Shown here piece after piece: positions 1 to 42,749 of a stretch of DNA of 42,749 bases. Source of the DNA: a virus. The notes beneath the pieces were generated by a model, which saw only the letters and a list, made by a program, of their open reading frames with translations, did no database searches and was not told where the DNA came from. Within the stretch, counting starts at the first letter, position 1. The number at the start of each line of letters is the position of its first letter. The translations under genes and the position numbers were made by a program. The stretch is taken from IMG/VR virus record IMGVR_UViG_3300014208_000028, positions 157,123 through 199,871 of that record. The stretch is one strand, 5' to 3'.

Positions 1-49
1 CCTTTAGCCCAAGGACAGTCAGCAGGACAACCGTTAGGCATGGCTCCTC

Positions 50-235
50 CTATCGTCCCGCCCGCTTGAGGGCAGCGCGGGCCGCAATCATGCCCGGAGT
101 GTCAATAATGCTACCTGCAAAATGGATGCTCGTCCGCTCCTGCTCGCGTAGATTCAATTCCAGCGCGTCGGCGAGGTCTTGCTTGATGCTCAGCAGCTTG
201 GCAACGTCAGATTGAGCCTGTTCAAGTTTCGTCAT
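50..235 (-). CDS. Small accessory protein, member of local paralog set ending LADALE...AALKRAGR
   Basis: AGGAGG RBS; C-terminus shared with 244..579, 981..1427 and 1446..1682. Confidence 0.75.
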   Translation of the reverse strand: MTKLEQAQSDVAKLLSIKQDLADALELNLREQERTSIHFAGSIIDTPGMIAARAALKRAGR

Positions 236-243
236 GGTTCCTC

Positions 244-579
244 CTACCTCCCCGCCCGCTTCAGGGCAGCGCGGGCGTTGACAACCAGATTGTGGTAAAC
301 GAATGTTTCCCCCAACTCATCGATTAGCTTCTCCAGCGCGTCGGCGAGGCCGTCAATGATTGGCTCAAAATGAGCCTTCATAGCATCCTCAGCCGCCCCG
401 GTTGCAGACCTTACAGCAGCCTCTTTTTCTGCCCTCAATCGCTCATAGTTGTTGCATGCCTCCACGATGAAGGCACAATTAGCCACTTGGTCACCATCGA
501 CCATGAAGGCTACCTGCTCATCCCCTGCGAATACTATCCTGTTGATGCCTTTGTACGGCCCCGGCGTGTGCTTGCTCAT
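244..579 (-). CDS. Phage accessory protein with N-terminal KHTPGP motif
   Basis: MSKHTPGPY start, AFIVEACNNYE block, AALKRAGR end; AAGGAG RBS. Confidence 0.8.
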   Translation of the reverse strand: MSKHTPGPYKGINRIVFAGDEQVAFMVDGDQVANCAFIVEACNNYERLRAEKEAAVRSATGAAEDAMKAHFEPIIDGLADALEKLIDELGETFVYHNLVVNARAALKRAGR

Positions 580-603
580 GTTCTCTCCTTTTCAGTTTGT
601 GGG

Positions 604-933
604 TTAGTCCCAGTAATAAAGGGCTTCACCTTTGCCCTCAAGCATGGCATCAATATTCGCAACCGCCTTGAGGTAAAGGGGTTTGATTTGCTTGCGGATG
701 ATCGTTTCTAGGTCGGCCCGTTCGGTGGCGTAAATAATGGTAGCCCAATCCTCGTTGGGTGCCAGATAAACAGTGTCCTTGCGGGGCATGTAGTTTTGAA
801 AGTGTAGATACCATGTGCCGACGGGGACGGGGTGTCCCTCGTCTTCCTCAACCCTCCCAATCCAGATATTGACAGGCACGTTTGCATGATCGCAGAAAAA
901 TCCCTTTCCCTCTCCATGCTCCTCAATAATCAT
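604..933 (-). CDS. Hypothetical protein
   Basis: 109-aa ORF with AAGGAGG RBS, co-oriented with neighbours. Confidence 0.75.
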   Translation of the reverse strand: MIIEEHGEGKGFFCDHANVPVNIWIGRVEEDEGHPVPVGTWYLHFQNYMPRKDTVYLAPNEDWATIIYATERADLETIIRKQIKPLYLKAVANIDAMLEGKGEALYYWD

Positions 934-980
934 GGTTCCTCCTTCTCGGTTTGGTTAAATCCTGCGCTCCCGTTCGTGGT

Positions 981-1427
981 CTATCTCCCCGCCCGCTTGA
1001 GGGCAGCTTTAATAAATCCCGTATCGATATGATCGCCATTCACGACAAACAAGTCGAGCATCTTTTCCGCCATTCCCAGCGCATCGGCTAGGTCGTCCCG
1101 CTGCTGCATGAGTGTCATAGAAGCCTCAGTCATATTTCTTTCAGACTCCTTTAAACCTTCATAGTTGTTGCAAGCCTCGACGATGAAGGCGGCATCTGCT
1201 TCCTGTACATGGATTCCGGGGGCCGATTCCTCATCGGAATTAAACCCAGTTTTACAAAATTCGGGGTCTATGGGCATACCTGCCCGCAGGTTCTTATAGG
1301 GGCCGTCTTTGCTCTGACCACAAACGATCCCCTGCCCATCGGGACCAACCAATAACTGCCATCCCCACCCACCCCTGTAGTCTTCTCCTTGCCATTTCCA
1401 CGGTATCGGCGTGTGCTTAGTTTCCAT
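981..1427 (-). CDS. Phage accessory protein with KHTPxPW motif
   Basis: KHTPIPW, AFIVEACNNYE, DLADALG and AALKRAGR blocks shared with paralogs. Confidence 0.8.
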   Translation of the reverse strand: METKHTPIPWKWQGEDYRGGWGWQLLVGPDGQGIVCGQSKDGPYKNLRAGMPIDPEFCKTGFNSDEESAPGIHVQEADAAFIVEACNNYEGLKESERNMTEASMTLMQQRDDLADALGMAEKMLDLFVVNGDHIDTGFIKAALKRAGR

Positions 1428-1445
1428 GATAGCCCCTTTCTAGTT

Positions 1446-1682
1446 TTAGCGTCCCTCTCGCTTGAGAGCAGCACGAATGTTTGCCAAACGATTTTCTACC
1501 TGAATATATCTTGCACTATCAGGTTCGCACATAATCAGAAATTCAGATAGAAATACCATTTCATCCCCCAACACGTTAGCAAGGTTATCACGCTGTCGCA
1601 TCATTAAAAGAGCTTCCATGTTAGGATCGCCAGACCTATAATCATCAAGTAATTTTTCGGTCAGGGTATCAGGGGTACTCAT
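1446..1682 (-). CDS. Small accessory protein (diverged AALKR-GR paralog)
   Basis: QRDNLANVLG...RAALKREGR; AAGGAGG RBS. Confidence 0.7.
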   Translation of the reverse strand: MSTPDTLTEKLLDDYRSGDPNMEALLMMRQRDNLANVLGDEMVFLSEFLIMCEPDSARYIQVENRLANIRAALKREGR

Positions 1683-1713
1683 CTTTCTCCTCCTTAAAGA
1701 GATTTTAAAAGTT

Positions 1714-1810
1714 TGTAGGATTAGGCTTCACTGAGGTTCTATTCCTCTGCCTCTCCCGCGATACGGAAGTTTTCACCTAAATTACCTCTCATGCATTTGA
1801 GTATCCTACA
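1714..1810 (-). ncRNA. Candidate structured RNA or 5' leader (multi-stem junction)
   Basis: 8-bp closing stem 1714-1721/1803-1810 enclosing several hairpins; starts 5 nt after the promoter motif. Confidence 0.5.
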
Positions 1811-1815
1811 TATAT

Positions 1816-1824
1816 TTTATAACA
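1816..1824 (-). promoter_or_regulatory. Recurrent phage promoter motif TGTTATAAA
   Basis: Copy of intergenic TG(T/G)TATA(T/A)A motif, just after a terminator. Confidence 0.6.
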
Positions 1825-1848
1825 AAAAATATAATTTATTTTCTAGCT

Positions 1849-1870
1849 AAAAAAAGAGCCTAAGCTCTTT
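1849..1870 (-). terminator. Intrinsic terminator overlapping RNA ligase stop codon
   Basis: AAAGAGC-TTAG-GCTCTTT hairpin running into a T tract on the minus strand. Confidence 0.55.
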
Positions 1871-2987
1871 CCAAATAATTATTACTAACTATTTTTAAAT
1901 TAGCCCGCCCAACATGAGGTACATATTTTTCTTTAATACTTTTAACAACTATTCCCTCTCTTATATTAGCTCCAAATTCACTATTACCTTCGGCCATAGT
2001 AATTAACCTATCATAATCATATTCAAATGTGCCGAATAGGGGAACAGTAGGAATATTATTACTAGTCATTAAGTGATAGCCTTCTTCAGCATCTAACCAT
2101 CTCCCGTCTCTCATAACATCAAAAACAGCCAAGCTAAATTCATCTTGTTTATGATCATATCTTAAATCCTGTATCCATCCATATATTTCTCCATATACAA
2201 CAGTATTAGGATTTTCTTTTAAGAATGCTTTAAGCGCCGGATATTGATGTAAGCATTTCCACCACACACAATCTTCAGAAGGTTTATCCTTTTTATATAA
2301 CCAAGGAATATGGCTATTATAACTAGGATCATCTTTAGACTTCTTCCAAGTAGTATGTGATCCACAATGATAGTCTTTACCATCATAAACAAACCTAGCA
2401 TTAGTACCGTGTATCTTTTCAGTTACCCATACTAATTCTCCCGGCTCAAATGTTTTAGTAGCATATTTTCTAAATGCATCTACATCATATTTAGGAACAG
2501 GGAAATTTAAGCTAGGCCCTTTAGCACACTGAGCTTTAAGCATTTTACCAGACATTCCTGGTCTATATCTTTTAGGCTCAGGAGGATTATAATGTGTTAC
2601 TCCTAATATACCTGCTACATTATCTCGTTCCTTACTACCTTTAGGAGCAGGAACTAAAAGCCCCATACTCCATTCCCCGCGCAAACGTCTAGCCTTAATA
2701 CGAACTAATGTGCCTTTAGGCTTGCCTGAAGGGAGTAAGAATTCGAATAAAGGGTTATTAGTATTAACCATAGAATCGGGAGGAATATAAGCGCCTAATT
2801 GTCCGTCAACCCAATCATCAGTTCTAACTACAGCCTGATAACCGTCAGCCATTACTATAGACAAACTATCAGCGTTAGAATGTTTAAGTAATTTAACTTT
2901 AATTACTTCTACAACATGAGTACTTTTAGTTTCTCTATTAAATAATTTATATAAATATATTTTTATAATATTATACAGTTTTCTCAT
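1860..2987 (-). CDS. RNA ligase, DRB0094/Rnl5 family
   Basis: N-terminal HSNADSL OB-type domain; motif I TEKIHGTN; YGEIYG, VFDV, EGIVVK, LKIVSNNYL. Confidence 0.9.
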   Translation of the reverse strand: MRKLYNIIKIYLYKLFNRETKSTHVVEVIKVKLLKHSNADSLSIVMADGYQAVVRTDDWVDGQLGAYIPPDSMVNTNNPLFEFLLPSGKPKGTLVRIKARRLRGEWSMGLLVPAPKGSKERDNVAGILGVTHYNPPEPKRYRPGMSGKMLKAQCAKGPSLNFPVPKYDVDAFRKYATKTFEPGELVWVTEKIHGTNARFVYDGKDYHCGSHTTWKKSKDDPSYNSHIPWLYKKDKPSEDCVWWKCLHQYPALKAFLKENPNTVVYGEIYGWIQDLRYDHKQDEFSLAVFDVMRDGRWLDAEEGYHLMTSNNIPTVPLFGTFEYDYDRLITMAEGNSEFGANIREGIVVKSIKEKYVPHVGRANLKIVSNNYLERA

Positions 2988-3156
2988 TTTTAACCTCGGA
3001 AATCTTAGTAAATATCATAGTCTCTCTATACGCATGTAATAAATTATGCCATAGCATGTAACTATGAATATCTATTTGTTTAAGTCTAGATCTTATGAAC
3101 TCTCTTCTAACCGCCAAATACATTCTAGCTTCATCTGAAGAATTAAATTTAAACAT
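2971..3156 (-). CDS. Hypothetical protein
   Basis: Short ORF tightly packed in operon. Confidence 0.55.
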   Translation of the reverse strand: MFKFNSSDEARMYLAVRREFIRSRLKQIDIHSYMLWHNLLHAYRETMIFTKISEVKNEKTV

Positions 3157-3157
3157 A

Positions 3158-3631
3158 TTAACAACTCGGCATTTTAGATGGGTCCATATCGCCTAAAAGT
3201 CTATCAAACTCTTTTTCTAATTCTTGCTCTTTAGAAGTCTTATCTTTCTTATTAGCTAAATAGGCGCTGGCTTTAGTAGCTAATAGAATACTAGAGATGC
3301 CCATAGCAGTAGCTACAGCTTCGGTAATAGTAGCAATACTATCTCCCTCTTTCATTAAATTATCTATTTTTTCAAATATAGATAAACAGGCGTCTATATC
3401 TATTTCTCTCATAGAATCTACTAAAGCTGTCCATAAAGGAATTAATAATTCAGTACTTCCCCGCCGAAATAAATAGGCCTGTACATTAATATTATCAGTA
3501 CTAGCTGGAAGTAATGCCATTATAGAAGCAGGAACTTCAACAAACTCATCAGTAATAGTTGTACGATAAAAAGTCTTTTCTTTAGTTAATATAACTAAAG
3601 CATCTTCAATCTTAATATCAGAGATATTCAT
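3158..3631 (-). CDS. Hypothetical protein
   Basis: 157-aa ORF with AAGGA RBS. Confidence 0.75.
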   Translation of the reverse strand: MNISDIKIEDALVILTKEKTFYRTTITDEFVEVPASIMALLPASTDNINVQAYLFRRGSTELLIPLWTALVDSMREIDIDACLSIFEKIDNLMKEGDSIATITEAVATAMGISSILLATKASAYLANKKDKTSKEQELEKEFDRLLGDMDPSKMPSC

Positions 3632-3646
3632 AATAATCCTTTCTTT

Positions 3647-3680
3647 AAAAAATAGAGGGAAGAGTATTCTTCCCCCTATT
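3647..3680 (-). terminator. Intrinsic terminator
   Basis: 13-bp stem AATAGGGGGAAGA/TCTTCCCTCTATT plus T run. Confidence 0.75.
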
Positions 3681-3697
3681 TATTCAGTTATAACTTA

Positions 3698-4537
3698 CTA
3701 CTTAATTTTAGCTTTAGGAATTAGAATGTTTCTAATATCCTGAATGCTCAACTTGCCTAAATCCTTAACCACTTCCGACTTAGAATAAGAAAATACCTGA
3801 GAGACGAAAGACAATAAATTATCTACCGTACAAGATTTTCTAACATTATAAGTATAGAACTCAATAGCTTCAGAAGCATCCCCTTTAGTAGGAAGATTAC
3901 CAAAATCATATTTAGCATTAAGGTCGTCTAAATTAACATTCTCATGCGTAAAAGGACCATTAGCATTATTAAACCCAATAGCCCAAGCCATTGCTACACT
4001 ATGATTCTGATCGGTAATACGATCATCAATGCGCTGCAACATATTTAAAATAGTTTTAATACAAGGGTCCGGATCGGACTCAGTTTTATTATCTACTTTA
4101 GGAGTCTCTTTAGTCTCGGCTTCAACAGCAGCGGTCTTAGGCTTACGCCCACGCTTCGTAGCAGGAACGGCTGTAGGAGCAGGAGTAGACTTAACCTCTT
4201 CCTCAACTTCAACAACCTTTTCACACTTCTCTACAACCTTTCCATTCTTCCAATTATCAAACTGAGTTACGAAAAAATTAACGACATACTTCATCGAGTT
4301 TACAACAGAATAGCCTTTACCGTCAGGAGGGACTAAACCATATTTCATTCCATAAGCAACAGCATCATCTACCGAATCAGGCAATGCTTTCTTAACTATA
4401 TCCTTAAACTCTTCTAAAGATAATTCCTTCTTAGCCTTCAAACGTACAACAATAGTTGGAGTACCAGTCTCATCAAACTGCTTACTCAACGCCTTCTCAA
4501 TCTGCTTCTTCGTTTCATCACTTAAACCTCTGCCCAT
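3698..4537 (-). CDS. Putative DNA-binding protein with AT-hook-like KRGRKPK
   Basis: Own promoter motif and terminator; Pro/Ala/Thr linker with KRGRKPK. Confidence 0.6.
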   Translation of the reverse strand: MGRGLSDETKKQIEKALSKQFDETGTPTIVVRLKAKKELSLEEFKDIVKKALPDSVDDAVAYGMKYGLVPPDGKGYSVVNSMKYVVNFFVTQFDNWKNGKVVEKCEKVVEVEEEVKSTPAPTAVPATKRGRKPKTAAVEAETKETPKVDNKTESDPDPCIKTILNMLQRIDDRITDQNHSVAMAWAIGFNNANGPFTHENVNLDDLNAKYDFGNLPTKGDASEAIEFYTYNVRKSCTVDNLLSFVSQVFSYSKSEVVKDLGKLSIQDIRNILIPKAKIK

Positions 4538-4573
4538 TTATATATCTCCTTTTTGATATTGTTTCGCACATAC

Positions 4574-4582
4574 TATATAACA
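4574..4582 (-). promoter_or_regulatory. Recurrent phage promoter motif TGTTATATA
   Basis: Intergenic copy upstream of the RBS of 3698..4537. Confidence 0.6.
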
Positions 4583-4597
4583 ATAAATACTTAAAAT

Positions 4598-4987
4598 TTA
4601 CAGATACTTATAATAGCTTATAATTGCATCTATATTATCTAATTCGGCTTCCCTTATTTTAATTTGATCTATAATTAAGTTTAGATGTTCATCTCTACTT
4701 AATATTATAGGTTTTTTACATTCTGCTATCTCTTCTATAATCGGCGCGGATATTTTATTAGCAAATCTTTCTTTATTATCTATATAGAAGCACTCTATTA
4801 TTCTAGCCACATTACATGCATGACAATCTAATTCACAATTAGCTTGCAGTTTTAATTGTAAATAATTAGCATTTACAAATCTTTTTAACTCTTCGCGCTC
4901 AGATGTAAGTAGTGTACTTAGTTTTTTCTGTATTAATTCTGAAGTATTCATCGGAACATTTTTCAGATTAATATTTTCATCTGCCAT
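4598..4987 (-). CDS. Hypothetical protein with Cys cluster
   Basis: CELDCHAC...C; AAGGA RBS. Confidence 0.7.
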   Translation of the reverse strand: MADENINLKNVPMNTSELIQKKLSTLLTSEREELKRFVNANYLQLKLQANCELDCHACNVARIIECFYIDNKERFANKISAPIIEEIAECKKPIILSRDEHLNLIIDQIKIREAELDNIDAIISYYKYL

Positions 4988-5525
4988 TATTAGCTTCCTT
5001 ACTATTATCTCGTTTAGAATTTAAATAATGAATTCTAGAATAGTATCCTTGTCTCATGGATAATATATTTGTAGGCACTGTGTTCTTTGTCTTCCAAGCT
5101 CGTCTATCTCTATGAAGATAATTACAAGAATCATATTCTAATATCTCATAAGCCTGGTCGCGTTTTATTATTAAATAAGGATATAAAGCTTTCACTACTG
5201 CTACCGCTCTATCTCCAGTTATTTCTAAAGAATATTCTTTTTTATGATTACTTTTTCTAGGTCTATTATTACTTACAATTCGGCCCCCCAAAACTAATTG
5301 AAGGCGCTCAATTAAAGAATAGAAAGTATTACATACTCTAACGCGGGGATTAAGAGAAAATGAAGGGAGTTCTTCATAATAGTCAGCAGCTAGATAAGCT
5401 TTACTATATTTTTTATCGAAATCTATCGTACCTTCTCCATCTACAATTCCAGCTATATAAGATAACATATTTGCATTTACGTGATTATAATCATACTTAC
5501 TTAAGGTATCCTTCACTATTATCAA
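4977..5525 (-). CDS. LAGLIDADG homing endonuclease (single motif; real start may be MLSYIAG)
   Basis: LSYIAGIVDGEGTI motif; PYLIIKRDQA C-terminal block. Confidence 0.9.
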   Translation of the reverse strand: MIIVKDTLSKYDYNHVNANMLSYIAGIVDGEGTIDFDKKYSKAYLAADYYEELPSFSLNPRVRVCNTFYSLIERLQLVLGGRIVSNNRPRKSNHKKEYSLEITGDRAVAVVKALYPYLIIKRDQAYEILEYDSCNYLHRDRRAWKTKNTVPTNILSMRQGYYSRIHYLNSKRDNSKEANNGR

Positions 5526-5922
5526 TTACCTCCAATGTTATTTCTACACGCTCATCATTACTTTCTTTTTTCATCACACTTATATTAAATATATTCCTAT
5601 CATCTACTCCAATAGATTTAAATACTACATCATGTAATAATTTAATTCTATTATCCACATCTATTTGTTTATAGTATCCTTTAGCAGTCGGGCCGTTACG
5701 AAGAGTTTTAAAATATATAATAGAACTTACTTTAAACATAGTTTTATCATCTACCTTAAACTCAGACATCTGTTCAAAGTATTCTCTACCTATTAAATCT
5801 TTAATATCTCCAGCATACTTTTTACCTATTTTATTTAAAGCGCGGCCACCAGTAGGAAGATTAAAATATAAATGATTGGTACTCGGAGGTACTCCATTTA
5901 TAGTAAAAGTAATATTATTCAT
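5497..5922 (-). CDS. rusA: RusA family Holliday junction resolvase
   Basis: PPSTN; DVDNRIK...D...DDRNI catalytic pattern. Confidence 0.85.
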   Translation of the reverse strand: MNNITFTINGVPPSTNHLYFNLPTGGRALNKIGKKYAGDIKDLIGREYFEQMSEFKVDDKTMFKVSSIIYFKTLRNGPTAKGYYKQIDVDNRIKLLHDVVFKSIGVDDRNIFNISVMKKESNDERVEITLEVIDNSEGYLK

Positions 5923-6202
5923 TACCTAAAACAGTTTTAATTTTTTTAATATCTATTTTAATTGTCTCACACACATCAGAACAATCCATAAGTTTCAAAA
6001 GAAGATTCCCCGTTTTAATAACCTCCTCTATAAGTTCGCCTTTCTCTTCTATAACGGTCGCTCCTCTTAAACAATTACTATCTAAATTAGACAATTCTTT
6101 TTCAATAAAAATTAAATCTCCATGTAAACTATTAATAAGAGATTCAAAAGAGGAACTTTTATCTTTTACTGCATTTACAGTTTTCATATTTTCAATAATC
6201 AT
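5915..6202 (-). CDS. Hypothetical coiled-coil protein
   Basis: 95-aa ORF with AGGAG RBS. Confidence 0.65.
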   Translation of the reverse strand: MIIENMKTVNAVKDKSSSFESLINSLHGDLIFIEKELSNLDSNCLRGATVIEEKGELIEEVIKTGNLLLKLMDCSDVCETIKIDIKKIKTVLGNE

Positions 6203-6212
6203 TATTTCTCCT

Positions 6213-6758
6213 TTAAAATTTTCTACTATTCCCAGAAAATGCGTCTTGAGAACGCCTAGTTATTTCTCTAGATATAACCTTTAAATTCATTTCAAAACTA
6301 TCGTGTTTACCTTTTAACATATCATAAACACTTTTTCTTATTTTATAATCAGCATCTGCCCGCATAAAACGAGAATCCGTAAGCACTCTATCATCTTTAT
6401 CGGCTTTGGTTTTTTTCTCAGATACATCTTCCAATCTAACCGCCGCCCATAAAGCATCTTTTAAAGACTCACAAATACTCATTTCTAAATCGGCTAAAGT
6501 AAGCTGAGAAGTTATATATGAGAAATAAGAATTACACATAGAATATATAATTCCTATTTGCTTAGAACTTAATATCGTTAAATCTTCAGGTATCATAGGT
6601 TCCATATCCTCATTTAAATCTATCCCATCTACTTTAGTAAATACGGGTTTCGCTACTAAATTAATTCCTTTCTTTTTTAATAGCGCTTCTACTTGTGCTG
6701 TTACATCATAAGTACTTATTATTTCTCTAACTTTTGGGTTTTCTGAAAAGTCTACCAC
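6213..6758 (-). CDS. Putative UvsY-like recombination mediator
   Basis: Helical protein with KT..dkd..v..D..f pattern ending ISREITRR; located in RecA operon. Confidence 0.5.
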   Translation of the reverse strand: MVDFSENPKVREIISTYDVTAQVEALLKKKGINLVAKPVFTKVDGIDLNEDMEPMIPEDLTILSSKQIGIIYSMCNSYFSYITSQLTLADLEMSICESLKDALWAAVRLEDVSEKKTKADKDDRVLTDSRFMRADADYKIRKSVYDMLKGKHDSFEMNLKVISREITRRSQDAFSGNSRKF

Positions 6759-7674
6759 TCTTATCTACCTCCAAATCTATATTCTCAATTTGGTCATTAT
6801 GACACTTATCCCAATAATTACAATATTTTTTATTACATAAATAGCTTGTACTGTTTCTAGGAAATAGATTAGCATTAATGCTTTTATCCATTTCTTGAAG
6901 CATAGATACAAATCTTTTTATTTCTTCCAATCCAATTTTAAACGTATCAACAATTACTATCTTAGGTGTTTTAGTTTTTATCAGAAAATCTAGTCGGGCC
7001 TTAAAAAAGGGCATTTTATTTAAAGCATTTATTTCTACTTCAGATAAGTCATGCCTCATTTGTTTAAGCTTTAATAACGCATAAGAGTATCCACACAACT
7101 GCCTATGATAAGGGCCTAATTTAGCCTCTGTGGGCGATTTAGAGGCAGTTTTGAAGTCTATCAGTAATAGTTTATTATCTACTAAATCTATATAACCTTG
7201 TAAAGGTTTACTGACACCCGGAACAGGCACTTCAAACTTATGCTCTACTCTAGAAGGTATTATAGTTTTAGTATAGCCATCATTCATATAAGTACGTAAT
7301 AAAGCTACACCTTTATCTCTTTCTGATACAAAACTAATTTTATCTTTATCTGTTTTATCTCTATTCTCTTCATCCCAATTTATTTTATCTTTACTAGGTT
7401 CATAACTTTCTACAAACTTATCAGACACTTCATTAGCCGATAAATCGGCCCACGAAAATGTCTTCTGATGAAAGTTATGTTCCAGTCCTCTATGAACTGA
7501 ATTTCCAAACTCTAAACTAGCACTAGTTGGAGATGGAATTCGTTCTATATATCTATATTTATATTTAGCAGGACAAGATATATAACAGTCTAATTGAGAT
7601 ATAGAATAGATTTTGGGCGGATTGAAAGTAGTAGGACTACTATTTTCCTCCACCACTTTGATTTCTAAGGGCAT
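6727..7674 (-). CDS. PD-(D/E)XK exonuclease, Cas4/RecB-like with probable Fe-S cluster
   Basis: SISQL..Y.SCP, GNSVH, GYIDL, IDFKT, QLCGY, C-terminal CNKKYCNYWDKC. Confidence 0.88.
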   Translation of the reverse strand: MPLEIKVVEENSSPTTFNPPKIYSISQLDCYISCPAKYKYRYIERIPSPTSASLEFGNSVHRGLEHNFHQKTFSWADLSANEVSDKFVESYEPSKDKINWDEENRDKTDKDKISFVSERDKGVALLRTYMNDGYTKTIIPSRVEHKFEVPVPGVSKPLQGYIDLVDNKLLLIDFKTASKSPTEAKLGPYHRQLCGYSYALLKLKQMRHDLSEVEINALNKMPFFKARLDFLIKTKTPKIVIVDTFKIGLEEIKRFVSMLQEMDKSINANLFPRNSTSYLCNKKYCNYWDKCHNDQIENIDLEVDKSGRLFRKPKS

Positions 7675-7987
7675 TCATTAACTCCGTATAAACAAAATTT
7701 GGAAGTATTATATATGTCTCGCCTACACTTTCAAAATCCAATCGTAGTACAGGCATGTTGTCTATACTTAAAGCCTGGTTAGTTATTTCTAATAAATCTT
7801 TCAATTTTAAACTATAACTTTTTTTACCAGTAGCTTTATTCTGTATTAATACTCCTCTATAACTTCCAATAGATTCACTTATCTTTATATCCCCTTTAGT
7901 ATGCCAAGAAGCTCCAGAATTAGGAGTTAACTTTCCTCCTAATTCCTTAGCCCCCCGCTTTTCACTAGCTATTCCCTTTTTATTCAT
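7640..7987 (-). CDS. Hjc-like Holliday junction resolvase/endonuclease
   Basis: EKR.AKELGG...SGA...KGD...IQNK. Confidence 0.7.
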   Translation of the reverse strand: MNKKGIASEKRGAKELGGKLTPNSGASWHTKGDIKISESIGSYRGVLIQNKATGKKSYSLKLKDLLEITNQALSIDNMPVLRLDFESVGETYIILPNFVYTELMNALRNQSGGGK

Positions 7988-8187
7988 TTAACTTCTTTTT
8001 TACTATCTAGCAGAGATTTAGTTATATTTAAATATCTACTTATTTTATAGAACGTATCATTTAATTCTTTATCTTCTTCATAAGATAATATCAGTCCTTC
8101 ATTTAATAGTTCTTTATTTATTCGATCTAAAATCTCATCTATAGTAAATGTATAATCTTTAATTAAAGAAAAACTATTATTCGTCAT
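7984..8187 (-). CDS. Hypothetical protein
   Basis: Short ORF overlapping both neighbours. Confidence 0.55.
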   Translation of the reverse strand: MTNNSFSLIKDYTFTIDEILDRINKELLNEGLILSYEEDKELNDTFYKISRYLNITKSLLDSKKEVK

Positions 8188-9265
8188 AACTTTCTACTTT
8201 TGCCGCCAAAAGTATTTTGGCACGTAAAGCACTTCTGAACTCATCATCCTCTCTGACTAATCTTTCAAATTCATCCATAGGATAATTCTGTTCATTATAC
8301 TTTACATATGCCCCGGCGCGAGAGACAACACCATAAGTACTGGCAATAGTTTTATACTCATTACCAATATCTATCTGACCTTTCTTTAGTCCATTATAAT
8401 CCTCCTGCATTAAAATGAACATACCCGTTCCGCCCTCATGACAACCAGCTTTACCTTTTAATATTTTATAATTAATTTCTTTAGCATAAGGAGGACTATC
8501 CTTATTTTCTTTTAGAGGAGCGCCAGAACGAAGCTGTATGTCTAATAATTTAGCATACTTTAATGCATTTCCGCCGCCCTGCTCTACAGGTTCTCCAGTT
8601 GGAGAAAAGCCTCCAATTTTGCTACTAAACTGATTTATTATAACTATGCTAGTATTATTAGGCTGTCCGTCATCTCTTATCTGTGACCCCCAGACGCATT
8701 CTCGGACGAACTTAGCCACTATTCTAGCTCTAGTGGCAGGAATAGACTCTCCAAAGGCAGTCTCTTGTTCAGCATATGTATTTAAACCATTAATAGAGTC
8801 TACTATTATAAGCTGACTGGAATTAGATTTAATAATAGTTTTAAGAGATGTAAGATATGCTTCAGCATTTTTAGCAGTTACATTTATAACTCTATCATTA
8901 ATTTCCATACCTACTGCTCTAGCTCTATCTACATCTAAAGCCATTTCTATTCCAGCATAAGTTATAACCGCATTCTCTTTAAATCGTTTCTGAACTTCGC
9001 GGGCTATAGAGAAAGCTAAAGTAGTTTTACTAGAACTTTCTTTACCTATAATCTGAGTAACTCCACCTCTAGGAATTCCGCCGCCAATTACACAATCTAA
9101 TCCTATACTACCCGTACTTATCCTATCTTTAAATGGATTAGGAATCTCTGCTCCTAATTTAATACTACAATTTCCTTCCAATTCTTTATTTAATTTATTT
9201 ACTAAAGCTCTAACATCTAGCTTTTCAGTAACTTCCATTTCCTTATCTTTTTTTGGACGCGCCAA
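8177..9265 (-). CDS. recA: RecA/UvsX recombinase
   Basis: ISTGSIGLD...GGIPRG, P-loop GKESSSKTT, IIVDS, INQ, GGNALKY; TTG start after GGAGG. Confidence 0.93.
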   Translation of the reverse strand: MARPKKDKEMEVTEKLDVRALVNKLNKELEGNCSIKLGAEIPNPFKDRISTGSIGLDCVIGGGIPRGGVTQIIGKESSSKTTLAFSIAREVQKRFKENAVITYAGIEMALDVDRARAVGMEINDRVINVTAKNAEAYLTSLKTIIKSNSSQLIIVDSINGLNTYAEQETAFGESIPATRARIVAKFVRECVWGSQIRDDGQPNNTSIVIINQFSSKIGGFSPTGEPVEQGGGNALKYAKLLDIQLRSGAPLKENKDSPPYAKEINYKILKGKAGCHEGGTGMFILMQEDYNGLKKGQIDIGNEYKTIASTYGVVSRAGAYVKYNEQNYPMDEFERLVREDDEFRSALRAKILLAAKVESYDE

Positions 9266-9268
9266 ATT

Positions 9269-9436
9269 CTATCCCTCCGTAGTAATGTCCTCATACATAT
9301 CACATACAATATCATTTCCTTCCAAATAAAAACCTATTGAATTATTATCTAAAGGAATACAGCCTCCTTTATCTTTACGATAATGTTTACAATATTCACA
9401 CTCGTCCCAAGTACAATAAGCTATAGATCCGGCCAA
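9269..9436 (-). CDS. Small Cys-rich protein (not in ORF track)
   Basis: TTG start, 55 aa MAGSIAYCTWDECEYCKHY...; fills the operon gap. Confidence 0.5.
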   Translation of the reverse strand: MAGSIAYCTWDECEYCKHYRKDKGGCIPLDNNSIGFYLEGNDIVCDMYEDITTEG

Positions 9437-9439
9437 TTA

Positions 9440-9721
9440 TTAAGCCTCTACTATATTTAAATTAAGTATGTATTTCTTTTTCCCTTTAAAATTATTATAT
9501 TCTAAAGTAGCATTTATTAATTGGCTATTTTCCTCTACAGTCCCTAATGATATATCCAACAACTTCCAATCTCCTTCAATTTGAGTACCCTCTCCAGTCT
9601 CATCCGCTATAGAATCAATAATACTTCTTATAGCACCATCTAAACCATCCTTCACAAACTTTTTATTTCTACGTATTTTTTCGGTTATAAAATCGTCTAT
9701 AATCTTATTATCGGCACTCAT
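9440..9721 (-). CDS. Hypothetical protein
   Basis: RBS and 1-nt overlap with upstream gene. Confidence 0.65.
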   Translation of the reverse strand: MSADNKIIDDFITEKIRRNKKFVKDGLDGAIRSIIDSIADETGEGTQIEGDWKLLDISLGTVEENSQLINATLEYNNFKGKKKYILNLNIVEA

Positions 9722-10008
9722 TACTTACTCTCCTTATCTATATCGATTACAATTCCTATCCTAATATTGTCCTCATGATTATCACTAGCATCCATAAACT
9801 CCATAAAGATACTACTATCTTGGCCCGCCATATCAGTATCTACGGCAATTAATTTCCATTTAGTAGCGTCAAAAGGATAAGCACCTTTTCCAGACCTTAT
9901 TGTGGTGAGACGTTTAACAACATCTTTTGCTATATCAAGTAAATAAACATTTTCTTCTTGTTCCATTTCTATCTGATCAATAACTTCATCTAACAAATTA
10001 GTCTTCAT
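9721..10008 (-). CDS. Hypothetical protein
   Basis: AAGGAG RBS; WKL block resembling 9440..9721. Confidence 0.65.
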   Translation of the reverse strand: MKTNLLDEVIDQIEMEQEENVYLLDIAKDVVKRLTTIRSGKGAYPFDATKWKLIAVDTDMAGQDSSIFMEFMDASDNHEDNIRIGIVIDIDKESK

Positions 10009-10023
10009 ACTTTATTCTCCTTT

Positions 10024-10299
10024 CTACCTATTCTTGTATACACGTAACTCAATTGTATAGTTTTCAGTATTTCCTGTCTCATTCCCTTCACCCCCTACAA
10101 ATATAGAGGTTACAACAGTTCCCCCATCCATAAGGAGACATTCTGAAAGATCATACCTAGTTTTATCTGGAACCTGACATGGGCGAGACTTCGTAATTAC
10201 TTTAGCAAGCCTATCCCAAATATCCTCAAATATATAATATAGTACGATTTTATCGTATCCTTCTTCTATTAAATCCTTACGTAAATTATCGATATTCAT
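10024..10299 (-). CDS. Hypothetical protein
   Basis: ATGA overlap with MTase gene. Confidence 0.65.
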   Translation of the reverse strand: MNIDNLRKDLIEEGYDKIVLYYIFEDIWDRLAKVITKSRPCQVPDKTRYDLSECLLMDGGTVVTSIFVGGEGNETGNTENYTIELRVYKNR

Positions 10300-10877
10300 A
10301 TAGTTTCTCCATACTGATCTGCAAGAGCTTTTGCTATACCTGTATACGTATAACTTCTTATTTTTCCTCTATCTTTAGAAGGCGGTAAATTATGTATCCG
10401 CTGCCTGACTTTAATAGGTAACTTCATCATCTCATCATAAACATTATCAGTAGATTTAAGTTTAGGTAAATTTTTGAGCCATAAACAAGTAGCCTTAGTC
10501 TCCATATGTCCAAACATCCAAGGCTGTATAATTTGTTGAGGCTTACATATTCTAGTACTTATAATTCCTACTGGATTTTCTATACATATTCTATTTATAG
10601 AAGCATTCATTAAAGTTCTAACAAACTCCAATGCTTGTTTTTGTTCTTCTACTTTATATTTAAACCAACGCGCCCCACTTACTGCTAAATGAGTACAAGG
10701 GGGAAAGGCTATCATTAAATCCCAGCCATCATTTAAGTGATTTAATACATCATCTTTTATATGATATTTAGAGCCGTCTTCACAATCTACAATATCACAA
10801 CTCCAAGCATCGTGGCCTAAGTCTTTAAAAGCCTTACGAACTACTCCTGACATTTCACACGCCACTAACACCCTCAT
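10296..10877 (-). CDS. Compact phage DNA cytosine methyltransferase
   Basis: VLVACE.SG, WSCD, catalytic FPPCT, ENPV, QPWMFG, TKATCLW. Confidence 0.82.
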   Translation of the reverse strand: MRVLVACEMSGVVRKAFKDLGHDAWSCDIVDCEDGSKYHIKDDVLNHLNDGWDLMIAFPPCTHLAVSGARWFKYKVEEQKQALEFVRTLMNASINRICIENPVGIISTRICKPQQIIQPWMFGHMETKATCLWLKNLPKLKSTDNVYDEMMKLPIKVRQRIHNLPPSKDRGKIRSYTYTGIAKALADQYGETI

Positions 10878-11122
10878 TTAATCTCTCTTAATAGGGGGCA
10901 ATAGCTTGGAATGCAGGGGCCTGAAGAAATGCCTCCATAATATCTACATAAATGTTCTATATCTATATAATGAGCTATTATATTATCTTCTAAATAATCT
11001 CCCTCCTCTATTCCACTATTTTCTAAGTCTCTACTCGCATAAAAACTGATAGTTGAATGTTTACACTTACCCTCATTCTCTATAAACTCTTTTAATAATT
11101 CTATTAATTCTTCTTTTTGCAT
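10874..11122 (-). CDS. Hypothetical Cys-containing protein
   Basis: ORF overlapping both neighbours. Confidence 0.55.
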   Translation of the reverse strand: MQKEELIELLKEFIENEGKCKHSTISFYASRDLENSGIEEGDYLEDNIIAHYIDIEHLCRYYGGISSGPCIPSYCPLLREIK

Positions 11123-11472
11123 ACTTTACTCTTTTTGGATTTAGAAGGAGTATTGGCCTCTCTTGCTACTTCATCGGCCTCTTTTTTAGTCGAGTATATC
11201 TCATCTTCAGGAACACTATAAGTACAAGAGCAATGATAGAATACTCTATTAAATTTTTCTATTACTATTGATGTTATCATCTCATCAACACCCTCAAATT
11301 TTCCATCTGAGTATATATCCCCATGTCCGAAGCACCTTAGACAACCATATTTTTTTCCATCCAATCCTAAAAGTTTTCCAGATCCATTACAAGCAGGACA
11401 AGTAATATAATCTTTTTTAATTCGTACTAAATATACTTTCTGACCTATATCAAATTTAGTTTTTATATCCAC
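11104..11472 (-). CDS. DnaJ-type zinc finger protein
   Basis: CPACNGSG and CLRCFGHG. Confidence 0.7.
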   Translation of the reverse strand: MDIKTKFDIGQKVYLVRIKKDYITCPACNGSGKLLGLDGKKYGCLRCFGHGDIYSDGKFEGVDEMITSIVIEKFNRVFYHCSCTYSVPEDEIYSTKKEADEVAREANTPSKSKKSKVCKKKN

Positions 11473-12106
11473 ATCTTACCTCGCAAGTACTACAGTCGTG
11501 AGTACGACAGCATGTTTTTTGAGGGGCCAAATTTAGACAAGCTTCTTTAGCCTCTACTGCTCTATAATTATCATTTATTTTTCTACCGTGATAAGGAGTT
11601 AGAATATCCACATAACGATGATATTTTTTAACCTCATGCTCATTACGTACCATCATACGTAATTTAACATTAGAAGTTTTATACTGTCTTATCCATTTAG
11701 GGACGCCACTATTAAAATCTAAACTATAATTAATAGTTAAGTTTTTATACTTATTATATTTTTTTACAAATTCTGGCTGTTTAGTAATAGCTTTCAATCT
11801 TAATCCTGCTAATGCAGAATCGTCTAATATATTTTTAATGTCATCGTCCATCCAAGGTTCATAATCTCCAAAGCTAAACATTCTTAGCCCGCCCATTTTA
11901 TTTAATTTAACTAATGTAGAATCTTTTAATCTTAATATTTCGTGATTATAATGAGTCTCATAAAAACCTTTCGCTCTATATTTTTTTCTACGACTTTCTT
12001 GAACATAGCAATAACTACAGGGATTACCTGCTTTTAATCGCGGGCAAATAGTTGATAGATCTAAACTCCTATATGTTTTACTATTATCTTGTATGCAATT
12101 TATCAA
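11456..12106 (-). CDS. Gp88-like / radical-SAM-like Fe-S protein
   Basis: ICPRLKAGNPCSYCY, LRMFSFGD, ITK, YSLD; C-terminal CCRTHDCSTCEVRC. Confidence 0.55.
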   Translation of the reverse strand: MINCIQDNSKTYRSLDLSTICPRLKAGNPCSYCYVQESRRKKYRAKGFYETHYNHEILRLKDSTLVKLNKMGGLRMFSFGDYEPWMDDDIKNILDDSALAGLRLKAITKQPEFVKKYNKYKNLTINYSLDFNSGVPKWIRQYKTSNVKLRMMVRNEHEVKKYHRYVDILTPYHGRKINDNYRAVEAKEACLNLAPQKTCCRTHDCSTCEVRCGYKN

Positions 12107-12130
12107 TTCATTAATACTCCTTATTTATTT

Positions 12131-12171
12131 TTTAATGTCTATTGACATTAAATATCTATTTGTTCTATACT
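12131..12171 (+). promoter_or_regulatory. Sigma70-type promoter for leaderless tnpB, with inverted repeat over the -35
   Basis: TTGACA 12142-12147, 18 nt, TATACT 12166-12171, ATG at 12178; 9-bp IR 12131-12139/12144-12152. Confidence 0.7.
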
Positions 12172-12177
12172 TGAATT

Positions 12178-13266
12178 ATGAAATTAGTAGTAAATATTAA
12201 GTTACTTCCAACTTCTGAACAACACACTATATTAAAAACTACCTTAGAAGTAGCAAACGACGCCTGTAATTATTTATCTAGTGAGGCCTTCAAAAGTAAA
12301 ATTTTTGGGCAATATAGTTTACATAAATTATATTATTTAAAAATCAAAGAAAGATTTAATCTTTCTGCACAAATGGCAGTCCGTTCTATAGCTAAGGTGG
12401 CTGATACTTATAAAAAAGACCATAAAACTATTAGAAAATTTCGTACTTACTCCGGCCAACCTTATGACGATAGAATTTTAAGATTTACTGAAAATCAAGT
12501 TTCTATCTGGACCGTAAACGGTAGAATTAAAATTCCCTATCAAATGGGAGAATACCAACGAAAACTATTTCCTTTTCGTAAAGGAGAGTCTGATTTATTA
12601 TACATCAACAATATTTTTTATCTAACTTGTGTTTGTGATATTGATGACCCTGAATTAATTAAAACTTCTAAAGTATTAGGAGTAGATTTTGGAATAGTTA
12701 ATATTGCCGTAGATTCTAATGGAAAAGAATATAGTGGTAAAGCTATTAATAGAAATAGATGTAAATATTCTCATCGTCGTAAAAATCTTCAGAAAAAACA
12801 TACTAGGTCAGCTACTCATAAACTTAAGAAATTATCTGGTAAACAAGCAAGATACCAAAAAGATGTAAATCATTGCATTTCTAAAGCTATCGTGTCAGAT
12901 GCTAAACGCACTTCTTCTATAATTGCCTTAGAGAATCTCAAAGGAATTACCAAGAAGGTTACGGCTAATAAGCAACAGCGGTCACGATTGTCTAATTGGG
13001 GATTTTATCAATTAAGAACTTTCATAGAATACAAAGCTAAACAGGCAGGTATTCCCGTAATATTAGTAAATCCTCGATATACCTCTCAAGAATGCCCTAT
13101 GTGTAGACACATCTCTAAATCTAATAGAAAAACTAGAGATAGTTTTATTTGTGTTAAGTGCGGTTTCGCTGGCCCTGCTGACACAATCGCAGCACTAAAT
13201 ATTAGTGCTAGGGCTGTCGTCAATCAGCCGATGGTAGCGAACACTTGTTTAGCTACAAACTTATAA
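12178..13266 (+). CDS. tnpB: RNA-guided endonuclease TnpB (IS200/IS605 family), no tnpA nearby
   Basis: RuvC D (GVDFG), E (IALENL), D (ADTIAALNI); CPMC/CVKC zinc finger. Confidence 0.95.
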   Translation: MKLVVNIKLLPTSEQHTILKTTLEVANDACNYLSSEAFKSKIFGQYSLHKLYYLKIKERFNLSAQMAVRSIAKVADTYKKDHKTIRKFRTYSGQPYDDRILRFTENQVSIWTVNGRIKIPYQMGEYQRKLFPFRKGESDLLYINNIFYLTCVCDIDDPELIKTSKVLGVDFGIVNIAVDSNGKEYSGKAINRNRCKYSHRRKNLQKKHTRSATHKLKKLSGKQARYQKDVNHCISKAIVSDAKRTSSIIALENLKGITKKVTANKQQRSRLSNWGFYQLRTFIEYKAKQAGIPVILVNPRYTSQECPMCRHISKSNRKTRDSFICVKCGFAGPADTIAALNISARAVVNQPMVANTCLATNL

Positions 13267-13311
13267 CTTTAGTTAGTTATAGATAATTGATTGTATCGAT
13301 GGTCTATCTAT
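13200..13311 (+). ncRNA. Putative omegaRNA / right end of tnpB element (5' boundary approximate)
   Basis: GTAGC...GCTAC stem, terminal hairpin TATAACT/AGTTATA 13262-13281, then GATAATTGAT; presumed guide from about 13292. Confidence 0.55.
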
Positions 13312-13562
13312 ACGCTAGTTCTAATTGAACTAGGTATATTATATCCCTCCAAACTAAGTATATAATTATCCATAATTTCTTTTGTCACTATTTCATATTT
13401 AATTGGATATTTTGCTAACTCATTATCGCATTTCATTTTCATTATCCCATTATAATTACTCTCTTCTGCATCACTTAAAGTAATTTTAATTTTAGGGTCA
13501 TTTGTAGAAATCAGTGTAATTTGACCATTATCACACTGAATATGAATACAACTATCAGACAT
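13308..13562 (-). CDS. Hypothetical protein
   Basis: GGAGG RBS. Confidence 0.65.
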   Translation of the reverse strand: MSDSCIHIQCDNGQITLISTNDPKIKITLSDAEESNYNGIMKMKCDNELAKYPIKYEIVTKEIMDNYILSLEGYNIPSSIRTSV

Positions 13563-14002
13563 TAATCCTCCAAAAATTTATTTATGATAAATATAGTCCT
13601 CTATACCCATCCGAATTTATACGCTTATTCAGTTTCTATATAATGATGGACTTTTTGAATATATGCATACTTATTTTCACATTTACAAATCATTTATACC
13701 TCATCATTAGTTATATATCTAAATGCATAACATTCGCCTATAAGATTTGGGCGTAAACTCCATATACATGTGAAATTCATACATCCCGCGCAGCCAAAAC
13801 AAATAGCTTCGTCATAAGGAATTGTAATCATTTTTAAATTACCCATTTTTTAAAAGCCGTATCTATTAATCTATCTTTATCTATACATTTAAATACATCC
13901 ACTATTTTTCCTTCAGGATGCCCTAATATCAATCCCTCATAACAAACATAATTAGGATATAAAATTTTAAACCACATAGTTATTAATTTATGAGCCATTT
14001 TT

Positions 14003-14206
14003 TTAATTATCTAAATGAGTATCATACTTAAATAATATACACTCATTTCCTCTTAAAGGCTTTAAATTTAATTCCTCAGCCATACAAGGATTGTCTTTAT
14101 TTTTTAATTTAAATGGATCACACCATACGCATTTAAAACAATTAAATTCTTCATTTAAAACTTCATTTATTAATCTTTTTAAATCTTCCATTAATCTTTT
14201 GACCAC
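14003..14206 (-). CDS. Small Cys-rich hypothetical protein
   Basis: CFKCVWC...C...C. Confidence 0.55.
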   Translation of the reverse strand: MVKRLMEDLKRLINEVLNEEFNCFKCVWCDPFKLKNKDNPCMAEELNLKPLRGNECILFKYDTHLDN

Positions 14207-14511
14207 CTTACCATATCTTCTTCATATAAAGCTGGCTTATGTATAGTTTTATCATCATCTATAACACAAGTACGAATAAAAAATCCTATCTCTTCCCACT
14301 CATATCCTAAAGGATCTATAAAATTTGGGTGCTTTACAATAGTTGTATAGTTAAAAGGAGAAGTAGTCTCTTTAATATGTTCTCCTGATACTGTTTTAAA
14401 AATATGTATAACTAATTCTTTCCAAATAGAATGAGCTCCTGATAAAGAATAAGATTCATAGTTAGGAGGATAGTCACATATCCAATATTTAGATTTTCCT
14501 TTATATAACAC
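14191..14511 (-). CDS. Hypothetical protein
   Basis: GTG-start ORF directly after polA. Confidence 0.55.
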   Translation of the reverse strand: MLYKGKSKYWICDYPPNYESYSLSGAHSIWKELVIHIFKTVSGEHIKETTSPFNYTTIVKHPNFIDPLGYEWEEIGFFIRTCVIDDDKTIHKPALYEEDMVRWSKD

Positions 14512-14513
14512 CG

Positions 14514-16562
14514 TTATTTAGTCCACCTATCAGATGCATGTATTTCGGTTTCTAAAGGTAATATAAGTTCTATACCTAAATCATCCCAAGGATGAGTCAT
14601 ATAATGTTCTATAATAGGCATAGCCATTTCTACATTTTCATTGGGACATTCAACTACTATTTCATCATGTATCTGAAGTAATAATTTACATCCTAATTCT
14701 TTTAACCGCTCATCTGCATCTATTTTTATCATAGTTCCGCGCAATAAGTCTGCTACTCCACCTTGAGGGCCTACATTTACTATTTCACGTTCCGCCGCAG
14801 CTACTGACCATTTTTCTAATCCCATTAATTCAGGCATTCTACGATAACGCCCAAGTAATGTCCTTAAATAAGGCATCGGCTGTTTTTGGCGGGCCAGAAT
14901 TGGAGTATATTTTATATAATTTGCTAATTCAGGATATTGAGCAAAATAAGTAGCTAACAGTGCTTTACATATTTCTACTCTTTCTTTAGGACTTACTTTA
15001 CCATAAGGAGTATTCTCCCACCCAATATCGCTTTCTATTTTCAATGATAGCGTTTTCGGCCCCATACAATAGTTAGTACCTAATACTATTACCTTAGCTA
15101 ATTTTCTTTGAGCACTAGATACGTCATCTATAGACATACTAAACATAGAAGAATAAACTGCTTTATAAATATCCTTAGTCTTTAAATCTTCTACTAATCT
15201 AGTACAGCCCGCCAAATGCGCTATTAATCTTATTTCAGCTTGAGATAAGTCAGATATTATAAACTGTTTTCCAGGTTCGGGCCTGAAACAATTTCTAATC
15301 TTAAACTCATCACCATCAGGTCTAGGCATATTCTGAGTATTAGGATTAGATCCACTTAATCTACCAGATACTGTATTGGCCTGATTTAAACTAGGATGTA
15401 ATTTACCATCTTCAGACCATTTGATAGAATAAGCAATTCCAGCAGCATAAGTACTTTTAGTTTTAGCTATAGAACGATATCTTAATATTTTTCCTATCAT
15501 CTCAGGATTTTTAGCATATAATTTTTCTAATACTTTAGCATCTGTGGTAGGCTTCTTATTACCGCTTTTCCCACCTTTAGTCATGCCTAATACAGGTAGC
15601 TTTAATTTCTCATAAAATAATTTAGCTAATTGATCTGGGCTATTTAAATTAATAACTTCTCCTGTTAAAGTATTAAAATAAGTTTCTATAGTCCTCATTT
15701 CAGCTAAACAATTCTTTTCTATTACCCTTAAATATTCCTCATCAACCCATATTCCGTTTCGCTCCATTTTATATAGAACATCTGTAAACTGTCTTTCTAT
15801 CTCCCAATAATAATCCCATAAAGTTTTATTCTCATACTTATATTGAAATTCCTCTTTAACCGTAGGTATCCAAGGAATAGCTTCTAATTTTTCTTTAAGT
15901 ATAAAAAATAACTTGGCGGTCAAATAAGCGTCTAAAGTAGCATACTCAACCATTTTAGGAGTTTTAATTAAACTAGTATCAGGTTTTTGGGGTCTATTAA
16001 ACTTCTTATTTATAACTTCTTCTATATCTTCAGCATATATATCCGGACTTCCATCCTCATTAAATAACTCATCTTCGTCTATATCTGCGTCTAATACTTC
16101 ACGCTCTTTTTTATTAAATACTTTATTATAACTAGTCTTACCCATATCTAATAATTCTTTAGCACACGCATCTAATCTATGAAATTTTCGTTCGTCAAAT
16201 AACCAATGCCCGATCATAGTATCTACATAAGGATGTGTTAATAATATGCCTTCATTTTCTAAACAATGTCTATCATATTTTAAATTGTGAAATATTTTTA
16301 TAATATTTGAGTTATTAAATAAACTTTTATCAAACTCTTTTAAATACTCTGCTTCTATATAATATCTGTCAATACCGTCACTCAAACTCCAACAATTAAT
16401 AGAATCTAAATTACAAGGACTTATCTTATTCTTAACACTTAAGCCATTTGTTTCCGTATCTACAGCATAAGGAATATTACTATTTTGTAGTATATCACTT
16501 AACTCTCTTGCTTTACGTAATGTATCGATTACTATGGGTTCCGGTAGATCATTAAACTTCAT
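14514..16562 (-). CDS. polA: DNA polymerase family A (3'-5' exonuclease plus polymerase)
   Basis: ExoI DTET, ExoII HNLKYD, ExoIII YATLD; motif A DLSQAEIR, B RKLAKVIVLGTNY, C QIHDE. Confidence 0.97.
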   Translation of the reverse strand: MKFNDLPEPIVIDTLRKARELSDILQNSNIPYAVDTETNGLSVKNKISPCNLDSINCWSLSDGIDRYYIEAEYLKEFDKSLFNNSNIIKIFHNLKYDRHCLENEGILLTHPYVDTMIGHWLFDERKFHRLDACAKELLDMGKTSYNKVFNKKEREVLDADIDEDELFNEDGSPDIYAEDIEEVINKKFNRPQKPDTSLIKTPKMVEYATLDAYLTAKLFFILKEKLEAIPWIPTVKEEFQYKYENKTLWDYYWEIERQFTDVLYKMERNGIWVDEEYLRVIEKNCLAEMRTIETYFNTLTGEVINLNSPDQLAKLFYEKLKLPVLGMTKGGKSGNKKPTTDAKVLEKLYAKNPEMIGKILRYRSIAKTKSTYAAGIAYSIKWSEDGKLHPSLNQANTVSGRLSGSNPNTQNMPRPDGDEFKIRNCFRPEPGKQFIISDLSQAEIRLIAHLAGCTRLVEDLKTKDIYKAVYSSMFSMSIDDVSSAQRKLAKVIVLGTNYCMGPKTLSLKIESDIGWENTPYGKVSPKERVEICKALLATYFAQYPELANYIKYTPILARQKQPMPYLRTLLGRYRRMPELMGLEKWSVAAAEREIVNVGPQGGVADLLRGTMIKIDADERLKELGCKLLLQIHDEIVVECPNENVEMAMPIIEHYMTHPWDDLGIELILPLETEIHASDRWTK

Positions 16563-17334
16563 CTAGCTTTTCCTTATAATTATAACTCCATTTAAATCCT
16601 CCAGCTTGCCTTCTACCTTCCTCACTACTACATACAAAGCTTATATTAGGGAAAGGAATTCCGGTAAGCCTACCTGCATCATGTATACTTAGATAAGTAG
16701 TAATATAATCTCCTTGTAATGAATATTGATATACTTTTTTACTAGTAGGTTGGCTAACCATACTTTTTTTTCTAGATTCTAAAGTCATAGGTCTTCCCTT
16801 ACCTGCCTCGCTAATTCTTTTTCTAGTTTCTAAAGACCTTTTCTGCCCTATACGCTTCAATCTTCCTTTTTCAATAGAAGCTTGAGACAGTTTTTTACCC
16901 ATATGAGCAATACTTAAATTTTTTCTAGCTTCCTCACTTGCCTTAGTTCCAGTTCTAGATAGTCTTAATTTTTCTTTATGCTCGTCAGTCAATTTTTTAC
17001 CTTTACAAGATCTAGCCGTAGGATTTATATTAAATGAAATTTTATTTTTTTTAAAAAAATCTATAAATTTTTGTTCTTCAGCTAAAGCTGTCTCTAAATC
17101 ATACGTCTCTATCATAGGCTTAAAAACTAAGCATTTTTCTCCATATTTATTATAAAAATTCTGTAAAATATAGTTTCCATGATCTTTTCTTTTTAATTCT
17201 TGACTATGCTCTACATCACGTTTTCCCAACTTTCTTAAAGTATGGCCTACATAAGTTCTAGCATCTATAGTGCTCATAATAAAATAAACACCGCTCTTAT
17301 CTTTCCAATACTCCTTATTTATAAACTCGATCAC
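16552..17334 (-). CDS. GIY-YIG homing endonuclease with NUMOD3/NUMOD1 domains
   Basis: SGVYFI...YVG, R..EH, repeated GKKLS.E..K.S; VYQYSLQG...AGGFKW. Confidence 0.92.
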   Translation of the reverse strand: MIEFINKEYWKDKSGVYFIMSTIDARTYVGHTLRKLGKRDVEHSQELKRKDHGNYILQNFYNKYGEKCLVFKPMIETYDLETALAEEQKFIDFFKKNKISFNINPTARSCKGKKLTDEHKEKLRLSRTGTKASEEARKNLSIAHMGKKLSQASIEKGRLKRIGQKRSLETRKRISEAGKGRPMTLESRKKSMVSQPTSKKVYQYSLQGDYITTYLSIHDAGRLTGIPFPNISFVCSSEEGRRQAGGFKWSYNYKEKLDEV

Positions 17335-17392
17335 ACCTTACTCCATAAAAATATAAGGGTATCTAGTACCTCAATTATTTTTAAATACTTAA

Positions 17393-18403
17393 TTACTCAG
17401 TCTTTACGAATTCATCGGCCTCCGCAGAATTAACAGCTATCTTATCAGATATCTTCCACGGATTTGCGAGGCTAGTAAAAGCACACTGTTTATCAATATC
17501 TATAGTTTCGAATATCTTACTGAAATCATAATCAGGAACTTCAATAAGATTTTCGGGAATAGGTTCAAACTTCATGGTAGGAGTTATGATTAAAGTTACT
17601 GATTTAGGATTATCCTTCGGGGCAGTTTTTTCTACGACAAGATTAGTATCATAGATACCCGCTCTAACAGGATGTTCGCAGCCATTAGAACATTCAATAC
17701 TCTCAACCGGCATTCCTACATGGCCGCAGCTAGAACACTGAATATCCTCAAAAGCCATCTCAGTAAATTTCTCCGGAGAAATATCGGCTTCAGGATCTAT
17801 TAAGTCACTACCACACTCGGAGCACTTTAAAGCTATAGTCTTTATAGTACCAGTCTTACAAGTTAAACAAGTACCTCCAATATCCATATTAGCTTTAGCC
17901 AATAAAGTCTTCTGATTCTTACCTACCGCCCAATGCCTACGACCTACAGTAACTAAAGGAATTTTGTTTTTACATAATTCACAATTCTTACTTTTACTGC
18001 ACTTTTCAAAAGTCTTATTTCCGCCAGCCGCCAATAATTCATGCATCTGACGTAAATCTAAAATAGTAAATACAAACTGCTTGCTATACCCTACTGCCTT
18101 CTTCTCCTCCAATAACCCAGTCTTAACTGCATCACCGTATTTGCCATAATAGCAGCCAATACAATTACCATCAGTTTTTGGATTATTTTTAGTACAAGTA
18201 AAACGAATAAAATTACCCTTCTTGTTATAGCAAGCATGTTGGGTAAAAGTGTACATCTCTTTAGGAAGTACTCGTATTACTGCCTTACCTTCATTAGCTT
18301 TCAGATTAAAATACTCAGATCTTTCGGGAACGATCTCATTTTTATAACCTTTATTAGTGGTTTCCTTCATTGCCGCGCCGAATTTAAAATACCCTTCACT
18401 CAT
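17393..18403 (-). CDS. Putative gp32-like ssDNA-binding protein with extra zinc ribbons
   Basis: YFNLK...IRVLP...H...FTC...CIGC; multiple CxxC; acidic tail; located between primase and polA. Confidence 0.65.
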   Translation of the reverse strand: MSEGYFKFGAAMKETTNKGYKNEIVPERSEYFNLKANEGKAVIRVLPKEMYTFTQHACYNKKGNFIRFTCTKNNPKTDGNCIGCYYGKYGDAVKTGLLEEKKAVGYSKQFVFTILDLRQMHELLAAGGNKTFEKCSKSKNCELCKNKIPLVTVGRRHWAVGKNQKTLLAKANMDIGGTCLTCKTGTIKTIALKCSECGSDLIDPEADISPEKFTEMAFEDIQCSSCGHVGMPVESIECSNGCEHPVRAGIYDTNLVVEKTAPKDNPKSVTLIITPTMKFEPIPENLIEVPDYDFSKIFETIDIDKQCAFTSLANPWKISDKIAVNSAEADEFVKTE

Positions 18404-19349
18404 TTGAAATCTCCTTTATCTTTAATTTTAGGGTCATCGGGCTTATTGAGCTTGAAAACAATTTTTCCAACTCTTCCTTATTATATTCGTCAGGTTGTTT
18501 TTTATCGCCTAATACTATCCTGACTGTGCCTTTATTCAATAACTTATCGGCTACTGTTTTTTCTTGACCTGTGCCTAATAGTTGCCTAAACCCTCCTTCG
18601 TCATTATCCAAAAATAATATAAATTTATTTGTCAAAGAAGTTAAAATATCTACTTGAGCATCACTTATAGTTGCACCCATTAGAGCTACTGTATTCCAAT
18701 ATCCGTGCTGTAATAGCCATAGACAGGCTTTAAAGCCCTCTACAACTATTATTTCTTTACAATCGTCGAAGTATGCTCGACTATACACTTCGTCTAAATT
18801 ATAAAGAAATTCCCCTTTAAGGAATTCATATCCCGGCGCGATATTTTGAAAGTCCTCAACATAAAATTTATATCTAGAACCTTGATCATCAAATACTCGT
18901 CTACCCCCTATTCCAACTAAAGTTCCGTCTTTATCTCGAATAGGAAAAGTAACGCGATAATTAGCTTTATCGAAACCGATCTGCTTTTTCTTTAATATGT
19001 CTAGCGAGAATCCGCTATTTAACAAGTCTACTGGAATAAATTGTGTATAGGCATCTACGATAGATTCTGGTAAAGTATGTACAGCATTTGTTATACGCCG
19101 TTTTTTATACTTTGAATCGTCTAATTCAATAGAATCTATTATATCACGATCTCCTAAATCTCTCAAAAGCTTTTTGAAATTTCCCCGCTCGTCGCAACTA
19201 GCATGAAAACATCTAAAAAAGCCGGAATCGGGATAAATATATAAATGTCCTTTCCCATGATCATGATGATATATACAAGGAACTTGAAGAGATTTTCCAG
19301 ATATATTTACATGTTTAAATTTACTACGTACATATTCTTCTACATTCAT
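18396..19349 (-). CDS. DNA primase (Zn finger plus TOPRIM)
   Basis: CIYH...CFHASC; FPIRD...GIGGR; VVEG; LDND. Confidence 0.92.
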   Translation of the reverse strand: MNVEEYVRSKFKHVNISGKSLQVPCIYHHDHGKGHLYIYPDSGFFRCFHASCDERGNFKKLLRDLGDRDIIDSIELDDSKYKKRRITNAVHTLPESIVDAYTQFIPVDLLNSGFSLDILKKKQIGFDKANYRVTFPIRDKDGTLVGIGGRRVFDDQGSRYKFYVEDFQNIAPGYEFLKGEFLYNLDEVYSRAYFDDCKEIIVVEGFKACLWLLQHGYWNTVALMGATISDAQVDILTSLTNKFILFLDNDEGGFRQLLGTGQEKTVADKLLNKGTVRIVLGDKKQPDEYNKEELEKLFSSSISPMTLKLKIKEISNE

Positions 19350-19543
19350 TAATCTGGCAAACTTTTTAAAAGTTCTTTATTCTTCTTTATAAATTTTTCT
19401 ACAAGACTTAACGCTTGCTGCTGTCTTTCAGCTTCAAATATAAGATCATCTCCTACATAATCACAGGGATCTAGAGAATTACCTAAAGCTAATTCATATA
19501 CTATATCTAATGCCTTTTTTACAGACATCTTTTTCTTAGACAT
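19349..19543 (-). CDS. Hypothetical protein
   Basis: 1-nt overlaps in operon. Confidence 0.6.
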   Translation of the reverse strand: MSKKKMSVKKALDIVYELALGNSLDPCDYVGDDLIFEAERQQQALSLVEKFIKKNKELLKSLPD

Positions 19544-19695
19544 TATTTCACCTTTTTAACTTTAAACATTTTTCTAGTAGTATTTAAATACTTCATTATT
19601 CCTTTAGCAACTTTTCTACCTGCCGCTTTTTCTTCATCGCTAATATTTCCATCAAAATAATCCATAACATACTTATTAAAATCTTCCGGCTTCAT
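19543..19695 (-). CDS. Small basic protein (not in ORF track)
   Basis: 50 aa MKPEDFNKYVMDYF...; fills the gap exactly. Confidence 0.55.
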   Translation of the reverse strand: MKPEDFNKYVMDYFDGNISDEEKAAGRKVAKGIMKYLNTTRKMFKVKKVK

Positions 19696-19699
19696 TATT

Positions 19700-21118
19700 T
19701 CACCCACTATTAAAATTAGTTTCTCTAATCTTATTTAATTTTTCTTCTACATTATCTGTAGACTTACCCTTACCCTTGCTTTTCCCATTCATAGCTTCGG
19801 CGCTTATAGTAGCGTCTAATTCACTTACACCTAATCTATCAGCACTTAAGAACTTCTTCATATTTAACTTATCGCTATATTTAACATCCATATTTTCAGC
19901 TAATAGACAATTTATAACAAAAGCTTTTTCTTCACCTTCTCTTATAGCTTTAATTACTACAGCTATTTCTTTTTCTTTATAATCTCTAAATATTCTAAGT
20001 ACTACATCAGCATCTCTAGTAAAGCTGGCACTATAACCTATATCATCGTATTTACTAGCACTATCTCCTCCACGATTTGCTTGAGTAGTAATTACTACAG
20101 GTATATTTTTTATTTGAGCTAATTCTTTTAAATCCTGAGTAATATGGGTTATATTTTTATAATCTATTGTACGTTCTTTAGTTCTATCGTCTGCAAGTAG
20201 ATATACCCCATCTACAAATACTATATCAGGTCTATATTCATCTACTTTAGCTAAGATACTACTTACAGATACTGCCCCTCCCGCCGCGCCACGACCATCA
20301 GAAATTATAAACTTACCTACACTAGGAGTATCAGCTTTTTCTTTACTATCTATAGCCATCTTTTCTAATTCTTTACGAACTCTAATTTCTTCTTCAGTAT
20401 CTAATTTACCTTTACTGAATTGTCCATAATTAACTTTAGCATATATGGCTACTGCTCTTTTAGCTATTTGTTCAGAACTCATTTCTTTAGTAATTACTAA
20501 TACTCTTTTTCCACACTGTTTATAAAGATGGATAGCCATATAAAGCATTACCCAACTTTTACAGCTTTTAGGAGAGCCGTAGATAACGATTAAGTTCTGA
20601 GGATGCATACCTCCAGTCTCTTCACTTAAAAACGGCCAGGGATATGGAAGCCCTGTTACACCCCTAAATAATTTAGTAGATTGATAAGTATCTAATATAG
20701 GTCTAACTTGATCGGTTAAGTTAATATCATTAGGAGAGAACTTCCATTTAGACTGTAATTCTCTAGCCCCCTTGGTCATAGAGTTTAAAGCATCTTTAGG
20801 ACTAGTATCGGCTAAAGAAGTTACCTTTTGAAGTAGCTTACCCATCTCTATTTCAAAGTTAGATTGTACTACTTGTTCACATAAAGCTTCTATAGTATCT
20901 GTAGATTTTACAGGTTTAAATTCTTTTATTTTTTCTTGTATTAATTCAGCACTTGGCACCCCGCCAAATCTATTACGATGTTCTAATATAATTCCGTAAA
21001 CTCGGCGGGCAATAATATCTTTAAAATGATCTCCTTGAATTCCATATTTGATTAAAGGAATATCTGGATTGTTACTTTCTATAATCTTACTTAATAATCT
21101 TATCTCCCAATTAGCCAA
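19700..21118 (-). CDS. DnaB-like replicative helicase
   Basis: TGLPYPW, TGGMHP, GSPKSCKS, KEMS, VFVDG, TQANR, DADVV. Confidence 0.92.
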   Translation of the reverse strand: MANWEIRLLSKIIESNNPDIPLIKYGIQGDHFKDIIARRVYGIILEHRNRFGGVPSAELIQEKIKEFKPVKSTDTIEALCEQVVQSNFEIEMGKLLQKVTSLADTSPKDALNSMTKGARELQSKWKFSPNDINLTDQVRPILDTYQSTKLFRGVTGLPYPWPFLSEETGGMHPQNLIVIYGSPKSCKSWVMLYMAIHLYKQCGKRVLVITKEMSSEQIAKRAVAIYAKVNYGQFSKGKLDTEEEIRVRKELEKMAIDSKEKADTPSVGKFIISDGRGAAGGAVSVSSILAKVDEYRPDIVFVDGVYLLADDRTKERTIDYKNITHITQDLKELAQIKNIPVVITTQANRGGDSASKYDDIGYSASFTRDADVVLRIFRDYKEKEIAVVIKAIREGEEKAFVINCLLAENMDVKYSDKLNMKKFLSADRLGVSELDATISAEAMNGKSKGKGKSTDNVEEKLNKIRETNFNSG

Positions 21119-21502
21119 CTATTCCTCCTGATCTATAATTTTTTTATTTTCTATATCAATAAAATAGCTATGAGGATCTCTCCTATTTCTCCATCCCGGA
21201 TCTAAATTATATCTAATTCCAGAAACTATACTTACAACTTTCCAACCTCTAGAATTTATACGTATAGAAGGATATAAACCTGTACCCCTATTTTCGATTA
21301 AAGCCATTTCTTCTAAGTCATCAAATGTATCTATATCCTCATCACTTATTTTAGATACTAATCCAGCTCCTCTAGGGCTATATTCCCCATTTTCATCTTC
21401 TTCTATAAAATCAATCCATCCCTCTCTATCAGAATCGTTCCATGAACAAAGTACTAAAAATCTTAATAAAGAATAGTGCTTACTATTAATCTTAATCATC
21501 AA
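21119..21502 (-). CDS. Hypothetical protein (possible winged helix)
   Basis: LEEMALIE...INSRGW pattern. Confidence 0.6.
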   Translation of the reverse strand: MMIKINSKHYSLLRFLVLCSWNDSDREGWIDFIEEDENGEYSPRGAGLVSKISDEDIDTFDDLEEMALIENRGTGLYPSIRINSRGWKVVSIVSGIRYNLDPGWRNRRDPHSYFIDIENKKIIDQEE

Positions 21503-21830
21503 ACAATCTATGCCTCACTTCATCTTCAATTAATTTACATAACTCATTTAACTTACTATTAACTTCATCGGACATAATATAATTGTTATTAGCCTCTAAA
21601 TAAGTAAACCCCATTCCACTTTCCATATAGTCAGACACATTCTCTTCTGGGGCTACAATCTTTTTTAAATCGGCGGGCAATTTATTATATTCTTCTATTA
21701 AATTTCTTTGATCTATTTGAGCGATTAAATTTAAATTAACTTTAAACTCAGGGGTATCTCCATGTCTAACAAAAGATATATCTCTAACTCTAACATCACT
21801 TATTCTACTCAATCTCATTTTATCGGCCAT
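21492..21830 (-). CDS. Hypothetical protein
   Basis: Packed ORF in operon. Confidence 0.65.
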   Translation of the reverse strand: MADKMRLSRISDVRVRDISFVRHGDTPEFKVNLNLIAQIDQRNLIEEYNKLPADLKKIVAPEENVSDYMESGMGFTYLEANNNYIMSDEVNSKLNELCKLIEDEVRHRLFDD

Positions 21831-21831
21831 A

Positions 21832-22182
21832 TCAATTGTCGCCCTTTTTATTTATAAAATCTTTTGTAAGTTCCTGTATTAAAGTTTTTAATTCCTCAGT
21901 TATAATTAATCTCATTTCCTTATAGGCATCTGGAATATCTATTTGCCTAACATCTACAGGCACCCTAATACCCGCACTTCCGCCGACACTAGCATACATA
22001 TCTTTTATCGATTCTTTATAGTTAACTTCAGATTCAAGATAAATAGGGTATTTAGGTAAATCGCCTTCTATAGCCTGTTCTATAATTCTAAAGTTTTTAA
22101 TCTTCTTAAGTACGACTCCATTAGCCGTCAATTCTCCAGTACTAGCAATATACCCGCTCTCATCTTTTTTACTAGAATCCAT
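21832..22182 (-). CDS. Hypothetical protein
   Basis: GAGGAG RBS. Confidence 0.65.
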   Translation of the reverse strand: MDSSKKDESGYIASTGELTANGVVLKKIKNFRIIEQAIEGDLPKYPIYLESEVNYKESIKDMYASVGGSAGIRVPVDVRQIDIPDAYKEMRLIITEELKTLIQELTKDFINKKGDN

Positions 22183-22625
22183 TATTTCTCCTCACCAATT
22201 GTAATAGTATCAATTAATGTGCCTTTTCTAATTTTATACATTCCATCTCTTTTCGGGGTATATACTTTAATTTCTACAGGATCTAAAGTAACCTCATAAA
22301 TAAATTCTACATCACAATGTAATCCTGTAGTCGGCTCATACGCTCCTACTTTCCAATTACAGCTACCGGGGCCGCTAGGAGAATAATCTTTTAACTTTAT
22401 ATCTTTATTTCCAGAAGCATTCCAAGGTTCTCCTAAATATTCCTGCGCCCCACAAAGGATAACCCATCCACAAAATTGATTTAAATCATCTCTAGCTCCT
22501 TTTTTTAATAATCCTAATATATTTTTTAAACTAGGAATTACGCATGAAGGATACCCATCACTATGTCTATAAAAATATAATCTACTCTTTCCTTCTCTAA
22601 ATATTATGTTAGCTCTTGTACTCAT
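22182..22625 (-). CDS. Conserved phage protein, MSTR...YxHxDGYP type
   Basis: MSTRANI...FYRHSDGYP...DVEFIY. Confidence 0.7.
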   Translation of the reverse strand: MSTRANIIFREGKSRLYFYRHSDGYPSCVIPSLKNILGLLKKGARDDLNQFCGWVILCGAQEYLGEPWNASGNKDIKLKDYSPSGPGSCNWKVGAYEPTTGLHCDVEFIYEVTLDPVEIKVYTPKRDGMYKIRKGTLIDTITIGEEK

Positions 22626-23272
22626 ACTAATACTCCTGTTTTTTCTTTATAAATTTTCGATAATTCTAATGCTTTAGCATAGTCACATAAACAATCATGT
22701 AAGGGATCTTTAACTACTACACTTGGATTACGTAATAGATAAGCTATAGGCCACGTAGCTAATGCTGGATATATTATAGCCCCCTCTTTTCCAGGAACTG
22801 TAACTAATTGAACTTTACCTCTAGCATTAGATAAAGATGTCTTATCCTGCCTAACTAGATATTGAATCGGAGGCTGGCCTAATAAAACTATTACTTTAGG
22901 GTCTATTATGTATATTTCTTTATTTAATCTATCTATACAATTACTTACTTCTAAGCTATTAGGTATTCTATTTTTATTTATATTATCTGCTTCTACGGAT
23001 CTACATAAAGTTAAATTAGATACATATACTTCATTTCTTTTCAGGCCCACTTTTTCTAATAGAGCATTAAATATACTTCCACCCGATCCAGCTAAAGGAG
23101 CCATTTCAGATTCCTCATCTTCGCCGGGGGAGATGTGGATAAACATTAAATCAGCATTTATATTACCAGACCCGAATACTTTATCTCTTTCTCCCATAAT
23201 ACATTTTTTACAATGTATGTATTCTTTACATAACTCCATTAATAATTCACGTTTCTCGTCTGAAGATATCAA
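22622..23272 (-). CDS. Uracil-DNA glycosylase family 4-like protein with degenerate active site
   Basis: CKKC, VFGSGN..A.LMFI, SNLTLCR, NC, IDPKVIVLLG, AYLLRNP. Confidence 0.85.
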   Translation of the reverse strand: MISSDEKRELLMELCKEYIHCKKCIMGERDKVFGSGNINADLMFIHISPGEDEESEMAPLAGSGGSIFNALLEKVGLKRNEVYVSNLTLCRSVEADNINKNRIPNSLEVSNCIDRLNKEIYIIDPKVIVLLGQPPIQYLVRQDKTSLSNARGKVQLVTVPGKEGAIIYPALATWPIAYLLRNPSVVVKDPLHDCLCDYAKALELSKIYKEKTGVLV

Positions 23273-23282
23273 ACTATCCTCC

Positions 23283-23501
23283 TCATTCTTTTCTATTTAA
23301 ACAGATTTGTAAATGTTTAATATTTTGTTTAAGTTCCTTATTCTCTTTTTTTAATTCAAAATACTCAAATAGAGTATTCATTATTACATGAGTAGCTTCG
23401 TCAAAAGCACTAAAGTCCGGGTCATCATCTTCATATAAAGATGTATGGATTTTAATTAATCTATCTTTAGTTATAAGTTCTAATTTATCTTTTGCCATCA
23501 A
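23283..23501 (-). CDS. Hypothetical protein
   Basis: Short ORF with RBS. Confidence 0.55.
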   Translation of the reverse strand: MMAKDKLELITKDRLIKIHTSLYEDDDPDFSAFDEATHVIMNTLFEYFELKKENKELKQNIKHLQICLNRKE

Positions 23502-23814
23502 ATTCTCCCTTAGCTATATATAATAGTGTATAGTCCACATCAATGCTGAATGGAGTAGCTTTACGGCCTACTAATAAGTAATTTATAGGAACTAATTCTG
23601 ATAATCTAAAATTTATCACATATATAGACATATTGCCTACATTTATATCCTTACCAATATCTTCTCTATTTAAATACATATTACTAGGAAAACCTAAGTC
23701 TTTATCTGATATTTCAGTATTCGGATTTACTAATCCTTCTACCTCATATCTATATTTTCTATAGTAATTAACTACATTTAAAAATTCTTCCATAGAAAAC
23801 AATAGGCTATCCAT
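23485..23814 (-). CDS. Hypothetical protein
   Basis: Overlaps both neighbours. Confidence 0.6.
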   Translation of the reverse strand: MDSLLFSMEEFLNVVNYYRKYRYEVEGLVNPNTEISDKDLGFPSNMYLNREDIGKDINVGNMSIYVINFRLSELVPINYLLVGRKATPFSIDVDYTLLYIAKGEFDGKR

Positions 23815-24322
23815 CTACTGAAGCGCCCCACGCAAATATATGGTTGAATCTATCAATACTTTCTCTAACTTCGTCTGGCTCGTCGTAATTATATAATTGA
23901 TTAGGACAATTAATTATAATAGCCTCTTCATTGCCTATATTTTTAAAGCCATGCCAATAACCTTTATATATAGTTATTAAACTAGGATTCGTACCGTCCA
24001 TAACTATCTTTTTCAAATCAGCCCGTTTTTGTTCTTCTAAAAATAAGGGAGGATAACTTTGTAAATGATTAGGTTTGGGAAGGGCGTCTTTATCAATTTC
24101 AGGAATAAATAAAGTTACAAATAATACTCTTCCTTTCACACACACCATTCTATCTGTTTGTTCGCGGTGGAGATGCCAAGCCTTAGAAATTCCCGGCAAT
24201 ACTGTAGTCATATATACTTGTTGTATAGGACCATTAGAATCTCTATCTATTCTAACTATTTCAGTTAAACTTCCCCGCGCATCAAATATAGTATCTAATT
24301 TAGTTACATTTGTATTATTCAT
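23807..24322 (-). CDS. RmlC-like cupin (dTDP-4-dehydrorhamnose 3,5-epimerase family)
   Basis: DARGSLTE, QVY.T...PG..KAWHLH..QTD, WHGFKN. Confidence 0.85.
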   Translation of the reverse strand: MNNTNVTKLDTIFDARGSLTEIVRIDRDSNGPIQQVYMTTVLPGISKAWHLHREQTDRMVCVKGRVLFVTLFIPEIDKDALPKPNHLQSYPPLFLEEQKRADLKKIVMDGTNPSLITIYKGYWHGFKNIGNEEAIIINCPNQLYNYDEPDEVRESIDRFNHIFAWGASVDG

Positions 24323-24555
24323 TCTATCTCCTTTTTTATATACTTATCTATATATGATTTAGCTTCTAAATCTCCATGTCTATGGTAGTACTCTAATATA
24401 ATTTTTTCGGCCTCATTTAAAAGCCGCGATTTTAAAAGCCTTACTTGTTCTAATAATATTTCTACATCAACATCTACTAAAGAACTTAAAATAGAGTTAG
24501 ATCCAATAATATCTCCTTCTATCTCTTTCAATTCTTCATCAGTTATAATATTCAC
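24319..24555 (-). CDS. Hypothetical protein
   Basis: GTGA/ATGA overlaps. Confidence 0.55.
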   Translation of the reverse strand: MNIITDEELKEIEGDIIGSNSILSSLVDVDVEILLEQVRLLKSRLLNEAEKIILEYYHRHGDLEAKSYIDKYIKKEIE

Positions 24556-24731
24556 TTATTACCGCCTAAATATGTTTCTACATCTACGTAAGTTTTAACA
24601 TCTGCTGTAGGCTCCAATTTTATTTCTTTATAAATACTATTTAAAGTATTATTTATATTCTCTAATAGAATTAACATTTTCTCATTTATATAATCTTTTC
24701 TCGCCTCTCGCGCCGAAGTTTGTAAATCCAT
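24552..24731 (-). CDS. Small protein (not in ORF track)
   Basis: AAGGAG RBS, 59 aa MDLQTSAREARK... Confidence 0.6.
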   Translation of the reverse strand: MDLQTSAREARKDYINEKMLILLENINNTLNSIYKEIKLEPTADVKTYVDVETYLGGNK

Positions 24732-24827
24732 ATTAATCTCCTTTAAAATAAATAGCTAAAAACTATTAAATTGTAGCCTAAAATTAAAAATTGGTTGAGG
24801 GTTAATAATTAAATGAACACTTTGACT

Positions 24828-24906
24828 AAAAAAGAAGAAGAGAAGATCCTGAAAGGAAAATGTCTTTTGCAAAGGAGGTTTGAAAATGACGACTTCTCTT
24901 CTTCAA
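24828..24906 (-). ncRNA. Candidate antisense sRNA with two anti-RBS/anti-AUG elements
   Basis: Promoter motif 24911-24919; perfect 12-bp IR 24834-24845/24893-24904; U6 tail; 47-nt loop. Confidence 0.6.
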
Positions 24907-24910
24907 TTAT

Positions 24911-24919
24911 TATATAACA
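24911..24919 (-). promoter_or_regulatory. Recurrent phage promoter motif TGTTATATA
   Basis: Intergenic, 6 nt before the sRNA stem. Confidence 0.6.
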
Positions 24920-24946
24920 TATTATTTTAGAAAATTGCGGACCAAA

Positions 24947-25180
24947 TTATCTAAGTAATTTACTAGACCATTTAGGATAGACTACATGACAAAGAGTAAC
25001 AGTATCTTCACAACTTATATTAAGTCTCATAGATAATTTAGATATAATTCTATCTATAGGGGTTTTCTTACTTATCTCATTCCTTATAAAATCTCCAACA
25101 TATAACCTGGCCGCAGTTACTATTGCCTCTAATTCAATAATATCCCCATTTAAAGTTCTACTAGCTATGCCTACTTTCAT
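24947..25180 (-). CDS. Hypothetical protein
   Basis: ATGA overlap. Confidence 0.6.
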   Translation of the reverse strand: MKVGIASRTLNGDIIELEAIVTAARLYVGDFIRNEISKKTPIDRIISKLSMRLNISCEDTVTLCHVVYPKWSSKLLR

Positions 25181-25365
25181 TTATCTCTCCACACTCCTTC
25201 TTTTCCATTTCTATCTTTATATACATATACTGCATTAGGAAATCCTTCATATTCAACAGTTATACTATTAGACATTTCAAGCAATAGTTTACTAGTCAGT
25301 AAAAATTCTAGAGGAACTTCTGAAGGATAGTCATGATTCATATCTATGTCTATTGTCATACGCAT
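25177..25365 (-). CDS. Hypothetical protein
   Basis: AAGGAG RBS. Confidence 0.6.
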   Translation of the reverse strand: MRMTIDIDMNHDYPSEVPLEFLLTSKLLLEMSNSITVEYEGFPNAVYVYKDRNGKEGVWRDK

Positions 25366-25384
25366 ATCTATCTCCTTATAAATT

Positions 25385-25405
25385 AAAAAAGTTCCGAAGA
25401 ACTTT
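25385..25405 (-). terminator. Terminator after tRNA pair
   Basis: AAAGTTC-TTCG-GAACTTT plus T run. Confidence 0.6.
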
Positions 25406-25413
25406 AATTCTTA

Positions 25414-25489
25414 TGGTGGACCCTGCATGATTCGAACATGCGACAGTTCGGTTATGAGCCGAGTGCGCTACCAACTGCGCCAAGGGTCC
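25414..25489 (-). tRNA. tRNA with CAT anticodon, probably Ile2 (lysidine type) rather than Met
   Basis: 76-nt cloverleaf, acceptor GGACCCT/AGGGTCC, loop CTCATAA, TTCGAAT, encoded CCA; C4-G69 and C5-G68 as in Ile2. Confidence 0.88.
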
Positions 25490-25496
25490 ATAATAC

Positions 25497-25573
25497 TGGT
25501 AGTCCCGGTTGGAATTGAACCAACAGCCTGTCGGTTATAGGCCGACTGCTCGAACCAATTGAGCTGCGAGACT
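25497..25573 (-). tRNA. tRNA-Ile(TAT), non-canonical (C8, C33)
   Basis: 77-nt cloverleaf, acceptor AGTCTCG/CGGGACT, anticodon arm GTCGG-CCTATAA-CCGAC, TTCAATT, encoded CCA. Confidence 0.82.
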
Positions 25574-25592
25574 ATAAAATATTTTCATAATC

Positions 25593-25601
25593 TATATAAC
25601 A
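25593..25601 (-). promoter_or_regulatory. Recurrent phage promoter motif driving the tRNAs
   Basis: TGTTATATA about 20 nt upstream of the first tRNA. Confidence 0.65.
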
Positions 25602-25624
25602 TAGAAGTTATATTTTTTTATAGA

Positions 25625-25870
25625 TTATATCTCAATCTTCCCCACCACACTCTTTTCTAACCAAATTCTTGGAGTAGAATTATATTTATCTATAATTTGC
25701 TTAATTTCTAAGCTCGATATGTCATAATTATGCGGCCTATATTTCGGAATTTCATAACAAAATATTTTCCATACAATGCCATTATTAATGAATATAATAT
25801 CCATCTTTTTTTGAACACGGATCATGTCTGATAGGGATTCTATAAAAATTTCTTTAAATATGCTTTGCAT
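25625..25870 (-). CDS. Hypothetical protein
   Basis: AGGAG RBS. Confidence 0.55.
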   Translation of the reverse strand: MQSIFKEIFIESLSDMIRVQKKMDIIFINNGIVWKIFCYEIPKYRPHNYDISSLEIKQIIDKYNSTPRIWLEKSVVGKIEI

Positions 25871-25906
25871 TTATTAAATTACTCCTAATATGTTATATTA
25901 TATTTC

Positions 25907-26030
25907 GCTGGCTATTTTATCCTATTTTCACCAGCAGATCCGAGTGTTTGCAACTTCGTTGTCAGTCCATTAAGTATCGTACTTTTCAGTTTTCCATACT
26001 TAACTTCAATCCGGCAACTAGGACTCGGCA
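25907..26030 (-). ncRNA. Candidate structured RNA (long irregular hairpin plus second hairpin)
   Basis: CCGAGT/ACTCGG closing stem, TTAAGTAT/ATACTTAA inner stem, GCTGG/CCAGC hairpin; promoter motif 26036-26044. Confidence 0.5.
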
Positions 26031-26068
26031 TAATATTTATACCATAAAAAATAAAAAAATATCATACT

Positions 26069-26104
26069 AAAAAATTTGGAGGAGAATTAGTCCTCCAATT
26101 TTTT
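26069..26104. terminator. Probable bidirectional intrinsic terminator
   Basis: TTGGAGGA/TCCTCCAA stem flanked by A and T runs. Confidence 0.7.
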
Positions 26105-26106
26105 AT

Positions 26107-26388
26107 CTATCTTTCTATAGGTTTATTACATCCATGCTCAACTTTATATTCAGGATTAACACATTCTATTTTATAATTTCCATCATATTTAATAGCTACA
26201 TAATCTGTGTAGATATGTATCGTAGTTATCCAGAAAAATATTAATATTAATATTGTAGAAAATATAATAGGGACACTTGTTACTGCCTTTTTTAAAGTAT
26301 CATTAGTATTTTGCCCTAACCAGAAAATTATTGTAATTGAAATCGCCGCCGCTAAAATAGTTGCCAACATTGCATATAAACTAGGCAA
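26107..26388 (-). CDS. Membrane protein with two TM helices
   Basis: Two long hydrophobic stretches; TTG start after AGGAG. Confidence 0.65.
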   Translation of the reverse strand: MPSLYAMLATILAAAISITIIFWLGQNTNDTLKKAVTSVPIIFSTILILIFFWITTIHIYTDYVAIKYDGNYKIECVNPEYKVEHGCNKPIER

Positions 26389-26439
26389 TATAATCTCCTT
26401 TTTAAGTTTGCAAATAGTATTACTATTTAGTACTTTTTA

Positions 26440-27537
26440 TTAACCTTCTCGTATAACTTTAACAAATTTACAGGCCTTGGCCCTAATTTTTTGAGGATAT
26501 TGAGGATGTCCTCCAAAACACCTACAATCACTTAATTTTGCTCTAACTAAAAGTATTTTGTATTTCACATTTTTAGGTATAAATTCTAGTAGGCCGCTTT
26601 CACTGTCTGCTAAGTGTAATCCAGGCCCGCACTCACCTGTAAATGACTCATTCCAATCAGGACAAATAATCTCTTTTCTCGTAATATAATTTATTTTTCC
26701 AGTATAGAAATCTGTCCCATTATATTTTACTGCTTTATAAAAATATCCGTACCCTTTTACAATTCTAATTCCTTTTAAAGCGCACCAATCATCTATATTT
26801 GATGGATATTTCGGATTAATAATTATGGCTTTATTAGAAATTAATTTTATTTTAGAATTTCCATATTTAATTATAGACGTATAATCCCTAGCCTCGACAT
26901 GTGCGCTTTCCCAAGCCACGACATGTGCGCTTTCCCAAGCCTCGACATGTGCGCTTCCCCTAGCCACGACATGTGCGCTTCCCCTAGCCTCGACATGTGC
27001 GCTTTCCCTAGCCTCGACATGTGCGCTTTCCCAAGCCTCGACATGTGCGCTTTCCCAAGCCACGACATGTGCGCTTTCCCAAGCCTCGACATGTGCGCTT
27101 CCCCTAGCCTCGACATATGCGCTTCCCCTAGCCACGACATGTGCGCTTCCCCTAGCCACGACATGTGCGCTTTCCCTAGCCTCGACATGTGCGCTTTCCC
27201 AAGCCTCGACATGTGCGCTTCCCCAAGCCACGACATGTGCGCTTCCCCTAGCCACGACATGTGCGCTTCCCCTAGCCACGACATGTGCGCTTTCCCTAGC
27301 CTCGACATGTGCGCTTTCCCAAGCCTCGACATGTGCGCTTTCCCAAGCCACGACATGTGCGCTTCCCCAAGCCGCGACATGTGCACTTCCCCTAGCCTCG
27401 ACATGTGCGCTTTCCCAAGCCTCGACATGTGCGCTTCCAGAAACTAATATCCTACTATCTCCAGCAGCTATAATACTTCCTTCATTAATTTCATGATACC
27501 CTGTATCATATCTTTTTATATCACTCATCTTTAACAT
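26440..27537 (-). CDS. Octapeptide-repeat (probable beta-solenoid) protein with C-terminal CGPGLH domain
   Basis: 23 x AHV(E/V)A(W/R)(E/G)S, then YKAV...CGPGLHLA...KIRA. Confidence 0.85.
   Translation of the reverse strand: MLKMSDIKRYDTGYHEINEGSIIAAGDSRILVSGSAHVEAWESAHVEARGSAHVAAWGSAHVVAWESAHVEAWESAHVEARESAHVVARGSAHVVARGSAHVVAWGSAHVEAWESAHVEARESAHVVARGSAHVVARGSAYVEARGSAHVEAWESAHVVAWESAHVEAWESAHVEARESAHVEARGSAHVVARGSAHVEAWESAHVVAWESAHVEARDYTSIIKYGNSKIKLISNKAIIINPKYPSNIDDWCALKGIRIVKGYGYFYKAVKYNGTDFYTGKINYITRKEIICPDWNESFTGECGPGLHLADSESGLLEFIPKNVKYKILLVRAKLSDCRCFGGHPQYPQKIRAKACKFVKVIREG
26887..27438. repeat. 24-bp tandem repeat, about 23 copies
   Basis: Unit gcc(t/a)cgacatgtgcgctt(t/c)ccc(a/t)a. 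Confidence 0.97.
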
Positions 27538-27815
27538 CCTTTCTTAGCTAATCTAGCTTCTTCTTCACTATCATAATAGTGATGGTGTTTAAGTAATTTT
27601 TCTTCTATTTTAATTACTTCTAAACAGCCGCCCAAATCTTCAGACCACATAGAACATTTAGGCTTAATAAAAGCACAATTATCAAGTAATTCTTCAATAG
27701 GCTTTGTTTCAGATTCATGTAAATAGTATACATAACCATTATGGCACCATATAGTATATATACCTGTAGTACTTAAACCTCTATGACATTCTTTATTCCA
27801 ATTTTCACTAGACAT
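27531..27815 (-). CDS. Hypothetical protein
   Basis: Packed ORF with GGAG RBS. Confidence 0.6.
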   Translation of the reverse strand: MSSENWNKECHRGLSTTGIYTIWCHNGYVYYLHESETKPIEELLDNCAFIKPKCSMWSEDLGGCLEVIKIEEKLLKHHHYYDSEEEARLAKKGC

Positions 27816-27816
27816 A

Positions 27817-28179
27817 CTATCTCCAATTTAATAGATATCTATATAGACCTAATTCCTCATCATTATCGTGCCTTAATCTATTAGGTAAGGCTTCTTCTCC
27901 GATACACTCTCTAATATTTTCCCACATCTCTCCTACTATACATCCCCCATCTAATATAGAATCTCTTATTCTCGCACAAGATAAACAAGTATGATATGTA
28001 TTTATTCCAGGCCCTCCATAAACACTATACTCATATTTTTCACCCGACAAAATTATATCTCCGCACTCACAACATCTACGCCATTTTTTAGATTTATGAA
28101 TAGCATTTCTATAAAAATTTGAACTATCGTAATCAGAATCACAGCTACAAGTACACCCCATCACTCTCCTCCAATCCAT
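27817..28179 (-). CDS. Zinc-finger phage protein (start probably MGCTCSC)
   Basis: CCECG..I..GEKYE...HTCLSC. Confidence 0.7.
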   Translation of the reverse strand: MDWRRVMGCTCSCDSDYDSSNFYRNAIHKSKKWRRCCECGDIILSGEKYEYSVYGGPGINTYHTCLSCARIRDSILDGGCIVGEMWENIRECIGEEALPNRLRHDNDEELGLYRYLLNWR

Positions 28180-28676
28180 AATCCTCTATTACTTAAATTT
28201 ATTTCTATGAGTTCTTTAGTACGGTCACTAATTATCATTTTATCTCTATTTGTCTTATACCATCTATAAGTATCTGGAGTTCCTTGAGCCTTTCCCGCGC
28301 CAATCCAATCACATATCATTTCTCTAATCGCATTTTTAGGCATATCATGTTTTTTAATATTACCTTCAACTTCAGTATCTACTACAGTCCAATACTGCCA
28401 ATGATGATCGTTATGATGAGTATGATGAAGCCAGGCTAAATCAAAATCTAAACTTCCAGTATCCGTAGGTTTATAATATCCAGTAGCATTTCTTATTTGT
28501 TTTTTAGTTCCATCTTCATTATAGAAAAATTTAGCATATGCTATAAATTCTAGCGGCATAAATTTACTCATATCATGTTTTAATCCGCGCCAATAAAGGT
28601 TGCATTTAAAACACTCTACAGTTACGTAGTATTTGTGCATAAATAAGTATTTAAAATAATTTAGATATCTTCTCAT
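28161..28676 (-). CDS. HD-like metal-binding protein (DUF5662-like)
   Basis: HKYYV, HDMSKF, AWLHH.HHN.HHWQYW, EMICDW. Confidence 0.75.
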   Translation of the reverse strand: MRRYLNYFKYLFMHKYYVTVECFKCNLYWRGLKHDMSKFMPLEFIAYAKFFYNEDGTKKQIRNATGYYKPTDTGSLDFDLAWLHHTHHNDHHWQYWTVVDTEVEGNIKKHDMPKNAIREMICDWIGAGKAQGTPDTYRWYKTNRDKMIISDRTKELIEINLSNRGLWIGGE

Positions 28677-28778
28677 AATTAATACCTCCTTTTAGTTTTA
28701 TAATAGAAAATAAAATACATCTATCAATTTCTTCGATTTTATTTTTAAACTTATAAAGAGTGGGGGGAGTATACTTCT

Positions 28779-28997
28779 TCATAACTCCTCCTCATTTATA
28801 AACTTAAAATCATATCTAAATAAACTTATACCTCTATTACTATTAATATCATTAGGAGGAATTCTAATTATGTATCTATCGGTTTTGCCGTGATATACAA
28901 GTAATTCTCCTTTTTCCCCAGCCGCCGCAAAATTACCATCCATATCTGTTACATCTTTAGTTACTTGAATATATTCTTTCATATTAATCTCCTTCAA
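28779..28997 (-). CDS. Hypothetical protein (start probably MKEYIQ)
   Basis: AAGGAG RBS; promoter motif 29001-29009. Confidence 0.6.
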   Translation of the reverse strand: MKEINMKEYIQVTKDVTDMDGNFAAAGEKGELLVYHGKTDRYIIRIPPNDINSNRGISLFRYDFKFINEEEL

Positions 28998-29046
28998 AGT
29001 TATATAACAAAAAATAATGTTTTTTGGCGGGCCAAAATGTATAAAT

Positions 29047-29197
29047 AAAAAAGAGAGGGGTGCCTCTCTAATTGATTCCTAGAAATCCTTCCTTACTTTG
29101 TAAGGATTTCTTGCCCGTCGAATTTTGGGGCACTCAATTGGAGGAGATGTAAGGAACACTCCAAAAGTTTTGGTAGAGAGGAATCACTTCTCTACAT
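29047..29197 (-). ncRNA. Candidate about 150-nt multi-hairpin RNA with own promoter and terminator
   Basis: Promoter 29202-29210; four hairpins; terminator AGAGAGG-CACC-CCTCTCT plus T run; long-range complementarities. Confidence 0.7.
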
Positions 29198-29220
29198 TAT
29201 TTATATAACAAATAATTTAA

Positions 29221-29652
29221 TTATTTTTCACTAATAAAATTTTCTACTAAATCCTCTTCTTTTATATTAATAGTCGGTTCTACATTTTTCTCAATCTGAT
29301 ACTTACGCTTCTCTTCTACTAATTGTATAATATTATTTTTCTCGACATCTGTTAATTGTTTTCCAGAGGGGTTTAATAATCTATAAGAAGATTTTATTCC
29401 TCCATAATTATTCCCATATTTTTTAGCCCCCCCTTCTATATCCTTTAAACACTCATCACAATAAACATTAATTTTGAGGGGGTCTAAAAATGGGGCGGGG
29501 CCGTTAGATACTTGTAAGTAAGTTTTCGGTAATAATTTATCGCATAAAGTACATGATTCTTGAAGTAAAAATACAAAACTCATATCCTTATTTATTTCAT
29601 GAATTTCATTATCTTTAGTGACATACCATTCTTTAACTTGTGTTAAACTCAT
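29221..29652 (-). CDS. Hypothetical Zn-binding protein
   Basis: CTLC...CDEC. Confidence 0.65.
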   Translation of the reverse strand: MSLTQVKEWYVTKDNEIHEINKDMSFVFLLQESCTLCDKLLPKTYLQVSNGPAPFLDPLKINVYCDECLKDIEGGAKKYGNNYGGIKSSYRLLNPSGKQLTDVEKNNIIQLVEEKRKYQIEKNVEPTINIKEEDLVENFISEK

Positions 29653-30083
29653 TCATTCTCCTTTTTATCTTCAACTTCTTTCCACATTCTTATTACATCA
29701 TCTATAGATACTCTATCTTTTAGAAACTCTATACTATCTTTTATTTTCTTTTCATATCCTCTACAAGAGGCTACTGATCCAAGCCACTCACTGTATTTAT
29801 CTTCCGGATCTTCACCATAATTCCCATACTCTTTTCTAATATGTGGAAATGGATCAGGTTCCCCACAAAGTTCGGCGGCTTTATTGCATATTTTACTAGC
29901 AGTAATGACTTCTCTATCAAATCTTTTTGAGCGCCAAATATGGTATTTGATAGCTCTATTTTGTAGAGTCTGTAATTCCCTATCACTTATATCTTCTTTT
30001 TTAATTAATCTCTCAACTATCCAAGTCAAAGTATTTACTGAATGCCTAAGTTCTACTACCTCTCTTTCTAAATCACTGTCCAT
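29649..30083 (-). CDS. Hypothetical protein
   Basis: 144-aa ORF in operon. Confidence 0.7.
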   Translation of the reverse strand: MDSDLEREVVELRHSVNTLTWIVERLIKKEDISDRELQTLQNRAIKYHIWRSKRFDREVITASKICNKAAELCGEPDPFPHIRKEYGNYGEDPEDKYSEWLGSVASCRGYEKKIKDSIEFLKDRVSIDDVIRMWKEVEDKKENE

Positions 30084-30085
30084 TT

Positions 30086-30286
30086 TTATTTTCCTTTTGT
30101 TATCTCATCAATAGCATTAGATATATCAGTTCTAACGTGTTTTTCTTCATCTGTTAATGAAGGGATATGATGGCAAAGTTTACTCATTAAATCGCAAAAA
30201 TCTACACAAACTAAAGATTTATAATGCAGCCCGCCCAATTCCGTATTTAATATATATCCATTATCTTTACGTTCTATACTAGTCAT
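30086..30286 (-). CDS. Hypothetical protein
   Basis: AGGAG RBS. Confidence 0.55.
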   Translation of the reverse strand: MTSIERKDNGYILNTELGGLHYKSLVCVDFCDLMSKLCHHIPSLTDEEKHVRTDISNAIDEITKGK

Positions 30287-30506
30287 CTGTTTCTCCTAAT
30301 GTAAATTGTTCTATTCCCATTAACTTATATACTTCCATCCAAGTAGCTCCACAAGTAATACAATATATATCTTGATAGTATATATGACTATTATAATCAG
30401 TCTCTCCAGAATCTACACTATCTAATTCTTCTGATCCACAATTAGGACATATCGGATAATTCTTTTTTAAATATTCTTTAGATAATTTATCGTCAAAATT
30501 ATTCAT
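30279..30506 (-). CDS. Zinc-ribbon protein
   Basis: CPNCGS...CITCGATW. Confidence 0.7.
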   Translation of the reverse strand: MNNFDDKLSKEYLKKNYPICPNCGSEELDSVDSGETDYNSHIYYQDIYCITCGATWMEVYKLMGIEQFTLGETDD

Positions 30507-31831
30507 AAACTTATATGCTTAACCTCCAATTTTAATGCTTCCATAACCTTTCCCATTTTTATACATAATGCTTTCATCGGTCCTATATTAATATCTTCTA
30601 TAATATATATCTCAGGACTTTTCTTTGTCTCACATTTTCTAGTAATTCTTCCTACAGCTTGTCTAATACGTCCTTCATCTGACATAGGAGTAAGTATTAT
30701 CATCGAATCAAGATCAGCTTGATCAAGCCCTCGTTTAGATAATCTACTTATAGCAAATATAACTTTACAATTTCTTAACATTTCCATACGCTCATCTACA
30801 TCTACTTCTGCTATACATAGCCCCGAATTTTCATATTCATCGTGTAAATCTTTTAATTGTTGCTTACGCTCCCCAAGTACAAGTATTTTTCTACCTTCTT
30901 TTAAACGGCGGTTAATTAAATCTTTTATTAAATTATTCCTTTCTTTATCTAAACTAGCATCAGTATATAATTTAGCAAAATTAAATTTATCCGCCCACCG
31001 CAAAATATAATCTTTTATTGGAGGATTATAAGTACTTTTTACAAAAAATGCTTTCGGATATTGCATAAGTTCCTGGTTAGTAAAAAGTATATTACCCATA
31101 TGATATTCAAATACTTTTTCAGCCCCATCTTTTCGTTTGGGAGTAGCGGACATGCCTAATCTATCTCCAATAAAAATATCAGAAGCTTTAGAATAATGAG
31201 GTGTAGCCACCTCGTCGCACTCATCCCAAATAGTAAATCCAAAATACTTACGAATTTTATAATTAAAATCTTCGCGCCTAGACGAAAGTGTTTGTATCAT
31301 AGCTATAGTAATAGGATGCTCATAATCACAAACATCGCCTTTAATTATCCCCACGCTTTCTACTTCTAAAAATTCCGCTATTCTATCTTTCCATTGTTGT
31401 AATAACTGTCCAGTATTTACTACTATAAGTGTAGGTACTTTACGTCTATATGCTTCTTGTAAAGCTATAACTGTTTTTCCAGAACCACATCCCAATACTA
31501 GTATTCCTTCTTTATCATTTATAGCTTCATAACTTTGTAACTGCATACTTCCCCGCCAACTTACTTTAGATTCTATTTTTATAGTCTCATATTTTTTGGG
31601 GCGTAAATCTATAACTTCCATTTTAGAATTTAGTTTTTCAATAGGTATAAATCGGCGAGGCACTATAATATGATTTTCTAATTCAGTATATTGAGTAAAT
31701 TTTTCACCGCTGGAATGTTCAAATGTTAAAGCTTGTTTAATACTTTCTATATGAACTTTAGATTTAGGAATATATAATCCCTCTCTAATATATAAAGTAT
31801 CTTTATCAGATGGTTTTAAATAGAAACTCAT
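30503..31831 (-). CDS. Superfamily 2 DNA helicase (UvsW/ResIII-like)
   Basis: GCGSGKT, DECD, SATP.R.DG, GLD...LD, QAVGRITR. Confidence 0.92.
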   Translation of the reverse strand: MSFYLKPSDKDTLYIREGLYIPKSKVHIESIKQALTFEHSSGEKFTQYTELENHIIVPRRFIPIEKLNSKMEVIDLRPKKYETIKIESKVSWRGSMQLQSYEAINDKEGILVLGCGSGKTVIALQEAYRRKVPTLIVVNTGQLLQQWKDRIAEFLEVESVGIIKGDVCDYEHPITIAMIQTLSSRREDFNYKIRKYFGFTIWDECDEVATPHYSKASDIFIGDRLGMSATPKRKDGAEKVFEYHMGNILFTNQELMQYPKAFFVKSTYNPPIKDYILRWADKFNFAKLYTDASLDKERNNLIKDLINRRLKEGRKILVLGERKQQLKDLHDEYENSGLCIAEVDVDERMEMLRNCKVIFAISRLSKRGLDQADLDSMIILTPMSDEGRIRQAVGRITRKCETKKSPEIYIIEDINIGPMKALCIKMGKVMEALKLEVKHISL

Positions 31832-32061
31832 TAATCGTGTTTATATCCTTCAGGATATACTATAGATATTCTTGGAAAAGAGTCCACTTCTAAATTTCTA
31901 ACTTGCCAAGTATTAAATAAATCCAACTGTTCTCTACTACAGGTCATAGATAATTCTTTCAAAAAATATCTCATAGCTTTAAAATATCCTGCTCTATCTC
32001 CTTCAGGATCTCCTGTTTCCCAATCTATAATAGCATTACCATCTATAACTTTATGAGACAT
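31831..32061 (-). CDS. Hypothetical protein
   Basis: GGAGG RBS, 1-nt overlaps. Confidence 0.6.
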   Translation of the reverse strand: MSHKVIDGNAIIDWETGDPEGDRAGYFKAMRYFLKELSMTCSREQLDLFNTWQVRNLEVDSFPRISIVYPEGYKHD

Positions 32062-32300
32062 TACTCTACCTCCAAATTATCTTTCCAAAAAACTTTTCCA
32101 TAAATACATCGATCATACATTTTTTCTATAATATCTGTACATTTAGATTTCATAGTAGTTTCATCGTTAGGAAAATCTATACAGGCATCGTTGTAACAAA
32201 TTACCCCTACAGTTTTCTTATCTTTAGAATCTATAATTAAATTAATATCGTCGCATATTCCGCCCAAACCACATTTTTGTTCCATTTTCAAAATCTCCAT
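32061..32300 (-). CDS. Hypothetical protein
   Basis: 79-aa ORF. Confidence 0.55.
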   Translation of the reverse strand: MEILKMEQKCGLGGICDDINLIIDSKDKKTVGVICYNDACIDFPNDETTMKSKCTDIIEKMYDRCIYGKVFWKDNLEVE

Positions 32301-32328
32301 TTAATAAACTGCCAAGACTCTATTATAA

Positions 32329-32487
32329 TTAACTTACAGAGGCTGTTTTACTATTTTTAAACTCTGTTATTAAATACTCTCCTAAAGCTACAAATGCTGC
32401 GGCTGCCATAATTCCGGCTGCCAATTTAATCTTTTTAAACTCCTCTGTCTTAGAAAACTCATTGTACATACCCTTTATTTTTTCCAT
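32329..32487 (-). CDS. 52-aa peptide with one hydrophobic helix (not in ORF track)
   Basis: AAGGAG RBS; MEKIKG...KKIKLAAGIMAAAAFVALGEYLI...; promoter variant at 32524-32532. Confidence 0.6.
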   Translation of the reverse strand: MEKIKGMYNEFSKTEEFKKIKLAAGIMAAAAFVALGEYLITEFKNSKTASVS

Positions 32488-32654
32488 CCTTATTTACTCC
32501 TTTTGTCATGCTTATGCATAAACTATATACCTAAAAACATTATACTATACTTCAAACAATTTTTTAGCGGGCCGAAAATTTTTCGGTCCTTAATTAAAAA
32601 GAAAACGAGTCTTGGCAATATCTATATACCACAATATTTTAATTTTTTTCATAT

Positions 32655-32739
32655 AAATAAGAAAATGCTCGGAAGGGAAACTTGTTCGTCCGCATCCGAC
32701 CGCATTTTCTTTTATCGCAAACTCAAGGTGTCTCTTCAT
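32655..32739 (-). ncRNA. Candidate small RNA (5' single-stranded leader plus hairpin)
   Basis: Promoter motif 32744-32752; 10-bp IR 32659-32668/32702-32711 plus 5-bp inner stem. Confidence 0.5.
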
Positions 32740-32871
32740 ATATTTTATACCATATTTTTTAAGAAATTTTCATTTAATCTTATACTAAAAAATTAGCTGT
32801 AAAGCACCGCTTTACTTCACAACTAATTTTTACCCGACATGAAGTAGTTGAAAGCTATCCACTACTCCAAT

Positions 32872-33138
32872 CTATTTTTTGGTTCGAAAGGAACTACATA
32901 CTTTTCCCTTTTCAGGCCAAGGACCACAATCGGGATGTCCATCTACACAGTTCCTACAACACCTCTCTTCTTTATATTGAGAATATGTCTGCCTTCGCAT
33001 ATACCATCTCCAATACATTTTCCCATCTTTCAAGAGATAGTAAAAGTTAAACTCGCTTCCAATAGTTGAAGACTTCAAAACTATAAGTGACATAATTACC
33101 CAAAACCAAAGATTGGGAATTGGTTCAAAAGACAACAT
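32872..33138 (-). CDS. Small membrane-anchored Cys-rich protein
   Basis: AGGAGG RBS; N-terminal hydrophobic stretch, CCRNC...C...C. Confidence 0.6.
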   Translation of the reverse strand: MLSFEPIPNLWFWVIMSLIVLKSSTIGSEFNFYYLLKDGKMYWRWYMRRQTYSQYKEERCCRNCVDGHPDCGPWPEKGKVCSSFRTKK

Positions 33139-33152
33139 TTCTTCCCTCCTTT

Positions 33153-33347
33153 TTAAAATCTGAGAGTATTAGCAATATCCTTATCACATATTTTGCAAGT
33201 ATGGTATGGATCATCGTCAGAGTACATATCTATTTGAGCCTTGTTTAAGAGTGCTTCCTTCACTGCACAGGCAAAACAGATTGGTTCAAGATTTTTTTCA
33301 TGATCTTTTGTAACTTTAAAATAGACGTTTATCCTACCTTCCATCAA
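33153..33347 (-). CDS. Small Zn-finger protein
   Basis: CFAC...CKIC. Confidence 0.6.
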   Translation of the reverse strand: MMEGRINVYFKVTKDHEKNLEPICFACAVKEALLNKAQIDMYSDDDPYHTCKICDKDIANTLRF

Positions 33348-33356
33348 TCCCTCCTT

Positions 33357-33611
33357 TTAAATGGTTATGTATCCCGTGCCTTTACCATCTTTAGGCCACC
33401 GAGAATCTTGAGAATGCATCCACTCATGCATCAAATATGTTTTCCCTTTTTTAGTAATGAGTAGAGCACCACAATTACAGCAATCAGAAGTACAGTCATT
33501 AACTTGTTCTTCGGTCAAACCCGGAAATCTAATTACTTTAAAACAATTAGGACAAGTAGTTGTAAATCCCTTTCTTTTGAACCGCGCCAATTTGAACTGT
33601 GCTGAAGTCAT
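33357..33611 (-). CDS. Small Zn-ribbon protein
   Basis: CPNC...CCNCG; AGGAGG RBS; promoter motif 33637-33645. Confidence 0.65.
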   Translation of the reverse strand: MTSAQFKLARFKRKGFTTTCPNCFKVIRFPGLTEEQVNDCTSDCCNCGALLITKKGKTYLMHEWMHSQDSRWPKDGKGTGYITI

Positions 33612-33668
33612 TTATATTCCTCCTTTCCTCTATAATTATATAACAAAAAATTTTTATTTTTAACAAGT

Positions 33669-33702
33669 TATGCTTGATTATTAAATTAGCATATGTTATA
33701 TT
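33669..33702 (+). promoter_or_regulatory. Sigma70-type extended -10 promoter for leaderless tnpB
   Basis: TTGATT 33674-33679, 17 nt, TG-n-TATATT 33697-33702, ATG at 33709; IR TATGCT/AGCATA. Confidence 0.65.
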
Positions 33703-33708
33703 TAAACT

Positions 33709-34887
33709 ATGCAGAGTTATAAATTTAGACTATATCCTACTAAAATTCAACAGGAAAAACTCAATAATATGTTTGGGTGTTCGAGGTTTGTATATAATTA
33801 TTTTCTAGATTTAAATAATAAAATATATTTAGAGGCTAAAGAAAAAGATTTAAAAAAGAAACATTTAAATTATTATGGTTGTGCTAATAAACTTACAGAG
33901 CTTAAAAAAGAAAATATTTGGTTAAAAGAGGCCAATTCCCAATCTCTCCAACAAACTCTAAAAGATTTAGATACAGCTTACAATAGATTTTTTCAGAAGA
34001 AGTCTGGTTTTCCTAATTTTAAAAGTAAGAAAAATATCCAATCTTTTAGAATTCCTCAAGATGTTAAATTAGGAGAAAATAATAAAATATTTATTCCTAA
34101 ATTTAGAGAGGGGATTAAAGTTAATATTCATAGAGAAATAGAAGGTAATATTAGATTTGCTACTATTAGTAAAACTAGAACTGGTAAGTATTATATTTCA
34201 ATTACTACTGATTTCGATGCAAAGAAAAAAAGAATTTCTGACAATCAAGTAGGCATAGATTTAGGAATTAAAGATTTCGTAACTTTATCTACTGGAGAGA
34301 AATTTAAATTAGAAGTTAAAGAAGGAAATTTAAAATATTTACATAAACAAGTTAGTAAAAAAGTTAAGGGTAGTGAAAATAGAAATAAAGCTAGAATTAA
34401 ACTAGCAAAACAGTACGAAAAAATATATAATAATAGAGAAGATTTTCAACATAAACTTTCAGATAAAATTTGTAGAGAAAATAAATTAATTGCTATAGAA
34501 AATCTTGATATAAAAAGTATGTTAAAAAATCATAATTTAGCAAAAAGTATTTCCTTTCAAGGTTGGTATTCGTTTATAGTTAAACTTGAGTATAAGTCTA
34601 AAAGATATAATGGTAAAGTCGAGAAAATCAATCGGTTTTACCCTAGTTCTAAGACTTGTAATGTTTGTGGATTTATAAATCAAGAACTTACTTTGAAAGA
34701 TAGAACTTGGATTTGTCCTAAGTGTAAAAATACTCTTGATAGAGATATCAATGCTAGTAAAAATATATTAAATCAGGTTCAACGAGAGTTGAATTTGAAA
34801 AGCTGTCGGGATGACAGTTTAAAGCCTGTGGAGCTATCATCAATAGATGAAGCTATGAAGCAGGAAACTCGGAAGAGTAGTCCATAA
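33709..34887 (+). CDS. tnpB: RNA-guided endonuclease TnpB (InsQ/OrfB type), no tnpA nearby
   Basis: YKFRLYP HTH; GIDLG, IAIENL, DRDINA; CNVC/CPKC. Confidence 0.96.
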   Translation: MQSYKFRLYPTKIQQEKLNNMFGCSRFVYNYFLDLNNKIYLEAKEKDLKKKHLNYYGCANKLTELKKENIWLKEANSQSLQQTLKDLDTAYNRFFQKKSGFPNFKSKKNIQSFRIPQDVKLGENNKIFIPKFREGIKVNIHREIEGNIRFATISKTRTGKYYISITTDFDAKKKRISDNQVGIDLGIKDFVTLSTGEKFKLEVKEGNLKYLHKQVSKKVKGSENRNKARIKLAKQYEKIYNNREDFQHKLSDKICRENKLIAIENLDIKSMLKNHNLAKSISFQGWYSFIVKLEYKSKRYNGKVEKINRFYPSSKTCNVCGFINQELTLKDRTWICPKCKNTLDRDINASKNILNQVQRELNLKSCRDDSLKPVELSSIDEAMKQETRKSSP

Positions 34888-34905
34888 CCTCCGTTGTTAT
34901 TTATT
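34795..34905 (+). ncRNA. Putative omegaRNA / right end (boundaries approximate)
   Basis: CTGTC/GACAG stem, CCTG...CAGG, GAAGCAGGAA, terminal ACTC-GGAA-GAGT then AGTCCAT; presumed guide from 34886. Confidence 0.55.
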
Positions 34906-34942
34906 TAACCGGGAGAAATAATGATTGAAAAGGAGTTAGATA

Positions 34943-35545
34943 ATGAAATATGCTTTACCTAGTATGAATAAATTTCCTTTAAATAATTTAGAAGATGCTA
35001 AATTAGCTGAGGAATATTTTATAAAAAATGAATTAGATATCCCTATCCGCTCTCGCCGCGAATTTTGTGTAAATGTGTCTAACTATAAAAAAGAGTTAGG
35101 ACTTAAAACACATGAAAAATTAGCTAGTTATGCTAAACCTAAGTTAAGTAAACAGGGCTTAAATAGTTTTATAGGTACTAGAGAATTGTATGATGAATCG
35201 GCGGCTGCTAAAGTAAATGAGATTATAAAAACTGCTGAAGCGGTAGATGATGTAATAGAAGGATTACTTAAGTTTGATGAGAGCCTCTTAATAGATAAGT
35301 TTTGGGATAATAGATTAGAGAATCCTATAATTACCGCGACTGAAGATATAGAAGAAGGGCTTAGTATGATTAAAATCGGCGGTAAAGAAATTAGTGTTAC
35401 TGATTTAATTAAACTCGCCCAAAATACGGAATTACTCTCTAAACATTTTACAGATTACTTTATATCTACTTTCTCAGTCGATCCTATAAAAGCTATCACT
35501 TTACTTTCTGATACTGAATTAGAAGTTTTAGAAAATTTAATATAA
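34943..35545 (+). CDS. Hypothetical protein, possibly head-associated
   Basis: AAGGAG RBS; first gene of portal block; repeated K(L/T)A. Confidence 0.65.
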   Translation: MKYALPSMNKFPLNNLEDAKLAEEYFIKNELDIPIRSRREFCVNVSNYKKELGLKTHEKLASYAKPKLSKQGLNSFIGTRELYDESAAAKVNEIIKTAEAVDDVIEGLLKFDESLLIDKFWDNRLENPIITATEDIEEGLSMIKIGGKEISVTDLIKLAQNTELLSKHFTDYFISTFSVDPIKAITLLSDTELEVLENLI

Positions 35546-35555
35546 GGAATTAAAT

Positions 35556-36158
35556 ATGGAACCAGCAACACTGTATTCTGCCTGTATAAAGCATTTAGGT
35601 AAAGATTTTTATCTAATGGATATTGAAACTATTAGTGATACTTTAGAAAGAAACTTAAGTGTCAGTTTAAATAAAGAACAGTTATCTATGTTAGCAGCTA
35701 TGACAGTACTTAAAGTAACTGATACTCCTTGGATAGATTATAGTACTTTTGAAAATATAGTTTGGGCCTTAAATGGATATATTCCTAATTTAAATACTAT
35801 GGTCATACCTCCTAGTTATTATACTGCTTATGGTGTATTAATTATGAAGGCCGTTGAAAAAGATAAGGAATATACGGATGATGTTAGAGGATTTATAACC
35901 GCTATTTTACTTAATGAAGGATTTGTAGTAGCTCCCTCTCCTTTAGAATTCTGTCAGGATAAATTAGATACTTTTATAGAAGATAAAGAATTACAGAATA
36001 AAGTTAAAGAAGCGTGGGCGGGAATGAAGGGTAAAGATAACAGTAATTTCGTTTTAAATACTGAAGATCCTATTAACTGTCAATTAAGTAAGTTATTAAC
36101 AGTAGATACTTATCTAGCCAGAAAAGAAACTATTTTGCGTGAGGAATTAAATAAATGA
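35556..36158 (+). CDS. Hypothetical protein
   Basis: 200-aa ORF with ATGA overlap to portal-like gene. Confidence 0.75.
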   Translation: MEPATLYSACIKHLGKDFYLMDIETISDTLERNLSVSLNKEQLSMLAAMTVLKVTDTPWIDYSTFENIVWALNGYIPNLNTMVIPPSYYTAYGVLIMKAVEKDKEYTDDVRGFITAILLNEGFVVAPSPLEFCQDKLDTFIEDKELQNKVKEAWAGMKGKDNSNFVLNTEDPINCQLSKLLTVDTYLARKETILREELNK

Positions 36159-37876
36159 GTGATGTAACTATAGGTCAGGTTCCGCCGCCGACAGCATTTT
36201 ATCCTAGCCCTTTCTTAGATATAGCTAGTACTAAAACTCCTAATAATATTAAAGATATGTTTGGGCTGGCTGAATATTATTATAGCCAGAATAAAATAGT
36301 ACACGCGGCTTTAATTAAAAAAGCAGCTTATCCAGTAACATCTATAATATATAATCATCAGAACGATTCTGTAATAGATACTTGGAAATTTATATTAGAA
36401 GATAAATTAAATTTTCCTGAATTATTAGAAGAACTTAACCTTAATTATTACGTATATGGAAATTGCTTTATAAGTATTTTTCAGCCTATTGCTAAATATA
36501 CTAAGTGTCTAGCTTGTGACGCAGAATTTAAATTTGAGCAGGGAAATACTTATCGTATAAAAAATAATAAATTAGTATTAAGAGAGTGCCCTCACTGTAA
36601 AGCTACAGATCCTGATGTTGAATTTAATGATAGGCTTGTTACAGATCTAAATCAGGTTAGAGTCCAAACATGGGACCCTAATAGAATGGGTATTAAGTAT
36701 AATAAATTAACTGGAGAATCTAGATATACTTACGATATTCCAGCTAAAGAAAGAGATGAGATTAGAAACTTAACTATGCCTTTAAAAGAGTTAGCTAAAA
36801 TACATCAGATGTATATTAATGCTGCTTTATCTGAAGATCAGGTAATAGTGTTTAAAGAAGGCACTATATTCCATTTTAAAGCCCCCTCCATTGCTGGAAT
36901 AGACCCTGGTTGGGGATATCCTATCTTACTTAGTGGAGTTAAAGATTTATATCAGCAGCAGGTGTTAAAGAAAGCTAATGAAAGTATTATGACTGGCTAT
37001 ATGACTCCTTTTAGATATTTATATCCTAGCGGAAGTAATATTGCAGGTACTGATGTTCCTTGGCAGGGTATTAATTTAAATCAATGGAAAAGTCATTTAG
37101 TTAATGAGTTGACTAAATGGAGACAAGATCCTAACTATATATCTTTACTACCGTTCCCTGCCGGACAAGGTACTTTTGGCGGCGATGGAAAAATGTTATC
37201 TACTTTTACTGAAGTAGATATAATGGATAAAAATATATTAGCCGGTTTAGGTATTCCTTTCGAAGTAATTTTCGGGGGAATGCAATGGAGTAGTACTAAT
37301 ATAAGTATGAGATTCTTAGAGAATGAATTTTTAAATATACGTAAACAAAATTTAAAAATATTAAAATTCGTCATCAAAAGAGTTTGCTCTATATTTAGAA
37401 AAGAAGAAATTGGCGTTAGCTTTACAGAATTTAGAATGGGAGATAATGAGGCTAAAAGGCAAGCATTAGTAGGTCTTTATCAACAGCAACTAATAGCTCC
37501 TAGTACTTTATTATCTGAGTTTGGAATAGATTTTGAAAAAGAAATGGAAAAGAGAATATCTGATATGTCTAAAATAGAACAGGTACAGAAAAAAGAAGCT
37601 ATGAGCCAAGCTACCTTACAGAATGAGATAAGTAAATTACAAATGGAAGCAAATGCTAGTCTAGGTATCGGACCTGACGGTCAGCCTCTTCAGCAAGTTG
37701 ATCCTGATGGCAAGCCTATGGGCGGCGCTCAAGGAGATTCTCAGGATAAACCCGCCCCTAAAAAATCGGGCGATTCTGGTAAAAACCCCAATACTAAAAT
37801 AGAGCATAGTGCTGAGAATGGAAAAACTAAGATAGAGATTAGTCAAGGAGCAGGTAAAGCTCCTAAAAAGAAATAA
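36155..37876 (+). CDS. Probable portal protein with zinc-ribbon insertion
   Basis: YYVYGNCFI, IFHFK...GWGYP, ILAGLGIP...GG, coiled-coil then low-complexity tail; CLAC/CPHC insertion. Confidence 0.65.
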   Translation: MSDVTIGQVPPPTAFYPSPFLDIASTKTPNNIKDMFGLAEYYYSQNKIVHAALIKKAAYPVTSIIYNHQNDSVIDTWKFILEDKLNFPELLEELNLNYYVYGNCFISIFQPIAKYTKCLACDAEFKFEQGNTYRIKNNKLVLRECPHCKATDPDVEFNDRLVTDLNQVRVQTWDPNRMGIKYNKLTGESRYTYDIPAKERDEIRNLTMPLKELAKIHQMYINAALSEDQVIVFKEGTIFHFKAPSIAGIDPGWGYPILLSGVKDLYQQQVLKKANESIMTGYMTPFRYLYPSGSNIAGTDVPWQGINLNQWKSHLVNELTKWRQDPNYISLLPFPAGQGTFGGDGKMLSTFTEVDIMDKNILAGLGIPFEVIFGGMQWSSTNISMRFLENEFLNIRKQNLKILKFVIKRVCSIFRKEEIGVSFTEFRMGDNEAKRQALVGLYQQQLIAPSTLLSEFGIDFEKEMEKRISDMSKIEQVQKKEAMSQATLQNEISKLQMEANASLGIGPDGQPLQQVDPDGKPMGGAQGDSQDKPAPKKSGDSGKNPNTKIEHSAENGKTKIEISQGAGKAPKKK

Positions 37877-37887
37877 AGAGGTTAATA

Positions 37888-38286
37888 ATGAATAGTTATT
37901 CTAAAAATAGATTAATAATTTTCGGTAGCGGGGATGTAGATTCTACTACTCAAGGCGCATTAACTGATATTACTATAGAAGATAATAATGAAGTTAATTC
38001 TTCTAGTTTTAGTGGATATAAAAATTATCAAGGAATACTTTATATAAGTATAGATAAAACAGGAGATCCTGATTTACCCGCACTTACTATAGAATTTAGT
38101 CCTAATCAGGGAGTAGATTGGTATGCTTTATCTGCTAATCCTTTTGCTTCTATAGGATTTGGTAAAAATGCTTATTCTTTTAATTTACCCGGTTCTTTAT
38201 TTAGATTTAAATTGGCCCCGGTAAATTGTGATAGTAGTAATACTTTAATTATAAATGCTTGGGCTATCTTAAACGAAGATAGGTAA
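37888..38286 (+). CDS. Hypothetical beta-sandwich protein (possibly virion)
   Basis: TIEFSPNQGVDWY...FRFKL; GAGG RBS. Confidence 0.55.
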   Translation: MNSYSKNRLIIFGSGDVDSTTQGALTDITIEDNNEVNSSSFSGYKNYQGILYISIDKTGDPDLPALTIEFSPNQGVDWYALSANPFASIGFGKNAYSFNLPGSLFRFKLAPVNCDSSNTLIINAWAILNEDR

Positions 38287-38290
38287 TTGA

Positions 38291-39337
38291 ATGGCTGAGT
38301 ATTCTGATAAGTTATTAGAAAAACAGGGAGTCTATATTATTACTAATACTGTAGATATGAGACTCTACCCAGGAAGTACTATAAGACCTTTTAAAGAAAG
38401 ATTTGAAGAACATAAAAATATGTTACGCAAGAATAAACATTACTGTACCCATCTACAAAATTTTGTTAATAAGTATGGAATAGATACTTTATTATTTAGG
38501 CCTTTAGAAATACTTACTCCTCTAAAAGATAAAAAACTATTTCAAAAAGAAGCATTAAAAAAAGAACAAAGATATTTAGATATTTATAAATCTACAGGAT
38601 TATTATTTAATAGTGCTGAAAATGCCCTCGCTCCTATGGAGGGAAAACACCATACTTCTCAAGCCAAAAAGAAGATATCTGAAAAAAATAAAGGTAAGAT
38701 CGTGTCTAAAGAGACAAGGATGAAAATGAGTGATGCTAAAAAAGGAACTAAAATACCTGAAACAGTTTTGTTAAAAATGAAGGAAACAAGAAAAAATAAT
38801 CCATTTCATCCGACAGATGCAATGAAAAAACATTTAAGCCTTTTACGTAAAGGAATTCCGAGATCTAAAGATGTTATAGAAAAAATGAGGCTAGGGCATA
38901 TAGGAAAGAAATTATCAGATGACCATAAACGTAAAATAAAAGAAATACATTCTAAAAAAGTTTTACAATACTCTTTAGAAGGTAAATTTTTGAGGTGTTT
39001 TAAAAGCATTGTCTCTGCCCGCGCTGAATTAGGACTAGGAACTTCACATATATCTAGTGTGTGTAGAGGGGAGAAAAAATCTGCTGGAGGATTTATGTGG
39101 AGACTATATAAAGAAGGAGAGATTATAACGGACATACCCCCTCTTAAGAAAAGACAGCACAATATTGGAAAAGTAAAAGTTGTTCAATTTGATTTAAATG
39201 ATAATTTTATTAAAAAATATTCTAGTGTAACTGAGGCAGCACAAGAAAATAATTTATTTGGGACTAGCATAACAGCTACTTGTAGAGGAAAGTATAAAAC
39301 TTGTGGAAAAAGTAAGTGGAAATATGTGGATGATTAA
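38291..39337 (+). CDS. GIY-YIG homing endonuclease with NUMOD3 and two NUMOD1 domains
   Basis: GVYII...YPGST..F.ERF.EH; GKHHT...KKIS; VLQYSLEG and VVQFDLN. Confidence 0.92.
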   Translation: MAEYSDKLLEKQGVYIITNTVDMRLYPGSTIRPFKERFEEHKNMLRKNKHYCTHLQNFVNKYGIDTLLFRPLEILTPLKDKKLFQKEALKKEQRYLDIYKSTGLLFNSAENALAPMEGKHHTSQAKKKISEKNKGKIVSKETRMKMSDAKKGTKIPETVLLKMKETRKNNPFHPTDAMKKHLSLLRKGIPRSKDVIEKMRLGHIGKKLSDDHKRKIKEIHSKKVLQYSLEGKFLRCFKSIVSARAELGLGTSHISSVCRGEKKSAGGFMWRLYKEGEIITDIPPLKKRQHNIGKVKVVQFDLNDNFIKKYSSVTEAAQENNLFGTSITATCRGKYKTCGKSKWKYVDD

Positions 39338-40718
39338 ATATTCTAAAGAGTGGGCTAAAGGAGTACCTAATCCTCCTACTAAAGAAGATATTCCTACTAT
39401 TACAAAAAGGGAGATATGGAAATTATCTCTTCAAAAACACTCTACTCCTCAAGGTAAAGAAGGAACTAGAATCCATTATGATTTACGTTTATCTCCTCCA
39501 AACTCTTCTAAAGCATATTCTTTTGCAATTCCTAAAGGACTTCCTTCTCCTTCAGAAAAAGTATTATCTGTTTATCAACCATTACATACTAGAGATTATA
39601 TGGATTGGGAAGGGAATATTCCTAAAGGAGAATACGGCGCTGGAAAAGTAGAATTAGTGATGAATGAACCTGTAGAGGTACTGAGAAGTTCTCCTGATCG
39701 CCTTATTTTCAATTCTTATAGCTCATATAGACCTCAAGAATATGCCTTAATAAAACTTAAAGATGATAATTGGATTATAATTAATAGAACTACTACTAAA
39801 AAAAGTAAAAGTATGGAGAATATATCCTTAGCTCGACCTAAATTTAAATCTACTAAATTTGAAGATTTAGATATAAATACTTCTCATGTAATGTTAGAAA
39901 AAAAAGATGGAGCATTTACTAATATAGTAATTACTAAAAAACCTAAACCTGATTTAAGATCTTTTAGCTATAGAACTAGTAAGCGTACTGGAGATTTAAT
40001 AGAATATACTCATAAGATAAAATCTTTAATGTTTTCTCGTCCTGATGCCGATCTAAAAGGGACAGTATTACAAGCAGAATTAATGGCTCGTAAAGACAAT
40101 AAATTTGCCCCGGCCAATTCTATAGGAGCTATTTTAAATAGTAATGTATTTGAGTCTAGAAAAAAGCAGGAGAGTTTAGGAGAAATAGAACCTCACGCAT
40201 TTAATATAACTAGATATAAAAATAAAGATGTTAGTAATTTATCCTTTGAAGATAAAAGAAAATTATTAGAAGAAGTGGTTAGAAAAATTCCGGCTATAAA
40301 ACTTATAGATGTCGCTAAAACCCCTAAAGAAAAATCTAAGTTAATTAGACAGATAATAGCTAAAAAAGGAGAAGGAGTTGTTTTGGTAGATCCTATATAT
40401 CCTTCTCATATGATTAAATCTAAATTAATAGATGATTATGATGTAGTAATTAAAGGATTTACTAAAGGTACTGGTAAACTTAAGGAGACGGGCATAGGAG
40501 CCATTCAATACGCCCATGAGGATAATCCTCAAGTAGTTGTTGGAAAGGTCGGTACGGGCCTAAATGATGCCTTAAGAAGGGATATGTATGAGCATCCTGA
40601 GAAATATATAGGTAATATAGCTAAAGTCCAAGCTTTAGGATTATATAAACGTAATAATAAAAAAGGAGCTTTACGTGCCCCCTCTTTTAAAAGTATGCAT
40701 TGGGAAAAGAATCAATAA
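39324..40718 (+). CDS. LigD-type 3'-phosphoesterase fused to ATP-dependent DNA ligase (start 39324 or 39330)
   Basis: PE: QKH, HYDLRL, SFAIPKGLP, H..DYMDWEG.IPKGEYGAG; ligase: EKKDG, AEL, EGVV, IKSK, GKVGTG, LRAPSF. Confidence 0.9.
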   Translation: MWMIKYSKEWAKGVPNPPTKEDIPTITKREIWKLSLQKHSTPQGKEGTRIHYDLRLSPPNSSKAYSFAIPKGLPSPSEKVLSVYQPLHTRDYMDWEGNIPKGEYGAGKVELVMNEPVEVLRSSPDRLIFNSYSSYRPQEYALIKLKDDNWIIINRTTTKKSKSMENISLARPKFKSTKFEDLDINTSHVMLEKKDGAFTNIVITKKPKPDLRSFSYRTSKRTGDLIEYTHKIKSLMFSRPDADLKGTVLQAELMARKDNKFAPANSIGAILNSNVFESRKKQESLGEIEPHAFNITRYKNKDVSNLSFEDKRKLLEEVVRKIPAIKLIDVAKTPKEKSKLIRQIIAKKGEGVVLVDPIYPSHMIKSKLIDDYDVVIKGFTKGTGKLKETGIGAIQYAHEDNPQVVVGKVGTGLNDALRRDMYEHPEKYIGNIAKVQALGLYKRNNKKGALRAPSFKSMHWEKNQ

Positions 40719-41048
40719 TTAATCCTTTAACATCTCATTTGTAAAAGATATAATATTATCTATTAAGTTTTTAGTTGTTCCTGAAGACTTATCAGCTATT
40801 TCTAATAAACTAGATTTATACAACTTATTTGTCTGTCTTAAAATTACATGTTCTTTAGTTTCCGGCCACCAAATACTCCATAATTCTGATCTCATTTGAC
40901 AACTATAGTTTGTAGTTATTCCTGAACATTTTTCTTTAGAAGAACATTTATCACATATAAGAAGCATACTTCTCTGTAATCTATCATTTACCTCTTCATA
41001 ATTACCCACCTTTTCTTTCCTTCCATATAGAAATATACAACAACACAT
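40719..41048 (-). CDS. Hypothetical Cys-rich protein (start uncertain)
   Basis: CDKCSSKEKC...C. Confidence 0.5.
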   Translation of the reverse strand: MCCCIFLYGRKEKVGNYEEVNDRLQRSMLLICDKCSSKEKCSGITTNYSCQMRSELWSIWWPETKEHVILRQTNKLYKSSLLEIADKSSGTTKNLIDNIISFTNEMLKD

Positions 41049-41181
41049 AAACGATAAATACTCCCATCCCCAACCACCATCTTATATTTGCCCATCCGCC
41101 AATAATCATGCCCCACATAATTGGATGGTCAAGGGCAAAGAACTCATACGACACTTCTCCATATTGAAACAGAAGTTTCAT
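41002..41181 (-). CDS. Small membrane protein (start re-set to MKLLFQ)
   Basis: AAGGAGG RBS and ATGA overlap at 41178-41181; hydrophobic C-half. Confidence 0.6.
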   Translation of the reverse strand: MKLLFQYGEVSYEFFALDHPIMWGMIIGGWANIRWWLGMGVFIVYVLLYISIWKERKGG

Positions 41182-41552
41182 TTTCCCTCCTTTATCGCGG
41201 CGGTGGCGGCGGAGAGGGCGGAATTGAGGCATCTCTCTTCGCCTTGGCTCGTCACCGCTATCCCCTCATAGCCATTTTCATCACTCTGTATCCCGGAGTA
41301 CCAAGGATAGTCGTTGTCGCGTCTCTTGTTTACGATGGCAGATCGGTCAACATACCGGCCAATCCACTCACAACAGTTCGCCTCCCACTCCACCCCATCC
41401 ACCACGATCACGTCGTCCGCGAGGATGGCGGCGATGGCGGATTTAATATCTTTCACCTTCGACTTGGTTCCTGACATTGGAGCCGCGCAATCGTACCCGT
41501 TATTCCACGCGTCATCCATTAAATCCATGATCCTCTCCAGCTTACTTTCCAT
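41178..41552 (-). CDS. Accessory protein, SKLE.IM / DVIVVDGV.W / SALSAATAA family
   Basis: Shares three sequence blocks with 41816..42166. Confidence 0.8.
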   Translation of the reverse strand: MESKLERIMDLMDDAWNNGYDCAAPMSGTKSKVKDIKSAIAAILADDVIVVDGVEWEANCCEWIGRYVDRSAIVNKRRDNDYPWYSGIQSDENGYEGIAVTSQGEERCLNSALSAATAAIKEGK

Positions 41553-41814
41553 CTTTGGCCTCCTTTATGGCGGCGGTGGCGGCGCATAGTTCTTTGAAGC
41601 ACTTGCGGCAGAGATACACGCCCTCGCAATCGGTGTCAGCGCACTCATCGCAGATGACCGATTCGCACCCCTCGCAGAGTAGAATCCCATACAACTCTGT
41701 TTCTACTTTGCACTGAGGGCAGATGGCATAGGCCGATCCCATCGCTTCAACCTTGTTCATCGCCACCCGGTACTCTTCCAATTTCCTCTTGATCGTCGCT
41801 GATTTTTTCAACAT
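41542..41814 (-). CDS. Cys-rich zinc-finger protein (start re-set to MLKKSA)
   Basis: AAGGAGG RBS; CPQC, CEGC, CDEC, CRKC; AATAAIKE end. Confidence 0.75.
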   Translation of the reverse strand: MLKKSATIKRKLEEYRVAMNKVEAMGSAYAICPQCKVETELYGILLCEGCESVICDECADTDCEGVYLCRKCFKELCAATAAIKEAKDGK

Positions 41815-41815
41815 G

Positions 41816-42166
41816 TCATCCTCCTTTGACGGCGGTGGTGGCGGCGGAGAGGGCGGAAGATGAATCATCAAAGGCTCCGATATATTCTTCACCATGATAT
41901 ACGTGCCATCTATGCCCGCCCTCTGTCACTACCCAATCGCCGTACTCATAATGGTCTGGTTTTCCAGGCACCCAACTCACCCCATCCACCACGATCACGT
42001 CGGGCTCCGCGAGGATGGCGGAGATTGCTTCAACCGTGGGGCATTTCCAGTCGGGGATATCTCCGGCAGACTTTTCTTTTAGCCGCTCTGCATATCCACC
42101 AGAAAATGCACAATTGGCCTCGCAGTGGCGACACACCACCTCCATTATTTGTTCCAGCTTACTCAT
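41816..42166 (-). CDS. Accessory protein, paralog of 41178..41552 (start re-set to MSKLEQ)
   Basis: AAGGAGG RBS, ATGA overlap, shared blocks. Confidence 0.78.
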
Positions 42167-42747
42167 CTGTCCTCCTTGATCCATCCCCGCGCCTTCGCCT
42201 CGGCCTCGGCGTAGTCGATTTTTCTAAGCCATTCGTCACCATGTACGCGCTCCTTCTGATATGACTCCCCCCAATATTCTCGCGCCTCACCTAAAGTGAA
42301 CACATGACACCCGCCTCGGAAAATAATTTTTCCATCTTTTGCCTTAGACACATAACAGCCGTATCCTCGGCTGCAAGTACCAAGATAAATCAGGTTTGCG
42401 CCACAGAGGTTCGCGTCACGGAGGTTTGCGTTATAGAGGTCCGCGCCACAGAGGTTCGCGCCACGGAGGTTCGCGCCACAGAGGTCCGCGCCACGGAGGT
42501 TTGCGTTATAGAGGTCCGCGCCACAGAGGTTCGCGCCACGGAGGTTTGCGTTATAGAGGTCCGCGCCACAGAGGTTCGCGCCACGGAGGTTTGCGTTATA
42601 GAGGTCCGCGCCACAGAGGTCCGCGTCACGGAGGTCCGCGTCACAGAGGTCCGCGCCACGGAGGTTTGCGTTATAGAGGTCCGCGCCACGGAGGTCCGCA
42701 TTGATAAAAACTCTTTCACCCTTTGCATAGGCTTCTAGTAACTGCTT
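42163..42747 (-). CDS. Pentapeptide repeat protein with C-terminal DUF5758-like domain; 5' end outside the window
   Basis: Open frame [16 protein letters not shown]-(A[D/N]Lxx)n-...[16 protein letters not shown], in frame with track ORF 42163..42351. Confidence 0.9.
42391..42699. repeat. 15-bp tandem repeat, about 21 units, with 45-bp higher-order unit
   Basis: gaggt(t/c)(c/t)gcg-nnnnn units. Confidence 0.95.
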
Positions 42748-42749
42748 AC

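Follow-up and report, generated by a model that had tools for sequence, protein, structure and literature searches.

The question raised by this locus is why one 9-nt sequence, TG(T/G)TATA(T/A)A, recurs between its genes on a single strand, and what is transcribed behind it. The window analysed here is the whole 42,749-nt stretch at positions 157,123–199,871 of IMG/VR virus record IMGVR_UViG_3300014208_000028, the 199,871-bp genome of an uncultured phage. A preliminary description had read the sequence as a phage-specific promoter class expressing at least five noncoding RNAs.

Distribution and architecture of the motif

The ten intergenic copies listed previously are all exact matches on the minus strand. 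Altogether the window holds 13 copies, 13 of 13 on that strand; dinucleotide shuffles average 4.9 and peak at 12, with 0 of 100 reaching 13. Across the genome the 9-mer occurs 7 times on the forward and 40 times on the reverse strand, compared with 10 and 17 for the reversed-pattern control, and 22 of the 40 reverse copies fall in intergenic DNA, which makes up 7.7% of the genome; the proposed enrichment by location and strand is thus borne out. The two intragenic copies noted before, at 7579 and 14502, are present, and a third, within a DnaB-like ORF at 19911–19919, had been overlooked.

7579–7587, 14502–14510 and 19911–19919, minus strand: intragenic copies of the 9-mer, 0 of 3 passing the full-length promoter matrix

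TGTTATA was the only promoter-like word enriched 5′ of genes, the other enriched words being Shine–Dalgarno (SD) sequences and T-runs, and neither this survey nor a test of TATAAATA revealed a second promoter class in the genome.

Judged by sequence, the 9-mer supplies the extended −10 region of a full σ70-family promoter. In that promoter tGAAAA occupies roughly −36 to −31, the 18-nt spacer is rich in A/T and ends in T-R-T-G at −17 to −14, and TATAWA follows at −12 to −7. Among 42 intergenic sites, the −35-like element has G−34 in 78% and A−31 in 95%; TRTG has T−17 in 83%, T−15 in 83% and G−14 in 96%; and T−12, A−11, T−10 and A−9 of the hexamer each reach at least 95%. In the aligned sites +1 is G or A in 93%, 7 nt past the hexamer, and tRNAs and SD sequences begin just beyond this base. 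At position −7, A (72% of sites) prevails over T (27%), which is unusual for a TATAAT hexamer. The earlier remark that the sites lack TTGACA is literally correct but passes over the conserved −35-like element and its 18-nt spacer; just 4 intergenic sites have an exact TTGAC ahead of a −10-like hexamer. Sites without TG tend to have TATAAT as their hexamer, and such compensation is what a σ70-type promoter should show. There is also a gradual transition from the motif to canonical TTGACT/TATAAT forms, one of which stands at genome position 98059; the promoters of both IS-borne TnpB genes are canonical and share its geometry (TTGACA-18-TATACT and TTGATT-17-TGnTATATT).

No DNA homologue was found in the collections searched, the nearest relatives being about 52% identical in protein. 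In a relative phage (σ factor 52% identical, 40% GC) the same promoter architecture stands at intergenic sites: 3 of 3 sites chosen by eye have G−34 and T−7, and 2 of 3 pass the matrix. Intergenic enrichment, the gene-sense strand, the fixed distance to short-leader genes and tRNAs, and a bipartite architecture that recurs in the relative together make promoter function well supported at the sequence level, with start sites that are predicted. The promoter class of the preliminary description therefore stands as to function and falls as to novelty, since its geometry is that of the bacterial σ70/σA extended −10 promoter.

Transcription units behind the promoters

About 42 (~40) intergenic promoter copies are spread over the 200-kb genome, and they would drive units of three kinds: short-leader mRNAs (about 25 sites lie 9–40 nt ahead of SD-led ORFs), five tRNA units (genome 9836, 21493, 25162 and 47381; window 25593) and about 14 ORF-less units of 70–310 nt, many with intrinsic terminators. 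About a third of the promoters lead to short, gene-less, foldable stretches that are plausible candidates for small RNAs or leaders. The features of the window, with matrix scores for promoters and fold z-scores for units, are as follows.

1809–1845, minus strand: promoter (−36 to +1), ctaGAAAA..TTTTTGTTATAAA, +1 G at 1809, intergenic; score 32.5
1683–1809, minus strand: unit A, putative 127-nt leader of a 78-aa ORF (1446–1682); z −1.5
4567–4603, minus strand: promoter with a 30-nt leader to a 279-aa ORF (3698–4537); score 24.3
24904–24940, minus strand: promoter, +1 G at 24904; score 29.7
24828–24904, minus strand: unit B, predicted 77-nt RNA, no SD-led ORF
25586–25622, minus strand: promoter heading tRNA-Ile(UAU) (25497–25573) and tRNA-Met(CAU) (25414–25489); score 24.6
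26029–26065, minus strand: promoter directly after a bidirectional terminator (26076–26098); score 26.3
25871–26029, minus strand: unit C, putative 159-nt structured 5′ leader of an 81-aa ORF (25625–25870), no small ORF; z −2.7 / −2.9
28994–29030, minus strand: promoter with a 12-nt leader to an ORF (28779–28997); score 23.5
29195–29231, minus strand: promoter, +1 G at 29195; score 30.6
29046–29195, minus strand: unit D, predicted RNA gene of ~150 nt, no ORF, no Rfam match; z −3.7 / −5.0
32737–32773, minus strand: promoter, +1 G at 32737; score 34.0
32647–32737, minus strand: unit E, ~90 nt, ORF-less; z −2.6 (hairpin portion) and −1.5 (entire unit)
32616–32652, minus strand: promoter, +1 G at 32616; score 28.3
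32310–32616, minus strand: unit F, transcript of ~307 nt predicted from sequence, with a 52-aa ORF (32329–32487)
32532–32568, minus strand: third tandem promoter; score 15.8
33630–33666, minus strand: promoter with a 19-nt leader to an ORF (33357–33611); score 28.1

At the third tandem promoter the variant motif formerly placed at 32524–32532 (AGGTATATA) gives way to TAGTATAAT at 32539–32547, which the matrix prefers. Several other earlier observations hold: the copy at 25593 precedes the two tRNAs, four stems begin at the predicted +1 (1809, 24904, 26028/9 and 29195), the units are GC-richer (35–45%) than the genome (32.5%), and they match no Rfam family, the covariance models (at gathering score or a low E-value) hitting only tRNAs and nothing over units A–F or the units elsewhere in the genome. 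The ORF-less units contain no SD-led ORF, except a possible one of 23 codons in A. B, C, D and several units outside the window have fold z-scores between −2.6 and −5.7; against mononucleotide shuffles, B, D, 9836, 25162, 54785, 56099 and 152567 score −4 or lower. A strong helix at +1 is modestly enriched (8 of 43 promoters against 7.3% of random positions, P = 0.011), with no enrichment in an unweighted test. At the sequence level D, B and E, like genome units 13352, 54785, 56099, 152567 and 154320, combine a predicted start site, a terminator within 250 nt of it and the absence of an ORF.

Unit D reads as a clean, self-contained promoter-to-terminator small-RNA gene, and remains a prediction as such: a 5′ hairpin from +1 is followed by internal hairpins, an exposed CUCCUCC and the intrinsic terminator AGAGAGG-CACC-CCUCUCU-U6, directly after which the next promoter begins. 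In unit B a 12-bp clamp, GAAGAAGAGAAG/CUUCUCUUCUUC, starts at +1 and is followed by U6; its fold scores z −3.3 against dinucleotide and −5.7 against mononucleotide shuffles. A loop of the unit carries CCUCC, and 15 nt of B (18 with G-U/A-U) are perfectly complementary to the SD region belonging to a 72-aa ORF (genome 29,249–29,467). Unit E ends in a 10-bp hairpin (AGAAAAUGC.../...GCAUUUUCU) and a U-rich tail. B and E would be short RNAs released at a hairpin and U-run. A further possible role of B is to limit, as an attenuator, read-through to the replication operon (24731→13308); its sequence fits either a stand-alone small RNA or an attenuator leader of that operon. A and C would be structured 5′ leaders, A with a ~95-nt domain closed by GUAGGAU/AUCCUAC from +1, and C with a ~90-nt domain closed by CCGAGU/ACUCGG and then a second hairpin that lacks a U-run. 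We infer that helices starting at +1 most likely protect the RNA against 5′-end-dependent RNases, and that ribosome-binding sites are potential pairing partners of the CCUCC-bearing loops of B and D; the excess of CCUCC is not significant (3 seen, 0.97 expected, P = 0.075). The motif statistics, promoter architecture, lack of ORFs, terminators and folding scores are observed in the sequence, whereas the start sites, the acting polymerase and the function of every RNA are proposed. As RNAs, units A–E remain predictions because they have no Rfam match, no paralogue was found and no relative in the collections searched is close enough for covariation.

At least five noncoding RNAs were first proposed, and five ORF-less structured units do lie behind promoters in the window, of which A and C look like leaders and B may be an attenuator. 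There is a substantial, if less than even, chance that the ORF-less units in general are cis elements of mRNAs (5′ stabilizer hairpins, attenuator leaders and tandem-promoter spacers) instead of trans-acting small RNAs. A and C lead straight to SD-led ORFs with no terminator, no promoter separates the U-run of B from the replication operon, and E and F lie between tandem promoters. The first 10 nt of F (GCCAAGACUC) are the perfect complement of 32311–32320, just past the ORF, and the window has two copies of the clamp 11-mer in inverted orientation, where 0.01 would be expected. A 5′-to-3′ clamp of 10–11 perfect pairs would close this mRNA with its 52-aa ORF, extending the same 5′-end theme to a coding transcript. 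Of the 11 small RNAs mapped in giant phage 201φ2-1, 8 derive from 5′ UTRs by premature termination and 3 are intergenic (PMC11512511). In D and genome units 54785, 56099, 152567 and 13352, however, a strong terminator is succeeded by a new promoter, so these cannot be leaders. That the units are decayed early-gene remnants or neutral spacers, transcribed and functionless, is improbable: they lack homologues, paralogues and Rfam matches, and the folds of A and E do not surpass those of shuffles, yet in a genome that is 92–94% coding about 14 units keep a promoter and often a terminator, and B, D and five units elsewhere in the genome reach z of −4 or lower.

The polymerase that reads the motif

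The preliminary description had suggested looking for a phage σ factor or RNA polymerase, and the contig encodes both.

Genome 74,767–75,483: σ70-family factor (Pfam, PHROG and Foldseek matches)
Genome 143,739–152,123: fused single-chain β–β′ RNA polymerase, one 2794-aa ORF

The σ factor matches Pfam Sigma70_r3 (28.2 bits against a cut-off of 25.3), Pfam r4 weakly, and PHROG 351 ‘RNA polymerase sigma factor’ (9e-8). In a Foldseek search with its model, the matches listed (ranks 1–49) were all σ factors, and the alignments span nearly its full length; it therefore has the σ2, σ3 and σ4 domains needed for the −10, TG and −35 elements.

We put slightly more belief than doubt in the host holoenzyme as the reader of the motif, and likewise in the full reading of a σ70-family promoter set that is read early by the host and drives mRNAs, tRNAs and ORF-less units. 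The host primary-σ RNA polymerase, which reads the early promoter sets of T4, T5 and SPO1, would then read these promoters at the start of infection, and the dense promoter cluster at 24.9–33.6 kb of the window would be an early region. Two copies of the motif precede the phage polymerase gene, an arrangement that fits host-driven early expression. Counting against a host reader are the A at −7 in most sites, where primary σ factors flip out and bind T−7 (PMC7598289), and the phage-encoded σ and β–β′ polymerase, for which no second promoter class turned up.

Possible, but rather unlikely, is that tGAAAA-N18-TGnTATAWA is the promoter of the phage's own σ factor, acting with the phage β–β′ polymerase or the host core. 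The genome does hold a real σ70-family factor and a fused polymerase, A−7 is atypical for a primary σ, and only one promoter class is detectable; the σ gene of the relative has a different, canonical promoter (TTGACG-17-TATAAT, +1 on its ATG), as if read by the host. A complex model of σ residues 1–160 with polymerase residues 1180–1560 scored 0.81, against 0.00 for the best of three controls. Of 80 solved complexes 58 attain this mark, as do 2 of 110 mismatched pairs, and the model may pass because it resembles solved holoenzymes, not because the phage copy binds. Runs share at least 65% of contacts with partner pLDDT of at least 77, and the modelled interface joins polymerase residues 1338–1387 to σ residues 26–66, as in the textbook holoenzyme contact between σ2 and the β′ clamp helices. 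On the other side, a polymerase gene behind the motif makes this scheme circular unless the enzyme is injected, and neither polymerase nor σ has the MxRIxQIEKLA N-terminal leader shared by other proteins of this phage. The smooth grading into canonical forms and the TATAAT at all three intergenic sites of the relative also speak against it. Were the phage σ the reader, the class would, with the same doubt, be phage-specific by its reader and bacterial in design. Less probable still is a phage machine (β–β′ and σ) that reads the motif and devotes ~1/3 of its promoters to tRNAs and about 14 structured RNAs as an RNA regulatory layer, some of these RNAs carrying anti-Shine–Dalgarno loops.

Comparison with known systems

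The promoter map offers a first plan of transcription in an uncultured 200-kb phage whose lineage has its own multisubunit RNA polymerase; the literature searched yielded no promoter analysis for this lineage. If phage σ and phage polymerase do read the motif, the pair would be the first true σ70-family factor with a viral β–β′ enzyme, as we know of no earlier one. The ORF-less units provide a list of candidate phage small RNAs and leaders, of which B has a specific predicted target. As the evidence stands, neither the promoter type nor the kind of RNA is out of the ordinary for large virulent phages.

The σ70/σA extended −10 element is TGnTATAAT, and ‘TRTG’ is the −16 region of Gram-positive promoters. 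The phage motif shares with this class TG at −15/−14, T−17, a hexamer at −12 to −7 with an invariant A−11, a predicted purine start 7 nt downstream and a G-containing −35-like element 18 nt upstream. It departs from the class, whose canonical hexamer is T−12ATAAT−7 (PMC7598289), in having A−7 in 72% of sites and tGAAAA instead of TTGACA; its reader may differ too, as the phage encodes a σ factor of its own. As in the early sets of T4, T5, SPO1 and RNAP-encoding jumbo phages, one conserved motif precedes many short early-looking operons, and, as in early sets of large virulent phages, no later class is visible; in the RNAP-encoding jumbo phages the early motif is AT-rich, ~10 nt long and centred on −10 (PMC7598289). 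Phages of the φKZ/AR9 type have two split multisubunit polymerases, one of them packaged in the virion, and no σ70-like factor, unlike the one fused β–β′ chain and σ70-family protein here; early promoters of their virion RNAP do not fit the single 2794-aa ORF, which lacks the shared leader. T4 late promoters (TATAAATA at −10, gp55) do not fit either: only 18 of 125 TATAAATA copies are intergenic, many overlapping the main motif, and TG and the −35-like element, neither of which T4 late promoters require, are conserved here.

For the ORF-less units, a possible parallel in kind comes from the T4 tRNA region, whose stable RNAs C and D are small and structured, have no known function, and share their transcription units and promoters with the phage tRNAs. 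Most units here, in contrast, lie away from tRNAs. The closest known case is the small RNAs of 201φ2-1. Those of 201φ2-1 and φKZ have transcript-end support from ONT-cappable-seq, and one is conserved across genera (PMC11512511), whereas ours are predicted from one genome. The two sets are alike in lengths below 250 nt, in a terminator soon after the start and in a mix of intergenic and 5′-UTR-derived members; and just as one small RNA of 201φ2-1 lies immediately upstream of a tRNA (PMC11512511), so does the ORF-less unit at genome 9836.

A recurrent motif with bacterial promoter geometry

In the window, TG(T/G)TATA(T/A)A occurs 13 times, 13/13 on the minus strand, whereas dinucleotide shuffles of the window held 4.9 copies on average and 0 of 100 reached 13. 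The ten sites listed in the preliminary description were exact; both of the intragenic copies it reported were present, but a third, at 19911, had been missed. The whole genome has 7 copies on the forward and 40 on the reverse strand (10 and 17 for a reversed-pattern control), and 22 of the 40 reverse-strand copies are intergenic on a crude ORF map, where intergenic DNA makes up 7.7% of the genome. The motif is over-represented, biased to the minus strand and enriched in intergenic DNA. TGTTATA was the top enriched 7-mer upstream of genes, the remaining enriched words were the Shine–Dalgarno (SD) sequence and T-runs, and this k-mer analysis revealed no second promoter class.

A position matrix of the full-length promoter, iterated over the genome, yielded 57 sites, 42 of them intergenic and 48 on the gene-sense strand. 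In the aligned sites, −34 is G in 78%, with T before it and an A-run after it, and −31 is A in 95%; an 18-nt A/T spacer comes next, in which −17 and −15 are T and −14 is G in 96%, then the hexamer TATAWA at −12 to −7 and, 7 nt later, G or A in 93%. Judged from sequence, the motif is a predicted promoter element of bacterial sigma-70/sigma-A geometry, its extended −10 being 'TRTG' and its −35 degenerate, and the promoter kind is bacterial. Because that degenerate −35, with its conserved G−34 and A−31, belongs to the sigma-70/sigma-A geometry, the earlier statement that the sites lack TTGACA holds only in the literal sense. Sites without TG mostly have TATAAT as the hexamer, as the additivity of extended −10 sigma-70-type promoters predicts. 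The three intragenic 9-mers did not pass the full matrix, which also favours TAGTATAAT at 32539-32547 over the 'variant' previously placed at 32524. Position −7 is atypical in that 72% of sites have A, whereas the base that primary sigma factors flip out and bind there is T (PMC7598289). A T4-late-like TATAAATA class was rejected for want of independent enrichment.

At about ten promoters a short all-G/C block (GGCCCGC, GCGGGGCC or GCGC), perhaps an operator or an alternative form of the −35, adjoins the A-run of the −35-like element, and in divergent promoter pairs the block occupies the centre of symmetry.

All-G/C blocks
Window 29030-29045, 32565-32580 and 24935-24945
Genome 952/999, 81845/81895, 126928/126980 and 152590

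Units behind the promoters

About 25 sites are followed, 9–40 nt past the predicted start (+1), by an SD-led ORF, and five tRNA units have the motif at their head (genome 9836, 21493, 25162 and 47381; window 25593) in a genome with ten tRNAs. At window 25414-25573 (−), one motif promoter serves a tRNA-Ile with the rare UAU anticodon and a CAU tRNA 7 nt away. A 98-nt domain at genome 9,724-9,821 (−), with an 8-10-bp helix from +1, lies directly 5′ of tRNA-Arg(UCU) and forms one promoter-to-terminator unit with it; tRNA-Leu (genome 25049-25133) is also preceded by an 8-bp 5′ hairpin.

For about 14 promoters the next 70–310 nt contain no SD-led ORF and often end in a canonical intrinsic terminator. 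The share of promoters given to non-coding units is unusually large. Similar units at genome 13352, 54785, 56099 and 81845 were derived independently here. Ten of the eleven window promoters, with terminators between them, are packed into 24.9–33.6 kb, an arrangement reminiscent of early regions in large virulent phages; PHROG annotation of the genes neighbouring the polymerase, meant to date the promoters, was uninformative.

Predicted ORF-less units of the window and associated pairings
29046-29195, unit D: promoter, 5′ hairpin from +1, internal hairpins, exposed CUCCUCC, strong terminator
24828-24904, unit B: 77-nt predicted RNA, 12-bp clamp from +1, then U6
32647-32737, unit E: 10-bp hairpin and U-rich tail at its end
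1683-1809, unit A: runs into an ORF without terminator; fold no better than shuffles
25871-26029, unit C: runs into an ORF without terminator
24843-24860 (−) and genome 29,472-29,489: predicted unit B duplex, 152 kb apart
32607-32617 and 32310-32320: perfect inverted 11-nt pair flanking a 52-aa ORF (32329-32487)

Unit D is the cleanest, with the next promoter directly after its terminator and folding z scores of −3.7 (dinucleotide shuffles) and −5.0 (mononucleotide shuffles); the values for unit B are −3.3 and −5.7. Since no promoter lies between unit B and the 11-kb replication operon, B may also act as an attenuator. Units A and C, by contrast with the earlier claim of at least five undescribed non-coding RNAs, look like 5′ leaders because they run terminator-free into ORFs, and A may hold a 23-codon ORF. 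Rfam returned nothing for any unit even at permissive thresholds, in line with the earlier remark that they resemble no recognised family, and the units are, as described before, alike only in their promoter cores; paralogy among them was rejected. Stems beginning at +1 are borne out in D and B, but the genome-wide excess of such recurring helices is modest in a weighted test (P = 0.011) and absent in an unweighted one. Enrichment of CCUCC (anti-SD) across all units was not significant.

Between nucleotides 48-62 of unit B and the SD region of a 72-aa ORF (genome 29,249-29,467) the complementarity is perfect over 15 bp, and a duplex of 18 bp could form there with nucleotides 45-62 when one G-U and two A-U pairs are counted. 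As a single post-hoc match this pairing is a lead; the antisense target search otherwise gave just low-complexity or non-TIR matches. The first 10 nt of the transcript predicted from the promoter at 32623 pair perfectly with sequence just past the 52-aa ORF, and the 11-mer at its predicted 5′ end has two inverted occurrences against 0.01 expected.

Window 50-1682 (−), driven by the promoter at 1816, is an island of 54% GC where the genome has 33%. It holds a tandem of five small ORFs (61-148 aa), each ending in ...AALKR(A/E)GR and two sharing FIVEACNNYE, which together look like a paralogue family that was imported or is diversifying. Window 26440-27537 (−) encodes a 365-aa protein with no Pfam match, of which residues ~30-210 are ~24 tandem 8-residue repeats, (G/E)SAHV(E/V)A(W/R), encoded by 60% GC DNA.

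A phage polymerase and the reading of the promoter

A sigma factor or RNA polymerase elsewhere on the contig had been raised in the preliminary description, and both are present.

Genome 143,739-152,123 (−): 2794-aa ORF with Rpb2 then Rpb1 domains, a fused beta and beta′, containing a LAGLIDADG intein
Genome 74,767-75,483 (+): 238-aa sigma-70-family protein, the lone plus-strand gene within a minus-strand region

The Sigma70_r3 score of the 238-aa protein exceeds the Pfam cut-off, its match to r4 is weak, and PHROG 351 'sigma factor' also matches; for its structural model (mean pLDDT 78.7) the matches listed were all sigma factors, aligned over nearly the full length. Genome searches did not find Sigma70_r2 or sheath families, and searches for T7-type RNAP and Gp23 were blank but carry little weight because control genomes were blank too. 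When sigma residues 1-160 and polymerase residues 1180-1560 were modelled together, the complex scored 0.81, against 0.00 for the best of three controls; of 80 solved complexes 58 reached that mark, as did 2 of 110 mismatched pairs. Contacts agreed between runs to 65% or more, with partner pLDDT of at least 77. The modelled interface joins a helical segment, polymerase residues 1338-1387, to sigma region 2, which is the textbook sigma-2/clamp-helix contact. Such a pass is a likeness, and may originate in memory of solved holoenzymes. Together, the sigma factor, the fused polymerase and their modelled contact suggest that the phage may have its own sigma-dependent holoenzyme, a possibility of real interest; for such an enzyme a single sigma-type promoter class can be seen.

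We lean towards the host as the reader of the motif, in early infection at least. Two motif copies stand before the polymerase gene itself, the motif grades to canonical TTGACT/TATAAT forms, the polymerase and sigma factor lack an N-terminal leader shared by other phage proteins, and the same geometry recurs in the IS-borne promoters of the two TnpB genes in the window. The leader, M-x-R-(I/L)-x-Q-(I/L)-E-K-L-A, opens several proteins (genome 104577, 107388, 107651, 131311, 140686 and 143488, −).

Window 12142-12180 and 33674-33711 (+): sigma-70-like TnpB promoters, predicted +1 on the A of ATG

Both TnpB mRNAs would therefore be leaderless. The two genes are 27% identical to each other, and the second has at its 3′ end (34825-34866) a weak match resembling RAGATH-18 that probably belongs to its guide RNA. 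Assigning a host through TnpB failed, the best match (Pectinatus) being just 43% identical. That the phage sigma reads the motif is, in our view, less likely.

Relatives and known phages

The IMG/VR record, from a groundwater site, is 199,871 bp long at 32.5% GC, with almost all genes on the minus strand; the window, its final 42.7 kb, encodes a family A DNA polymerase, DnaB-like helicase, RecA, SF2 helicase and ligases. Tandem repeats built on a GC-rich 15-nt unit, with periods of 30, 45 and 75, lie at window 42392-42699 and genome 1-192, the two ends of the record, and are 88-98% identical to each other, so the 'linear' record probably wraps around, and the genome is probably circular or circularly permuted.

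No match came from a megablast search of 50,697 phage records with 8-9 kb of the window, and the best tblastn matches of the DNA polymerase in the phage collection were below 30% identity. A helicase-based search of viral and metagenome contigs for relatives returned none, the nearest helicase homologues, on Logan contigs, being ~52% identical, and those in the Logan runs SRR23086399, SRR23086384 and ERR10503143 50-52% identical; a 41%-identical relative lacked the motif, and exact-word scans of viral contigs with the cores of D and B and the extended promoter found nothing. All relatives found were too distant for an alignment of the RNA units. The sole useful one was a 204,929-bp JGI contig with a sigma 52% identical. 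In the 20.7 kb of it that was compared (40% GC), the intergenic gene-sense sites read TGnTATAAT, with G at −34 in 3/3 sites seen by eye, two of which pass the matrix; the architecture is thus conserved, with T at −7. In front of the relative's sigma gene stands a canonical TTGACG-17-TATAAT promoter with +1 on the ATG, so the mRNA of that gene would be leaderless.

Polymerase-encoding jumbo phages carry a conserved −10-centred motif before early operons, their later classes being invisible (PMC7598289); here, likewise, the motif is −10-centred and no other promoter class was seen. In the giant phage 201phi2-1, short start-to-terminator units are documented, some intergenic and some 5′-UTR-derived, one of them preceding a tRNA (PMC11512511), and the short units predicted here from sequence resemble them. 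Given the bacterial promoter kind and these jumbo-phage and 201phi2-1 precedents, our finding falls within a known kind.

Follow-up and report, generated by a model that had tools for sequence, protein, structure and literature searches.

A promoter, a clamped hairpin and a U tract ahead of the DNA-replication genes of a 200-kb phage: a probable leader terminator with CCUCC in its loop

Genetic context of the element

The window, the whole stretch of DNA analysed here, is the final 42.7 kb of a 199,871-bp virus record. The genome is 31% G+C, 264 of about 303 genes are on the minus strand and, in a crude gene map, about 93% of the sequence lies inside ORFs of at least 55 codons. The element occupies a 215-nt gap between the minus-strand genes 25180-24947 and 24731-24552, neither of which belongs to a known family. 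Its features are given below in the direction of transcription, using window coordinates, as throughout unless genome positions are specified.

24947..25180, minus strand: upstream gene of 77 aa, without a known family; 43 nt separate its stop codon from the stem
24949-24947, minus strand: stop codon of the upstream gene
24940-24935, minus strand: -35-like hexamer, part of the promoter 24909..24940
Between the -35-like hexamer and TG, minus strand: A/T spacer, 15 nt
24919-24918, minus strand: TG of the extended -10 promoter family
24916-24911, minus strand: -10 hexamer, followed by six bases to the stem
24904, minus strand: predicted transcription start, the first G of the stem, from the register with the promoter family
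24904-24893, minus strand: 5′ arm of the clamp stem, an all-purine 12-mer
24892-24846, minus strand: loop, 47 nt, in the predicted folds
24890-24862, minus strand: main inner hairpin (predicted fold), with CCUCC as a 5-nt apical loop
24878-24874, minus strand: CCUCC, inside the loop
24857-24847, minus strand: small second inner hairpin (predicted fold)
24845-24834, minus strand: 3′ arm, all pyrimidine, the exact complement of the 5′ arm
24833-24828, minus strand: U6 tract, +72 to +77 relative to the predicted start
24732..24827, minus strand: spacer of 96 nt from U6 to the next gene, containing an SD at 24744-24738
24552..24731, minus strand: next gene, 59 aa, no known family, ATG at 24731, first gene of the downstream block
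24886..24930, plus strand: 14-codon micro-ORF behind AAAGGAGG, 7 nt and ATG, the mirror of loop half 1

The downstream minus-strand block is tightly packed and includes genes for a UDG-family protein, a DnaB-like helicase and DNA polymerase I. The first gene of the block begins at +174 from the predicted start, with the U6 tract between them and less than 250 nt from that start. A plus-strand gene (12178-13266) interrupts this replication block. Between 12107 and 13563 the convergent junction shows no recognisable terminator, and for the minus-strand genes that resume at 12106 there is no preceding copy of the promoter family described below. The position of the plus-strand gene inside the block suggests that some promoters outside the family probably exist.

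On the upstream side, a tRNA-Ile gene (anticodon TAT) and the gene for a CAT-anticodon tRNA (tRNA-Met) lie 7 nt apart on the minus strand in the segment 25414-25601. A weak copy of the promoter motif near 25601 starts a unit composed of these two tRNA genes and two small genes, followed by the element, and the hairpin and U6 of the element are the only terminator-like signal able to close it. The hairpin and U6 are likely to act as the terminator of the upstream gene 24947..25180 too.

The promoter belongs to a phage family

The original prediction placed a minus-strand promoter motif before the hairpin, and this motif is real. A matrix built from 12 copies identified 25 family sites in the genome, against 0-1 in Markov-shuffled controls. 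With a matrix from which it was left out, the copy at the element scores 36.1 bits, a value reached at only 8 of 399,638 genome positions. Its TG, -10 hexamer, A/T spacer and -35-like hexamer are in register with the other family copies, which are of the TGnTATAAAAT type, and two of these copies were aligned to it. Family sites are intergenic and almost all co-oriented with the genes. An SD and ATG follow many of them at a distance of 10-40 nt, and some stand directly before tRNA genes, including those at genome 21501 and 47389. By the family spacing, which has a purine 15 nt downstream of TG, transcription would start at the first base of the stem, at about 24904. Several family transcripts open with a 5′-terminal hairpin, and 5′-paired starts amount to 28%, against 15% of random positions.

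No family promoter is present in the spacer 24732..24827, where the best score is -16 bits, and no other family promoter scoring above 6 bits was found on the minus strand from 24919 to 4582. K-mer enrichment over all 88 intergenic gaps recovered only the family promoter and the T runs of terminators, and no second promoter motif. The first 2000 nt of the window are 48.5% G+C, compared with about 31% elsewhere. At 1824 (minus strand) a strong family promoter opens into a GC-rich stretch that has no Rfam match.

The usual order in the genome is a terminator and then a promoter, as at genome 57977/57953 and window 32826/32752. Short ORF-less terminated units headed by family promoters were observed at window 29009-29210 and 32532-32826, and at genome 56020-56107. 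The ORF-less units headed at window 29210 and 32752 and at genome 56107 precede a separate family promoter, which at 56107 is promoter-like by eye only. The units at 29009-29210, 32532-32826 and genome 56020-56107 look like stand-alone small RNA genes, and the phage would therefore appear to have both stand-alone and leader-type short units.

The hairpin and its terminator character

The stem, loop and run of six U described originally were confirmed. The clamp stem consists of 12 bp that are 100% complementary, including 5 G-C pairs, and is followed immediately by U6. The 77-nt RNA has a predicted folding energy of -22.3 kcal/mol (z = -3.3), which was equalled by none of 200 shuffles, and the total energy of the hairpin is -21 to -22 kcal/mol across folds. 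The loop alone is weakly structured (-6.3 kcal/mol, z = -1.4). The leader past the hairpin has no significant fold (z = -0.9), and the clamp is retained when the full leader is folded. If pure A/T repeats are set aside, the clamp is the sole spaced perfect inverted repeat of at least 12 nt in the 42.7-kb window. In a genome-wide scan for hairpins that abut a T run, the element has the longest perfect stem among those with a large loop. An RNA of about 77 nt, bounded by a promoter and a terminator as first proposed, is the literal reading of this DNA.

The stem and U tract are those of an intrinsic (Rho-independent) terminator, but the loop of 47 nt is well outside the typical range of 3-8 nt. 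The canonical terminators of this phage have stems of 7-14 bp and loops of 3-7 nt, and the energy of the element's hairpin is at the strong end of these. The U/T run is specific to the minus strand: in the plus-strand direction AATTATTA, and no T run, comes after the hairpin. Antiterminator pairing was sought by inspection for both arms, including pairing of the 5′ arm with the pyrimidine tracts of the loop, and none was found; nor was a leader peptide found in the leader of the element. By inspection, a triplex does not fit. A minus-strand 38-codon ORF beginning with TTG (24872-24756) lacks an SD and was rejected. In searches with Rfam covariance models only two tRNAs reach the gathering score, and nothing meaningful was found in 24650-25000 at E values up to 10.

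Anti-start sequences in the loop

The loop had been described as the complement of two back-to-back translation start regions. This description suits the first region well, since the complement reads AAAGGAGG, 7 nt and an ATG at 24886, a textbook start. The second is poor: a weaker GAAAGGAAA abuts the ATG at 24860, and a start site is weak when the SD-like run is placed in this way. The two ATGs, said to open no more than a few codons, open 14 and 7 codons, respectively. The apparent duplication of the loop halves stems partly from the arms of the main inner hairpin and from a short direct repeat.

The motif AAGGAGG followed by 5-9 nt and ATG occurs 16 times in the genome; 13 of these occurrences open ORFs of at least 60 codons, and the other three, which include that of the element, open short ORFs. 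Micro-ORFs of 20 and 22 codons lie behind a perfect AAGGAGG-spacer-ATG at genome 75591 and 29747 (minus strand), respectively, and the product of the 22-codon micro-ORF resembles a single hydrophobic helix.

There are 106 copies of CCTCC on the minus strand of the 200-kb genome, and about 0.02 would be expected per 47 nt. In predicted folds of minus-strand intergenic RNA only two copies are unpaired, that of the element and one other. In the element, CCUCC is exposed in the predicted 5-nt apical loop, as in an anti-SD sRNA, and 9 nt at this loop match the canonical 3′ end of bacterial 16S rRNA. The anti-SD content of the loop is unusual, though it was picked out after being seen. The record itself opens (genome 1-150) with roughly 15-nt tandem repeats that also contain CCTCC, possibly a terminal repeat or a packaging-related array.

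Pairing of the loop with start sites

The original prediction was of an antisense RNA that silences two specific start sites. Duplex energies were computed against 360 candidate phage start regions, and for the null the reverse complements of real start sites were themselves matched with the other start sites. For half 1 of the loop, 28% of the nulls do as well or better; for half 2 the figure is 55%, and for the whole loop 22% of concatenated null pairs do as well or better. The best partner of half 1 is the start of gene 50..235 (-23.8 kcal/mol), so that the partial match suggested earlier does exist, yet it is inside the null. The start region of this gene is very GC-rich and pairs promiscuously with pyrimidine-rich probes. 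The best partner of half 2 is a 72-codon minus-strand gene starting at genome 29467, with which it would form a 15-bp duplex over the SD, 12 of the pairs being exact, again within the null. Start-codon-centred targets above chance, the lack of which the original prediction had named as refuting it, were thus not found within the phage, and the two-target proposal is not supported there. Mismatch scans of each 23-24-nt loop half over both genome strands gave nothing beyond Markov controls and no extended match.

The start of the element's own downstream gene ranks 216-305 of 360 for pairing with the loop, which does not point to sequestration of that SD in cis. Promoter-proximal genes pair slightly better with the loop (p about 0.02), a difference attributed to stronger SDs at the first genes of operons.

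Outside the phage, the exact 22-mer was found once in 185,579 species genomes, in a Chloroflexota contig of 59% GC. The exact 20-mer has 23 matches in JGI metagenomes, mainly in two repeatedly sampled gene families together with scattered single contigs. The contigs with 20-mer matches are 45-67% GC, with one at 36%, and most matches fall at ordinary start sites of real ORFs. These exact matches mark generic starts, in genes unrelated to each other and in contigs that are GC-rich, unlike the 31% GC phage, and among those in the species genomes and JGI metagenomes there is no pointer to a low-GC host.

A second ORF-less unit

A second promoter-driven RNA without an ORF is encoded on the minus strand at genome 54704-54793 (L003:1211-1300). 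The -10 of its promoter overlaps the stop codon of the gene upstream. In the predicted fold (-31 kcal/mol, z = -3.1) a 5′ hairpin comes first, then CUCCUCCUU in single-stranded form, and finally a terminator stem of 14 bp with its U run. Only 13 nt separate the U run from the SD of the next gene, too few to accommodate a further promoter, and this implies read-through. The two anti-SD units, at 24919 and genome 54793, are not homologous beyond low-complexity purine/pyrimidine runs.

Interpretation of the element

The element is probably (we would give this a probability of about 0.55) an intrinsic terminator, or attenuator, placed close behind its promoter in the 5′ leader of the genes for DNA replication. 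From the host-type promoter (24940-24909) an RNA would be started at about 24904, and its first 71 nt would fold into the 12-bp clamp around a loosely folded loop. The U6 tract would then make part of the polymerases stop, releasing an RNA of roughly 75-77 nt with its two ends paired together, which should confer stability. Polymerases that read through would continue into the genes from 24731 downwards, producing an mRNA whose 5′ end is protected by the hairpin. Transcripts arriving from the upstream tRNA/small-gene unit would end at this hairpin and U6 as well. We infer termination, its partial efficiency and any regulation of read-through that a phage factor or the timing of infection might exert.

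This reading draws on the non-random stem, loop and U6, on the strength of the hairpin and the promoter, on the similar build of the unit at genome 54793 and on the arrangement of the promoters. As no other family promoter was found downstream, the replication genes appear to be reached via the hairpin and to depend on transcription through it, which argues for a terminator that is leaky or regulated. The original prediction had overlooked that no further family promoter precedes the next 11-20 kb of replication genes, and this makes a leader terminator acting in cis likelier than a free-standing sRNA gene. Against an attenuator, the loop is far larger than the 3-7 nt that are canonical for this phage and may lower the efficiency of termination; moreover, as neither antiterminator pairing nor a leader peptide was found, no switching mechanism is visible. 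The plus-strand gene 12178-13266 also counts against it, since it makes at least some promoters outside the family probable; if such promoters served the replication genes, the unit would be a free-standing RNA gene.

The hairpin could instead be a plain terminator of the upstream tRNA/small-gene unit that doubles as a 5′ stabiliser, in which case promoter-initiated transcripts would be terminated weakly and the short RNA would be an unimportant by-product. We consider this unlikely. The 43 nt that separate the stop codon of 24947-25180 from the hairpin are a normal distance for a terminator, 5′-terminal hairpins open several family transcripts, and the genome is compact (about 93% in ORFs of at least 55 codons by the crude map). 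However, a terminator followed by a promoter is the usual order here, the enrichment of 5′-paired starts (28% versus 15% at random) is modest, and both the large loop and the rare CCUCC would be left unexplained.

The anti-start content of the loop might be explained if the released RNA were a trans-acting sRNA, with CCUCC, and possibly the second pyrimidine tract, blocking the SD and start regions of host or phage genes, or if it mimicked the 3′ end of 16S rRNA. The motif is rare on the minus strand and is predicted to be displayed in a 5-nt apical loop, half 1 mirrors a perfect start of the kind that marks real gene starts in 13 of 16 cases, and the second promoter-driven RNA of the phage exposes CUCCUCCUU. 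Paired ends and a U tail would suit a stable sRNA, and anti-SD motifs in loops are a well-established feature of sRNAs such as those of the cuckoo family (PMC4615179). We nevertheless regard this function as rather unlikely. Pairing with phage start sites is at chance (28%, 55% and 22% for the two halves and the whole loop), without an extended match in the genome, and the exact public matches are generic, coming from contigs of 45-67% GC when the phage is 31% GC. Half 2 makes a poor complement to a start site, the better pairing of promoter-proximal genes would be expected from the stronger SDs of first genes, and a general anti-SD RNA would strike the phage's own mRNAs too. Silencing in trans is thus unsupported by these results.

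A broader form of this idea, which we consider doubtful, is that at least two short RNAs of the phage, end-clamped or bounded by a terminator and coming from the element and from genome 54793, mimic the 3′ end of 16S rRNA and act in trans as general anti-SD regulators or decoys. If so, once accumulated they might damp the translation of host or early-phage mRNAs with strong SDs, or titrate a factor that recognises the anti-SD tail of the ribosome.

Known type I toxins generally have 18 residues or more. A sense/antisense pair of the type I toxin-antitoxin (Ibs/Sib-like) kind, with a functional plus-strand micro-ORF (the 14 codons from 24886, or the 34-codon ORF 24813-24917, which is present as originally noted) and the minus-strand RNA as its antisense regulator, is very improbable. 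The start motif matches those of real genes in quality, the 14-residue product is mostly hydrophobic and the minus-strand RNA would be fully complementary to the micro-ORF start. Against this, 14 residues fall short of the usual toxin length, the locus has neither a family promoter nor a terminator on the plus strand, a generic promoter scan is at chance (17 found, 18.5 expected), and 264 of the 303 genes are on the minus strand. As for the 34-codon ORF, the nearest SD-like sequence is a GAGGG as far as 11 nt from the ATG.

Returning to the leader terminator, the element would, if this reading is right, mark the point of entry into the replication genes of an orphan groundwater phage of 200 kb, and be a sequence-predicted addition to the premature-termination RNAs recently measured in phage 5′ UTRs. 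The 77-nt RNA is a concrete candidate for regulated read-through or for action through an exposed anti-SD loop. A promoter followed by a terminator is a layout already known from other large phages, and the element is a reasonable annotation rather than a surprise.

Comparison with known systems

In lambda pR′-tR′ (6S RNA) and in gates of the N/Q type, a long operon is expressed only when polymerases from a constitutive promoter get past a terminator close to it. The element resembles pR′-tR′ in having a promoter closely followed by a terminator ahead of a long operon, and the parallel is conceptual. Unlike the lambda gates, no antiterminator protein and no nut/qut-like or put-like element was identified here, and regulated read-through is a deduction from the layout.

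In the c4 antisense RNA of P1/P7 (Rfam C4), pairing with a ribosome-binding region has been proposed for two short segments that are exposed. The element likewise predicts a phage RNA of roughly 77 nt encoded upstream of genes in the same transcription unit, and two exposed segments have been proposed for it too. It differs from c4 in having no C4 match in Rfam, and its loop shows no preference for the start of its own downstream gene. The 3′UTR sRNAs of the DapZ/MicL type are transcribed from an internal promoter and share the terminator of the mRNA; they are bacterial and Hfq-dependent, and have defined seeds and targets. The promoter of the element is similarly placed at the end of the upstream gene, with a terminator common to that gene, and the resemblance is one of layout.

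RsaE/RoxS are sRNAs of Firmicutes with C-rich loops. With these and with the cuckoo/CcsR family the element shares a pyrimidine anti-SD motif in a hairpin loop of a short terminated RNA. The cuckoo/CcsR sRNAs carry CCUCCUCCC in each of 2-4 hairpin loops (PMC4615179). In the element CCUCC is confined to one of the two inner hairpins, both of which have weak A-U stems, and the modules are enclosed within one clamping stem rather than set side by side; there is also no Rfam match and no target above chance.

The closest measured parallel is an RNA of about 71 nt in phiKZ, delimited by promoter P112 and terminator T102 (Putzeys et al. 2024, PMC10914365). Full-length, long-read transcriptomics of phiKZ and five other virulent Pseudomonas phages revealed 42 terminators inside 5′ UTRs, most of which give a read-through mRNA or a dominant short RNA of less than 250 nt, and for the 71-nt phiKZ species premature termination exceeded 90% and was confirmed by northern blot (PMC10914365). 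The element shares with this type a promoter and an intrinsic terminator within 250 nt, upstream of the genes served, in a large lytic phage. The short RNA and the read-through mRNA with a common 5′ end, measured in phiKZ, are here predicted from sequence. The phages are unrelated and, unlike in phiKZ, the hairpin of the element starts at +1 and has an unusually large loop with an anti-SD motif.

Relatives and sequence variation

BLAST of the locus against 50,697 phage records gave no match, and the exact stem pattern was not found in viral contigs. Protein-seeded scans of viral contigs with four neighbouring genes returned only non-syntenic matches of 26-35% identity. In a search of 5.8 billion proteins the best non-self match was 45%, on a contig of 798 bp. 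No relatives with sequence variation, such as would show covariation in the stem or conservation of the plus-strand frame, were found in the collections searched. Samples that contain the phage include JGI 3300037810 and ENA ERZ27249449. Contigs of the same phage from other samples, two of which were read (L005 and L006), are identical across the element. They apparently differ from the window only near 26440-27537, where loss of register in an ungapped comparison suggests an indel. This segment contains a 365-aa minus-strand ORF made up almost entirely of tandem 8-residue repeats.
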